Source: Pseudoalteromonas tetraodonis
GTDB taxonomy: Bacteria > Pseudomonadota > Gammaproteobacteria > Enterobacterales > Alteromonadaceae
Length of the DNA: 32,000 nucleotides
Direction: 5' to 3'
Assembly: GCF_002310835.1 (NCBI RefSeq)
Contig: NZ_CP011041.1
Location: 2,340,001-2,372,000, forward strand
Shown here: in pieces, positions 1-32,000 of the stretch
Layout of the letters: every line of letters starts with the position of its first letter
Numbering within the stretch: the first letter of the stretch is position 1
Program-made: the position numbers and the translations under genes
The notes under the pieces: model-generated
Seen by the model: only the letters and a program-made list of their open reading frames with translations
What the model was told of the DNA's origin: nothing
The model's database searches: none

Positions 1-1230
1 TTCATCGTCGTTTTGACCGCCTTGTAAAAATGCCTCTGGTGCTTGTTGAGCAATACCAAGTATTTCACCTAAGCTACGTAGAATAAAGGCTAAATGTCCT
101 GCTTTTTCGCTATCACTGTCTTTTACACGATTTAGCTCTTTAGCAACTTCAAACACAACCGGTAATGCTTCTGGCGAATTAAAGTCATCATTCATGGCTT
201 TTCTAAACTTAGCCACATACTCATTACCCTCAAGCTCACATTCAACTGGCTCAACGCCACGTAATGCGGTGTAAATACGCTCAAGAGACGAACGTGCTTG
301 GTCTAAGTTTTCTTGAGAGTAATTGAGCTGACTGCGGTAATGACCTGATATTAAAAAGTAACGAACCGACTCTGCGTCATATTGTTTTAATACCTCACGA
401 ACGGTAAAAAAGTTATCTAACGATTTAGACATCTTCTCTTTGTTCACTTGTACCATACCGGTGTGGATCCAAGTATTTACATACTGGCCATTATTTGCAC
501 AGCACGATTGCGCGATTTCGTTTTCGTGGTGCGGGAACTGTAGGTCTGAACCACCACCATGAATATCAAAATGCTCACCTAAATGCTTAGAGCTCATTGC
601 TGAACATTCTATGTGCCAACCAGGGCGACCCTCACCCCAAGGTGATGACCACGACGGCTCCCCTGCTTTGGCTTTTTTCCATAAAACAAAATCAAGAGGA
701 TCGTCTTTATCTTGAGCTACTTCAACACGCGAACCTGATTGCAACATGGTTAAATCTTGTTGCGAAAGAGCTCCGTATTGCTCAAAGGTAGAAACATCAA
801 ATAAAACGTCGCCATCGGCTGCAACATAAGCGTGGCCTTTGGCAATCAAACGCTCAACCATAGCAATAATTTCATCCATGTGGCCGGTTACGGTTGGCTC
901 TATATCAGGACGTAGCATATTTAAACTGTCAAAGTCTTCATGCATGGCTTTAGTCATACGCACGGTTAAGTCGTTAATCGCCTCACCGTTTTCATTTGCG
1001 CGCTTGATAATTTTATCATCAACATCGGTAATATTACGTACATACTTTAAATCGTAACCTAAGTGGCGAAGGTAGCGAACAATTACATCAAAACCCACAA
1101 ATGTGCGTGCATGGCCAATGTGACAGTAATCATAAATGGTGATACCACACACATACATGTCGATTTTTCCATCGACCATAGGTTTAAACTCTTCTTTTTG
1201 GCGTGTCAGTGTGTTGTATATTTGTACCAT
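1..1230 (-). CDS. cysS: cysteine--tRNA ligase; N-terminus complete, C-terminal end runs off the left edge of the window
   Basis: Absent from the ORF track because no stop lies inside the window. Reverse-strand translation from ATG 1230-1228 reads [17 protein letters not shown]...[19 protein letters not shown] (class I HIGH motif). Further on it reads ...[14 protein letters not shown] (KMSKS at about 421-435). Colinear with E. coli CysS as I remember it. Confidence 0.9.
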
Positions 1231-1374
1231 TTAGTTGCTTTCCTTCACGATTAACAGAAAAGCTATGTTACCACTTGCTAAGCATGGGCTCTAGCGGTTT
1301 ATCAAAGCTCTTTGTTAATCTGGGTCAACTACGATAAAATAGCGTCAATATTCAAACCAGCTATAGGAAATCTC

Positions 1375-1866
1375 ATGGTTGTTCTACACACAAATTTTGG
1401 TGATATCACCATTAAAATGCACGAAAGCGAAGCTCCAAATACAGTAAAAAACTTTTTAGAGTATGCAAACTCAGGTTTTTATAACGGCACTATTTTTCAT
1501 CGTGTAATTGATGGTTTTATGGTTCAAGGCGGTGGTTTTGCACCGGGTATGGAACAAAAAGAAGTAAACGACCCAATTGAAAATGAAGCGAACAACGGCC
1601 TATCTAACAAAGTAGGTACATTAGCAATGGCACGCACGCCTGATCCACACTCGGCTACAGCGCAATTTTTCATTAACGTGAATAACAACGACTTTTTAAA
1701 CCACAGCAGTGAAACATCACAGGGCTGGGGTTACTGTGTGTTTGCTGAAGTAGTAGAAGGCATGGACGTAGTAAATAAAATCAAAGGTGTTGCTACAGGC
1801 AGCAATGGCTTCCACCAAGATGTACCACTTGAAGATGTGGTAATTGAAAGTGTAACTGTCAGCTAA
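1375..1866 (+). CDS. ppiB: peptidyl-prolyl cis-trans isomerase B (cyclophilin type)
   Basis: The track ORF 1312..1866 opens with a TTG. The ATG at 1375 gives [30 protein letters not shown]...[15 protein letters not shown]...GTLAMART...[11 protein letters not shown], colinear with E. coli PpiB from its first residue. Confidence 0.9.
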
Positions 1867-1893
1867 GACCGCATTATTCTTCAAAGAATACAT

Positions 1894-1916
1894 AAAGCGG
1901 GTATTCACCCGCTTTT
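1894..1916 (+). terminator. stem-loop downstream of ppiB, probable rho-independent terminator
   Basis: AAAGCGGGT (1894-1902) pairs with ACCCGCTTT (1907-1915) across an ATTC loop, followed by a short T run. It lies 28 nt after the ppiB stop. Confidence 0.55.
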
Positions 1917-1933
1917 ATCTAAATGGAATCACC

Positions 1934-2668
1934 ATGACTCGCCAAACCTACTTTATCGCCGATTTACATTTGAGTGAAAATCGCCCTGATATTACAGCGG
2001 CATTTTTTAAATTTTTACACGCCCATATTACTCCTCAAAAAGTAGACGCCCTATATATTTTAGGTGATTTTTTTGAAGTGTGGGTTGGTGACGATTATGT
2101 TAGCGAACTCTCAGCGGCAGTGGCAGAACAGCTAAAAGCGGTTAATAACTTAGGTATTCCTATTTATTTTGTACACGGTAATCGCGACTTTATCATGCGA
2201 GAACAGTACGCCAATATGGCAGGAATGACCTTACTGAATGAGCAAACAGTGATCGACCTCTACGGCACTCCTACTGTCATTTTGCACGGTGATGAAATGT
2301 GTACCCAGGATGTTGAGTACCAAAAGTTTCGTCGAAAGAGCCGTGGTTGGTGGTGGCCTAAACTTATGCTTGCTATGCCATTGTGGTATCGTAAAAAAAT
2401 AGCGCGTGATGCACGTGAAAAAAGTAAACTTAGCCAAGCAGACAAACCTATAGAAATACTGGATGTAGTGCAAAGCGCAGTACTCGAAACCTTCGCCAAA
2501 CATAACGTGGCTAATATGATCCACGGCCATACTCACCGCCCTGATGTACATACCTATGAAGTTAATAACCAAACGCTTACTCGCACAGTATTGGGCGATT
2601 GGTATACTCAAGGTTCGTATTTAGTGGTTACCCCTGATTCTCAAGAGTTAGTTTCGACCCCCTTGTAG
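1934..2668 (+). CDS. lpxH: UDP-2,3-diacylglucosamine diphosphatase
   Basis: 244-aa ORF with calcineurin-like metallophosphoesterase motifs: FIADLHL, ILGDFFEVWVGDD, VHGNRDF, LHGDEMC, IHGHTHRP. The ppiB-lpxH neighbourhood matches enterobacteria. Confidence 0.9.
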   Translation: MTRQTYFIADLHLSENRPDITAAFFKFLHAHITPQKVDALYILGDFFEVWVGDDYVSELSAAVAEQLKAVNNLGIPIYFVHGNRDFIMREQYANMAGMTLLNEQTVIDLYGTPTVILHGDEMCTQDVEYQKFRRKSRGWWWPKLMLAMPLWYRKKIARDAREKSKLSQADKPIEILDVVQSAVLETFAKHNVANMIHGHTHRPDVHTYEVNNQTLTRTVLGDWYTQGSYLVVTPDSQELVSTPL

Positions 2669-2687
2669 GGTTTTTAGCCTTTATTGA

Positions 2688-4625
2688 CTAACCGTAATGA
2701 GACTTTGCTTTTAAGTCAGGTAAAGTAATAATAAATTGCGTTTTAAAATAGGTATCGCTTTGTGGTTCTGAATGAAGTTTGATGTCCCCTTTTAAAATCT
2801 GGGTTACCCATTGATAAACCATATATAAACCTAAACCCGTGTTACCTTTACCTCTAGCTGTAGTATAAAAGGGTTCAAATATATCTGCCTTTATCTCACC
2901 ATCAACACCTTTGCCATTATCTGACACGCTCAGCCTCACCCTATGATTAGTCGCTTGTTCGACTTTTATTTCTATTACCCCTTCCTGCTTTTCATCAAAA
3001 GCATGGTTTAGCGCATTAACCACTAAGTTTTCGACAACCTGAGAAATAATACCTGGCAAGCTAATCATCTGTTTATTAAGTAAAAAAACAGTTTTCACTT
3101 TTATTGGCGAGTTTTTTAACCTGGAGTTTAATGACAATAATAGCTCTTCAATAATTTTTTCAATATCACATGCTATAAATTCATCATTATGGCGATCAAT
3201 CGCCATTTTTTTAAAACTTTTTACTAATACGGCGGTTTTATTTAAATTAATTTTAGCCAGCGCTAGGTTCTCTCCAATACTTGTTGTAGTACATTCTAAC
3301 GTTGATTTAGTCAGCCCCTGTTTCATCGCTTCATTTAATTTATTCAATGCCATATCTGCATTTGAAACAGAAATAACGGCTCCACCGATAGGCGTATTCA
3401 TTTCATGAGCAACACCTGCCACGAGCAACCCTAATGAGGATAGTTTTTGCGCTTCAATTAACCCTTCTTGCAGTTGCTGCTGCTGCTTAATTGTGGCATC
3501 AAGCTCACGGTTAACGATATCTAGTTCTATCTTTTCAATATGTAATTTATGTGACAGGGCTAATAGCTGATTTTGAAACTTATACTCACGATAAATAAAA
3601 CCAAAGCTAATTAAACATAGTAATCCACTGCAAATTAACGCTAACCGTAAGGCCGCATTTCGTACAGTTATTAACAATTCATTGGGGCTACTTATAAGAA
3701 TAATTAATTCTTTGTCAGCATTGCTAATTCTACCTTTGTTCTCGCGCAACGAAAAAATAGAAAAACGGCGGTAGGTATAAAGACTATGGTTAAAAAAGTG
3801 CGAACCATATTCTACATTGCCATCAATAATTTGCTGCCAAAGCTCTGGTTTTTTTAAAGCGAGTGTTTGCTCATTTTTACCATACATAAACCCCCACTCT
3901 AATTCAGCATCAGTATTTAATAACCAAAAGCCATCGTGGTTTAAAATGCTAATTAAAGTGCTCTCTTGGTTGTAACTTTTAATCTGATCAAACAAATAAT
4001 CTAAGTTAAAGTTTACCACTAGCAAACCATCTAATAGGTAATTTTCTTTATCCGTACGATAGGTTACACGGATTGTTGGTTGATGAGGCATTACAATTTG
4101 GTTGCGTTCGATATTTAAATCTATTTCTGTGGCAAAAATGTCAGGCGCACTGACCTGCATCCCTTTTTGAAAGTAGTAACGGGTTTGCTTATTTTGCAAC
4201 TCATCAGGCGATACAATTTCGCCAATACCATTGGCTGCGTTAATGCGGTATTGCTCTTGGCCTTGTGTATCTAGCCAGCGAATTTGCGCGATATTAGTAG
4301 AGATAGCAGCAAAATTTAAAAAATAGTTATTTATTTCATCTCTTCTTTGCTTTGATTGTATAGGCTTGTTTGGTGTGTCGCTTTTTAAAATCGGCCCTTG
4401 GGCCAGGATACGCGTAAGCTTTTTAATACTACTGAGCTCTTTAGAAAAATCTCCACTGATAAGGACTAACTTTTCATCTTGCTTAGCTTTTATGGTGTTT
4501 ATTTTTTCTTGATATGTTTGTTCGTATATAAGCCAGCCAATAAATAAAGTGATAAATAAACTGAACGAAGACTTTAATAACACACTTTTTTTTGAGCCGA
4601 CCGGCAAGCTGTTAAGGCTATTCAT
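2688..4625 (-). CDS. membrane sensor histidine kinase with a large periplasmic sensor region between two TM segments
   Basis: 645 aa. N-terminal hydrophobic segment FSLFITLFIGWLIY and a second TM LALICSGLLCLISFGFIY. Coiled coil, then H-box GVAHEMNTPIG. HATPase N and G boxes (VVNALNHAF, DNGKGV, TGLGL). Its ATG overlaps the upstream response-regulator stop by 8 nt. Confidence 0.85.
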   Translation of the reverse strand: MNSLNSLPVGSKKSVLLKSSFSLFITLFIGWLIYEQTYQEKINTIKAKQDEKLVLISGDFSKELSSIKKLTRILAQGPILKSDTPNKPIQSKQRRDEINNYFLNFAAISTNIAQIRWLDTQGQEQYRINAANGIGEIVSPDELQNKQTRYYFQKGMQVSAPDIFATEIDLNIERNQIVMPHQPTIRVTYRTDKENYLLDGLLVVNFNLDYLFDQIKSYNQESTLISILNHDGFWLLNTDAELEWGFMYGKNEQTLALKKPELWQQIIDGNVEYGSHFFNHSLYTYRRFSIFSLRENKGRISNADKELIILISSPNELLITVRNAALRLALICSGLLCLISFGFIYREYKFQNQLLALSHKLHIEKIELDIVNRELDATIKQQQQLQEGLIEAQKLSSLGLLVAGVAHEMNTPIGGAVISVSNADMALNKLNEAMKQGLTKSTLECTTTSIGENLALAKINLNKTAVLVKSFKKMAIDRHNDEFIACDIEKIIEELLLSLNSRLKNSPIKVKTVFLLNKQMISLPGIISQVVENLVVNALNHAFDEKQEGVIEIKVEQATNHRVRLSVSDNGKGVDGEIKADIFEPFYTTARGKGNTGLGLYMVYQWVTQILKGDIKLHSEPQSDTYFKTQFIITLPDLKAKSHYG

Positions 4626-6846
4626 TCTTACTCACTTCAAACTGTTTTAGCCACACAATTAAATCTTTTAAAAATAATGGTTTAGAAAAGTAGTATCCTT
4701 GAGCAGTTTCGCACCCCTGCTGATGTAACCACTGAGCCTCAAATTCATTCTCAACACCTTCAGCAATTACCGAGAAGTTAAACTGATTCGCTAAAGATAA
4801 TATCATCTTAATCATGTACTGATTGTTGTCATTAAATTCAAGATCACTAACAAAGTAGCGATCTATTTTTATCGACGTAGACGGTATTTCATTAATGTGA
4901 GCTAACGACGAGTAACCAGTGCCAAAGTCATCAATGCTGACTTTCATACCTAAGGCGATAAACCGTTCAAGTGCTTCTTTAATTAAGTTATAGTTACTTA
5001 TGGCTTGCGTTTCTGTCACCTCTAGCTCAAGCATAGAAGGCAGAATGTTGTACTCTTCAATTTTAGTTTTTATTTGCTCAAAGTAACTAGGTTCAACTAA
5101 ATCATAAGAGGATGCATTAAATGCAACGGGTAAGTTGCAGCCTTGCTCTTTAAGTTGATTAATAGTCTCTAGTATTTTTTCGAAAATTACATGGTCTAGT
5201 TCATTAATTAATCCGGCTGTTTCAGCTAACTCTATAAATTCATCAGGGCGTACAAAGCTGCCATCAGCTCTTTGCCACCTAGCGAGCGCTTCAAAACCTG
5301 CTGGTTTCAAGGTTGATAAGCTGATTTTGGGTTGTAACGCCACCTGTAAACTTTTATTACCTATAGCCGTTCTGAGCTCAGCCATCAGTTCATAACGACG
5401 AGTAATTTGATCTGTTTTTTCCTCGGTATGCTGAATATACTTAGTTTGGTTTAGCTGCGAAGAGTTCAGGCTCGACTCTGCAAGGCTGATTACTTTTTCA
5501 GGTGTTAAGTTTAAAGCTACATTTAATTTTAATTCTAAAATACGGACATCAATGTATTGCTTAACTTGTTCAATTTCGAATTTTTGTTTATTTTGAAAGT
5601 AACTAACTGCATTTGAGATATCAAAGTCAACGCTCACTAACATGCCAAACGCTTTGTTACTAATCAATGCTATACGGGGGTCATACCTAGTAAAGCTATC
5701 AACAATACTCTGGTAAACTAACTTCATTAATTTATTACAAAATTCATGACCAAAGGTGAATGCTTTTTCGTCAAACTGATAAATATCAAAAATGACCAAT
5801 CGCGTTTTTAGCCGCTCCTGCGCATTCATGTTCTTTATTTCACGGGTTAGCCAGTTACGGTTTTGCAAGTTAAGTGACACATCGGTATAAGCAAGCTCGG
5901 TTAAGCGATTTAATAACGAAATATTAGCAAATCCTGTGCTCACATTTTCACTAAATACTTTAAGTAAATATTCGTTTTGCTCACTAATTGGGTTGTCTGA
6001 TTTGACGATAGTTATGTAATCAGCGCCCTGCTGATCTGGCGTTTCGAAAAAAAACACACTGTGGTGCTTTGAAAAAATATGACGACGCTCTCTAATCGCT
6101 TGTTTAAAGTCTTGCAGCATTTCTGCAGGCAGATTAGGTCCCACAGGTTGCCCTTTAATGCCACTAAAGCAACCATGGGTTGAGAGTATTAAACATTCAG
6201 AGCAAGGGTTTGAATTACTCGAACAAAAAATACCACCACCTTCGGTTATTTTTAAAATGTTGCTAATTTCTTTAAGCACAGCATAAGAGAAAGAGGCCAT
6301 ATCGTGCTTACCGTTAATACTTCTAGATGCATCAAGCACCAACTGTAAACCTTGCTTGGCTGACCTAATTTGTGAGATATACTCCCAAGTGCGCATGTTG
6401 CTATTAACAATTGATTGCAGCTTCTCGGCAGATAGGTCTGATTTATTCCAGTATTCATCGATATCGAGCATTTTCATGATATCGCTCTCTGGTGCAAAAC
6501 CAGGTTGCCCTGTTAAGAGCACAATACGCATTTCTGCGTTACCGATGACCTCTCGAATAGTATTCACTAAACGCAGACCTGAGTCATCCTCCTCCATCAC
6601 CACATCTATAAAAATAAGTGCAATATCAGGGTGCATGCTCAACGCCAAAGCCGCCTCTGGTACCGAATTTGCTGTTAACAACTCGTATTTATAACCATCT
6701 TTGGCTTTTAGCTCTTTTAAGCTGTTAACTAACGCGTTTTGATAATCAAGATCATCCTCAACGGTTAATATTTTCCAAGTTTTCAGATCTGTATCTGCTG
6801 GTTCTTCTTCAGCTGCAAATACAAATAATCCCTCTTTATCTTGCAT
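4618..6846 (-). CDS. response regulator: REC + GAF-like linker + degenerate GGDEF + intact EAL (c-di-GMP phosphodiesterase type)
   Basis: 742 aa. REC region: ILTVEDD...LIFIDVVM...LLTG. GGDEF-like fold lacks the signature (LISNKAFGML in place of GGDEF). EAL motifs are intact: FEALARW, FNAS, LEVTE, DDFGTGYSSL, KIDRYF, AEGVENE, AQGYYFSKP. Confidence 0.85.
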   Translation of the reverse strand: MQDKEGLFVFAAEEEPADTDLKTWKILTVEDDLDYQNALVNSLKELKAKDGYKYELLTANSVPEAALALSMHPDIALIFIDVVMEEDDSGLRLVNTIREVIGNAEMRIVLLTGQPGFAPESDIMKMLDIDEYWNKSDLSAEKLQSIVNSNMRTWEYISQIRSAKQGLQLVLDASRSINGKHDMASFSYAVLKEISNILKITEGGGIFCSSNSNPCSECLILSTHGCFSGIKGQPVGPNLPAEMLQDFKQAIRERRHIFSKHHSVFFFETPDQQGADYITIVKSDNPISEQNEYLLKVFSENVSTGFANISLLNRLTELAYTDVSLNLQNRNWLTREIKNMNAQERLKTRLVIFDIYQFDEKAFTFGHEFCNKLMKLVYQSIVDSFTRYDPRIALISNKAFGMLVSVDFDISNAVSYFQNKQKFEIEQVKQYIDVRILELKLNVALNLTPEKVISLAESSLNSSQLNQTKYIQHTEEKTDQITRRYELMAELRTAIGNKSLQVALQPKISLSTLKPAGFEALARWQRADGSFVRPDEFIELAETAGLINELDHVIFEKILETINQLKEQGCNLPVAFNASSYDLVEPSYFEQIKTKIEEYNILPSMLELEVTETQAISNYNLIKEALERFIALGMKVSIDDFGTGYSSLAHINEIPSTSIKIDRYFVSDLEFNDNNQYMIKMILSLANQFNFSVIAEGVENEFEAQWLHQQGCETAQGYYFSKPLFLKDLIVWLKQFEVSKNE

Positions 6847-7001
6847 ACATTCTCACCCAATAATAAATAAGGTATGGCCCTTTTATTAAAATGAATTACA
6901 AAGCAATATAGACCGTTGATAACTCAAAATTCGACTTGCTTAAATATTAGGAGAGAGTTTTGGAAGTGTCTAATTTAAAAATAATTTTGATACTAAAGTA
7001 T

Positions 7002-7032
7002 GTGCTACAACAACATAACCCATTTGTAGCAC
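7002..7032 (-). terminator. hairpin just downstream of the host miaE stop, possible terminator
   Basis: GTGCTACA (7002-7009) and TGTAGCAC (7025-7032) form an 8-bp stem with a 15-nt loop. On the minus strand it is followed by a moderately T-rich stretch. Confidence 0.35.
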
Positions 7033-7041
7033 TTAAGTATA

Positions 7042-7707
7042 CTAAGCACTTTTACTTAACGGTGTTCCACTGTGAAACTTAAAGTCTTCGTCATCAGATA
7101 AAATTAACTGTGCTTCTATTTCAGCAAATTCTTTTACCCGCTCGGTAATATCAAAATCAGCAATGTCTTGAGCAAGGGTTAAATAATCTTGGTAATGACG
7201 TGCCTCAGAGCGCAGCAATGAAATATAAAAATCCCCTAAGCGTTTATCTACATGGGGTGCAAGCTTGGCAAAGCGTTCACACGAGCGAGCTTCTATGTAA
7301 GCACCTACAATAAGCTTATCAACTAAGGCATTAGGCTCAAACGTTTTAACATTGCGTAGCATGCCTTTGGCATAACGACATGGCGTTATACTTTTATATT
7401 CAACACCGTATTCATCCATAATTTCGAGCACTTGATAGAAATGATGCAGCTCTTCTTTTATCAGCATTACCATTTTATCAATTAAATCTTGGCCATAAGG
7501 CGAGTTAGATTTAGGGATAATGGATTTAGTGAGTTTATTTTTAGCCGCTAAATCACGCCAATTTCCCTCACGTTTATAAATAAGCGTTTCAAACGGTTTA
7601 AGCCATTCAAGCAGTGCATCACTGCTCTCTTTATCTACCGCATACTTACGAATTAAAAACATGGCACTTTGCGCCGCTTTTAATTCATTAAATGTAAATA
7701 TGTGCAT
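7042..7707 (-). pseudogene. miaE: 3' part of the host miaE, cut off from its 5' end by the island; the apparent ATG at 7707 is island-derived
   Basis: The ORF reads MHIFTFNEL|KAAQSAMFLIRKY...EELHHF...EARSCERF...SEARHY (ferritin-like di-iron motifs). From K10 onward it is colinear with residues 48-257 of the intact paralogue at 18020..18793. The first 9 codons have no counterpart there and lie inside the island arm. Confidence 0.8.
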
Positions 7708-7714
7708 ATATAAA
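7701..7714. repeat. left terminal inverted repeat of the island (TGTGCATATATAAA)
   Basis: Exact reverse complement of 20487-20500. Confidence 0.8.
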
Positions 7715-7840
7715 TAGCAATATATTTATCAAGTAGTTAATGAAAAATTATGCTGGGATAGTTTTTATTTGCGAATAGAATTAAATTCATATTCGTACAG
7801 AGTAAGATAGAACGTAAACAATTTTGAAAGCGTGTGGAAT

Positions 7841-9262
7841 CTATCCAGTGTTCGCCTTAGTGAATTGATAAAAATGTTTTTTTAGTAATGATTTTGAAAT
7901 ATTGGTTTTAGATTGACCTAAACTGTTGCCTTTCAAACCCCTATAGTATTTATCTCTGACTTTATCAGAAACGACTATTTTCAAAGTCTGCGGCTCGATT
8001 GATATTAAAAACCTGTCAAATAGTCGATGTATATCGACTCTGAGACATAGTCCATTTTGCAACAGATTGGATTGTTCTCCTTTGTAAGGAATAATATGGG
8101 CAGCTTCTAACAAAGCCAGCTCAGCACATCCTGATACGGCACATTTTGAATAAAAGTTATCAAGAGTTAATGATCTAAATCCCTGCTGGCCAACCCTTGT
8201 AACTTGGCTCCTAGTGACTCTATCCCTGTTATCTTCTGTTAACGCATGTAGGCTCACTTGCTCTTTATCATCTATTTTTGTGTGAACATTTTCTGTTAAC
8301 TTATCAATATCTTCTTCATCAATGTCAAAATCTAAATCAAGAATTTGGGGGTGTTCTAAAAAGGCTTTCCAGTGTTTTTTCTGGCTATCAATTTTTGTAG
8401 ATTTTCTAATAATAGCTAATGCTTCACATGCCGCAGATATTGAAGAAAATGAGTAATTGCGCTCTTCCCATAATTTTAAAATACGCTTTAAAGGAAGCTG
8501 CACAACTTCAGATCTATTATATTTTTTTCTGTGAAACGGATTGATTGTGATTATCTGATCATTTTGAGGATTTTCTGCTAACTCAATATCCTTTAACTTT
8601 CTTTCAAATTCACTGATCAAATCATGATTTAAGTAGCTTTCCCAACCCTTATAGTTCTTAATATTACCATCATTAACATTCTTAATAGCCAATATTTCTG
8701 CCGCAGCTTCTTTTGTACCACATAACTTTAACCTGTGATGCCAAACTAACTCTACCTCCTCTAAAGTAAGCTCAGTTACATCTTCAGGGTCAAACACATA
8801 TAGGTGCAGTGGCAGGTTATGTTTTACTTGGGTAGCAGTAGTCTCTTTATTTGGCGTATCTATTGTTTCGTAAAGATCATTTGAGCTCATTGATAAAGCA
8901 AAATCATCATCGAGATCTAAATCATCATCTAAAGGTATTTCCGTACTCTGCTTTTCTAAAAGGTATCGCTCGACATTAAAAGATGGACCAGGATTAATTT
9001 TTCTTTTAGTTTTATTATTCTTTTTTCCTTTATGCTCGGCATAAGCCTGTTTAGCTTTATTAAAATCAACAATATTTAAAAACTTCTTGAAAGCACTAAA
9101 ATTTTCTTTATTTTCATAAGCTACTTTAAGAGCTTTCTTCTCACTTTTAGTTAACATGAATTCATGTTTCGCTAGTAGGTGAAATAAGTCGTTTATGCTT
9201 TTCCCTTTAGAATAATATTCAAAGATATCTTTTTTTATTCCAATAACAGTACGCTTCATCAT
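7841..9262 (-). CDS. orphan protein: tandem HTH-like modules + acidic linkers + C-terminal McrA/HNH_2-type nuclease domain
   Basis: 473 aa. C-terminus reads RVGQQGFRSLTLDNFYSKCAVSGCAELALLEAAHIIPY...LLQNGLCLRVDIHRLFDRFLISI. This is the pattern I know from ScoMcrA-like HNH_2 nucleases; putative triad H389/N403/H412. Residues ~155-213 and ~247-304 are an internal duplication. The gene is visibly more AT-rich than the adjacent hsd genes. Confidence 0.7.
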   Translation of the reverse strand: MMKRTVIGIKKDIFEYYSKGKSINDLFHLLAKHEFMLTKSEKKALKVAYENKENFSAFKKFLNIVDFNKAKQAYAEHKGKKNNKTKRKINPGPSFNVERYLLEKQSTEIPLDDDLDLDDDFALSMSSNDLYETIDTPNKETTATQVKHNLPLHLYVFDPEDVTELTLEEVELVWHHRLKLCGTKEAAAEILAIKNVNDGNIKNYKGWESYLNHDLISEFERKLKDIELAENPQNDQIITINPFHRKKYNRSEVVQLPLKRILKLWEERNYSFSSISAACEALAIIRKSTKIDSQKKHWKAFLEHPQILDLDFDIDEEDIDKLTENVHTKIDDKEQVSLHALTEDNRDRVTRSQVTRVGQQGFRSLTLDNFYSKCAVSGCAELALLEAAHIIPYKGEQSNLLQNGLCLRVDIHRLFDRFLISIEPQTLKIVVSDKVRDKYYRGLKGNSLGQSKTNISKSLLKKHFYQFTKANTG

Positions 9263-9328
9263 AATTCTCTAAATAGATCTATATTTTGATATTATCTACA
9301 TCTTTAATATAACTCGCGAAATTCCTAT

Positions 9329-11839
9329 TCACCTTGCATACAAATACTTCTGAAAACCTATAAACGTATCGCGTATCGCAGCTGGTGATCCAAACTCAAT
9401 AGCGGCGTCATTAATGGTGTTGTATTTAAGCTCTACTAAGCTACGCATTTTTTTAGGAGCCAGTTCTTGCACGCCGTCTTCAATGTATTTACTTAATATA
9501 AAGTTGATAAACTCTTGTTGTTTATAGTCAGTAAATGCAGAGTTTATTTTAGGCTTAGCTTGTTGAGCTCGTTCTGTGCGTGTTTGCGCTTCTGCGGCAT
9601 AGGCTACGTAGGATAAAACATCGTATACGTCGCTGTCTTGTGCATCAATTACGGCTTTCATACTATCGAGTTTTTCGCTATCGTAGCCCGCTTCGGTTAA
9701 GTCTTCTAATAGCTTTTCGCGAGTTGTTGGGTCACTCCATATTTCGCGTAGTTGGTCTTCGTTTTCAAAAAAGCGCGGTAGGTCGTCAAACATACGTTCA
9801 ACAAATTCTTTTGCTGTAATGGGCTTACCTTCTGCACTCCAGTACATTGCTGAGGAAATATGCTTAATTTGTCGTGTACGGCCGTCTGAGAGCTTTATTT
9901 CGAGCTTTTCACATACACATGGCCTTTCGCCACATTTTTCACAGCTTTCAGGCTCTGGCTTTTCACAAACACACGGCTTTTGTTCACACACCTTACACGG
10001 TTTCTTTTCACCGGCACCATCACCGCCAGTGTCTTCACATTGGCACGGGGTTGTGCCGCACTCTGGGCATACTTCGCTGGGTATTGGCTCACCATCCCAA
10101 GCTGGGTCAGCAAAGTTATGGTGCGCTTTTACAAAGTCGTAAATGGTAAAGTAGTCTTTGCCATCGTAAGTGCGGGTGCCTCGGCCAATGATCTGCTTAA
10201 ACTCAATCATATTATTACAAGGGCGCATGAGCACAATGTTACGTACATTACGTGCATCTACGCCTGTAGAGAGTTTGCGTGATGTGGTTAAAATTGTCGG
10301 AATCGTTTTTTCGTTATCACAAAAGGTTTTTAAATCGTTTTCACCCGCTACGCCATCGTTAGCGGTAACACGAACACAATAGTTAGTGTTGGTAGTCCAG
10401 CCCTTTTTAACTGCATACTGATTAATAAAATCGCGCACCATACCGGCATGAACTTGTGTAGCACAAAACACGATGGTTTTTTCTTTATGATTAAAACGAT
10501 CCATCCAATAGTGTACACGGCGCTCTTCGCGCTGAGGTATAGTAATAATGCGGTTAAAATCACCTTCTTTATACAGTTTACCGGGCTCAGGATCGCCTTT
10601 TACAATAACTCCATCACCCTTTATATAAGTGTACTCATCCATAGTGCCAACAATGGGTAGCACTTTAAATGGCGTTAAAAAGCCATCGTTAATGCCTTCT
10701 TTTAGGGTGTAGCTGTAAACGGGTTCGCCAAAGTAACCATAGGTATCAGCGTTATCGGTACGCTTTGGTGTGGCGGTTAAACCTAGCTGAACTGCTGGTT
10801 CAAAGTGTTTAAGAATATCACGCCAAGCACTTTCATCATTTGCGCCACCACGGTGACACTCATCAATAATAATTAAATCAAAAAAATCAGCTGGGTATTG
10901 CTCGTAATACGGATTTTCTGCCTTTTTGAGTGGCGCATTTTCATCTTCTTCTGTTGTGGCTTCTTTTAATTCGGTTTTAGGCCCACACATAAGGGTATGA
11001 AAAATTGTAAAAAACACACTGGCATTTTTTGGTACGCCGCCTCGTTTACGAATATCGTCAGGGGTGATACGTACAATGGCATCTTCACCAAATGAGCCAA
11101 AATCATTAAATGCCTGATTAGCTAAAATATTACGATCAGCCAAAAATAAAATACGCGGGCGCTTTTTAGCAAGCCTTATATCTTTCTGCGCGGTCAAACT
11201 CCAACGGGTTTGAAATAACTTCCATGCGGTTTGAAAGCCAATACAGGTTTTACCCGTACCGGTAGCCAGTGTAAGCAGTATGCGATTTTTGCCTTGAGCA
11301 ATAGCATCAAGGGCATTGTGAATGGCGTTTTCTTGATAATAACGGGGTGCCCAATCACCTTTAGCTTCAAAAGGGATGGTAGAAAACGCATCACGCCAAG
11401 CGGTTGTGTAATCCGCTTCTGGTTTATCACCTTGTTGTTCAAAGGTTAAATCCCATAGCGCTTGGGGAGACATATATTCATCTACCAGCGTCTCAATACC
11501 TGTGAGCATATCAATCTGGTAAATCTCATGGCCGTTGGTGGCATACGCAATACGGCATTGCAGACGCTTTGCGTAGTCTTTGGCTTGGCGCACACCTTCG
11601 CTGTAAGTCAGGCTTTCTTTTTTGGCTTCTACTGCGGCAAGCTTACGGCCTTTATATACCAACACATAATCGCAAGGCACTTTGTTAGCGCGTTTGCCAC
11701 CCGCCATAATTTGGCCTGGGCAAATAAGCTCGCGGCGAATAAAGCTGTTATCAACTTCACCCCAACCCGCAGCGACTAGTTTAGGGTCGATTAAATCCGC
11801 TCTGGTGTCGGCTTCGTTACGCGTCCTTGCTTGTGACAT
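9329..11839 (-). CDS. hsdR: type I restriction enzyme R subunit (EcoEI/EcoAI-like C-terminus) with a Cys-rich insert
   Basis: 836 aa. N-terminal PD-(D/E)xK-like CDYVL...AAVEAKK. SF2 helicase motifs LATGTGKT, IIIDECHRG, LGLTATP, QIIGRGTR. The C-terminal region resembles the EcoEI R C-terminal domain. Its ATG overlaps the hsdS stop (TAATG). Confidence 0.9.
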   Translation of the reverse strand: MSQARTRNEADTRADLIDPKLVAAGWGEVDNSFIRRELICPGQIMAGGKRANKVPCDYVLVYKGRKLAAVEAKKESLTYSEGVRQAKDYAKRLQCRIAYATNGHEIYQIDMLTGIETLVDEYMSPQALWDLTFEQQGDKPEADYTTAWRDAFSTIPFEAKGDWAPRYYQENAIHNALDAIAQGKNRILLTLATGTGKTCIGFQTAWKLFQTRWSLTAQKDIRLAKKRPRILFLADRNILANQAFNDFGSFGEDAIVRITPDDIRKRGGVPKNASVFFTIFHTLMCGPKTELKEATTEEDENAPLKKAENPYYEQYPADFFDLIIIDECHRGGANDESAWRDILKHFEPAVQLGLTATPKRTDNADTYGYFGEPVYSYTLKEGINDGFLTPFKVLPIVGTMDEYTYIKGDGVIVKGDPEPGKLYKEGDFNRIITIPQREERRVHYWMDRFNHKEKTIVFCATQVHAGMVRDFINQYAVKKGWTTNTNYCVRVTANDGVAGENDLKTFCDNEKTIPTILTTSRKLSTGVDARNVRNIVLMRPCNNMIEFKQIIGRGTRTYDGKDYFTIYDFVKAHHNFADPAWDGEPIPSEVCPECGTTPCQCEDTGGDGAGEKKPCKVCEQKPCVCEKPEPESCEKCGERPCVCEKLEIKLSDGRTRQIKHISSAMYWSAEGKPITAKEFVERMFDDLPRFFENEDQLREIWSDPTTREKLLEDLTEAGYDSEKLDSMKAVIDAQDSDVYDVLSYVAYAAEAQTRTERAQQAKPKINSAFTDYKQQEFINFILSKYIEDGVQELAPKKMRSLVELKYNTINDAAIEFGSPAAIRDTFIGFQKYLYAR

Positions 11840-13059
11840 TAGACCACAGCTCCTTCTTTTTCTTTCGTTAACTCACCTGAAAAGGCTTTTTGTAGAATAG
11901 ATTTTTTGAGTTCGTCTAAACTATCGAGCTTCTTTATGTAAATCCATTCCAGGTGGAAATACTGTTGCTTTAAAGATTTAAGAGCACGCACTATTTCTTC
12001 CTGCTGTTTTTGTGGAGCCAGCGGTGCAAGAAAAGATCTCATTGTTTTCAAAGATACATTCTTTATTGTTGCCCCAGTAGCTTCTCGTAAAGCATATTTT
12101 TGAAATAGAGGGCTCTCAATTACAAATTTTATATACTCTTTATTTACGTTTTCTTCTAAGTTGAAGTAGCAAGCACTTTTCCCAAGAATTACTTTTTCAT
12201 TGTTATAAAATGCTACATTACCAAGAGTTCCATTTATAGAAACAAAGACTGTTCGATCATTAAGAGGCTTTTTGTACTTATTATATTCTTCCCTAGAAAC
12301 TCTCTTGGTTTTTTCTTTAATCGTTATTTTTCCATCATCTAAATTATTACCATTGATAAAGAAATATTCACCCTCAGGATCGTACTTTGGTGTTCCGTGC
12401 AATCCATCTCCAAGTTTTGTCGTTATATCCGAAATTGGTGCTTCAACCCATCCCTCACCACTCTGGCTAAATACTTGCTGCAAGTAGCTTTCAAACAGCT
12501 CGCGGGCGTTTTTGAGGTTTTGCTCGGTCTTAGCGCGGGCTTGTTCTATATCAACAAAGGCTCGATCTAGAATGGCGACGATGCGTTTTTGTTCTTCTTC
12601 GCTAGGTGTCGGGACCATAATCTCTTTAAGAATTTTGACCGAAGCCATATTCTTAATCGCTGCCCCTTGTGATAACGACTCAATTTGCTCCTGAAAATTA
12701 CGGCTTTCCATCCAAAGCTTTAAAAATTGAGGTGACAAGTTTTTATTAGGCGTTAATTTGAGTAATGCTTGATTAATTATGCCTTGCTTAATTCCTGAAG
12801 GTACAATTGCAATCTTTCCCATAGTGCCAGAGCAACTCATAATCAAATCATTAGGGAAAAGTTCAAACCGTCCCATTTCTGAAAATTTATCTTCATCTAC
12901 AAAATATCTAACACTATCAAATTGGTTATAAATGGCATGTTGTTGCTCATAGACAGCATACCCGTCCTCTTTGAATATATTCTTTTTAAGAGCACCACCA
13001 AAAGGCCCCCTAACAAATTCACAGACATCACCAAAACGCTTAGTTTCCCAAGTCATCAC
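11839..13059 (-). CDS. hsdS: type I R-M specificity subunit with two target-recognition domains
   Basis: 406 aa with a bipartite TRD-conserved-TRD-conserved layout. The conserved helices are EEQKRIVAILDRAFVDIEQARAKTEQNLKNARELFESYLQ and QQEEIVRALKSLKQQ...LDELKKSILQKAF. The start is GTG 13059 or, more likely, ATG 13056 (TGATG overlap with the hsdM stop; GGAG 8 nt upstream). Confidence 0.9.
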   Translation of the reverse strand: MMTWETKRFGDVCEFVRGPFGGALKKNIFKEDGYAVYEQQHAIYNQFDSVRYFVDEDKFSEMGRFELFPNDLIMSCSGTMGKIAIVPSGIKQGIINQALLKLTPNKNLSPQFLKLWMESRNFQEQIESLSQGAAIKNMASVKILKEIMVPTPSEEEQKRIVAILDRAFVDIEQARAKTEQNLKNARELFESYLQQVFSQSGEGWVEAPISDITTKLGDGLHGTPKYDPEGEYFFINGNNLDDGKITIKEKTKRVSREEYNKYKKPLNDRTVFVSINGTLGNVAFYNNEKVILGKSACYFNLEENVNKEYIKFVIESPLFQKYALREATGATIKNVSLKTMRSFLAPLAPQKQQEEIVRALKSLKQQYFHLEWIYIKKLDSLDELKKSILQKAFSGELTKEKEGAVV

Positions 13060-14522
13060 AACAACTCCTGAATCTTACCCAGAATCGCTTCGCTCTCTTT
13101 ATCCAACGCGATGATTTCTTCAATGATGGCTTGCGGTTCACGCAGTGGGGCTTCTTCTGCTTGGTTCGGGTTTTTAACTGATAAATCCCATGTTGCATCA
13201 TTAAGCTCAGACGTTGCCAATAGCCAAGACTTAGCGCTGTCCTCAAAGCCTTTTTGTAGCTCTACAAATTCTTTTAAGTCTTTGTCGTTTAGCGGATTGG
13301 TTTTACCCAAGCTGCGGCCAGGGTCTAGCTGATAGAACCAAGTTTTCTGTGTCGGTTCGCCTTTGGTGAAAAACAACACCACGGTTTTAACCCCAGCACC
13401 TAAGAAGGTCTTTGCTGGGCAATCGAGTACGGTGTGTAAGTTGCAGTTTTCTAATAGCTCTTTGCGCAAGGCAATGGCGGCATTATCGGTATTCGATAAA
13501 AAAGTGTTTTTAATCACAATAGCGGCACGGCCACCAGGCTTTAGCATCTTGATAAAGTGTTGCAAAAACAAGAAGGCAGTTTCACCGGTTTTAATCGGGA
13601 AGTTTTGCTGAACTTCTTTGCGCTCTTTACCGCCAAATGGCGGGTTAGCCAATACAATATCGTGCTGGTTGCTTGGGGTAATGTCTTGTAGGTTTTCGCC
13701 CAGCGTATTGGTGTGAATAACGTTAGGTGCTTCGATGCCATGCAAAATCATGTTCATAATGGCGATAACGTACGCTAAAGACTTTTTCTCTTTGGCGTAA
13801 AAGGTGTGTTCTTGCAGGGTTTTTAAATCGCTGGTTGAAAGCTGCTTTTTGCTGGCACCACCTTGGCGAAGATAGTCGTAGGCTTCACACAAGAAGCCTG
13901 CCGACCCTGCTGCACCATCGTATATGGTTTCGCCAATTTGTGGCTGTAATACGTCTATCATGGCGCGGATTAATGGGCGTGGTGTGTAATATTCGCCACC
14001 GTTGCGACCAGCGTTGCCCATATTTTTAATTTTTACCTCGTACAGGTGTGAAAGCTCATGTTTTTCTTCTTGTGAGCGAAAACGTAATTCATCTACTTTC
14101 TCTAGCGCATCACGCAATGAATAACCACTTTGAATTTTGTTTTTGATCTCGCTAAATATCTCACCAATCTTGTATTCAATGGTGTCAGGGCCGTTGGCAC
14201 GTAGCTTAAAACCTTTAAGGTAAGGGAATAACTCACCATCAACAAAATCCATTAAATCGCTACCAGTTCGGGCTTTGTCGTGATCAAACTCACCATTAGC
14301 AGTTTTAGGTGCAGCCCACGAACTCCAGCGGAAGTCTACATCAATAATGTATTCGTAGTTTTCCGCCATCAATTCGGCTTCTTGAGACTTGGTAAACTCT
14401 AAGTCGTCAAGGTATTTTAAAAATAGCATCCACGACGATTGTTCGGTGTAGTCTAATTCACTAGAGCAACCTGAGTCTTTATGAAAAATGTCGTCGATGT
14501 TTTTAAAAGTTTGTTCAAACAT
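13056..14522 (-). CDS. hsdM: type I R-M N6-adenine DNA methyltransferase subunit
   Basis: 488 aa. HsdM N-terminal domain (LFLKYLDD). AdoMet motif I DGAAGSAGFL. Catalytic motif IV LANPPFGG. First gene of the M-S-R operon. Confidence 0.9.
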   Translation of the reverse strand: MFEQTFKNIDDIFHKDSGCSSELDYTEQSSWMLFLKYLDDLEFTKSQEAELMAENYEYIIDVDFRWSSWAAPKTANGEFDHDKARTGSDLMDFVDGELFPYLKGFKLRANGPDTIEYKIGEIFSEIKNKIQSGYSLRDALEKVDELRFRSQEEKHELSHLYEVKIKNMGNAGRNGGEYYTPRPLIRAMIDVLQPQIGETIYDGAAGSAGFLCEAYDYLRQGGASKKQLSTSDLKTLQEHTFYAKEKKSLAYVIAIMNMILHGIEAPNVIHTNTLGENLQDITPSNQHDIVLANPPFGGKERKEVQQNFPIKTGETAFLFLQHFIKMLKPGGRAAIVIKNTFLSNTDNAAIALRKELLENCNLHTVLDCPAKTFLGAGVKTVVLFFTKGEPTQKTWFYQLDPGRSLGKTNPLNDKDLKEFVELQKGFEDSAKSWLLATSELNDATWDLSVKNPNQAEEAPLREPQAIIEEIIALDKESEAILGKIQELL

Positions 14523-14934
14523 TATTGTTTTATCCCTGCATAGGCTGTAGAGCCTATTTAAATGTTTATATAATTATTTTAGCCACTTATTATTAGATGC
14601 GTTAAAAGCTTTAAGTGGTATTTATTATTCTCATCCATGCTTGAGCAACATAATCGATGGTTTTATTTTGCCCATCAACATTACCCAGTACATGACTGTA
14701 TTTCAAGCAGTTAAACCAAAAAGAAAAATTGCAATAAAAGCACTAAGTACGTTTGTTGTATTACGTCAATAAGCGAAGCTTTTATTGTTGTATGGATTAC
14801 ATTGGAAGTATAAAGGGAAAAACATTAACAAAGAAGTGCTGGGTTTGAATTGAAATACTTTAATATCCACTTCAACCAATAACTTATACTTTTTAATTCT
14901 TAACGCGAAGCACCTCATAAACTTGCTTGATTTG

Positions 14935-14972
14935 CTTTAGCGAACTTTATATTTTTAATATGTTCGCTAAAG
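14935..14972. repeat. 11-bp perfect inverted repeat (CTTTAGCGAAC / GTTCGCTAAAG) with a 16-nt AT loop
   Basis: Read directly from the sequence. It lies in the 540-bp non-coding gap between hsdM and the (MD)n gene. Confidence 0.6.
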
Positions 14973-15017
14973 TTGGTTTTATACAGCCCGCATTCAAAGC
15001 GAAGTAATTTGAGTGTA

Positions 15018-15054
15018 TTAATAACTGTAATTCAAAAAGAGTTACAGTTATTAA
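15018..15054. repeat. 13-bp perfect inverted repeat (TTAATAACTGTAA / TTACAGTTATTAA) with an 11-nt loop
   Basis: It starts 9 nt beyond the stop (15063-15065) of the minus-strand gene 15063..15821. No clear T run follows on the minus strand, so it may be a terminator-like hairpin or an operator. Confidence 0.5.
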
Positions 15055-15062
15055 CAACCTTA

Positions 15063-15821
15063 TTACGCCTTGTCTATGTGCTTTGCAACAGTTTGTCTAC
15101 TGAGACCTACAGCTTTAGAAATTGCCTTATAGGTCATGCTAGGAATCTCCTTTTTTAACAGGGCTGCATGCGTCTTAGGCTCACCCTGTTTTATCATTAG
15201 AAGACATGAGCTTTTACGGTTTAATTCCTCTTTGAGCTCTACATTTAACAAATGAAGACTTTCAAGATCTGCATCTTTTTGCGTAACCATAGCCAATAAT
15301 TGTAACCACTTTTTCAGTAGATTGAGAAATGAACGATAATCAGAACATGCCAGTAATCTTTGTTTACTGAATAAGCGGTTTTTTAACAAACCGATTAGAT
15401 GCGGGTTTGAGTCTGCCTCAAGCTTATGAAAAACCCTTGTAACCTGCTCATTTAAGGGGCTAAAGCGAATAACTTTATTACACCAGCTCTCATCCTGTTG
15501 AAACTCGTTTGCACAAGCCCGTAAAATCTTAGTTGCTGGCGCGGGTTCATTAAGGGCTAAGCTGATAAGGTAATAAAGCTGCTCATCACTTAGACTCTGA
15601 CGAGTTAAGCCTTCTTTATCCGCCTTTTCTTTTTGTAAAATGCGAATATTGGCTAAAACAGCTGCCCTTTGTTTTTTAAGGTTGTTCAGCTCAGTAAATT
15701 GTTTTTTTAGCTGCATATCATGGCTTATAATGGGTTCTTCCATATCCATATCCATATCCATATCCATATCCATATCCATATCCATATCCATATCCATATC
15801 CATATCCATATCCATATCCAT
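15063..15821 (-). CDS. hypothetical DNA-binding protein with an (Met-Asp)13 N-terminal repeat and a C-terminal HTH
   Basis: 252 aa. The C-terminus MTYKAISKAVGLSRQTVAKHIDKA looks like a resolvase/Hin-type HTH. The central part is helical and Leu-rich. The true start is ambiguous because every repeat unit supplies an in-frame ATG. Confidence 0.6.
   Translation of the reverse strand: MDMDMDMDMDMDMDMDMDMDMDMDMDMEEPIISHDMQLKKQFTELNNLKKQRAAVLANIRILQKEKADKEGLTRQSLSDEQLYYLISLALNEPAPATKILRACANEFQQDESWCNKVIRFSPLNEQVTRVFHKLEADSNPHLIGLLKNRLFSKQRLLACSDYRSFLNLLKKWLQLLAMVTQKDADLESLHLLNVELKEELNRKSSCLLMIKQGEPKTHAALLKKEIPSMTYKAISKAVGLSRQTVAKHIDKA
15741..15821 (-). repeat. hexanucleotide microsatellite (ATGGAT)13 + ATG at the 5' end of the gene
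   Basis: The plus strand shows CATATC x13 from 15741 to 15818, then CAT (15819-15821). An A7 run follows on the coding strand just upstream (15823-15829). Confidence 0.95.
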
Positions 15822-16051
15822 ATTTTTTTCCCATATTCCGTTATGACAAGTTAATATCTTAACATAAATGGCACGACTCGTTATTTTTACCCTTAAATTA
15901 ATTATTATTTATTAAGAAAATTATTTATTAACGCCTACAATCAACCATGAACAAATTAGATAAAAAATTAGCAATATTTATTTTTACCGATTGGCGTCGA
16001 GTTGCCCCAAATACGTTACGATAGTAATAATCAAAACAAGGAATAGAGTTT

Positions 16052-16516
16052 ATGAGTAACGTATATATTGAAATTGAATTCATCTCAATTGTTGAAAACC
16101 TAGATAATGTATTTTCAGTTAAAATTGATGACACCATTAGTCTTAATGTAACCCTAGAAAAGGAGAACTGCACGTTAAGCGTAGACTTAACAGTTATGGA
16201 ATCTAAGGAGTTTATCTTCGACGAAAATACAGGGGCTATAACAGGCGATGCAAGTTTGAAAGTCTTGCCTGTGTCCTTAGAAAAGGCAAAAGCTATCTTC
16301 TGGGAAGAAGAGTCCATATGGGGTTCTATTCGCCCCCGATCTTCGAAAGATATAATAGCTTTCGAGGCAAATGCTCATAAAAAGAAAATTAAATTTTCTA
16401 AAAGAGTCAGCCCATCAACTAAAGAAAACACACTAACAGATGAAAGCGAAACTGCTATAAAAGACGAGCATGAGGGGCTATTAGACTCAATGGGTGTTTG
16501 CCCAGAAAAATGTTAA
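16052..16516 (+). CDS. hypothetical acidic protein
   Basis: 154 aa. AGGAA lies ~10 nt upstream of the ATG. It is divergent from the (MD)n gene and sits directly upstream of the oriT-like region and the relaxase. I recognise no motif. Confidence 0.5.
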   Translation: MSNVYIEIEFISIVENLDNVFSVKIDDTISLNVTLEKENCTLSVDLTVMESKEFIFDENTGAITGDASLKVLPVSLEKAKAIFWEEESIWGSIRPRSSKDIIAFEANAHKKKIKFSKRVSPSTKENTLTDESETAIKDEHEGLLDSMGVCPEKC

Positions 16517-16531
16517 CCCACCGCGGAGCGA

Positions 16532-16627
16532 CATTTTGGCTGAGTTGCGTAGCGTTACTCTTGCCAAAATGTGGAGTGGGTGCACAATTTACAATTGTGT
16601 TCAAAGTTGTCTATAGACAACTTTGAA
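16532..16627 (+). promoter_or_regulatory. candidate oriT: three consecutive hairpins/palindromes upstream of the relaxase gene
   Basis: First, CATTTTGGC (16532-16540) pairs with GCCAAAATG (16563-16571), with flanking CCCAC/GTGGG. Second, CACAATT-TAC-AATTGTG spans 16583-16599. Third, a 28-bp perfect palindrome TTCAAAGTTGTCTATAGACAACTTTGAA spans 16600-16627. Confidence 0.5.
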
Positions 16628-16666
16628 GATGCATCCACATTTAAAAAAATGGCTAAGGATTAGGCA

Positions 16667-17464
16667 ATGATTGATACAAGCAACAATAAAGCTATCTTCA
16701 GGATAAAAAAAATTAATTTGCAAAGACAGTTACGTGCTGCCCTTGCTCATAATTTGCGACTGGTAAACCCTCCAAACGTAAACACTGAGCTATCTCATTA
16801 TAATATCCAAGCAAAAGGGTTAAACACTATTGAAGCCTGTATGAGTCGGTTTGAGAGTGCTTTAGAGGGTATAAAAGTGCGTAAGAATGCTGTACTAGCT
16901 CATGAAGCTATTATCACAGGCTCTCCAGATCATATGAATAAATTGACAAAAAAACAGCAAATAGCATATTTCACTGATGCTGCACACTGGCTAGTTAAAT
17001 TACATGGAGGAGATTACAAAAATATCCTTTGTTTATCAATACATTACGATGAATTAGGCGCACACGGTCACTATTTAATGGTACCCAAAATAGAATCAAA
17101 GTTAAATAGCCGAGCTATTATTGGTGGAGCTCGAGGCAGACTTAGCGAATTACAAACGGAGTTTTACGAAAAAGTGGCAAAAAAATACGGATTTACACGA
17201 GGTGTAAAAAATAGTAAAGCTACACACCAGCACTACAGTGAATTTAAAAACCTTAAAAACGACTTAAGTGAGGTAAAGAATAAATTGGAACAAACCAAAA
17301 TTGAGTACAAGACAGCCCTTAATAGACTCAGCTCTGCTCAGCAAAGCCTGTTATTTATAAAAAAGGAACTGAAACTAGCTAAAACTCTGGGGGTATCTGA
17401 CTTAAGAAGAAAAATCGCTCTTCTGGAAAAGAATACTATGTTTAAGGTAACCCCACGCATTTAG
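16667..17464 (+). CDS. MobV-family (Mob/Pre) relaxase
   Basis: 265 aa. It aligns by eye to pMV158 MobM motifs: AHNLR (HxxR), RKNAVLAHEAIITGS, and IHYDELGAHGHYLMVP (HxDE...HxH metal site). It continues with LNSRAII and KATHQHYSEFK, followed by a C-terminal coiled coil. Confidence 0.8.
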   Translation: MIDTSNNKAIFRIKKINLQRQLRAALAHNLRLVNPPNVNTELSHYNIQAKGLNTIEACMSRFESALEGIKVRKNAVLAHEAIITGSPDHMNKLTKKQQIAYFTDAAHWLVKLHGGDYKNILCLSIHYDELGAHGHYLMVPKIESKLNSRAIIGGARGRLSELQTEFYEKVAKKYGFTRGVKNSKATHQHYSEFKNLKNDLSEVKNKLEQTKIEYKTALNRLSSAQQSLLFIKKELKLAKTLGVSDLRRKIALLEKNTMFKVTPRI

Positions 17465-17633
17465 AGTTATTGCCTTAGCGATTAAATTAAATTTCATGAA
17501 GTAACTAAACAAATAAAAATTATTTAACCTCTCAGGTTCCGAGTTAAAAAAATCGGCTATAATCAGAGATTCAAACAATGGTGTTGTTTTAATAACACTT
17601 TTTTATCCGCTAAATGCTAAGGAAAGCAATTTA

Positions 17634-17873
17634 ATGAAGTTACATGTTACCCGCCAAGTCAAAGCTGTATTGGAAGAAGACAAGGGCTTAGATGAGCATT
17701 ATGTCACTGATAAGTTAAGCTACTTTGAAAAAGCTAAAACCAACCGCGAAGCACTTATGATTTCTAGCTTTTTAGATCGAGAGGGTCGAAAAATGCTTGC
17801 TAACCGCCTGAAAATGAACGAACGTGACTTAACGGGATTTTATCAAATAGTCGAACAATCTTATTGGTGGTAG
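17634..17873 (+). CDS. small hypothetical protein (79 aa)
   Basis: Good SD (AAGGAAAG, 7-8 nt upstream of the ATG). A TATAAT at 17558-17563 lies upstream. A strong terminator follows. No recognisable motif. Confidence 0.5.
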   Translation: MKLHVTRQVKAVLEEDKGLDEHYVTDKLSYFEKAKTNREALMISSFLDREGRKMLANRLKMNERDLTGFYQIVEQSYWW

Positions 17874-17913
17874 AGTAATCGGAGACTTACTACTATAGAT
17901 TAATTATTTTATT

Positions 17914-17944
17914 AAACATGGGCTTATAAACCCATGTTTTTTTT
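17914..17944 (+). terminator. rho-independent terminator
   Basis: AAACATGGG (17914-17922) pairs with CCCATGTTT (17931-17939) across an 8-nt loop, followed by T8. Confidence 0.8.
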
Positions 17945-18019
17945 ATTAATAAGATACAACTCTTAATGAAAGCTTTCTTAAACTTAGATGGTGAAACGCT
18001 AACTTCGCAAGTTAAACCA

Positions 18020-18793
18020 TTATGAAAGTGTAGGCACCCCACTATGAAACTTGAAGTCTTTATCTGGTGATAAAATTAGCTCAGCTTCTATGCCACCAAA
18101 AAATTTGATTCGCTCGGTAATATCAAAATCAGCAATGTCTTGAGCAAGGAGCAAGTAATCTTGATAATGACGCGCTTCTGAACGCAATAACGATATGTAA
18201 AAGTCACCTAAGCGTTTATCTACATGCGGTGCCAGTTTTGCAAAACGCTCACATGAGCGTGCCTCAATATAAGCACCAATAATGAGTTTATCGACTAAAG
18301 CATCTGGCTCATACGATTTGACATGGCGTAACATGCCTTTAGCATAACGACATGGAGTGATGCTTCTATATTCAACACCATATTCATCCATAATTTCGAG
18401 TACTTGATAAAAGTGATGTAGCTCTTCTTTTATTAGCATCACCATTTTATTAATTAAGTCTTGGCCATAGAGAGTATCTGATTTTGGGATCATCGACTTA
18501 GACAATTTATTCTTATCGCTAAGGTCGCGCCAGTCCCCTTCTCTTTTGTATATCAGAGATTCAAAAGGTTTTAACCACTCGAGTAACGCATCACCACTAT
18601 CTTTATCAACGGCATACTTACGAATTAAAAACATTGCTGATTGAGCTGCTTTTAATTCACACACGAGGTGATCTAAAAGTACTATGTCGAGATTCTCATG
18701 TTTTTTTGCTTTTTCAACCCATTTCTTAGGTGTATTACACTGCAAGAAACTATTTATTGGTTCTAAGAGTTTATTAATTTCATTTGAGTTCAT
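18020..18793 (-). CDS. miaE: tRNA-(ms2io6A37)-hydroxylase, island-borne intact copy
   Basis: 257 aa with ferritin-like di-iron motifs: CELKAAQSA, KEELHHF, EARSCERF, RSEARHY. Its ATG lies 2 nt after the recombinase stop (TAG-TA-ATG). Confidence 0.8.
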   Translation of the reverse strand: MNSNEINKLLEPINSFLQCNTPKKWVEKAKKHENLDIVLLDHLVCELKAAQSAMFLIRKYAVDKDSGDALLEWLKPFESLIYKREGDWRDLSDKNKLSKSMIPKSDTLYGQDLINKMVMLIKEELHHFYQVLEIMDEYGVEYRSITPCRYAKGMLRHVKSYEPDALVDKLIIGAYIEARSCERFAKLAPHVDKRLGDFYISLLRSEARHYQDYLLLAQDIADFDITERIKFFGGIEAELILSPDKDFKFHSGVPTLS

Positions 18794-18795
18794 TA

Positions 18796-20469
18796 CTAAT
18801 CATCTTTTAATAATATATCTAAATAGCCACTTTCTGAATGTATCTTAAGGTAATACATGAGGCGAGCTGCATTTTCAACAGTAGATCCCCTGCTTTTGTG
18901 GGGGTACATTAACCTATCGATATCCCAATCAGATGTGCGCACCTCAGTGACATATTCACTTTCTCTATAATACTCTTTTGAACCATAAAAAACACATTGG
19001 TAGGCTTTACGTTTTCGATCATATTGGCTAAATTTGAACCTAGCTACAACGTCATCCTCTTCTAAGCTAAAAGATAATTCCTTGTTTTTTAAAATTATCT
19101 TATTGCCTATCCGATTTAATTCGAGATTATAATTTAAAGGGTCGGTTTGTGATAAATCGACTATTTTTTTAGATATTGAAGCTACATTAAGTTTTGTTTC
19201 AATTTCGGCTTGTATTTCAGCTAGCTGACTAACAATATCATTTATTTCATCATCTAATTCTTCCATCAAACCAAATATTGTTCCTGATTTTTTTTCACTA
19301 TTTTTATAATAATCTTTCAGGTCAGCCAATTTTGTTTGAAGCCCTTTTAATTCATAAGTTAGTTTCGCTTTTTTCTCATGACTGGTAGAGCTTCGTTTTG
19401 CACCACTAATTTTAGCAAGTATCAAGGGCTCAACATAAGCAAAAAAGAAATGATAAGCTACAACATAAGGAAATGTTGTCGGTGCATCACAACTTTCTCC
19501 CCCCGATCTCTGTTTTCTACTACAGCGAAGCAACGGTAATGACTCTGCTGATTGTTGAATACTCATACCTGAACCACAATGCCCACACTTAACCAAGCCA
19601 TGTAAGGGCCACTTCCTGTCAGGTCTAACGCTCGTAAACAGTCGTTCTTTACATATCCGCTGAGAATTATAAAAATCTTTATCACTTACAACCGATTCGT
19701 AAAGCTTCTCATTGTAAACTAAACCTATGCACTTAGGGTTTTGAATTATTCTGATAATTTTTGTCGGATTGATATTTTTCAGTGGCTTTATTTTACCGTA
19801 TTTTTTTCTCAGTGCTCTTTCAATCAAAACTTGACCAAGTCCTTCAGCATGCAATTTAAAAATATCTCGCACTACATCCGCGTATTCATTTAACTTGCCT
19901 TTTTGGTCTAGCCAAAAAGGCATCCGCATCTTAGGGGGGATTTTATTTTCTTTGGCGTTATACTCTCGTCGACTCCAAGAGCTTTTTACTTTTTCTGAAC
20001 GCCATTTAGAATCTGAATGAGCCTTATCAATCTCAACAATTAAACGCATACGTGTTGCTAAGTCATTACGCTTACTTGGGGAGTAAACACTTTGGTCTCT
20101 TGCTGTGACAATAGAAACGTCATGATCCCAAATTTTATCAAGCAACTTCTCCGTTTCAGTAATCGTCATTCGAGACAATCTAGAAAAATGCTCAACAAGA
20201 ATAATCGAGCCTTTAGGAACTACCTTTGACTCTATTGCAGCAACAAGCCTCCCCAAAGATCCCGAACTTAAATGCTTGCCCGAAAATGCTGATACACCAG
20301 CATCAATGAGAGGCTTACCTTCAAGCTCAACCACAACGCAGTTCGGGTGACTACGTAACCACTCTCTTTGTGCCTCCCCTTGTCTATACAAAGAGCTGTT
20401 CCCTTCTTGTGCTTGAGAACTAAAGCGCTGGTATAAATATACGTTACCAGATAATTTATCGTCTGACAT
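18796..20469 (-). CDS. large serine recombinase (integrase)
   Basis: 557 aa. Catalytic N-domain: YLYQRFSSQAQ (R-x-S-S-x-x-Q), DAGVSAFSG, LVEHFSRLSR. Recombinase domain, then zinc ribbon CGHCGS...LRCSRKQRSGGESC, then a long coiled coil (LKGLQTKLADLKDYY...LAEIQAEIETKL). Confidence 0.85.
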   Translation of the reverse strand: MSDDKLSGNVYLYQRFSSQAQEGNSSLYRQGEAQREWLRSHPNCVVVELEGKPLIDAGVSAFSGKHLSSGSLGRLVAAIESKVVPKGSIILVEHFSRLSRMTITETEKLLDKIWDHDVSIVTARDQSVYSPSKRNDLATRMRLIVEIDKAHSDSKWRSEKVKSSWSRREYNAKENKIPPKMRMPFWLDQKGKLNEYADVVRDIFKLHAEGLGQVLIERALRKKYGKIKPLKNINPTKIIRIIQNPKCIGLVYNEKLYESVVSDKDFYNSQRICKERLFTSVRPDRKWPLHGLVKCGHCGSGMSIQQSAESLPLLRCSRKQRSGGESCDAPTTFPYVVAYHFFFAYVEPLILAKISGAKRSSTSHEKKAKLTYELKGLQTKLADLKDYYKNSEKKSGTIFGLMEELDDEINDIVSQLAEIQAEIETKLNVASISKKIVDLSQTDPLNYNLELNRIGNKIILKNKELSFSLEEDDVVARFKFSQYDRKRKAYQCVFYGSKEYYRESEYVTEVRTSDWDIDRLMYPHKSRGSTVENAARLMYYLKIHSESGYLDILLKDD

Positions 20470-20474
20470 AGCAA

Positions 20475-20642
20475 TTACTCACTGAATTTATATATGCACA
20501 CATTATCATTGAGCTCACATATTAAGTGATCAATTAATATGATGGGTAAGTTTTCTTTTTTGATTGCTTGTTCAACCCACTCATCGGGAGTACTGCATAA
20601 TAAAAAATTGTTAATTGGCTCTAAAAGCTGGCTATGTGGCAC
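20475..20642 (-). pseudogene. miaE: 5' stub of the host miaE (44 host codons + 11 island-encoded codons + TAA)
   Basis: Too short for the ORF track. Reverse translation from GTG 20642 reads (V)PHSQLLEPINNFLLCSTPDEWVEQAIKKENLPIILIDHLICEL|NDNVCIYKFSE*. The host part is colinear with residues 4-47 of the island MiaE (...KLLEPINSFLQCNTPKKWVEKAKKHENLDIVLLDHLVCEL). Confidence 0.75.
20487..20500. repeat. right terminal inverted repeat of the island (TTTATATATGCACA)
   Basis: Exact reverse complement of 7701-7714. It lies 18 nt upstream of the recombinase ATG. Confidence 0.8.
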
Positions 20643-20677
20643 GCTGACTACTCATTGCTAAAAATTGCGATTATGGC

Positions 20678-20706
20678 ATTTTAACATGAAATATTACTCT
20701 GAATAA
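20678..20706 (-). promoter_or_regulatory. candidate sigma70 promoter of the host miaE, now feeding the stub and possibly the recombinase
   Basis: On the minus strand: TTATTC (20706-20701), 17 nt, TAAAAT (20683-20678), about 36 nt upstream of GTG 20642. Motif-level guess only. Confidence 0.3.
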
Positions 20707-20841
20707 AATAAACACTCGCCCTTATTGCAAGCATGTGGATAACTTGACTTTGTATACTTACTGAACCATAACTAAATGGACTGTATAAAAACAAACCAAT
20801 TATAACCAAACAGTAATATATCCTTTTATGGAGAGCACGCA

Positions 20842-21441
20842 ATGATACTAAATCACCTATGGGGTTTATACGCCCATCCACTCGAAGAATGGCAAACAAT
20901 TGATAACCGTCACGAAAGCTTAACCTATAGCTTATCGCACATTTTGCTTATCGCTTTATTTCCCTCTGCAATGGGGTACTACTCATCGGTTTACTTAGGC
21001 TGGAGTATAGGTACAGGTAATCCAGTATTTTTAACCCATGAAAGCGCACTGATGATTGGCGCAGCCATGTATGTCGCTTTAATTGGCGGTGTATTTGCAC
21101 TGGCCTATTTAGCCCATTGGATGGCGGTTACTTTTGGTGCTAAACCGACTTTTACCCAAACAATTGAGCTGGCAGCTTATACCGCTACACCGGTGTTTAT
21201 GTCGGCATTGGCAGCTTTTTGGCCTGAGCTGTGGTTTGTGGTGTGTGTTGGATTAGTTGCACTCGCCTACTCAGTTTATTTACTGTACACCGGCGTGCCA
21301 ATTTTGATGCACATTCCGCAAGAGCGCGGCTTTATTTATGCAAGCTCTGTTGTTACCTGTGGATTAATTTTACTGGTTATTATATTAGCACTTACCGCTA
21401 TGCTATGGACCAACGGTATTATCAGCCCCATGTTTACTTAA
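20842..21441 (+). CDS. Yip1-family inner membrane protein (YohC-like)
   Basis: 199 aa with about five hydrophobic helices. The N-terminus HLWGLYAHPLEEWQTID resembles E. coli YohC as I recall it. GGAG lies 8 nt upstream of the ATG. Confidence 0.7.
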   Translation: MILNHLWGLYAHPLEEWQTIDNRHESLTYSLSHILLIALFPSAMGYYSSVYLGWSIGTGNPVFLTHESALMIGAAMYVALIGGVFALAYLAHWMAVTFGAKPTFTQTIELAAYTATPVFMSALAAFWPELWFVVCVGLVALAYSVYLLYTGVPILMHIPQERGFIYASSVVTCGLILLVIILALTAMLWTNGIISPMFT

Positions 21442-21462
21442 ATATTCCTTTTCTATAGACGC

Positions 21463-21491
21463 AAAAAAGGAGCTGTTAAGCTCCTTTTTTT
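21463..21491. terminator. bidirectional rho-independent terminator between convergent genes
   Basis: A6-GGAGCT-GTTA-AGCTCC-T7. The stem is 21469-21474 / 21479-21484. It sits between the YohC-like gene (+) and purF (-). Confidence 0.75.
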
Positions 21492-21528
21492 ATTAGCCTT
21501 AAAATACTATCAGGCTAACATTACATTA

Positions 21529-23055
21529 TTAATCAGATTCGTTTTCATCTTGATTATGTATTTCTAAACCAGATGACATTGCGTTTTCACGGATGCTTTT
21601 AGCTGAATCGTTGCGCAGCTTATCTATACGGTTTAAGTAATCTTGATCAATGTCGCCAGTAATGTATTGTCCGTCAAACACTGATGTTTCAAACTTAGTG
21701 ATCTCTGGGTTTTCTTGGCTAACGGCAGCAATTAAATCGCTTAACGATTGAAAGATTAAACCATCAGAGCTAATGCTTTGGTTAATATCTTCTACTTCAC
21801 GGCCGTGTGCAATAAGTTCTGCCGCAGATGGCATATCTATACCGTATACATTTGGAAAGCGTATTTCAGGTGCTGCTGATGCAAAGTAAACATTTTTAGC
21901 GCCTGACTCGCGTGCCATCTCTACAATTTGTGCTGAGGTGGTACCACGTACAATTGAGTCATCAACAAGTAGGACATTTTTACCTTTAAACTCACGATCA
22001 ATCGCATTGAGTTTTTGGCGAACTGATTTTTTACGAAGCTCTTGGCCAGGCATAATAAACGTACGACCAATATAACGATTTTTAACAAAGCCTTGGCGAT
22101 ACGGTAAGTCAAGCACGCGTGCCATTTCTAATGCAATATCACACGAGGTTTCAGGAATAGGAATAACCACATCAATGTCTTTGTCTGCCCATTCACGCGC
22201 TACTTTTTCACCTAACTTAGTCCCCATATTTACACGCGCTGCATACACTGACATGCGGTCAATGGTTGAATCCGGTCGTGCAAAATAAACAAATTCAAAA
22301 ATACACGGTGAGTAAGACACTTTATCTGCACAGCTTAAAGAGTGAAACTCTCCATTTTCAGTGACATAAATAGCTTCGCCTGGGGCAACGTCACGAACAA
22401 ATTCAAAACCGTCAGGCTTTAATGCTACGCTTTCTGAGGCAAACATGTATTCAGTGCCGTTTGCTGATTCACGTTTACCAAACACCAATGGACGAATACC
22501 GTTTGGATCGCGAAACGCCACAATACCATGACCGATAATCATGGCGATAGTGGCATAACCGCCACTTACTTTATTGTTAACTTCAGTAACCGCGGTGAAA
22601 ATATCTTCAGGGTCTAATTTTAGTTTGTCTGATTTACTTAGCTCATGCGCCATGATGTTAAGTAAAATTTCAGAATCAGAGGTCGTATTAACATGGCGAC
22701 GTGCCTCTGAAAATAACTGCTCTTTTAACGACTCGGCATTGGTTAAGTTACCATTATGCGCAAGCGCTATACCAAATGGAGAGTTTACATAAAACGGCTG
22801 AGCCTCTGACGAACTTGAAGAACCCGCTGTTGGGTAACGCACATGGCCAATGCCAATATTGCCTTGCAAACGTTTCATATGACGAGTGTGAAATACATCT
22901 TTCACTAGGCCATTTGCTTTGCGCAAGCTAAATGTATTGTTCTCAATAGTTATGATACCCGCAGCATCTTGGCCACGGTGTTGCAAAACGGTTAAGCCAT
23001 CATAAATCGCCTGATTAACTGGCGATGTTCCGACTATTCCAACGATACCACACAT
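21529..23055 (-). CDS. purF: amidophosphoribosyltransferase
   Basis: 508 aa. MCGIVGIVG provides the N-terminal nucleophile Cys. PRPP-binding loop [13 protein letters not shown]. Conserved cvpA-purF arrangement. Confidence 0.95.
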
Positions 23056-23073
23056 GTAATTTATCCTCGCCGA

Positions 23074-23568
23074 TTAACGGTTTACTGAATTTAAAAAGCT
23101 CGAGTTGTTTTCTAGGTACGAAAAGAACCATTCAACTACAAAGCCAAATTCTGGAATCAAAATAGAGTTGCCCCACCAATGCGTACTTGGCGCACCAGTA
23201 AAAGCATCAAGAAAGAAGAGTAACGCGCTCACGACCAACACGCCTCGAAGAGCACCAAACACCACACCAAAAACACGGTCTGTGCCGGATAATCCGGTTC
23301 GCTGTACAAGCTCACCTAAAATATAGTTTAGTAAACCGCCTAACAATAGCGTCGCAAAGAATAATATGGCAATGGCCGCCGCATTTCTTAAAAGGGGTTC
23401 AGAAATGGATGTTAGGAAGGAAGCTAAATATTGATAAAATAAGCTGGAGATGATGAAAGCCCCTGCCCATACCGCTAATGACATAGCTTCTTTAACAAAG
23501 CCGCGTATTAAACCGATGATGGTAGAGAGTGCAATAATGCCAAGAATGGCGTAATCAACCCAGATCAT
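23074..23568 (-). CDS. cvpA: colicin V production / membrane protein CvpA
   Basis: The track ORF starts at a TTG (23577). The ATG at 23568 gives [31 protein letters not shown], which matches the E. coli CvpA N-terminus. Four TM helices. Confidence 0.85.
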
Positions 23569-23870
23569 AAGAACCAATTAGTCGCTAATTTTGGGCGCAT
23601 TCTATACCTAAACCTCCTTGTGATGCAAGTTTAAGCGTGAGATTACAGGTGAGTAAACACACACCATTATTAGATTAAAAATAGCGCAGTCTCACCGTTA
23701 TAAAAACAACAAACATTTTGTTTATAGCGCATCTATTTTGCTATTTTTGTGTGGGCATTGATAAGTAAAGGAGCGAAGCTAAAAATGCGATAAAGGTCTA
23801 TTTAAACGTATAAAATAAGACGAGGTAAGTGTGTAATATCTCGCGATAAACACACTTCCTTTTATTGAAT

Positions 23871-24500
23871 TTATTTGGTCACTTCAAATTGGGTGACTTT
23901 ACCGTTGAGTTTGGTTAACTCTTTAAGTGCAGGAAGTTGAGATTGCAGTTCTTGTTTATTCAGTGATGGTCCGACAAAAACTTTCGTTAACGTCCCATTT
24001 GGCGTTTTAACTGGTTTAGTAAAAGTTTTAAACCCTTTAGCCTTGAGCTTAGCTTGCAGCGCTTTTACATTGGCTGCATGTGAAAAACTACCTAACTGAA
24101 TAACATACGCCATGCTAGTTAAGTTTTCGTTAGCTGGGCGCGTAGGTTCTTGAATTGCAGCCGTACTGCTTTGGTTTGTATCAGGTATTACCGCTTCAAC
24201 CATTGCAGGCTGGTCGGTAATGTCTGTTTGAGCAGCACTGTTTTGCTGTTCAAATGCGGCATCATCAGGCTGAATATCTTCAACTTCATCCTCTTTTAAA
24301 GGCTGTGCATTTGCCACTTTTTGATCGATTGATTCTTGCAAATCAATGGTCTTGAACTCAGAGCGTTCTGGAATCGCTTTAAAGCCTTCTTTATAGTGCA
24401 CTTTTTCACCATCGAGTATATTGGGAATAAACACAATTGCTGCGATCACCACAATACTTGTTCCGACTAAGCGATTAATAAAACCTGAGTTCACCGACAT
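23871..24500 (-). CDS. dedD: SPOR-domain cell division protein DedD
   Basis: 209 aa. N-terminal TM (LVGTSIVVIAAIVFIP), low-complexity linker, C-terminal SPOR-like YVIQLGSFSHAANVKALQAKLKAKGF...VFVGP. It lies between folC and cvpA as in E. coli. Confidence 0.8.
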   Translation of the reverse strand: MSVNSGFINRLVGTSIVVIAAIVFIPNILDGEKVHYKEGFKAIPERSEFKTIDLQESIDQKVANAQPLKEDEVEDIQPDDAAFEQQNSAAQTDITDQPAMVEAVIPDTNQSSTAAIQEPTRPANENLTSMAYVIQLGSFSHAANVKALQAKLKAKGFKTFTKPVKTPNGTLTKVFVGPSLNKQELQSQLPALKELTKLNGKVTQFEVTK

Positions 24501-24505
24501 CCTCT

Positions 24506-25771
24506 CTATTTTTTAAAGTAATGAATAGCGCCAGCCACGGTAAAAAATGAACCAAATACAATTAATAGTGTGTTAGTTGGCTGGTTTGGCAAGATAGCAT
24601 CCAATGCTGCCTCTACGCTATTATAACCCTGTTTAAAATAACTATTAGGAATGCTTAAAAGTGCCTGATGTAAATTAGCAGCGCTATCGCCGCGTGGGCC
24701 CTCTAAGCTCGCAAACGACCATTCATCTACTACATCACTAACTTCTTTAAGCACACCAACCTTATCTTTATCAGCAAGCATAGCGGCTAATGCATGAATT
24801 TTAAAGCCTTTATCTTTATAGCTTGCTAATTTAGTCGCTAAATAGCGAGCTGATTCAGGGTTATGTGCTACATCGGTATACACTAATGGCTCTGCACTTA
24901 GTTGTTGAAAACGTCCCTCAACGACTAAGTTCGCTAAACACTGAGTAATCACCTCATCGCTCGGTAATAAGTTTAGTACCGATAGAGCGGTTAATGCCGT
25001 GGCTACATTTTGACATGGGATTGCTGGTTTAGGTAACTCAAGATTATGCTCTTTAAATTGCCAACTAAAACTCTGCGCGTGCTCTTTAAAAATAAAGTCG
25101 CTGCCAGATAACACCATATTAGCGTTAATTTCTTTACCATAATCGGTCATTGTATGTGGAATATTTAAGTCCCCAATAATTGCAGGAGTACTCTCTCGAA
25201 AAATACCCGCTTTATCATAAGCAACTAATTCACGCGTGTCACCTAAGTATTCTTTATGATCTAAGTCGATGGTGGTAATGATGCTGGCATAGGGGGTAAC
25301 AATATTGGTCGCGTCAAAACGCCCGCCTAAACCTACCTCTAACAGCACGTAATCAACCTCTAAACGCTTGAATATTGCTAACGCGCCTAAGGTGCCATAT
25401 TCAAAATATGTCAGTGGGGTGTCACCACGACCTTGTTCTAATAAATTAAACGCATCGACATGGTATTGATCGTCAAGCTCTGCGCCATCAACGCGTACGC
25501 GCTCATTGTAACGAATTAAATGCGGAGAAGCATACGTACCAACACGATAACCTTGGGCTAATAACAGTGACTCTAAACAACGTGCTGTTGTGCCTTTGCC
25601 ATTGGTGCCTGCAATAAGAATGATTTTACTTGAGGAGGTTAAAAGCCCAATGTTGTTAGCAACACGAGCAACGCGTTCTAAACCCATTTCTATATTAGCA
25701 GGGTGAACACTCTCTAAATAACAAAGCCAATCATCAAGGCTTGATGATTGGCTAGGAATTGTTTTTGTCAT
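24506..25771 (-). CDS. folC: bifunctional dihydrofolate synthase / folylpolyglutamate synthase
   Basis: 421 aa. Mur-ligase P-loop IAGTNGKGTT, plus HLIRYNERV and DVAHNPESA. Synteny accD-folC-dedD. Confidence 0.9.
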   Translation of the reverse strand: MTKTIPSQSSSLDDWLCYLESVHPANIEMGLERVARVANNIGLLTSSSKIILIAGTNGKGTTARCLESLLLAQGYRVGTYASPHLIRYNERVRVDGAELDDQYHVDAFNLLEQGRGDTPLTYFEYGTLGALAIFKRLEVDYVLLEVGLGGRFDATNIVTPYASIITTIDLDHKEYLGDTRELVAYDKAGIFRESTPAIIGDLNIPHTMTDYGKEINANMVLSGSDFIFKEHAQSFSWQFKEHNLELPKPAIPCQNVATALTALSVLNLLPSDEVITQCLANLVVEGRFQQLSAEPLVYTDVAHNPESARYLATKLASYKDKGFKIHALAAMLADKDKVGVLKEVSDVVDEWSFASLEGPRGDSAANLHQALLSIPNSYFKQGYNSVEAALDAILPNQPTNTLLIVFGSFFTVAGAIHYFKK

Positions 25772-25796
25772 AGCATGTAATCAGTAAAGCTGAAAT

Positions 25797-26672
25797 TTAC
25801 GCTACTCTATGCTCTTGTTCCGTAGAAGGCAAGTTCATAAATTTTGCTAAGATACGTGCTAGCGTATCGCGCATTTCTCGACGGTCTATAATCATGTCGA
25901 TTGCGCCATGTTCTAACAAGAATTCACTGCGTTGGAAACCCTCTGGTAGCGTTTCGCGAACAGTTTGTTCAATAACACGCGGACCGGCAAAACCAATCAA
26001 AGCTTTAGGCTCTGCAACATTAATATCACCAAGCATTGCCAATGATGCTGATACACCACCCATTGTTGGATCTGTCATTACAGAAATAAACGGTAGGCCT
26101 TTTTCAGTCATTTTAGCCAGTGCCGCACTGGTTTTAGCCATTTGCATAAGTGACATAAGGGCTTCTTGCATACGAGCACCGCCCGATGCAGAAAAACAAA
26201 TCAGCGGCATATTATGCTCTAAACATTGGTCAACCGCGTCAACAAAACGAGCACCCACTACCGATGCCATTGAGCCACCCATAAATGAGAATTCAAATGC
26301 AACAGCAGCAACCGGAATGCCTTTTAGGTTCCCTTTCATTGCGACAAGCGCGTCTTTTTCACCGCTTGACTTTTGAGCTGCATTGATACGATCTGAGTAT
26401 TTTTTTGAGTCTCTAAATTTAAGCACATCTTTAGGTTCGTGTTGGGCACCTAACTCGTGACGATCGCTTTCATCTAAAAACTGTTCAAGACGTTTACGAC
26501 CACTAACACGCATATGATGATCGCATTTAGGGCATACGTTCAGTGATTTTTCTAATTCTGCTTTATATAAAATTGAATCACATGACGTACATTTAGCCCA
26601 TACACCTTCTGGAATTTCTTTACGACCTGAAGATTTAGTCGTTTTTGGTAAGATTTTTTCTAGCCAACTCAT
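25797..26672 (-). CDS. accD: acetyl-CoA carboxylase carboxyltransferase beta subunit
   Basis: The track ORF starts at TTG 26678. The ATG at 26672 (AGAGAG 6 nt upstream) gives [10 protein letters not shown]... Zinc ribbon CTSCDSILY...CPKCDHH. The carboxyltransferase core follows. Confidence 0.9.
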
Positions 26673-26848
26673 TTGCAACTCTCTTAATGCTGTTCTGTGT
26701 CGCGAGTCTACATGTTAACCATGCAAACAAATTTTTCCAATTAAAACATGAATTACGCTGTCACGGTATAAAAAACTGGTCTTAGTAGTTAGCAATACGA
26801 ATAACAGCGTATAAATTTAGCCTCAAAATATACACATCTCGTTACTTA

Positions 26849-27643
26849 TCAAATATCACTGTCGGCTAAAAACAATGGTCCTAGCGGCGTTCTAGGGATA
26901 TTAAAATGATCTGGATAATCAACATCCACTAAATATAAACCTGCTGCTTTTGCTGTAGCGCTCGCTTTAGCTCGCTCTTTAACATCTAGCAGCTCTTTTA
27001 ACCAAATTGGTTCATGTTTATGTAAGCCAATATCCATTAAACAACCCGTAATATTACGTACCATATGGTGTAAAAACGCATTGGCTTTAATATCAATAAT
27101 GACATAAGCACCTTGGCGCTGTACCGATAAATGATGAATCGTTCGCGTTGCCGTATTAGCTTGGCAGTGCAGCGCTCTAAACGAGGTAAAGTCATGCTCA
27201 CCTAGTAAATATTGACACGCCTGCTGCATTTTCACTTCATCTAGTGGGTGATGAAAATGTGTAACACCTTCATTTAATACCGCACCACGAAACGCATAAT
27301 TGTAAATAACATAACGATAACGACGAGCAGTTGCACTAAAGCGGGCATGAAAGTCTTCCACCACAGGTTGTGCAAAACGAATAGCAATATCTTTGGGTAA
27401 TAAGGTGTTCATACCTAATGTAAAGGCCACCATTTCACGCTCAGCATGTGTATCAAAATGCACTACTTGTCCAGTGCCATGTACACCGGCATCGGTACGC
27501 CCTGCACATACAATTTCAACTGGATGATTACAAATGCGCGACAACGCTTTTTCTACTTCTTGTTGTACACTATTTACGTGTGATTGACGCTGCCAACCAC
27601 TGTAACGTGCGCCATTGTATTCTACTCCAAGTGCTACTCGCAT
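26849..27643 (-). CDS. truA: tRNA pseudouridine(38-40) synthase
   Basis: 264 aa. [20 protein letters not shown], catalytic GRTDAGVHG, and the YRY motif (RRYRYVIY). Confidence 0.9.
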
Positions 27644-27809
27644 AATTACTGCTTTACCTACTGTGCTAATCGACGCTGCATTTTATGCTATATGGCGTCC
27701 CAATAAAAGCAGCGAACTAAGGTTCCTAACTATGCAATACAAAAAACCCGCTATTAGCATCACTAATAACGGGTTTTCATATCAACCATACCTTACAGGA
27801 GCTTGGTTA

Positions 27810-30800
27810 TTAATTTTTAAGTTTAGCCTTTAAGCTTTGCGCTTCTTCTTGCACATCATCCGGGCCATTATTAATGATCTCATCCAGGATTTTAACTGCT
27901 GAGTCTGCATCATCAATCTCAATATAGGCATGTGCAAGATCAAGCTTAGCTGAGTAACCCCCGCTTTGGGTATCAACATCCATAGGGTTATCACCAGCCA
28001 GAAGTGAATCATACTCACCTAAACCAACATCCATATCGACGTCTGTGTAAGGTTCGTGATCTAAATCAGCTTCATCGCTTTGCTCTAACAATGCATCAAT
28101 ATCAACAAAGTCATCCTGCGCTAATGGCTCAGTAACCTCAGGTTGCTCAATAGGCTCTTGCAACGAGGATGCGCTTTCGTCAGCTAAGTCTTCACTTAGT
28201 AAGCTATTAAAATCAACATCAAACTCACTACTGTCACTTAAATCAACATTTTCAGGTTCTGCCAGTTCATTAAGCAAGGCATCAAAATCAGTTTGTGTTA
28301 AATCAGCCATGAACTCATCGTCAAGCTCATCATCTGAAATCATGTCTGATTCTGGCGATACTGGGCTTTGCGTTAAATCTGCTTCACGGTCAGCGTTCGT
28401 TTGCTCGTCAGTAAACTCTGATGATTCAGCTAAAACATCAAGTTGTTCATCATCAAACTCATCGTCTGTGCTAACGCTTTGCTCATCTGTAATTTGTTCA
28501 GTCAGCTTTTCAGGCTCTGAAGCTTCATTATCTAGACCTTGCGCAGTGTTTGACTCTGAAAACTCATTGTCTAGTAATAATTCATCATCAAAATCGTCTT
28601 CTAAGCTATCGAGATCATTGCCTGCGGATAGTGCATTAGCGAGATCTTGCTCTGCTTGACTTGGTGACATACCCGTTGCATCACCGTCTAAATTATCACC
28701 TTGAAGCTCTTCTGGTGTTAGTGATTGATGCTCTTCATCAGATAAAGGCAACTCATCATCAAGCTCTAACTCAGGATACTCTTCAAGCTCTTCACTCGGT
28801 GTAACTATTTCTGGCTCGTATAGCTCATCGTCATCTGTCGATAAATCATTGTTTTGGATATCACCAGCAAGCGGATCATCACCTAAATCAATTTCATCTT
28901 CATCAAGCTCATCGTTTAAATCGTCGAGTGACCAATCAGGAACGTGCTCATCTTCATCGCTTGTTTGCTCAAGTTCACTTAAAAGATCATCAACGCTTTT
29001 AAAGTTTTCACCGTCGTACTCGTCGAGCGCATCTTCTGGGTCGAGTAAGGTTGAAGACGTATCGGTAAAGTCATCTTCTGATTCAACGTCAAACTCAGGA
29101 TCTTGTTCAAGCTCTGGTTCTACTTCAAGCTCTGGCTCTACTTCAAGTTCAGGCTCTGCTTCAAGCTCCGGATCTGCTTCAAGCTCAGGCTCTGCTTCAA
29201 GCTCAGGCTCTGCTTCAAGTTCAGGCTCTGCTTCAAGCTCCGGATCTGCTTCAAGCTCAGGCTCTGCTTCAAGCTCAGGCTCTGCTTCAATTTCAGGCTC
29301 TGCTTCAAGCTCAGGCTCTGCTTCAAGTTCAAGCTCTACTTCAAGTTCAGGCTCTGCTTCAAGCTCAGGCTCTGCTTCAAGCTCAGGCTCTGCTTCAAGT
29401 TCTGGCTCAACTTCAAGTTCAGGCTCTGCTTCAAGTTCTGGCTCTGCTTCAAGTTCAGGTTCTGCTTCAAGTTCTGGCTCAACTTCAAGCTCTGGTTCTG
29501 CTTCAAGCTCTGGTTCTGCTTCAAGTTCAGGCTCTACTTCAAGTTCAGGCTCTGCTTCAAGCTCAGGCTCTGCTTCAAGCTCAGGTTCAGTTTCAAGTTC
29601 TGGCTCTACTTCAAGCTCAGTTTCTACTTCAAGCTCAGGCTCTGCTTCAAGTTCAGGCTCTGCTTCAAGCTCAGGCTCTGCTTCAAGTTCAGGCTCTGCT
29701 TCAAGCTCAGGCTCTGCTTCAAGCTCAGGTTCTACTTCAAGTTCAGGCTCAACTTCAAGTTCAGGCTCTGCTTCAAGTTCAGGCTCTGCTTCAAGTTCTG
29801 GCTCTGCTTCAAGTTCTGTCTCAGCTTCAATTTCTGGCTCAGCTTCTACTTCAAATTCAGATTCTACTTTAAGTTCATCATCTACACCATCAACTGACCA
29901 ATCTGGTGTTTCTACATAGTCGTCGGTAGGTTGTTCTAACTCACTTAACAGATCATCAATACTTTCAAGGTTTTCATCGTTAAATTCATCTAAGGCATCC
30001 TCTTGATCGAGTAATGTAGAAGATGTATCGGTGAAATCACCTTCAGATCCAACGTCAAACTCAGGCTCAGGTTCAAGTTCTGCTTGAAGCTCCGGCTCAG
30101 CTTCAAGCTCTGGGTCTACTTCAAGCTCTGGCTCTACTTCAAGCTCTGGTTCTACTTCAAGTTCTGGCTCTGCTTCAAGTTCAGGTTCAGCTTCAAGTTT
30201 TGGCTCTGCTGCTTCAAGCTCAGGCTCTACTTCAAGCTCAGGCTCTACTTCAAGCTCAGGCTCTACTTCAAGCTCAGGCTCTACTTCAAGTTCAGGCTCT
30301 ACTTCAAGTTCAGGTTCTACTTCAAGTTCAGGTTCAGCTTCAAGTTCTGGCTCTGCTGCTTCAAGCTCAGGCTCTACTTCAAGTTCAGGTTCAGCTTCAA
30401 GCTCTGGTTCTACTTCAAGTTCAGGTTCTTCTTCAAGCTCCGGCTCAGCTTCAACGCCTGGCTCTGGCTCTACTTCTGGCTCAGCAAAAGATGAAGCGAT
30501 AGATTCTACATCTTCACTATTTAACTCTTCTTGCGCGTCAGCTAAATCTTCAATTGAGTCCGCCAATGCATGATCTATTTCAGAATCATGAACATCACTT
30601 TCAGGTTGCTCCGCATCCAGTACATCGTCAATATCTACTTCGTCTTCATCAACTAGGCTGTCGATGTCTGGCTCTTCACTTTGAGCCTCAGTAGCCGATT
30701 GTTCTGCATCAAGTAAATCGTCAATATTAACTTCATCGTCTTCATCAACTAAGCTGTCAATATCCGCGTCTTCACTCTCTGCAGCAGCGGGTTGCTCTGC

Positions 30801-32000
30801 ATCAAGCAAGTCATCAATGTCAATCTCGTCATCTTCATCTACTAAGCTGTCAATATCCGCGTCTTCACTCTCTGCAGCAGCGGGTTGCTCTGCATCAAGC
30901 AAGTCATCAATGTCAATCTCGTCATCTTCTTCAACTAAGCTGTCAATATCAGTTTCTTCACTCTGTGCAGTAGCGGGTTGCTCTGCATCGAGTAAATCGT
31001 CAATATCAAATTCGTCATCTTCTTCAACTAAACTGTCAATATCAGTTTCTTCACTCTGTGCAGTAGCGGGTTGCTCTGCATCGAGTAAATCGTCAATATC
31101 AAATTCGTCATCTTCTTCAACTAAACTGTCAATATCAGTTTCTTCACTCTGTGCAGTAGCGGGTTGCTCTGCATCGAGTAAATCGTCAATATCAAATTCG
31201 TCATCTTCTTCAACTAAACTGTCAATATCAGTTTCTTCACTCTGTGCAGTAGCGGGTTGCTCTGCATCGAGTAAATCGTCAATATCAAATTCGTCATCGT
31301 CTGCTGATGTGTCAGTTGCCTGCTCATTATTTTCATCGAGTAAATCATCAATGTCGAAGTCTTCGCCCTCTTCGGCGAGCTCTTCACTGAGTGCAGCCAT
31401 ATCATCATTCGATTCACCTTGGGGTTCATCTGGTAATGAATCGTCATCTTCTTCATCAAACAGGCTATCTAAATCATCCGCACTTAAAATATCATCCGAT
31501 TCGTCAAGATTAATTGTATCGCCCGTGTCATCTTCATCAGGGCTATCAAAATCTTGTTGCATGAAAACATCAAGTTCATCGCCCTCAGTATTTTCATCTT
31601 CAAAAACAACATCATCATTAAGTAAGCTTTCTAACTCATCTTGATCTAATAAACTGTCATCATCGAGATCATCATTAAACTCCACATCATCATCAAGTAA
31701 TACGTCATCCATGTTCTCATCTAACTGCACACTTAAATCATCAAGTGGATCGGGAGCAGGCGCTTCGTCAAGCGTGGGTTCTGGCATTTCATCTAGAGGG
31801 TCAGTATAAGCAGGCGCTTGTGGTATAAATTCATCATCGTTACTCTCAGGCTCTTGGTTATTATCACGCTTACGCAGCCACATAACTACAGCAAAAATAA
31901 TCAACAACGCTGGAATGGTCATTAATAAAATGAGTACCAAAGGATTCGAGAGTAATGCAGCAAAGCTAAATTCATTCTCTTGCTCTGCATCTTTTAATTT
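27810..32000 (-). CDS. fimV: FimV-like peptidoglycan-binding/pilus-assembly scaffold, 5'-truncated by the window edge, with an extremely acidic repeat-rich cytoplasmic part
   Basis: The frame stays open from 31940 to 32000 (KLKDAEQENEFSFAALLSNP precedes the TM LVLILLMTIPALLIIFAVVMW), so the track start (a TTG) is not the real start. The C-terminus GGYSAKLDLAHAYIEIDDADSAVKILDEIINNG matches the FimV C-terminal TPR-like motif. Position next to truA matches other gammaproteobacteria. Confidence 0.8.
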   Translation of the reverse strand, partial: KLKDAEQENEFSFAALLSNPLVLILLMTIPALLIIFAVVMWLRKRDNNQEPESNDDEFIPQAPAYTDPLDEMPEPTLDEAPAPDPLDDLSVQLDENMDDVLLDDDVEFNDDLDDDSLLDQDELESLLNDDVVFEDENTEGDELDVFMQQDFDSPDEDDTGDTINLDESDDILSADDLDSLFDEEDDDSLPDEPQGESNDDMAALSEELAEEGEDFDIDDLLDENNEQATDTSADDDEFDIDDLLDAEQPATAQSEETDIDSLVEEDDEFDIDDLLDAEQPATAQSEETDIDSLVEEDDEFDIDDLLDAEQPATAQSEETDIDSLVEEDDEFDIDDLLDAEQPATAQSEETDIDSLVEEDDEIDIDDLLDAEQPAAAESEDADIDSLVDEDDEIDIDDLLDAEQPAAAESEDADIDSLVDEDDEVNIDDLLDAEQSATEAQSEEPDIDSLVDEDEVDIDDVLDAEQPESDVHDSEIDHALADSIEDLADAQEELNSEDVESIASSFAEPEVEPEPGVEAEPELEEEPELEVEPELEAEPELEVEPELEAAEPELEAEPELEVEPELEVEPELEVEPELEVEPELEVEPELEVEPELEAAEPKLEAEPELEAEPELEVEPELEVEPELEVDPELEAEPELQAELEPEPEFDVGSEGDFTDTSSTLLDQEDALDEFNDENLESIDDLLSELEQPTDDYVETPDWSVDGVDDELKVESEFEVEAEPEIEAETELEAEPELEAEPELEAEPELEVEPELEVEPELEAEPELEAEPELEAEPELEAEPELEAEPELEVETELEVEPELETEPELEAEPELEAEPELEVEPELEAEPELEAEPELEVEPELEAEPELEAEPELEAEPELEVEPELEAEPELEAEPELEAEPELEVELELEAEPELEAEPEIEAEPELEAEPELEADPELEAEPELEAEPELEAEPELEADPELEAEPELEVEPELEVEPELEQDPEFDVESEDDFTDTSSTLLDPEDALDEYDGENFKSVDDLLSELEQTSDEDEHVPDWSLDDLNDELDEDEIDLGDDPLAGDIQNNDLSTDDDELYEPEIVTPSEELEEYPELELDDELPLSDEEHQSLTPEELQGDNLDGDATGMSPSQAEQDLANALSAGNDLDSLEDDFDDELLLDNEFSESNTAQGLDNEASEPEKLTEQITDEQSVSTDDEFDDEQLDVLAESSEFTDEQTNADREADLTQSPVSPESDMISDDELDDEFMADLTQTDFDALLNELAEPENVDLSDSSEFDVDFNSLLSEDLADESASSLQEPIEQPEVTEPLAQDDFVDIDALLEQSDEADLDHEPYTDVDMDVGLGEYDSLLAGDNPMDVDTQSGGYSAKLDLAHAYIEIDDADSAVKILDEIINNGPDDVQEEAQSLKAKLKN
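29094..29865 (-). repeat. 18-bp (hexapeptide EPELE[A/V]) tandem array, block 2, roughly 40 units
   Basis: Same unit as block 1. Each block is followed by a ~65-aa homologous tail (EFDV.SE.DFTDTSSTLLD.EDALDE...DDLLSELEQ...PDWS). The two array-plus-tail units therefore form a higher-order duplication. Confidence 0.9.
30061..30480 (-). repeat. 18-bp (hexapeptide EPELE[A/V]) tandem array, block 1, roughly 20 units
   Basis: Plus strand shows GCTTCAAG(C/T)TC(A/T)GG(C/T)TCT-type units. Translation is ...EPELEVEPELEAEPELEV... Confidence 0.9.
30565..31364 (-). repeat. 93-bp (31-aa) tandem repeat array inside fimV, about 8-9 copies
   Basis: The unit is DDEFDIDDLLDAEQPATAQSEETDIDSLVEE. GGGTTGCTC landmarks recur at 30789, 30882, 30975, 31068, 31161 and 31254 (period 93). 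There are four identical copies, two of a second variant, and degenerate copies at both ends. Confidence 0.9.

What the first reader, a model, noticed from the sequence alone, without database searches (positions are those of the whole stretch)
7679..20510. 12.8-kb integrative mobilizable defence island precisely splitting miaE, with junctions readable to a 2-bp crossover
Two fragments of one gene flank the block. Reverse strand 20642->20511 encodes 44 codons ending ...DHLICEL. Reverse strand 7680->7042 encodes 212 codons starting KAAQSAMF.... Both are colinear with the intact 257-aa MiaE-type ORF at 18020..18793 (...DHLVCEL|KAAQSAMF...). Since 44+212=256, nothing is missing and the insertion is precise. 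In coding orientation the right junction is TGTGAGCTC-AA-TGATAATGTGTGCATATATAAA. The left junction is TTTATATATGCACATATTTACATTTAATGAATTA-AA-AGCGGCGCAA. This fits the 2-bp staggered exchange of serine integrases. The deduced attB is ...ATATGTGAGCTCAAAGCGGCGCAA... (C-E-L-K-A-A). The deduced attP is TTTATATATGCACA-N30-TGTGCATATATAAA. Its 30-bp spacer is itself quasi-palindromic and contains CATTTAAT-GA-ATTAAATG. Cargo comprises a large serine recombinase, a MobV relaxase with an oriT-like region, a type I R-M system and an HNH nuclease. A protein-coding tRNA-modification gene, rather than a tRNA gene, is the target.
Basis: partly seen in the sequence, partly recalled or inferred. Interest (0 to 1): 0.7.

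Follow-up and report, generated by a model that had tools for sequence, protein, structure and literature searches.

The report
Mobile island that replaces miaE

Summary
The split gene is real. Window 20642->20515 and 7686->7042 (minus strand) rejoin into a 256-codon MiaE that is 96% identical to the intact gene of Pseudoalteromonas sp. RW-H-Ap-1. In that genome the two window flanks are contiguous. The cargo is as described: large serine recombinase (LSR), MobV relaxase with an oriT-like region, hsdMSR and an HNH nuclease.

The junction reading is wrong. GCTC is island DNA and ATTA is host DNA, so:
- attB = ...ATATGT-GA-ATTAAAAGCGGCG
- attP = ...CATTTAAT-GA-GCTCAATGATAATG

The 25-nt terminal inverted repeats sit symmetrically 4 nt either side of GA.

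It sits 3 nt downstream of the LSR and is part of a conserved module found in Pseudoalteromonas, Shewanella, Rheinheimera, Colwellia and Thalassotalea. It is under strong purifying selection (dN/dS 0.04-0.10). In one genome it has itself received a second island.

Near-identical islands (98-99%) lie in hosts whose flanks are only 75-77% identical, so transfer is recent. Excision, recombination and complementation are untested. This is a new variant of a known kind; the closest precedent is the Vibrio cholerae recA island that carries a divergent recA.

The parts
20515..20642 (-). Host miaE 5' fragment: GTG start through the GA of Glu43. 20516-20515 is the shared crossover dinucleotide at attL.
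   Evidence: Translation. Upstream DNA is 87% nt identical to empty-site L001. The junction is mapped.
20475..20514 (-). Island right end, i.e. the attP right half-site (GCTCAATGATAATGTGTGCATATATAAAT...), including inverted-repeat arm 20486-20510. It extends the truncated miaE' ORF by ...L-NDNVCIYKFSE, with the stop at 20477-20475, 5 nt before the LSR ATG.
   Evidence: Inverted repeat I3. TGTGA|GCTTAATGATAAT is constant in 6 different hosts. attP symmetry. Sequence.
18796..20469 (-). Large serine recombinase (integrase), 557 aa, with the motif R15-F-S17-S-Q-A-Q21.
   Evidence: Pfam Resolvase, Recombinase and Zn_ribbon_recom, all above cut-off. AF2 model pLDDT 85. Foldseek top hits are full-length serine integrases 9dxf, 9iu2, 9rah and 4kis.
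18020..18793 (-). Island-borne full-length miaE (257 aa), 3 nt downstream of the LSR stop. It is the replacement copy and carries its own attB-like site, TGT-GA-ATTAAAAGC.
   Evidence: NCBIfam MiaE equivalog, 437 bits against a cut-off of 320. dN/dS is 0.035-0.10 among island copies. Island copies fall outside the clade of chromosomal genes in an NJ tree. The copy in L085 has been hit by a second island.
17903..17950 (.). Hairpin between the convergent miaE and orf79 genes; likely bidirectional terminator of the LSR-miaE operon.
   Evidence: Inverted repeat I17 and a terminator-like site at 17914-17939. Consensus scan only.
17634..17873 (+). orf79, a conserved backbone gene of unknown function downstream of mob.
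   Evidence: 62% aa identity to the equivalent gene in the L088 island and 97% in L048. No Pfam hit.
16667..17464 (+). MobV-family relaxase (265 aa).
   Evidence: Pfam Mob_Pre 1.7e-28. NCBIfam MobV equivalog, 106.7 bits against a cut-off of 100. Homologues occur in 1056 plasmid records, 881 of them typed as mobilizable.
16517..16640 (+). oriT-like non-coding block upstream of mob, with nested inverted repeats (ACATTTTGGC/GCCAAAATGT, CACAATT/AATTGTG, TTGTCTATAGACAA).
   Evidence: Almost invariant between the window and L088, although their Mob proteins are only 62% identical. The function is inferred.
16052..16516 (+). orf154, a backbone gene upstream of mob.
   Evidence: Full-length 43.5% match to the called 148-aa gene in L088. 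Gene callers call it in L102 and L104.
15063..15821 (-). orf252, a C-terminal HTH protein with an N-terminal (Met-Asp)13 run. It is a backbone gene, possibly a regulator or replication protein.
   Evidence: Weak Pfam HTH hits below gathering cut-offs. 52% identity to the L088 gene. (TCCATA)n repeat D2. No plasmid homologue.
9329..14522 (-). Type I restriction-modification cargo: hsdM 13056-14522, hsdS 11839-13059, hsdR 9329-11839.
   Evidence: Pfam. PADLOC MTase_I 1.7e-158, Specificity_I 3.6e-49, REase_I 1.8e-126.
7841..9262 (-). HNH nuclease cargo (473 aa; HNH_2 domain at residues 374-423).
   Evidence: Pfam HNH_2 2.7e-14. PADLOC HNH 4.4e-18.
7687..7721 (-). Island left end, i.e. the attP left half-site (...TTTATATATGCACATATTTACATTTAAT), including inverted-repeat arm 7691-7715.
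   Evidence: Inverted repeat I3. attP reconstruction gives 23/35 symmetric positions about GA.
7042..7686 (-). Host miaE 3' fragment. 7686-7685 is the shared GA at attR, followed by A-TTA-AAA-GCG... through the stop codon.
   Evidence: Translation. Alignment to L001 runs through position 7687. Junction mapping.

Best explanation
This is a 12.83-kb integrative mobilizable element (IME) of marine Gammaproteobacteria, integrated by its own large serine recombinase into the chromosomal miaE of a Pseudoalteromonas.

Integration (inferred from the sequence anatomy):
- The free form carries an attP of about 60 bp. It is an imperfect palindrome, ATTTATATATGCACAyAT..CATT-N4-GA-N4-AATG..ATrTGTGCATATATAAAT, centred 45 nt upstream of the LSR start codon.
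- attB is the DNA encoding DHLICELKAAQ.
- Strand exchange occurs at the central GA, which forms the first two bases of the codon for the MiaE diiron ligand Glu (Glu38 in P. putida MiaE).

Consequences of integration:
- The host gene is split after 42 codons plus 2 nt.
- The LSR gene and, 3 nt behind it, a complete island-borne miaE land directly downstream of the host miaE promoter. The stop codon of the truncated host ORF lies 5 nt before the LSR ATG.
- The island thus supplies the MiaE function it destroys, so the insertion should be close to neutral for the host. The operon wiring and the complementation are inferred, not shown.

Spread and cargo:
- The MobV relaxase and the adjacent conserved oriT-like block would allow the excised circle to be mobilized by a helper conjugative system.
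- The slot between the backbone and attR carries exchangeable defence cargo. Here it holds hsdMSR plus an HNH nuclease.
- The island's own miaE contains an attB-like site and can capture further islands, which builds tandem arrays.
For: Split gene and empty site.

LSR identity: three Pfam domains, the RxSxxxQ motif, and an AF2 model whose best PDB matches are serine integrases at E 2e-12.

Crossover at GA:
- attL reads TGTGA|GCTTAATGATAAT in six hosts with different flanks.
- The L081 flank is 99.75% identical to empty site L032, which reads TGTGA|ATTAAAGG.
- In L088, attL and attR share only GAGC.
- The attP arms are symmetric about GA in three lineages.

Conserved LSR-miaE module at the same site:
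- Pseudoalteromonas: L041, L048, L081-83, L085, L087, L088, L102-107.
- Shewanella (L089), Rheinheimera (L098), Colwellia (L100) and, in a different gene order, Thalassotalea (L099).
-.

Replacement copy is functional: NCBIfam equivalog, all diiron ligand positions retained, dN/dS 0.035-0.10, and a position outside the chromosomal clade.

Recent horizontal transfer: island DNA is 97.6-99.1% identical between hosts whose flanks are 75-77% identical.

Tandem capture: the two LSR-miaE' modules in L085 are 98.7% identical and have the same junction.

Mobilization module. No T4SS gene was detected among the island ORFs.
Against: - No circular form or free attP was found. The attP pattern scan of metagenome and viral contigs gave only chance AT-rich hits, and no plasmid record matches the island.
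- No recombination directionality factor is identified, so excision competence is unknown.
- Transcription of the LSR-miaE pair from the host promoter is inferred from geometry only. Promoter scans are no better than shuffled sequence.
- The window's island reads GCTC where its 98-99% relatives read GCTT, so there is one unexplained base difference next to the crossover.
- MiaE complementation is untested.
Confidence: 0.85

Rival explanations
1. The crossover is the AA of the Lys codon, GAGCTC is host DNA, attB is ...GAGCTCAAAGCG and attP contains ...AATGAATTAAATGAT....
For: In the window alone, attL and attR also share AA at that position. GAGCTN Glu-Leu codons do occur in some chromosomal miaE genes: GAGCTT 14, GAGCTA 9 and GAGCTC 1 of 78.
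Against: - GCTT follows GA at attL in hosts whose nearest empty relatives read ATTA or GTTA.
- In L088 the corresponding dinucleotides differ between attL (AC) and attR (AA), which rules out exchange there.
- AA lies 6 bp off the symmetry centre of the attP arms in all three reconstructed attP sites.
Confidence: 0.03
2. The island-borne miaE is not there to compensate the host. It serves mainly as a portable landing pad (a renewable attB) for further elements, or it is a hitch-hiking remnant of the element's origin.
For: - In L085 a second island is inserted in the first island's miaE at the same GA.
- In L100 the LSR-miaE pair stands alone, without cargo or a C-terminal host fragment.
Against: - A landing pad needs only about 50 bp, yet the whole 257-aa ORF is kept. 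dN/dS is 0.035-0.10 across lineages whose LSRs are 52-99% identical, and the diiron ligands are intact.
- The gene is retained in L099 although its orientation and linkage to the LSR differ.
- The two roles are not mutually exclusive.
Confidence: 0.1
3. The block is an immobile fossil: a once-integrated plasmid that can no longer excise or transfer.
For: No attP circle was found in the public data scanned. No RDF is recognised. L100 looks like a degenerate remnant.
Against: - All backbone ORFs are intact.
- Both host miaE fragments are still open and rejoin into a perfect ORF.
- 98-99% identical islands sit in at least three other Pseudoalteromonas lineages with only 75-77% flank identity.
- A closely related host (L041, flank 92% identical) carries a different island (83% identical), which implies repeated independent integrations.
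Confidence: 0.05

Closest known systems
RME, the recA mobile element of Vibrio cholerae S24 (Rapa et al. 2015, PMC4405046)
   Same: It is a genomic island integrated site-specifically inside a conserved housekeeping gene. It carries a complete, divergent, functional copy of that same gene at one end and mobility genes at the other, and excision restores the host gene.
   Different: - RME uses a tyrosine ('phage') integrase with 9-bp inverted repeats; this island uses a large serine recombinase with a 2-bp crossover.
- The target is recA rather than miaE.
- In RME the replacement gene is not coupled to the integrase gene or placed behind the host promoter.
- RME has no relaxase/oriT module.
- RME was described from a few strains, whereas the LSR-miaE module here spans at least five genera.
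Serine-recombinase IMEs of Firmicutes (Tn4451 and the rumA-, maff2- and SNF2-targeting streptococcal IMEs; review PMC5704250)
   Same: They are small elements with one serine recombinase plus a relaxase/oriT and no conjugation pore. They integrate inside a specific protein-coding gene and are flanked by very short repeats.
   Different: - Those IMEs simply disrupt a dispensable target gene and carry no replacement copy.
- Their hosts are Firmicutes, not marine Gammaproteobacteria.
- Their cargo is mostly antibiotic resistance, whereas here it is restriction and other defence systems.
Phage and ICE large serine integrases (Bxb1, PhiC31, LI/A118, SPbeta SprA)
   Same: The domain architecture and predicted fold match: catalytic domain, recombinase domain and zinc ribbon with a long coiled coil. 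attP is an imperfect palindrome centred on a non-palindromic dinucleotide, and attB lies inside a gene.
   Different: - Sequence identity to solved integrases is only 12-19%, and no PDB hit is found by sequence alone.
- The model has an extra C-terminal beta-rich region at residues 458-511.
- Those elements either leave the target broken or restore it by regulated excision (skin, SPbeta). This one brings a spare gene.
tRNA/tmRNA- and icd-type integrating islands that regenerate the target from island sequence (Islander concept, PMC4383910)
   Same: The element neutralises the damage of inserting into a conserved gene. Islands can also stack in tandem at the regenerated target.
   Different: Those elements duplicate only the displaced gene end within a long attP/attB identity block, through a tyrosine integrase. 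Here identity is limited to about 2-3 bp, and a whole separate paralogue is carried.

Membership tests
Large serine recombinase (serine integrase) | N-terminal resolvase-type catalytic domain with a nucleophilic Ser in an R-x-S-x-x-x-Q motif | tested here: met
   PF00239, 42 bits against a cut-off of 23.3. R15-F-S17-S-Q-A-Q21 is present, and Y13, R15, S17 and Q21 are invariant across 30 homologues.
Large serine recombinase (serine integrase) | Recombinase domain plus zinc-ribbon domain with an embedded coiled coil | tested here: met
   PF07508 27.6 bits and PF13408 41.4 bits. Cys295, Cys298, Cys316 and Cys327 are invariant. The model has long helices at 335-423. Foldseek matches full-length integrases 9dxf, 9iu2 and 9rah at E 2e-12 to 4e-9.
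Large serine recombinase (serine integrase) | Short, non-identical attP and attB that share only a central non-palindromic dinucleotide at the centre of an imperfect inverted repeat | tested here: met
   attL, attR and empty-site comparisons restrict the shared core to GA. The attP arms are symmetric about GA in the window, L087 and L088.
Large serine recombinase (serine integrase) | Catalyses attP x attB integration, and excision requires an RDF | not testable with these tools
orf79, orf154 and orf252 have no informative family hits.
Integrative mobilizable element (IME) | Own integration module plus relaxase/oriT, but no type IV secretion or coupling genes | tested here: met
   The LSR and a MobV equivalog are present, with a conserved oriT-like block. 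None of the island ORFs hits a T4SS or T4CP family.
Integrative mobilizable element (IME) | Evidence of intercellular mobility | tested here: met
   Island DNA is 97.6-99.1% identical in hosts with 75-77% identical flanks. This is indirect evidence; the transfer route is not shown.
Integrative mobilizable element (IME) | Excision to a circle and mobilization by a helper element | not testable with these tools
   The attP pattern scan returned only chance matches.
Target-replacing islands (RME-like) | The island interrupts gene X and carries a complete divergent X that is not derived from the current host | tested here: met
   The island MiaE is 81% identical to the host MiaE. Island copies lie outside all 78 chromosomal sequences in the NJ tree. 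The copy passes the NCBIfam MiaE equivalog cut-off.
Target-replacing islands (RME-like) | The carried copy functionally substitutes for the broken host gene | tested here: inconclusive
   Purifying selection (dN/dS 0.035-0.10) and intact diiron ligands argue that the protein is active. Expression and complementation were not tested.
Type I restriction-modification system | Co-oriented hsdM, hsdS (two target-recognition domains) and hsdR | tested here: met
   Pfam N6_Mtase/HsdM_N, Methylase_S in two stretches, and HSDR_N/ResIII/EcoEI_R_C. PADLOC type I models score 1e-49 to 1e-158.
Gene-intervening elements with regulated excision (skin, SPbeta, gin) | Host function is restored only by developmentally timed excision, with no spare copy on the element | tested here: not met
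   The element carries an intact miaE next to the integrase, so host function does not depend on excision.

The most novel reading that the evidence does not exclude
The integrase plus spare-target-gene cassette is a general strategy, not a one-off.
- By bringing a functional paralogue wired behind the host promoter, a serine-integrase element can use the most invariant DNA of a conserved gene as attB. Here that is the codon of a catalytic iron ligand.
- This would give it a host range spanning several genera at no fitness cost.
- Each integrated copy would also supply a fresh attB, so defence islands could stack into arrays at one locus.
Probability: 0.45. Interest if true: 0.65.

Novelty: new variant of a known kind. 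Interest (0 to 1): 0.55.

Why it matters
- It gives a well-defined natural attB/attP pair, plus a set of orthologous LSRs (41-99% identical) with readable sites. These could be tested directly as new integrases.
- It shows how a 2-bp-crossover integrase, which cannot regenerate its target the way tyrosine integrases do, can still avoid harming the host: it carries the whole gene and captures the host promoter.
- It identifies miaE as a defence-island hotspot in marine Alteromonadales and relatives. Cargo seen there includes type I and type III-like restriction-modification, an AAA_15/DUF4435 pair and GASH/DO-GTPase genes.
- For genome annotation, a second miaE next to a 'recombinase family protein', together with small 'MiaE' fragments, is a signature of this element rather than a duplication or an assembly error.

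Tried and rejected
- An alternative junction using the 5-nt direct repeat AATGA. It would add three codons (N-E-L) to the host gene. Rejected: all 78 intact genes lack the insertion.
- A search for the free attP (CATTTAATGAGCTYAATGATA) in metagenome and viral contigs. The six hits are all unrelated AT-rich sequence with no LSR or miaE nearby.
- Megablast of the whole island against plasmids gave no match. orf252 has no match against plasmids.
- phmmer of the LSR against PDB sequences gave nothing at E <= 0.001. The link to solved integrases needed a predicted structure and Foldseek.
- I tested whether the Colwellia L100 miaE is a host/island chimera left by homologous deletion of the cargo. 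The result is inconclusive because no close Colwellia chukchiensis relative is in the set.
- Literature: no paper in the library combines miaE with serine recombinase, and the miaE plus genomic island hits are irrelevant. The TIGER 'regulated gene integrity' paper could not be opened by DOI.
- Rfam and tRNA scans of the island found nothing. GC content does not set the island apart from its flanks.
- Promoter scans around both island ends are no better than shuffled sequence.

Full report
**1. The observation**

On the minus strand, 20642->20511 encodes VPHSQ...DHLICEL, and the frame then runs on into NDNVCIYKFS. 7707->7042 encodes MHIFTFNELKAAQSAMF.... ORF 18020-18793 is an intact 257-aa MiaE.

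Joining rc(20511-20642) to rc(7042-7680) gives an open 771-nt frame. Its product is 81% identical to the island copy at the amino-acid level and 77% at the nucleotide level.

A scan of one genome per species returned 80 miaE loci, almost all Pseudoalteromonas, Colwellia and Thalassotalea. The best is Pseudoalteromonas sp. RW-H-Ap-1 (L001), 96% identical to the rejoined protein. All 78 uninterrupted chromosomal genes read DHLxCELKAAQ with no indel.

Window 1-7687 aligns to L001 17804-10126, and window 20514-23646 aligns to L001 10129-6996. The flanks are therefore adjacent in a sister genome: a true empty site.

Pfam, PADLOC and NCBIfam confirm the cargo list:
- a large serine recombinase (Resolvase, Recombinase and Zn_ribbon_recom domains);
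- a MobV relaxase;
- HsdM, HsdS and HsdR;
- an HNH nuclease.

So the block, the split gene and the cargo are all real.

**2. Where the cut really is**

In coding orientation the two junctions read:
- attL: ..ATATGT GA GCTC AA TGATAATGTGTGCATATATAAAT
- attR: ..ACATTTAAT GA ATTA AA AGCGGCGC

GAGCTC and GAATTA both encode Glu-Leu. Four independent lines of evidence point to GA.

(i) Six related islands in different hosts all read TGTGA|GCTTAATGATAAT at attL, although the host DNA to the left varies.

(ii) The 400 nt upstream of the L081 junction are 99.75% identical to the empty site L032. L032 continues TGTGA|ATTAAAGG, whereas L081 continues TGTGA|GCTTAATG. Similarly, L082 and L048 read GAGCTT where their nearest empty relatives read GAATTA (L004) and GAGTTA (L007).

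(iii) L088 is an 8-kb island in Pseudoalteromonas sp. KAN5 with both junctions in the locus.
- Its attL is TTTGT GA GCAAACAG and its attR is GTGC GA GCTTAAGG.
- The 97.7%-identical empty site L023 reads TTTGTGAGCTTAAGG.
- The two junctions share only GAGC.
- TG is excluded by L088 and AG by the window, which leaves GA.

(iv) attP reconstructed with GA at the centre is an imperfect palindrome in three lineages (window, L087, L088). The conserved motif AATG-N-A-N-TATGTGCA lies at the same distance on each side. The 25-nt terminal inverted repeat (7691-7715 / 20486-20510, 22 of 25 complementary) sits 4 nt from GA on both sides and is 6 bp off-centre for AA.

The corrected sites follow:
- attB = ...CACTTAATATGT-GA-ATTAAAAGCGGCGCAAAG...
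- attP = ...TATATGCACATATTTACATTTAAT-GA-GCTCAATGATAATGTGTGCATATA...
- The shared GA lies at 20516-20515 and 7686-7685, and the island spans about 7687-20514.

Among the 78 empty sites, GAATTA is the commonest Glu-Leu coding (29). A third reading that uses the AATGA direct repeat would add three codons and is excluded.

**3.

The intact miaE at 18020-18793 begins 3 nt after the LSR stop codon. The same arrangement recurs wherever this LSR clade was examined: host miaE' N-terminal fragment, then LSR, then a full-length miaE, with a gap of -11 to +4 nt.

| Host | Loci | LSR identity to window |
|---|---|---|
| Pseudoalteromonas | L048 | 98% |
| Pseudoalteromonas | L081-83 | 99% |
| Pseudoalteromonas | L041 | 85% |
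| Pseudoalteromonas | L085 | 83% |
| Pseudoalteromonas | L087 | 67% |
| Pseudoalteromonas | L088 | 58% |
| Pseudoalteromonas | L102-107 | exact |
| Shewanella sp. ZOR0012 | L089 | 56% |
| Rheinheimera baltica | L098 | 52% |
| Colwellia chukchiensis | L100 | 41% |

In Thalassotalea castellviae (L099, 45%) the gene order differs. The LSR is divergent from the host C-terminal fragment and convergent with the island miaE. The junction is nevertheless the same...CATTTTGT-GA-GTTAAAGGCTGCGCAA, and a full miaE is still carried. Vibrio relatives at about 40% identity have no miaE nearby and evidently use another target.

Several results argue that the island copy encodes an active enzyme:
- Island copies fall outside the clade formed by all 78 chromosomal genes in a neighbour-joining tree.
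- They pass the NCBIfam MiaE equivalog cut-off, 437 bits against 320.
- They evolve under strong purifying selection. dN/dS is 0.035-0.10 for every pair where dS is not saturated.
- They retain the diiron ligand positions.

The crossover codon is the Glu aligned with P. putida MiaE Glu38, an Fe2 ligand. The next-but-one residue is Lys40, which is implicated in tRNA binding (alignment; PMC7515727). The attB is thus centred on the least mutable DNA in the gene, which plausibly explains the multi-genus host range.

**4. How it most likely works**

Shown by sequence:
- The architecture, the junctions, the conservation across genera, and recent transfer.

Inferred:
- LSR dimers bind attP and attB, cleave at GA and exchange strands.
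- After integration the truncated host ORF ends at 20477-20475, 5 nt before the LSR ATG at 20469. The LSR and island miaE thus sit as an operon behind the host miaE promoter.
- That operon ends at the hairpin at 17903-17950.
- The spare gene supplies MiaE, so the insertion is close to neutral.

Spread:
- Island DNA is 97.6-99.1% identical in hosts whose adjacent chromosome is 75-77% identical.
- L041 has a host flank 92% identical to the window but an island only 83% identical.
- Integration has therefore happened repeatedly and recently.

Mobilization module:
- The MobV relaxase has homologues in 1056 plasmid records, 881 of them typed as mobilizable.
- A non-coding block of about 120 nt upstream of mob is almost invariant between the window and L088, although their Mob proteins are only 62% identical. 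It contains nested inverted repeats and is a credible oriT.
- No T4SS genes are present, so this is an IME that needs a helper.

Backbone and cargo:
- The backbone shared with L088 is LSR-miaE-orf79-mob-orf154-orf252.
- Cargo sits between orf252 and attR. It is hsdMSR plus HNH here, and AAA_15 plus DUF4435 in L088. Other members carry GASH/DO-GTPase genes (L089) or SNF2, DUF4391, a methyltransferase and ResIII (L098).

Tandem capture:
- In L085 a second LSR-miaE module, 98.7% identical to the first, is inserted in the first island's miaE at the same GA.
- The spare gene therefore also acts as a renewable attB, and islands can stack.

**5. Is the integrase a true LSR?**

- All three hallmark Pfam domains score above their cut-offs.
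- The R-x-S-x-x-x-Q motif and four zinc-ribbon cysteines are invariant in 30 homologues.
- Sequence search of the PDB finds nothing.
- An AlphaFold model (pLDDT 85.4) matches full-length serine integrases best: 9dxf/9dxd, Bxb1 9iu2, PhiC31 9rah and LI 4kis, at E 2e-12 to 2e-8.
- Activity and the requirement for an RDF cannot be tested here.

**6. Comparison with what is known**

- Serine-recombinase IMEs that insert inside genes are known, mostly in Firmicutes. They simply disrupt dispensable targets (PMC5704250).
- Tyrosine-integrase islands regenerate tRNA or icd-type targets from a duplicated gene end (PMC4383910, abstract).
- The closest precedent is RME of Vibrio cholerae. It is integrated in recA, carries a divergent functional recA, and has a tyrosine integrase (PMC4405046).
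- I found no paper linking miaE with a serine recombinase or an island.

The present element combines an LSR with a whole-gene replacement that is physically coupled to the integrase gene and captured by the host promoter. It forms a family across at least five genera. I rate it a new variant of a known kind, not categorically new.

**7. Limits**

- No free attP or circle was found.
- Promoter predictions are uninformative.
- The window's GCTC against GCTT in its 98-99% relatives is a single unexplained base next to the crossover.
- The L100 arrangement (LSR-miaE alone, with host genes directly after it) may be a remnant left by homologous deletion between the two miaE copies, but this could not be resolved.

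**Verdict**

- Observation: partly confirmed.
- Interpretation: partly supported.
- Crossover, attB and attP: corrected.
- Main added value: the conserved integrase plus spare-miaE module.

Noticed in passing
window 15739-15821: A (TCCATA)n hexamer array (about 13 units) encodes an N-terminal (Met-Asp)13 run in orf252, the HTH backbone protein. Public draft assemblies of the same island break shortly before this point: the L102 contig ends after orf154.
   Followed up: partly
window 11839-13059 compared with L048 15746-16918: hsdS is only 28% identical between the window and the otherwise 95-97% identical L048 island, whereas hsdM is 95% and hsdR 97% identical. This looks like a swap of the specificity subunit inside a conserved type I R-M cassette.
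   Followed up: no
L085 9800-14307 (Pseudoalteromonas sp. MEBiC 03485): A tandem arrangement: host miaE' - LSR - island miaE' fragment (64 aa) - second LSR - full miaE. The two modules differ at 26 of 1951 nt and have identical junctions. The far ends lie outside the fetched locus.
   Followed up: partly
L100 9819-12437 (Colwellia chukchiensis): miaE' (54 aa) - LSR (41% identical) - full miaE, followed directly by host lpxH-ppiB-cysS, with no cargo and no C-terminal host fragment. This may be a remnant after homologous deletion between the two miaE copies. The chimera test was inconclusive.
   Followed up: partly
L099 9272-12422 (Thalassotalea castellviae): A relative with a different architecture. 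The host miaE C-terminal fragment abuts the island end at the same GA. The LSR is transcribed away from that fragment, and the island miaE is convergent with the LSR. Cargo includes AAA_25 and a type I R-M system.
   Followed up: partly
L090, L091 and L101 (Vibrio parahaemolyticus): Sister-clade LSRs (40-43% identical) sit next to an uncharacterised ORF of about 254 aa, with no miaE nearby. Cargo is either HEPN, umuDC-like and type III R-M genes, or a Zot/secretin filamentous-phage-like block with Mob_Pre. Their target site was not mapped.
   Followed up: no
window 15928-16317 (-) and 16052-16516 (+): Two overlapping antisense ORFs. Only the plus-strand 154-aa ORF has a full-length homologue in the diverged L088 island and is called in public annotations. 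The 129-aa minus-strand ORF is probably spurious.
   Followed up: yes
window 27810-31940 (-), repeats about 29070-30490: A 1376-aa ORF upstream of truA contains a long internal array of degenerate tandem repeats, seen as dozens of staggered self-similar alignments to L001. It was not annotated here.
   Followed up: no
L092-L097: The 21-nt attP test pattern hit six unrelated AT-rich metagenome or viral contigs by chance. Short AT-rich att patterns are not specific enough for exact-match scans of these collections.
   Followed up: yes

What the first reader, a model, noticed from the sequence alone, without database searches (positions are those of the whole stretch)
7841..9262. Orphan HTH-repeat + McrA-type HNH nuclease appended to the type I R-M operon: candidate new restriction/defence effector
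The last ~120 aa carry an HNH_2/McrA-like signature: CAVSGC...LLEAAHIIPY...NGLCLRVDIHRLFDRFLISI. I know this pattern from modification-dependent type IV enzymes such as ScoMcrA. The other ~350 aa match nothing I recognise. They contain a clear internal duplication. Residues ~155-213 read LTLEEVELVWHHRLKLCGTKEAAAEILAIKN...WESYLNH. Residues ~247-304 read LPLKRILKLWEERNYSFSSISAACEALAIIRK...WKAFLEH. A weaker third copy lies near the N-terminus (KSINDLFHLLAKH). Each copy looks like a helix-turn-helix, and poly-acidic linkers separate them (DDDLDLDDD, DLDFDIDEEDID). The gene lies 66 nt downstream of hsdR on the same strand but is visibly more AT-rich, which suggests separate acquisition. The sensor part does not resemble the SRA, SBD or DUF-type readers of known HNH type IV enzymes. 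The recognised DNA feature is therefore open.
Basis: partly seen in the sequence, partly recalled or inferred. Interest (0 to 1): 0.7.

Follow-up and report, generated by a model that had tools for sequence, protein, structure and literature searches.

The report
Novel tandem-repeat HNH nuclease beside restriction genes
This gene encodes a DNA-cutting enzyme (HNH type) fused to a duplicated, previously undescribed helical domain; it belongs to a rare family that repeatedly sits next to type I restriction genes or in other defence islands on mobile DNA, so it is probably an uncharacterised anti-phage or anti-plasmid nuclease whose trigger is unknown.

Summary
The ORF is real: 7841-9262 on the minus strand, 473 aa. 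The C-terminus is an intact HNH_2 nuclease whose closest folds are the modification-dependent enzymes VcaM4I, TagI and EcoKMcrA. The claimed internal duplication is real. The "third N-terminal copy" is not, and "helix-turn-helix" is unsupported.

The repeats (R1, R2) are all-alpha domains of about 70 aa. They match nothing in Pfam, PDB sequences, PDB folds or viral folds. R1 is strongly acidic and almost as conserved as the catalytic core.

The module is rare: 65 clusters among 1.84 billion representative proteins. It always lies directly N-terminal to HNH_2 and was not found in phages.

The gene is not an orphan add-on. Relatives lie directly next to hsdR in three unrelated type I R-M lineages. 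Others sit beside Gabija-like and NACHT genes, in Tn7-like elements, or on megaplasmids without hsd genes. In the window it is the last cargo gene of a 12.8-kb serine-recombinase island inserted in miaE.

Best reading (confidence about 0.45): an autonomous, type IV-like defence nuclease with a new sensor or regulatory module. Main rival: an infection-triggered guard nuclease, like PrrC in logic. I rate it a new variant of a known kind, interest about 0.55.

The parts
7841..9262 (-). RR-HNH gene (473 aa): basic N-terminal domain, acidic linker, R1, R2, acidic linker, HNH_2
   Evidence: ORF. Family alignments. AlphaFold2 domain map.
8948..9262 (-). aa 1-105: basic helical N-terminal domain (pI 10), found only in the Pseudoalteromonas clade. 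Other clades have a short K/R-rich tail instead.
   Evidence: pLDDT 85-92. No Pfam match. It is not a third repeat.
8819..8947 (-). aa 106-148: acidic linker 1 (DDDLDLDDD), predicted disordered
   Evidence: pLDDT below 50. Family median net charge -6. At most 12% identity across the family.
8579..8815 (-). aa 150-228: repeat R1, an all-alpha domain. It is strongly acidic. Invariant residues are D161, W174, C181, E185, A188, E189 and G206.
   Evidence: Identity between clades is 43%.
8330..8536 (-). aa 243-311: repeat R2, an all-alpha domain homologous to R1. Invariant residues are W265, R268, A278 and R286. This is the copy also found in the single-R and dsRBD-containing architectures.
8228..8329 (-). 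aa 312-345: acidic linker 2 (DLDFDIDEEDID), predicted disordered
   Evidence: (family median net charge -7).
7928..8227 (-). aa 346-445: HNH_2 nuclease module, comprising the R-x-GQ-x-x-FR helix and the beta-beta-alpha-metal core. Catalytic residues are H389, N403 and H412. The Pfam hit covers aa 374-423, which is nt 7994-8143.
9263..9328 (-). 66-nt hsdR-to-HNH spacer. The scan found no terminator-like hairpin and no promoter-like site. A purine-rich AGAGAA lies upstream of the ATG. Co-transcription with hsdR is plausible.
9329..11839 (-). hsdR (836 aa; ResIII/DEAD/Helicase_C plus EcoEI_R_C). The PD-(D/E)xK motif D57...E71-A-K73 is intact.
   Evidence: The motif was read from the sequence.
11839..13059 (-). 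hsdS (406 aa, Methylase_S). It is swapped relative to near-identical islands, at only 34-35% identity.
13056..14522 (-). hsdM (488 aa; HsdM_N plus N6_Mtase)
7691..20510 (-). About 12.8-kb integrative mobilizable island inserted in miaE. Gene order: large serine recombinase, replacement miaE, Mob_Pre relaxase, two unknown ORFs, hsdM, hsdS, hsdR, RR-HNH. RR-HNH is the last cargo gene, 150 nt from the island end.

Best explanation
The gene encodes an autonomous single-polypeptide defence DNase, which I call 'RR-HNH'. It is carried as cargo on mobile elements. Its catalytic end is an active HNH_2 beta-beta-alpha-metal nuclease of the clade used by modification-dependent (type IV) restriction enzymes. 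It probably works as a dimer, like its solved relatives.

Its specificity or activation is set by a new N-terminal module. This module consists of two homologous all-alpha domains of about 70 aa (R1, R2), tethered by disordered poly-acidic linkers.

The most likely mode is type IV-like. The enzyme has no methyltransferase of its own, spares host DNA, and cuts invading DNA that carries a feature the host lacks. That feature is most plausibly a modified or hypermodified base other than the m6A written by the neighbouring type I methylase. This would cover phages that escape the co-located type I R-M system.

Within this model, the basic parts (N-terminal tail or domain, R2 in some members, HNH) contact DNA. 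The highly acidic but highly conserved R1 more likely gates or regulates the nuclease than reads DNA.

Shown computationally: the domain anatomy, the intact catalytic residues, the duplication, the lack of any homologue for R, the rarity of the module, and the genomic associations.

Inferred: nuclease activity, a defence role, dependence on modification, and the division of labour among the domains.
For: - The HNH_2 domain is above the Pfam threshold, and H389, N403 and H412 are invariant in 48 homologues.
- The only solved relatives are modification-dependent enzymes. By sequence this is VcaM4I 6yex. By fold these are VcaM4I and TagI at probability 1.00, with EcoKMcrA much weaker at E=0.77.
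- PADLOC restriction-type HNH models hit the C-terminus.
- The protein has no methyltransferase of its own and no conserved partner. It stands alone on Pseudomonas megaplasmids pQBR103 and pKF715B and on a Halomonas plasmid.
- It recurs in defence and mobile-element contexts:
  - Window and L081/L102: hsdMSR followed by RR-HNH.
  - Halomonadaceae: hsdM-hsdS-(GIY-YIG/DUF4357)-RR-HNH-hsdR, in Chromohalobacter, in Halomonas (two loci in one genome) and in Vreelandella.
  - L106/L107: hsdM-hsdS-x-hsdR (HindI-like), then a 20-nt gap, then RR-HNH.
  - P0041: type I R-M plus Mrr within 4-10 kb.
  - Gabija-like, Septu-like and NACHT neighbours.
  - Tn7-like cargo.
- There is a published precedent for a type IV system embedded in a type I operon to cover modified phages: TgvAB in VPI-2 (PMC11411939).
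- There is a precedent for an all-helical modification sensor fused to a nuclease: the END nucleases (PMC12191111).
- R1 and R2 are under purifying selection, at 43% and 33% identity between clades against 15% or less for the linkers.
Against: - No known modified-base reader fold (SRA, PUA/EVE, SBD, NEco, wH, iEndoIII) is detectable in the N-terminal 350 aa.
- R1 has a median net charge of -10.5, ranging from -14 to -5, which is atypical for a DNA-binding domain.
- The poly-acidic linkers and the alternating basic and acidic blocks fit autoinhibition or protein sensing at least as well.
- The gene is always immediately adjacent to hsdR in the three operonic lineages. That could point to functional coupling rather than simple co-location.
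- A distant branch fuses the same R+HNH_2 unit to a dsRNA-binding motif. That would not be expected for a modified-DNA reader.
- No experiment exists for any family member, as far as the searched literature shows.
Confidence: 0.45

Rival explanations
1. RR-HNH is an infection-triggered guard or abortive-infection nuclease, like PrrC in logic. The acidic R1-R2 module keeps the HNH domain off, either by intramolecular DNA mimicry or by docking to a partner. It releases the nuclease when a phage factor binds. Such a factor could be an anti-restriction DNA mimic or a basic DNA-binding protein aimed at the type I enzyme. The nuclease then degrades DNA indiscriminately.
For: - In Halomonadaceae the gene sits between hsdS and hsdR, which is where prrC lies in the prrA(hsdM)-prrB(hsdS)-prrC-prrD(hsdR) locus (established knowledge).
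- It is directly adjacent to hsdR in three unrelated type I lineages.
- R1 is strongly acidic yet the best-conserved non-catalytic part, with invariant D161, E185 and E189.
- The linkers are disordered and acidic, next to a basic HNH domain (net +7).
- No DNA-reader fold was found.
Against: - Many family members have no hsd genes within 10 kb. These include Pseudomonas chromosomes and megaplasmids and the contexts of P0008, P0009, P0012, P0019 and P0045. The trigger therefore cannot be specific to a type I complex.
- The R profile shows no similarity to HsdR, HsdM or HsdS.
- AlphaFold2 gave no confident inter-domain packing. pTM is 0.32 for the full protein and 0.48 for R1-R2.
- No fold similarity to colicin immunity proteins or to known DNA mimics was detected.
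Confidence: 0.25
2. RR-HNH is an accessory subunit of the type I R-M machine. It docks to HsdR or to the M2S core through R1-R2 and supplies an additional or alternative cleavage activity at stalled translocation complexes.
For: - The gene is immediately next to hsdR with gaps of 15-66 nt and no terminator, in three independent type I lineages.
- Expression is probably coupled to hsdR.
Against: - HsdR here keeps its own PD-(D/E)xK motif, D57...E71-A-K73 (read from the sequence). The L106 HsdR matches the full HSDR_N profile. No nuclease is therefore missing.
- Family members occur without any hsd genes.
- The three HsdR families are too divergent (22% identity) for one conserved docking surface.
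- In L104 a 1.6-kb insertion separates hsdR from the gene.
Confidence: 0.1
3. The gene has a non-defence role on mobile elements. It could be a selfish or addiction nuclease, a weapon in competition between mobile elements, or a DNA-processing enzyme for plasmid or transposon biology.
For: - All well-resolved contexts are mobile or accessory regions: a serine-recombinase island, Tn7-like elements, integrase islands and megaplasmids.
- Some neighbours are toxin-antitoxin genes, namely RES-Xre and HigB-like.
Against: - No immunity or antitoxin gene is consistently adjacent.
- The gene is not in phages, introns or inteins.
- It is not positioned with transposase or relaxase genes in a conserved way.
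- The repeated co-location with R-M, Gabija-like and NACHT genes is typical of defence cargo.
Confidence: 0.1

Closest known systems
Modular HNH type IV (modification-dependent) restriction endonucleases: VcaM4I (EVE-HNH, PDB 6yex), TagI (6ghs), EcoKMcrA (6ghc), ScoMcrA
   Same: - The C-terminal HNH_2 beta-beta-alpha-metal domain with the R-x-GQ-x-x-FR lead-in helix and the H-N-H residues.
- A single polypeptide with an N-terminal accessory module followed by a C-terminal HNH.
- No methyltransferase of its own.
- A defence-island location.
   Different: - The N-terminal module is unrelated to EVE/PUA, SRA, SBD or NEco.
- It is a tandem duplication of an all-alpha domain. One copy is strongly acidic, and long poly-acidic disordered linkers join the domains.
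- The NCBIfam PT-DNA_restrict model scores 30.5 bits against a cutoff of 180.
TgvAB, a GmrSD-like type IV system embedded in the VPI-2 type I R-M operon (PMC11411939)
   Same: - A nuclease gene without a methylase, placed inside or at the end of a type I hsd operon.
- The proposed logic of complementary cover for modified phages.
   Different: - TgvAB is a two-protein DUF262/DUF1524 system, whereas RR-HNH is a single HNH_2 protein.
- There is no sequence relationship.
- RR-HNH also occurs away from hsd operons.
PrrC / RloC anticodon nucleases embedded in hsd operons
   Same: - The genomic position between hsdS and hsdR in the Halomonadaceae operons.
- The idea of a latent nuclease linked to a type I system.
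   Different: - PrrC is an ABC-ATPase fused to an RNase that acts on tRNA-Lys. RR-HNH has no ATPase and carries a DNase-type HNH domain.
- RR-HNH is not restricted to hsd loci.
wH-HNH / PUA-wH-HNH m6A-dependent enzymes such as HhiV4I (PMC11037411)
   Same: Small N-terminal reader-type domains fused to HNH, forming stand-alone type IV systems.
   Different: - The R domains are predicted all-alpha with no beta wing (56 H / 2 E and 41 H / 2 E residues), and no wH family matches.
- Targeting m6A in general would conflict with the adjacent type I m6A methylase (inference).
END nucleases: PLD nuclease plus inactive EndoIII sensor (PMC12191111)
   Same: A modular design with an all-helical sensor fused to a nuclease, acting on hypermodified phage DNA.
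   Different: - The nuclease superfamily differs (PLD against HNH).
- The domain order differs.
- Foldseek found no EndoIII/HhH-GPD similarity for R1-R2.

Membership tests
HNH_2 (PF13391) His-Me finger nucleases | Profile score above the Pfam gathering threshold | tested here: met
   53.2 bits against a cutoff of 21, E=2.7e-14, aa 374-423.
HNH_2 (PF13391) His-Me finger nucleases | Catalytic H...N...H residues and a beta-beta-alpha-metal fold | tested here: met
   H389, N403 and H412 are invariant in 48 sequences. The AlphaFold2 HNH region has pLDDT around 90 and superposes on VcaM4I and TagI at probability 1.00, rmsd 3.3-4.7 A.
Type IV modification-dependent restriction enzymes (McrA/VcaM4I/ScoMcrA type) | A recognisable modified-base reader domain (SRA, PUA/EVE, SBD, NEco, wH, DUF3427) | tested here: not met
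   No Pfam hit at E<=10 on aa 149-312 or on either repeat alone, and only a sub-threshold chance hit (E=0.065) on aa 1-105. No PDB profile hit. No Foldseek hit with E<1 in PDB or BFVD.
Type IV modification-dependent restriction enzymes (McrA/VcaM4I/ScoMcrA type) | A nuclease without a cognate methyltransferase | tested here: met
   The gene stands alone on plasmids and in Tn7-like cargo with no adjacent methyltransferase. Where hsdM is adjacent, it belongs to a complete type I system.
Type IV modification-dependent restriction enzymes (McrA/VcaM4I/ScoMcrA type) | Cleavage that depends on a DNA modification | not testable with these tools
   This needs in vitro digestion of modified against unmodified substrates, or plaque assays.
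PT-DNA-binding restriction endonuclease (NCBIfam NF045808, ScoMcrA/SprMcrA-like) | Whole-protein score above the curated cutoff, which implies the sulfur-binding domain is present | tested here: not met
   30.5 bits against a cutoff of 180. Only the HNH part aligns, aa 320-438.
Winged-helix-HNH m6A readers (HhiV4I type) | A winged-helix domain: a three-helix bundle with a beta-hairpin wing | tested here: not met
   DSSP on the models gives R1 56 H / 2 E and R2 41 H / 2 E residues. No wH or HTH Pfam family matched.
PrrC/RloC-type hsd-embedded abortive-infection nucleases | An ABC-ATPase domain plus an anticodon-nuclease domain | tested here: not met
   The only family hit is HNH_2, with no ATPase.
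PrrC/RloC-type hsd-embedded abortive-infection nucleases | Location within or adjacent to a type I hsd operon | tested here: inconclusive
   Met in three or four lineages but absent in others.
Homing or phage-terminase-associated HNH endonucleases | Encoded in phage genomes, introns or inteins; PF01844-type HNH | tested here: not met
   No match for the R module in 50,697 phage records or in a pattern-seeded scan of 2.9 million viral contigs. No PF01844 hit.

The most novel reading that the evidence does not exclude
R1-R2 is not a DNA-modification reader. It is a new kind of switch: an acidic, DNA-mimic-like or protein-sensing tandem module. It holds the HNH DNase inactive and fires it when a phage counter-defence factor appears, such as an anti-restriction protein aimed at type I enzymes. 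RR-HNH would then be a DNase 'guard' that backs up type I R-M. This is PrrC-like logic in a new protein, using DNA rather than tRNA cleavage.
Probability: 0.2. Interest if true: 0.8.

Novelty: new variant of a known kind. Interest (0 to 1): 0.55.

Why it matters
If this is a defence nuclease, RR-HNH adds a new sensor or regulatory domain to the modular toolkit of restriction-type enzymes. Public annotation calls these proteins only "HNH endonuclease".

Its repeated, independent placement directly beside hsdR of three unrelated type I systems makes a question testable. Are such embedded nucleases simply complementary, covering modified DNA? Or are they wired to the state of the type I enzyme as guards against anti-restriction?

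A reader for a new DNA feature would be useful as a reagent, as MspJI, AbaSI and END-type enzymes have been. An autoinhibited DNase switched on by a phage factor would be a compact single-gene abortive-infection system.

The family is small and confined to Gammaproteobacteria among the members that could be assigned to a taxon. Its ecological weight is therefore modest.

Tried and rejected
- **Third N-terminal repeat.** Rejected by shuffle statistics and by hhalign of the R profiles against aa 1-110 (probability <=0.4%).
- **R as a known HTH, wH, SAP or HhH domain.**
  - Pfam at E<=10 found nothing on R1, R2 or R1-R2.
  - A PDB profile search gave only a chance hit to an ABC-F protein (E=0.82).
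  - Foldseek against PDB gave a best E of 2.6.
  - Foldseek against BFVD gave a best E of 1.5. A few SAP or Rho-N-like hits appeared at E of 3-10 and probability below 0.1, which is not evidence.
- **R related to HsdR, HsdM, HsdS, the DUF4357 protein or island ORFs.** hhalign probabilities were all 1.9% or less.
- **DUF4357 protein as an obligate partner.** Rejected. It is present only in the Halomonadaceae operon lineage. It is itself a separate GIY-YIG plus DUF4357/RAMA-like nuclease.
- **Small upstream ORFs (119-123 aa) in Pseudoalteromonas contexts as partners.** They are not homologous to each other and have no family.
- **HNH as a replacement for a dead HsdR nuclease.** Rejected, because the HsdR PD-(D/E)xK motif is intact.
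- **Already-named defence system.**
  - PADLOC 2.0 gives only generic HNH models on the C-terminus.
  - The HEC candidates, TgvAB, END nucleases, wH-HNH enzymes and the His-Me classification do not describe it.
- **Genome-contig scan.** It was seeded on HNH motifs and swamped by generic HNH_2 proteins. Only about 10 of its 80 loci carried the R module.
- **RNA genes.** Rfam and tRNA scans of the window found nothing.
Full report
**Observation**

The window has a 473-aa ORF at 7841..9262 on the minus strand. It lies 66 nt downstream of an 836-aa hsdR (9329..11839). Upstream of that are hsdS (11839..13059) and hsdM (13056..14522), all on the same strand.

Pfam HNH_2 (PF13391) matches aa 374-423 with E=2.7e-14, 53 bits against a cutoff of 21. 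PADLOC's restriction-type HNH models match aa 314-438.

The internal duplication is real. Residues ~150-220 align with ~241-311 at a Smith-Waterman score of 74. Two thousand shuffles gave 24.9 +/- 4.5 and none reached 74. Family profiles of the two halves align with hhalign probability 99.4%, E=6.5e-22.

The proposed third N-terminal copy is not supported. It scores 28 against a shuffle mean of 25, and hhalign gives <=0.4%.

The gene is AT-richer (33.2% GC) than hsdR (43.7%) and hsdM (43.4%). However, it is close to the flanking chromosomal genes (35.6-37.7%), so hsdR and hsdM are the compositional outliers.

**Anatomy**

AlphaFold2 with a 48-sequence family alignment gave four confident domains separated by disordered segments:
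- aa 1-85: a helical, basic N-terminal domain (the wider aa 1-105 block has pI about 10).
- aa 150-228: R1.
- aa 245-310: R2.
- aa 360-473: HNH.

A second model of R1-R2 alone reached pLDDT 88.7. Both repeats are essentially all-alpha: 56 H / 2 E residues and 41 H / 2 E residues.

Charge is blocked along the chain and this holds across the family. Median net charges are:

| Region | Median net charge |
|---|---|
| N-terminus | +8 |
| Linker 1 | -6 |
| R1 | -10.5 (range -14 to -5) |
| R2 | -1 |
| Linker 2 | -7 |
| HNH | +7 |

Identity between the two main clades is as follows:

| Region | Identity between clades |
|---|---|
| HNH core | 53% |
| R1 | 43% |
| R2 | 33% |
| Linkers | 15% or less |

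R1 is therefore strongly constrained. Invariant residues include D161, W174, C181, E185, A188, E189 and G206 in R1, and W265, R268, A278 and R286 in R2. In the nuclease they include R356, G358, Q359, F362, R363, H389, N403, D410, H412 and D416.

**What the parts resemble**

The HNH domain's only solved relatives are modification-dependent restriction enzymes.
- By sequence, the single hit is VcaM4I (6yex, E=0.0027).
- By Foldseek, VcaM4I and TagI match at probability 1.00. EcoKMcrA is much weaker, at E=0.77.
- The NCBIfam phosphorothioate-DNA restriction model matches only the HNH part and falls far below its cutoff, at 30.5 against 180 bits.

The repeats match nothing.
- Pfam at E<=10 gave no hit.
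- A profile search of PDB sequences gave no meaningful hit.
- Foldseek gave no hit below E=1 in PDB or in the viral BFVD library.
- hhalign found no similarity to the Hsd subunits or to neighbouring proteins.

The helix-turn-helix and winged-helix ideas are therefore unsupported. R is an undescribed small helical domain.

**Family and architectures**

A word-indexed search found full-length relatives in Pseudoalteromonas at 55-99% identity. It found relatives covering about 70% of the query in Halomonas, Vreelandella and Chromohalobacter at 35-40% identity. Sources name them only "HNH endonuclease" or "hypothetical protein". The window's 90% cluster includes P. tetraodonis WP_096038626.1.

An exhaustive profile search with the repeat-only alignment found just 65 clusters at E<=1e-3 among 1.84 billion representative proteins. 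Three architectures emerged:
- N-tail-R1-R2-HNH_2, which is this family.
- Single R-HNH_2 proteins of about 300 aa, in Nitrincola, Thalassolituus and Oceanospirillaceae.
- Long proteins of 640-940 aa with a dsRNA-binding motif, one with a weak RNase III-like N-terminus, followed by R-like domains and HNH_2. One is from Pseudomonas laurentiana.

In every HNH_2-bearing hit examined, the R domain lies directly upstream of HNH_2. R plus acidic linker plus HNH_2 is therefore a conserved unit, and R1 is a duplicate added to it.

The module is absent from 50,697 phage records. A pattern-seeded scan of 2.9 million viral contigs also found none. It is present on seven plasmids, including pQBR103 and pKF715B.

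**Genomic context**

In the window the gene is cargo on a mobile island. The host miaE is split. Its 5' fragment lies at ~20633-20511, and its 3' fragment is the 221-aa ORF at 7042-7707. Between them sits an island of about 12.8 kb that encodes:
- a large serine recombinase (18796-20469);
- a full-length replacement miaE (18020-18793, 87% identical to the host fragment);
- a Mob_Pre relaxase;
- two unknown ORFs;
- hsdMSR;
- RR-HNH, as the last gene.

The reading frame breaks exactly at ...CEL|KAAQ..., and the island ends carry imperfect inverted repeats.

Contexts of relatives:
- Near-identical islands keep hsdM, hsdR and RR-HNH at 95-99% identity but have swapped hsdS, at 34-35%.
- In Halomonadaceae the gene is embedded as hsdM-hsdS-(GIY-YIG/DUF4357)-RR-HNH-hsdR. 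Gaps are 15-18 nt. One genome has two such loci, and some operons carry extra embedded Abi_2 or Schlafen/AlbA genes.
- In L106/L107 (59% identity) the order is hsdM-hsdS-unknown-hsdR (HindI-like), then a 20-nt gap, then RR-HNH. This lies inside a Tn7-like element.
- P0041 has type I R-M plus Mrr 4-10 kb away.
- P0008 has Gabija-like and Septu-like genes and Tn7-like genes.
- P0045 has Gabija-like genes and a NACHT protein.
- P0009 and P0012 are Tn7-like or integrase cargo.
- Pseudomonas chromosomes and megaplasmids and a Halomonas plasmid carry the gene alone, sometimes near toxin-antitoxin genes.

The three operonic HsdR proteins are only about 22% identical to each other and have different Pfam architectures: EcoEI_R_C, T1R_D3-like, and T1RH-like_C. 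The link to type I R-M therefore arose independently at least three times, each time directly beside hsdR. It is not obligatory.

**Mechanism**

I commit to an autonomous, type IV-like defence DNase, at confidence about 0.45.
- Shown: an intact HNH_2 catalytic unit of the clade used by modification-dependent enzymes; no methylase or partner of its own; cargo status in defence islands and mobile elements.
- Inferred: the enzyme spares host DNA and cuts invading DNA that carries a feature the host lacks. It thereby complements type I R-M, as shown experimentally for the unrelated TgvAB system embedded in the VPI-2 type I operon (PMC11411939).
- Because it coexists with type I m6A methylases, m6A in general is an unlikely target (inference).
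- The acidity of R1 argues that R1 is not the DNA-contacting element. I assign DNA contact to the basic N-terminus, R2 and HNH, and a gating role to R1.

The main rival, at about 0.25, is an infection-triggered guard or abortive-infection nuclease. In it the acidic R module autoinhibits HNH until a phage factor binds. This fits the charge pattern, the strong conservation of R1 and the prrC-like position. It cannot depend on a type I complex, because many members lack hsd genes.

An accessory-subunit model (about 0.1) is weakened by the intact HsdR PD-(D/E)xK motif (D57...E71-A-K73), by members that lack hsd genes, and by the divergence of the HsdR partners. A non-defence mobile-element role (about 0.1) is not excluded.

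**Comparison and novelty**

The protein is a member of HNH_2; the threshold, motif and fold tests were all met. It works like the modular HNH type IV enzymes. It fails the membership test for a recognisable reader domain, and modification dependence is untested, so I do not file it as a McrA-type enzyme.

It is not any of the following:
- a wH-HNH enzyme (PMC11037411);
- an END nuclease (PMC12191111);
- a GmrSD/TgvAB-type system;
- a PrrC/RloC nuclease;
- one of the HEC embedded candidates.

The His-Me classification lists HNH_2 groups but does not describe this module. I rate it a new variant of a known kind: a known nuclease with a new, duplicated N-terminal domain and a notable recurrent linkage to hsdR.

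Interest is 0.55. It is a concrete, testable candidate defence protein with an undescribed domain. It belongs to a small family largely confined to Gammaproteobacteria, and it rests so far on association and homology alone.

Noticed in passing
window 7691-20510 (junctions near 7691-7715 and 20486-20510): A 12.8-kb integrative mobilizable island is inserted at about codon 46 of miaE. It carries a large serine recombinase (18796-20469) and its own full-length miaE (18020-18793). That copy replaces the disrupted host gene, whose fragments lie at 20633-20511 and 7707-7042. The island also carries a Mob_Pre relaxase (16667-17464, + strand). Its ends bear imperfect inverted repeats, AATGTGTGCATATATAAAT and ATTTATATATGCACATATT.
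   Followed up: yes
P0156, P0158, P0159, P0161, P0163, P0168, P0172 (protein ids; L094 for P0159): A distant branch of long proteins (about 710-940 aa) combines a dsRNA-binding motif (PF00035), R-like domain(s) and, in six of the seven, a C-terminal HNH_2. P0156 also has a weak RNase III-like N-terminus. One is Pseudomonas laurentiana WP_319527635.1, annotated 'putative dsRNA-binding protein'. A dsRBD fused to a restriction-type HNH is unusual. No genomic context could be obtained.
   Followed up: partly
L085 9050-9982 (also L090, L091 and L092 at about 9047-9985): A 310-aa nuclease with a weak GIY-YIG match and a DUF4357/RAMA-like domain is co-embedded immediately upstream of RR-HNH in the Halomonadaceae type I operons. 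These hsd operons therefore carry two extra nucleases, plus Abi_2 or Schlafen/AlbA genes in some.
   Followed up: partly
window 11839-13059, compared with L081 6195-7424 and L102 2729-3940: hsdS is only 34-35% identical between otherwise 95-99% identical islands. This indicates a wholesale swap of the specificity subunit within one island type.
   Followed up: partly
L106 4884-6233: A 449-aa gene with no Pfam match is embedded between hsdS and hsdR of a HindI-like type I system, which also carries RR-HNH. It is another candidate embedded defence gene.
   Followed up: no
L081 11815-12744: The 99%-identical island in another assembly has an extra 309-aa gene between RR-HNH and the island end. 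The window lacks it. It has only weak TPR hits and no family.
   Followed up: no
L104 1236-2918: In an 88%-identical variant, a 1.6-kb insertion with three small ORFs of unknown function separates hsdR from RR-HNH. A VapE-like gene follows. The junction between hsdR and HNH is therefore a site of gene turnover.
   Followed up: no
window 15063-15821 and 15928-16317 (minus strand): Two island ORFs (252 aa, with a weak C-terminal HTH match, and 129 aa) lie between hsdM and the relaxase. Neither belongs to a family in Pfam, NCBIfam or PADLOC. They may be island regulators or replication factors.
   Followed up: no
L082 4486-9545: The Gabija-like and Septu-like genes next to the Pseudoalteromonas sp. 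SaAl2 homologue appear fragmented, with AAA_15/SMC_N pieces of 104 and 54 aa. This suggests decaying defence genes in that Tn7-like element.
   Followed up: no
window 27810-31940 (minus strand): A 1376-aa ORF has an acidic repetitive region (a spurious PARP-like hit at aa 898-949) and a C-terminal TPR. It lies in the chromosomal purF-cvpA-dedD-folC-accD-truA neighbourhood.
   Followed up: no

Follow-up and report, generated by a model that had tools for sequence, protein, structure and literature searches.

Why does an island that splits the tRNA-modification gene miaE carry a complete second copy of that gene, and is this copy read from the host's own miaE promoter? The question is raised by a locus in a 32,000-nt stretch of the Pseudoalteromonas tetraodonis genome (hereafter the window, to which all positions refer). 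An initial annotation described a miaE stub (20642..20475), a recombinase gene (20469..18796), a TAG-TA-ATG joint, and an island-borne miaE (18793..18020), and all of these coordinates hold. We find that positions 7685-20516 of the window are a 12,830-bp (12.83 kb) island inserted in miaE. Taken as a whole, our best explanation is likely to be correct: the island is an integrative mobilizable element with a MOBV relaxase, type I restriction-modification, an HNH protein, and, as its integrase, a large serine recombinase (LSR).

The island, its junctions, and its empty site

Both flanks of the island align to a near-identical empty site in another assembly (99.4-99.8% nucleotide identity). They overlap there by the 3 nt TGA only, and thus no target duplication accompanied insertion. 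The empty site is the gene of P0122, an intact 256-aa MiaE, and its neighbors are the same as in the window (purF, yip1, EAL, and kinase). Its 5′ part is identical to the stub, and the stub joined to the displaced 3′ part reconstructs P0122 with 99% identity. A chimeric reading, in which an island 5′ end is fused to a host 3′ end and the element spans only ~1.85 kb, is ruled out because the host 3′ remainder lies at 7686..7060, 12.8 kb away, and because the empty site equals stub plus 3′ part. This remainder (residues 46-254) has 87% amino acid and 80% nucleotide identity to the island copy; at the N-terminus, stub and island copy share 64% identity.

Crossover occurred within the Glu codon of C-E-L, with the breakpoint in the empty-site alignment placing the core GA at 20516-20515. 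GA is the sole dinucleotide common to attL and attR across three complete elements (those of the window, L003, and L010). Neither junction regenerates miaE. At attL (20495..20516, minus strand), the core is joined to the P′ arm on the recombinase side, GCTCAATGATAATGTGTGCA (20514-20495), for which the elements share the consensus GCTnAAnGATAATrTGTGCA. What remains of the host gene is a 55-codon stub ORF (20475..20642, minus strand), made up of host codons 1-42, the first G of the Glu codon, and the island-encoded tail (E)LNDNVCIYKFSE, followed by TAA at 20477-20475. Eleven island-encoded codons had been counted initially; this tail and its stop stand, but the preceding “EL” is also re-encoded by the island arm. 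At attR (7685..7706, minus strand), the P arm TGCACATATTTACATTTAAT (7706-7687) and core GA (7686-7685) precede the displaced 3′ part (7042..7684, minus strand; codons 44-256). The frame of this part is still open, leaving an N-terminally truncated ORF without residues 1-38. This ORF shares its frame with an ATG of the P arm at 7707. We rejected this ATG as a conserved restart, as it is present in the window, L003, and L020 and closed or absent in L007, L026, L012, and L031.

The two island ends share a 15-nt inverted repeat (ATTTATATATGCACA / TGTGCATATATAAAT). The att arms are imperfectly inverted, with TGCAC at -20..-16, and the TGCGC of the host B′ arm sits 5 bp nearer the core; the position of DBD2 differs generally between attP and attB (PMC12286644). 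Imperfect inverted half-sites, a 2-bp core, and differing attP and attB match what is expected of serine-integrase sites, which typically span some 40-50 bp and have a non-palindromic core.

The recombinase (18796..20469, minus strand; 557 aa) has the sequence hallmarks of an LSR. It contains Resolvase (PF00239), Recombinase (PF07508), and Zn_ribbon_recom (PF13408) domains, all above cut-offs, and matches the PHROG 95 integrase (2e-48). We found 129 homologues; the Y13-x-R15-x-S17 motif is invariant across 36 homologues. Residues 355-437 give weak coiled-coil-like matches. In sequence, the protein lies far from every LSR of solved structure: searching the PDB with the single sequence returned nothing, and a profile search returned only weak catalytic-domain matches (E = 4e-5 to 2e-3) to the TP901-1 and phiC31 integrases and to 3guv, a resolvase-family recombinase. 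It belongs to a distant LSR clade with a fixed target, the codon for the first diiron-ligand Glu of miaE (C-E-L-K-A-A-Q), where crossover takes place at the dinucleotide GA. Serine integrases require a directionality factor for excision; none was identified, with orf79 and orf154 giving no informative matches.

The other island genes fit a mobilizable element with defense cargo. A Mob_Pre (MOBV-type) relaxase is encoded at 16667..17464 on the plus strand (PF01076, E=1.7e-28), and Mob homologues also occur in L001, L003, L009, L010, L014, and L015. No conjugation genes were found among the island ORFs, and an oriT was not located in the island. The combination of integrase and relaxase, horizontal movement (see below), and no mating-pair genes is that of an integrative mobilizable element. 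The small orf79 (17634..17873, plus strand), a candidate accessory factor, is 97% conserved in L001; it has no Pfam match and one weak match to a PHROG of unknown function. Further genes encode an HTH protein (15063..15821, minus strand), whose (MD)n N-terminus is specified by a hexamer repeat at 15739-15823, and a cargo block (7841..14522, minus strand) recognized by Pfam and PADLOC. This block comprises the type I restriction-modification genes hsdM (14522..13056), hsdS (13059..11839), and hsdR (11839..9329), and the gene for the HNH protein (9262..7841).

A family of islands that target miaE

Members of this recombinase family are regularly linked to miaE. We examined 39 recombinase loci from Pseudoalteromonas, Alteromonas, Rheinheimera, Colwellia, Thalassotalea, Shewanella, Vibrio, Enterovibrio, and metagenomes. 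The recombinase adjoins miaE at the same Glu codon in 37 of these, and the other two are uninformative. Among intact close relatives (at least 48% recombinase identity), a full miaE, here called the spare, lies 0-66 nt downstream of the recombinase gene or overlaps it in 17 of 17 cases. Most relatives with enough sequence to judge carry an intact miaE of their own. The initial annotation had proposed a database survey of this pairing; the association proves regular, with miaE as both target and cargo, in at least eight genera. More than 20 lineages have the recombinase-miaE module, which comes in three architectures; in the second (L061-L063), the spare lies directly behind the stub. At least 10 relatives have no spare within 7.5-10 kb (L011, L024, L025, L027, L030, L035, L036, and L040-L042 from V. 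parahaemolyticus), and thus the spare is not obligatory.

We show that the module moves with the island and not with the host. Between the window and L001, the host flank is 80.3% identical at the nucleotide level and the module 97.7%; between the window and L002, the flank is 92.3% identical and the module 82.8%. Island identity reaches 92-98% in another species in which the host flank is 80% identical. The island MiaE copies do not form one co-evolving clade, being interspersed with chromosomal copies, which indicates that the module has been exchanged or re-acquired. In L023, for instance, a 40%-identical recombinase is paired with an 84%-identical spare.

Relatives also vary in orientation, content, and state of preservation. 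Owing to a flipped core dinucleotide (GA->TC), 10 of 37 have the reverse orientation, in which the recombinase points away from the host promoter; among these are L019 and L020, which keep the same recombinase-miaE module. Some loci are degenerate, with a frameshifted recombinase (L011), a truncated recombinase (L012), or remnants only (L039). The cargo of relatives includes restriction-modification, HEPN, and GTPase systems among its defense systems. Our searches found no viral, phage, or plasmid relatives. VPaI-3 of V. parahaemolyticus was considered and is unrelated; it sits at tRNA-Ser.

The spare miaE and its expression

The spare (18020..18793, minus strand; 257 aa), which starts 2 nt after the recombinase stop, appears to encode a functional enzyme. 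It covers positions 2-199 of the 199 of PF06175 (E=1.8e-86), the four-helix-bundle family of the tRNA ms2i6A37 hydroxylase MiaE, and can be aligned to the P. putida MiaE 6ZMA. All six diiron ligands are kept (E46, E124, H127, E177, E206, and H209, corresponding to Glu38, Glu69, His72, Glu122, Glu151, and His154 of the P. putida reference). The dN/dS of the spare against other island copies is 0.05-0.15, and none of nine spares checked has a frameshift. These values show that the spare is under purifying selection and, together with the intact ligands, that the gene is kept for its product. The first description of the spare as a complete, clearly diverged paralogue is borne out. Its 75.5% nucleotide identity to the host copy, together with saturated dS and no alignment window above 90% identity, excludes a recent duplication or gene conversion from the present host.

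We suggest a reason for carrying a whole gene. LSR attP and attB half-sites must differ, so a shared core presumably offers an element of this type no means of restoring the gene that it splits. Its lineage would carry a whole working miaE instead, and insertion would then not cost the host ms2io6A synthesis. Thus, the host probably loses no function when the island inserts. In the present element and its close relatives, the spare would be translationally coupled to the recombinase gene.

The arrangement of the locus makes read-through from the host miaE promoter the transcript that we somewhat favor in the integrated state. A putative promoter at 20678..20686 (minus strand) consists of an extended -10 (TGTTAAAAT) ~36 nt upstream of the GTG start, and the motif occurs at the same place in L001, L002, and L058/L063. 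It has no -35, which is why the consensus scan did not report it. Promoter capture had been proposed from the start, with a terminator between stub and recombinase as the observation that would speak against it; consensus scanning and RNA folding found no terminator-like structure and no good promoter from stub through recombinase to spare. Transcription would run from the host promoter through the 55-codon stub, the recombinase gene, and the spare to a hairpin at 17939-17914. This hairpin (17914..17939), between the convergent spare and orf79, has a terminator-like match and a predicted fold of -14.1 kcal/mol (z = -3.67), and is likely a bidirectional terminator ending the recombinase-miaE unit. 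Capture of the host promoter by the recombinase-miaE pair is therefore plausible, and the placement of the spare directly behind the stub in L061-L063 counts in its favor. In the excised circle, transcription of recombinase and spare would need to start at the other island end and cross attP. Two weak promoter-like sites at that end (7719..7775, minus strand) read towards the P arm and would lead into the recombinase gene in the circle or the host 3′ fragment in the integrated state. As such matches are no more numerous than expected by chance, we rejected them as a promoter.

Alternatively, the module might be self-sufficient, with island promoters serving it in both states and no meaningful promoter capture; its place behind the host promoter would then be a mere consequence of the recombinase gene adjoining attP. 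We regard this as a credible but less probable account. It is favored by the 10 relatives with the recombinase pointing away from the host promoter, among which L019 and L020 have the same module, and by good promoters in or beside the arm in several relatives, such as a TTGACC-16-TATACT inside the arm of some with the same orientation. Promoter-like hexamers also lie within the recombinase gene of the window (19155..19126, 10/12; 18838..18810, 9/12) and could drive the spare independently. However, the 47-nt gap between core and recombinase ATG has a best promoter match of 6/12, the stub stops 5 nt before an ATG with a weak Shine-Dalgarno, and no terminator shields the module from upstream transcription. 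Furthermore, strong promoters (TGnTATAAT) are found in the flipped close relatives L019 and L020, for which the host promoter is unusable; none of the 14 close relatives in the orientation of the window has one, their scores being at most 7/12 except for L003 at 9. We retain host-promoter read-through as the somewhat favored reading for the present island. Given the 10 reversed insertions and the promoters in some att arms, dependence on the host promoter is not a rule of the family.

Two further accounts concern the reason for the pairing. It is very improbable that the pairing is a singular rearrangement, or that it persists as a neutral relic of past tandem insertion. L062 does indicate that tandem insertion into a spare is possible and could seed such structures, but the survey, in which the module recurs across more than 20 lineages with three architectures, already refutes a one-off, and the low dN/dS and the transfer along with the island also count against this account. 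Dependence of the host on the island, brought about by the spare, is also quite unlikely. In favor of such addiction, the island copy alone would remain after decay of the host fragments, and degenerate loci exist. Against this, both host fragments in the window are intact and 99% identical to the empty-site allele, and a nearby spare is lacking in several relatives. If the island left by conservative, precise excision at the GA core, the empty-site allele would be formed again and miaE restored. The earlier suggestion that the spare ties maintenance of the element to a tRNA-modification phenotype is accordingly not upheld.

The spare could also be an attachment-site device, either an immune allele or a portable attB, which is compatible with compensation for the split gene. 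As an immune allele, it would keep the circle from losing its recombinase gene by recombination between attP and the spare; as a landing pad, it would let sibling elements stack up. The main evidence is the motif GCGCA at +11..+15, present in the host B′ arms of 10 of 11 loci and in 3 of 24 spares (Fisher p = 1.5e-5; 8/9 hosts against 3/20 spares after collapsing lineages, p = 3e-4). Both copies are available at 7 loci, and at 6 of these GCGCA is present in the host gene only. Most of the changes that remove it from spares are either silent (GCG->GCT/GCA) or replace Ala with Gly (Ala->Gly). Only this motif carries the signal; excess divergence at the att site of the spare was rejected (7/20 mismatches in the B arm and 5/20 in the B′ arm, counted by eye, against a gene average of 24.5%). 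In L062, one spare breaks off after its first 44 codons and continues into a second P′ arm, which is followed by a second spare, exactly the layout that a sibling element inserting into the spare would produce. However, unoccupied chromosomal alleles also read GCTCA (L044, L045, L048, and L050), so the contrast could reflect which hosts can be invaded rather than selection on spares. The spare of L062 has GCTCA too, which means that the motif cannot be required in that sub-family, and L062 is a metagenome scaffold. Purifying selection on the whole protein and intact ligands show that the spare is also retained for its protein. It is thus doubtful, in our judgment, that the spare is the element's own managed copy of the attachment site in addition to a patch for the broken gene. 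If it were, a spare without GCGCA would be invisible to the island recombinase, protecting the integrase gene of the circle and blocking rivals, while siblings would insert where the spare stays competent, giving tandem arrays as in L062. Together with a read-through operon and the GA->TC flip, this would be an undescribed way, free of cost to the host, for LSR islands to occupy the interior of a housekeeping gene.

Comparison with known integrative elements

The miaE islands constitute a large, apparently undescribed family with defense cargo, specific to miaE and distributed among marine Alteromonadales and Vibrionales, including V. parahaemolyticus. The initial annotation was aware of no description of an integrase paired with a full paralogue of its target, and we likewise found no account of it in the literature searched for miaE with an integrase, island, mobilizable element, or serine recombinase. 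The family offers a new LSR/att pair with its attB in a highly conserved coding motif, and the reversed relatives are natural examples of an orientation switch via the core dinucleotide. The difference between GCGCA and GCTCA is a candidate single-codon determinant of attB competence that can be tested and that has practical interest for the engineering of integrases.

Integrative mobilizable elements that combine a MOBV relaxase with a serine recombinase are known, for example, in streptococci. The miaE island resembles these in its small size, integrase, Mob_Pre relaxase, defense cargo, and lack of conjugation machinery, but it resides in marine Gammaproteobacteria and carries a copy of its own target.

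Target-restoring islands with tyrosine integrases also split conserved housekeeping or tRNA-related genes and make good the damage. SXT/R391 inserts in prfC in this way. Other such islands use tRNA and tmRNA genes (PMC4383910) or the 5′ end of dusA (PMC4482086). In the dusA and prfC islands, as here, the target is the 5′ end of the gene, and the island must therefore supply expression signals. Unlike the miaE island, which brings a separate whole gene, these elements regenerate the gene at the junction via a shared core and replace the displaced end only. With no intact target gene at either junction, the miaE island does not belong to this class.

Serine integrases are usually described as gene-breaking, as with the splitting of comK, sigK, and groEL1, where the host pays or awaits excision. 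Elements that split coding genes include Listeria A118/phi10403S in comK, SPbeta in spsM, and skin in sigK. The gin element splits gerE (PMC5595907). The miaE island shares with the comK, spsM, sigK, and gerE elements an LSR with resolvase, recombinase, and zinc-ribbon domains, intragenic insertion at a 2-bp core without target duplication, and differing attP and attB sites whose arms are imperfectly inverted, and its excision would likewise rebuild the gene. Those elements, however, leave the gene broken until excision, whereas a complete paralogue stands behind the integrase of the present island. To our knowledge, no element of that type carries a full replacement gene. As it does carry one, the miaE island falls outside the class of gene-intervening elements whose excision, on a developmental or environmental trigger, restores the split gene. 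The miaE islands appear to represent a different solution, in which the whole target gene is carried along and, at least here, placed behind the host's own promoter.

An insertion in miaE and its attachment sites

The interval 7685-20516 of the window is an insertion into miaE, and the corresponding empty site exists. The contig carrying the MiaE allele P0122 matches the two window flanks at 99.8% and 99.4% (blastn), the matches overlapping by 3 nt (TGA), and shares their gene order: purF, yip1, miaE, an EAL protein (742 aa) and a kinase (645 aa). The inserted DNA measures 12,830 bp. A host MiaE of 256 aa, reconstructed by fusing the 5' stub with the distal fragment at the common TGA, has full-length 99% identity to P0121 and P0122.

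The initial annotation described a stub, a recombinase and a spare miaE, accurately so: coordinates, domains and tblastn pieces agree. All three lie on the minus strand. The stub ORF (20642..20475; 55 codons, ending in TAA) stops 5 nt before the recombinase (20469..18796; 557 aa; Resolvase, Recombinase and Zn_ribbon_recom domains), which runs through TAG-TA-ATG into the full-length spare miaE (18793..18020; 257 aa; PF06175, E=1.8e-86). When the window is searched with island MiaE (tblastn), the stub aligns to residues 7-48 at 64% identity, and the second host piece (7686..7060) to residues 46-254 at 87% amino acid and 80% nucleotide identity.

Besides these genes, the island encodes orf79, a Mob_Pre relaxase, an HTH protein, type I hsdM/hsdS/hsdR and an HNH protein, and is an integrative mobilizable element carrying defence cargo. 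A perfect hexamer repeat (TCCATA x14.2, 15739-15823) encodes the (MD)n N-terminus of the 252-aa HTH protein, which has no tblastn match in the island of Pseudoalteromonas sp. MMG007 (L001), although that island is 92-98% identical elsewhere. The hsdS genes of these two islands (window 11839-13059; L001:17440-18612) are only 29% identical, while hsdM and hsdR are 95-97% identical; judging from these alignments, the specificity subunit has been swapped.

In miaE orientation, attL, the recombinase-side junction with the P' arm, reads ...CACTTAATATGT-GA-GCTCAATGATAATGTGTGCA..., and attR, with the P arm, reads ...TGCACATATTTACATTTAAT-GA-ATTAAAAGCGGCGCAA.... GA alone is common to both in all three elements with both ends available (window, L003, L010), which places the crossover within the Glu codon of C-E-L-K-A-A-Q, at its first two bases. 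This Glu aligns to Glu38 of P. putida MiaE, an Fe2 ligand. The two island arms form an imperfect inverted repeat with TGCAC at -20..-16, and TGCGC of the host B' arm lies at -15..-11, 5 bp nearer the core. Work on the LI integrase reportedly gives a 5-bp figure for the attP/attB offset of the outer DNA-binding domain of serine integrases, and the offset seen here is the one expected for that domain. Its placement on attP versus attB is described as a general principle (PMC12286644). By domains and motif the recombinase is a large serine recombinase (LSR), but one remote from all solved LSRs. Read in frame from an ATG in the P arm (ATGCACA), the displaced host 3' part becomes an ORF of 221 aa (7042-7707; MHIFTFN followed by MiaE from Glu43); L003 and L020 also have an in-frame P-arm ATG, and L007, L026 and L012 do not.

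Recurrence and transfer of the recombinase-miaE pairing

Recombinase homologues (129 at E<=1e-10) occur in Pseudoalteromonas, Alteromonas, Paraglaciecola, Shewanella, Rheinheimera, Colwellia, Thalassotalea, Vibrio, Photobacterium and Enterovibrio. The initial annotation had considered that such homologues might never be linked to miaE. Pattern scans of one-genome-per-species contigs and metagenomes gave 38 loci, 39 counting the window. In 37 of these, a miaE fragment abuts the same arm at the same codon, immediately 5' of the recombinase; the two exceptions are a contig truncated at its 5' end and a degenerate remnant. Every one of the 17 intact members with at least 48% recombinase identity has a full miaE that starts 0-66 nt past the recombinase stop or overlaps it. 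The possibility that the two are never linked clearly fails: the pairing is a family trait. Look-ups beyond the survey added Shewanella sp. ZOR0012 (stub, recombinase, then MiaE with an 11-nt overlap) and three V. parahaemolyticus genomes. Within the clade of 37-45% recombinase identity, the spare is adjacent in L006, L023 and L007 and 1-6 kb off in L009, L010, L032 and L033; none was found within 7.5-10 kb in L011, L024, L025, L027, L030, L035, L036 and L040-42.

The V. parahaemolyticus loci (L040-L042, e.g., CP125666.1 1377529-1399193) are islands of the same LSR family that split miaE; their cargo includes UmuD/UmuC-like genes, a HEPN protein and a type III restriction-modification system, with no spare miaE within 10 kb. 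VPaI-3 and the other named VPaI islands checked do not correspond to them. In three decaying members (L011:10001-11415, L012:10001-10762, L039:8903-9257), the recombinase is frameshifted or truncated, or remnants beside yip1 are all that is left; none of the three has a spare miaE, and their hosts may have lost MiaE function. Many metagenome contigs (among L014, L018, L020, L025-L029 and L031-L036) start at the junction or close to it, 100-270 nt upstream of the recombinase, which suggests breaks in assembly at this point, caused either by a mix of occupied and empty sites in the sample or by the duplicated miaE sequence.

Nucleotide identity between the window and L001 is 80.3% in the host flank and 97.7% across recombinase-miaE; between the window and L002, whose cargo differs, the values are 92.3% and 82.8%. 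Compared among themselves, island miaE copies have a dN/dS of 0.05-0.15, with zero stop codons, and all six diiron ligands are kept. On these comparisons, the module travels with the island and is under selection. Island and host miaE of the window share 75.5% nucleotide identity with saturated dS, and no conversion tract was found between them. In a neighbour-joining tree, island copies do not form one clade and are interspersed with chromosomal genes, the window spare falling within Pseudoalteromonas. In L023, from a non-Pseudoalteromonas host, the recombinase is 40% identical and the spare 84% identical. Thus, the spare has been exchanged or re-acquired.

A separate whole gene would be carried because the P and B half-sites of an LSR must differ. 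Tyrosine-integrase islands rebuild their target through a crossover segment common to attP and attB (PMC4383910, PMC4482086). If the P arm of an LSR element encoded host-like miaE codons 38-45, attR would itself be an attB, a constraint that a complete separate gene would sidestep.

Host and spare alleles, and expression of the module

Of 11 occupied or empty host sites, 10 have GCGCA (Ala-Gln, GCG CAA), the reverse complement of the B'-arm TGCGC, at B'-arm positions +11..+15; of 24 spares, only 3 do (Fisher p = 1.5e-5; lineage-collapsed, 8/9 versus 3/20, p = 3e-4). The other 21 spares read GCTCA (13), GCACA (2), GGNCA (5, N varying) or TCGCA (1), and six of seven loci holding both copies have GCGCA in the host copy and not in the spare. 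Spares may therefore be alleles that the recombinase cannot use, with GCGCA/GCTCA a possible single-codon determinant of attB competence; the circle would then be safe from losing its recombinase gene by deletion between attP and the spare. The finding would gain in interest if this idea of att-site management holds. Alternatively, the contrast may only reflect which hosts can be invaded: GCTCA also occurs in unoccupied chromosomal alleles (L044, L045, L048, L050). Unoccupied Pseudoalteromonas alleles of the P0185 type carry GCTCA. A caveat to spare unusability comes from L062, whose spare appears to have received an insertion though its sibling copy reads GCTCA.

L062 (9390-10642), a metagenome scaffold reported in 3 samples, contains in order the host stub, a P' arm, codons 1-44 of the island's spare, an identical P' arm and a full spare; the arrangement resembles a tandem array, with a sibling element lodged in the spare of a resident one. 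It shares with L061 and L063 a third architecture, in which the spare, with its own Shine-Dalgarno AAGGAGG, sits directly behind the host stub, ~100 nt past the P'-like arm, and no recombinase was found within 10 kb downstream. L061:9766-12040 and L063:9760-12040 are the same island in two hosts with different stubs and upstream genes, and carry a different type I restriction-modification system and an AAA_21 protein.

The initial annotation also proposed that recombinase and spare capture the host miaE promoter. A conserved TGTTAAAAT precedes the host miaE start, and the best promoter match in the 47-nt core-to-ATG gap is 6/12. RNA folding is unusual neither from stub to recombinase (z +0.69) nor from recombinase to miaE (z +1.38); an 11-bp hairpin lies 3' of the spare (-14.1 kcal/mol, z -3.67). 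This geometry fits promoter capture in the window element, and on balance we lean slightly towards it. As a general rule, capture has ten reverse-orientation insertions counting against it (L007, L010, L012, L019, L020, L026, L031-L034). In these loci, TC rather than GA links the same recombinase-proximal arm to the host 3' part in reverse complement (L019 TC-ACTAAATGATAATTTGTGCAAG versus L005 GA-GCTAAATGATAATATGTGCAAT), and the recombinase diverges from the host fragment, so that the host promoter would be unusable. In work on Bxb1 and phiC31, the core dinucleotide alone is said to set serine-integrase polarity; a core flip would thus account for the ten loci, a natural polarity reversal. On the other hand, L019 and L020, the two reversed members keeping the module, carry in the gap extended -10 promoters that match consensus (TGATATAAT, TGTGATATAAT), together with strong Shine-Dalgarno sites, and no such promoters were found there in the 14 same-orientation close relatives. 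This confinement, together with the spare-behind-stub layout of L061-L063, argues in favour of promoter capture. In the excised circle, the recombinase would have to be read from the other island end, where two weak promoter-like sites (7775-7719) occur at chance frequency.

Comparison with known systems

That island maintenance is tied to a tRNA-modification phenotype, as had been suggested, does not follow: the host gene survives as two intact fragments, from which conservative recombination at GA would restore the allele seen at the empty site. Several relatives, furthermore, apparently do without a spare close by. Searches for relatives among phages, plasmids and viral contigs found none, and no paper in the literature searched links miaE to an integrase, an island or a mobilizable element. 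The miaE island works in the manner of target-restoring islands, but miaE is not regenerated at a junction, which is the defining feature of that class. It is also similar to LSR elements that split genes, the difference being the replacement gene it brings.
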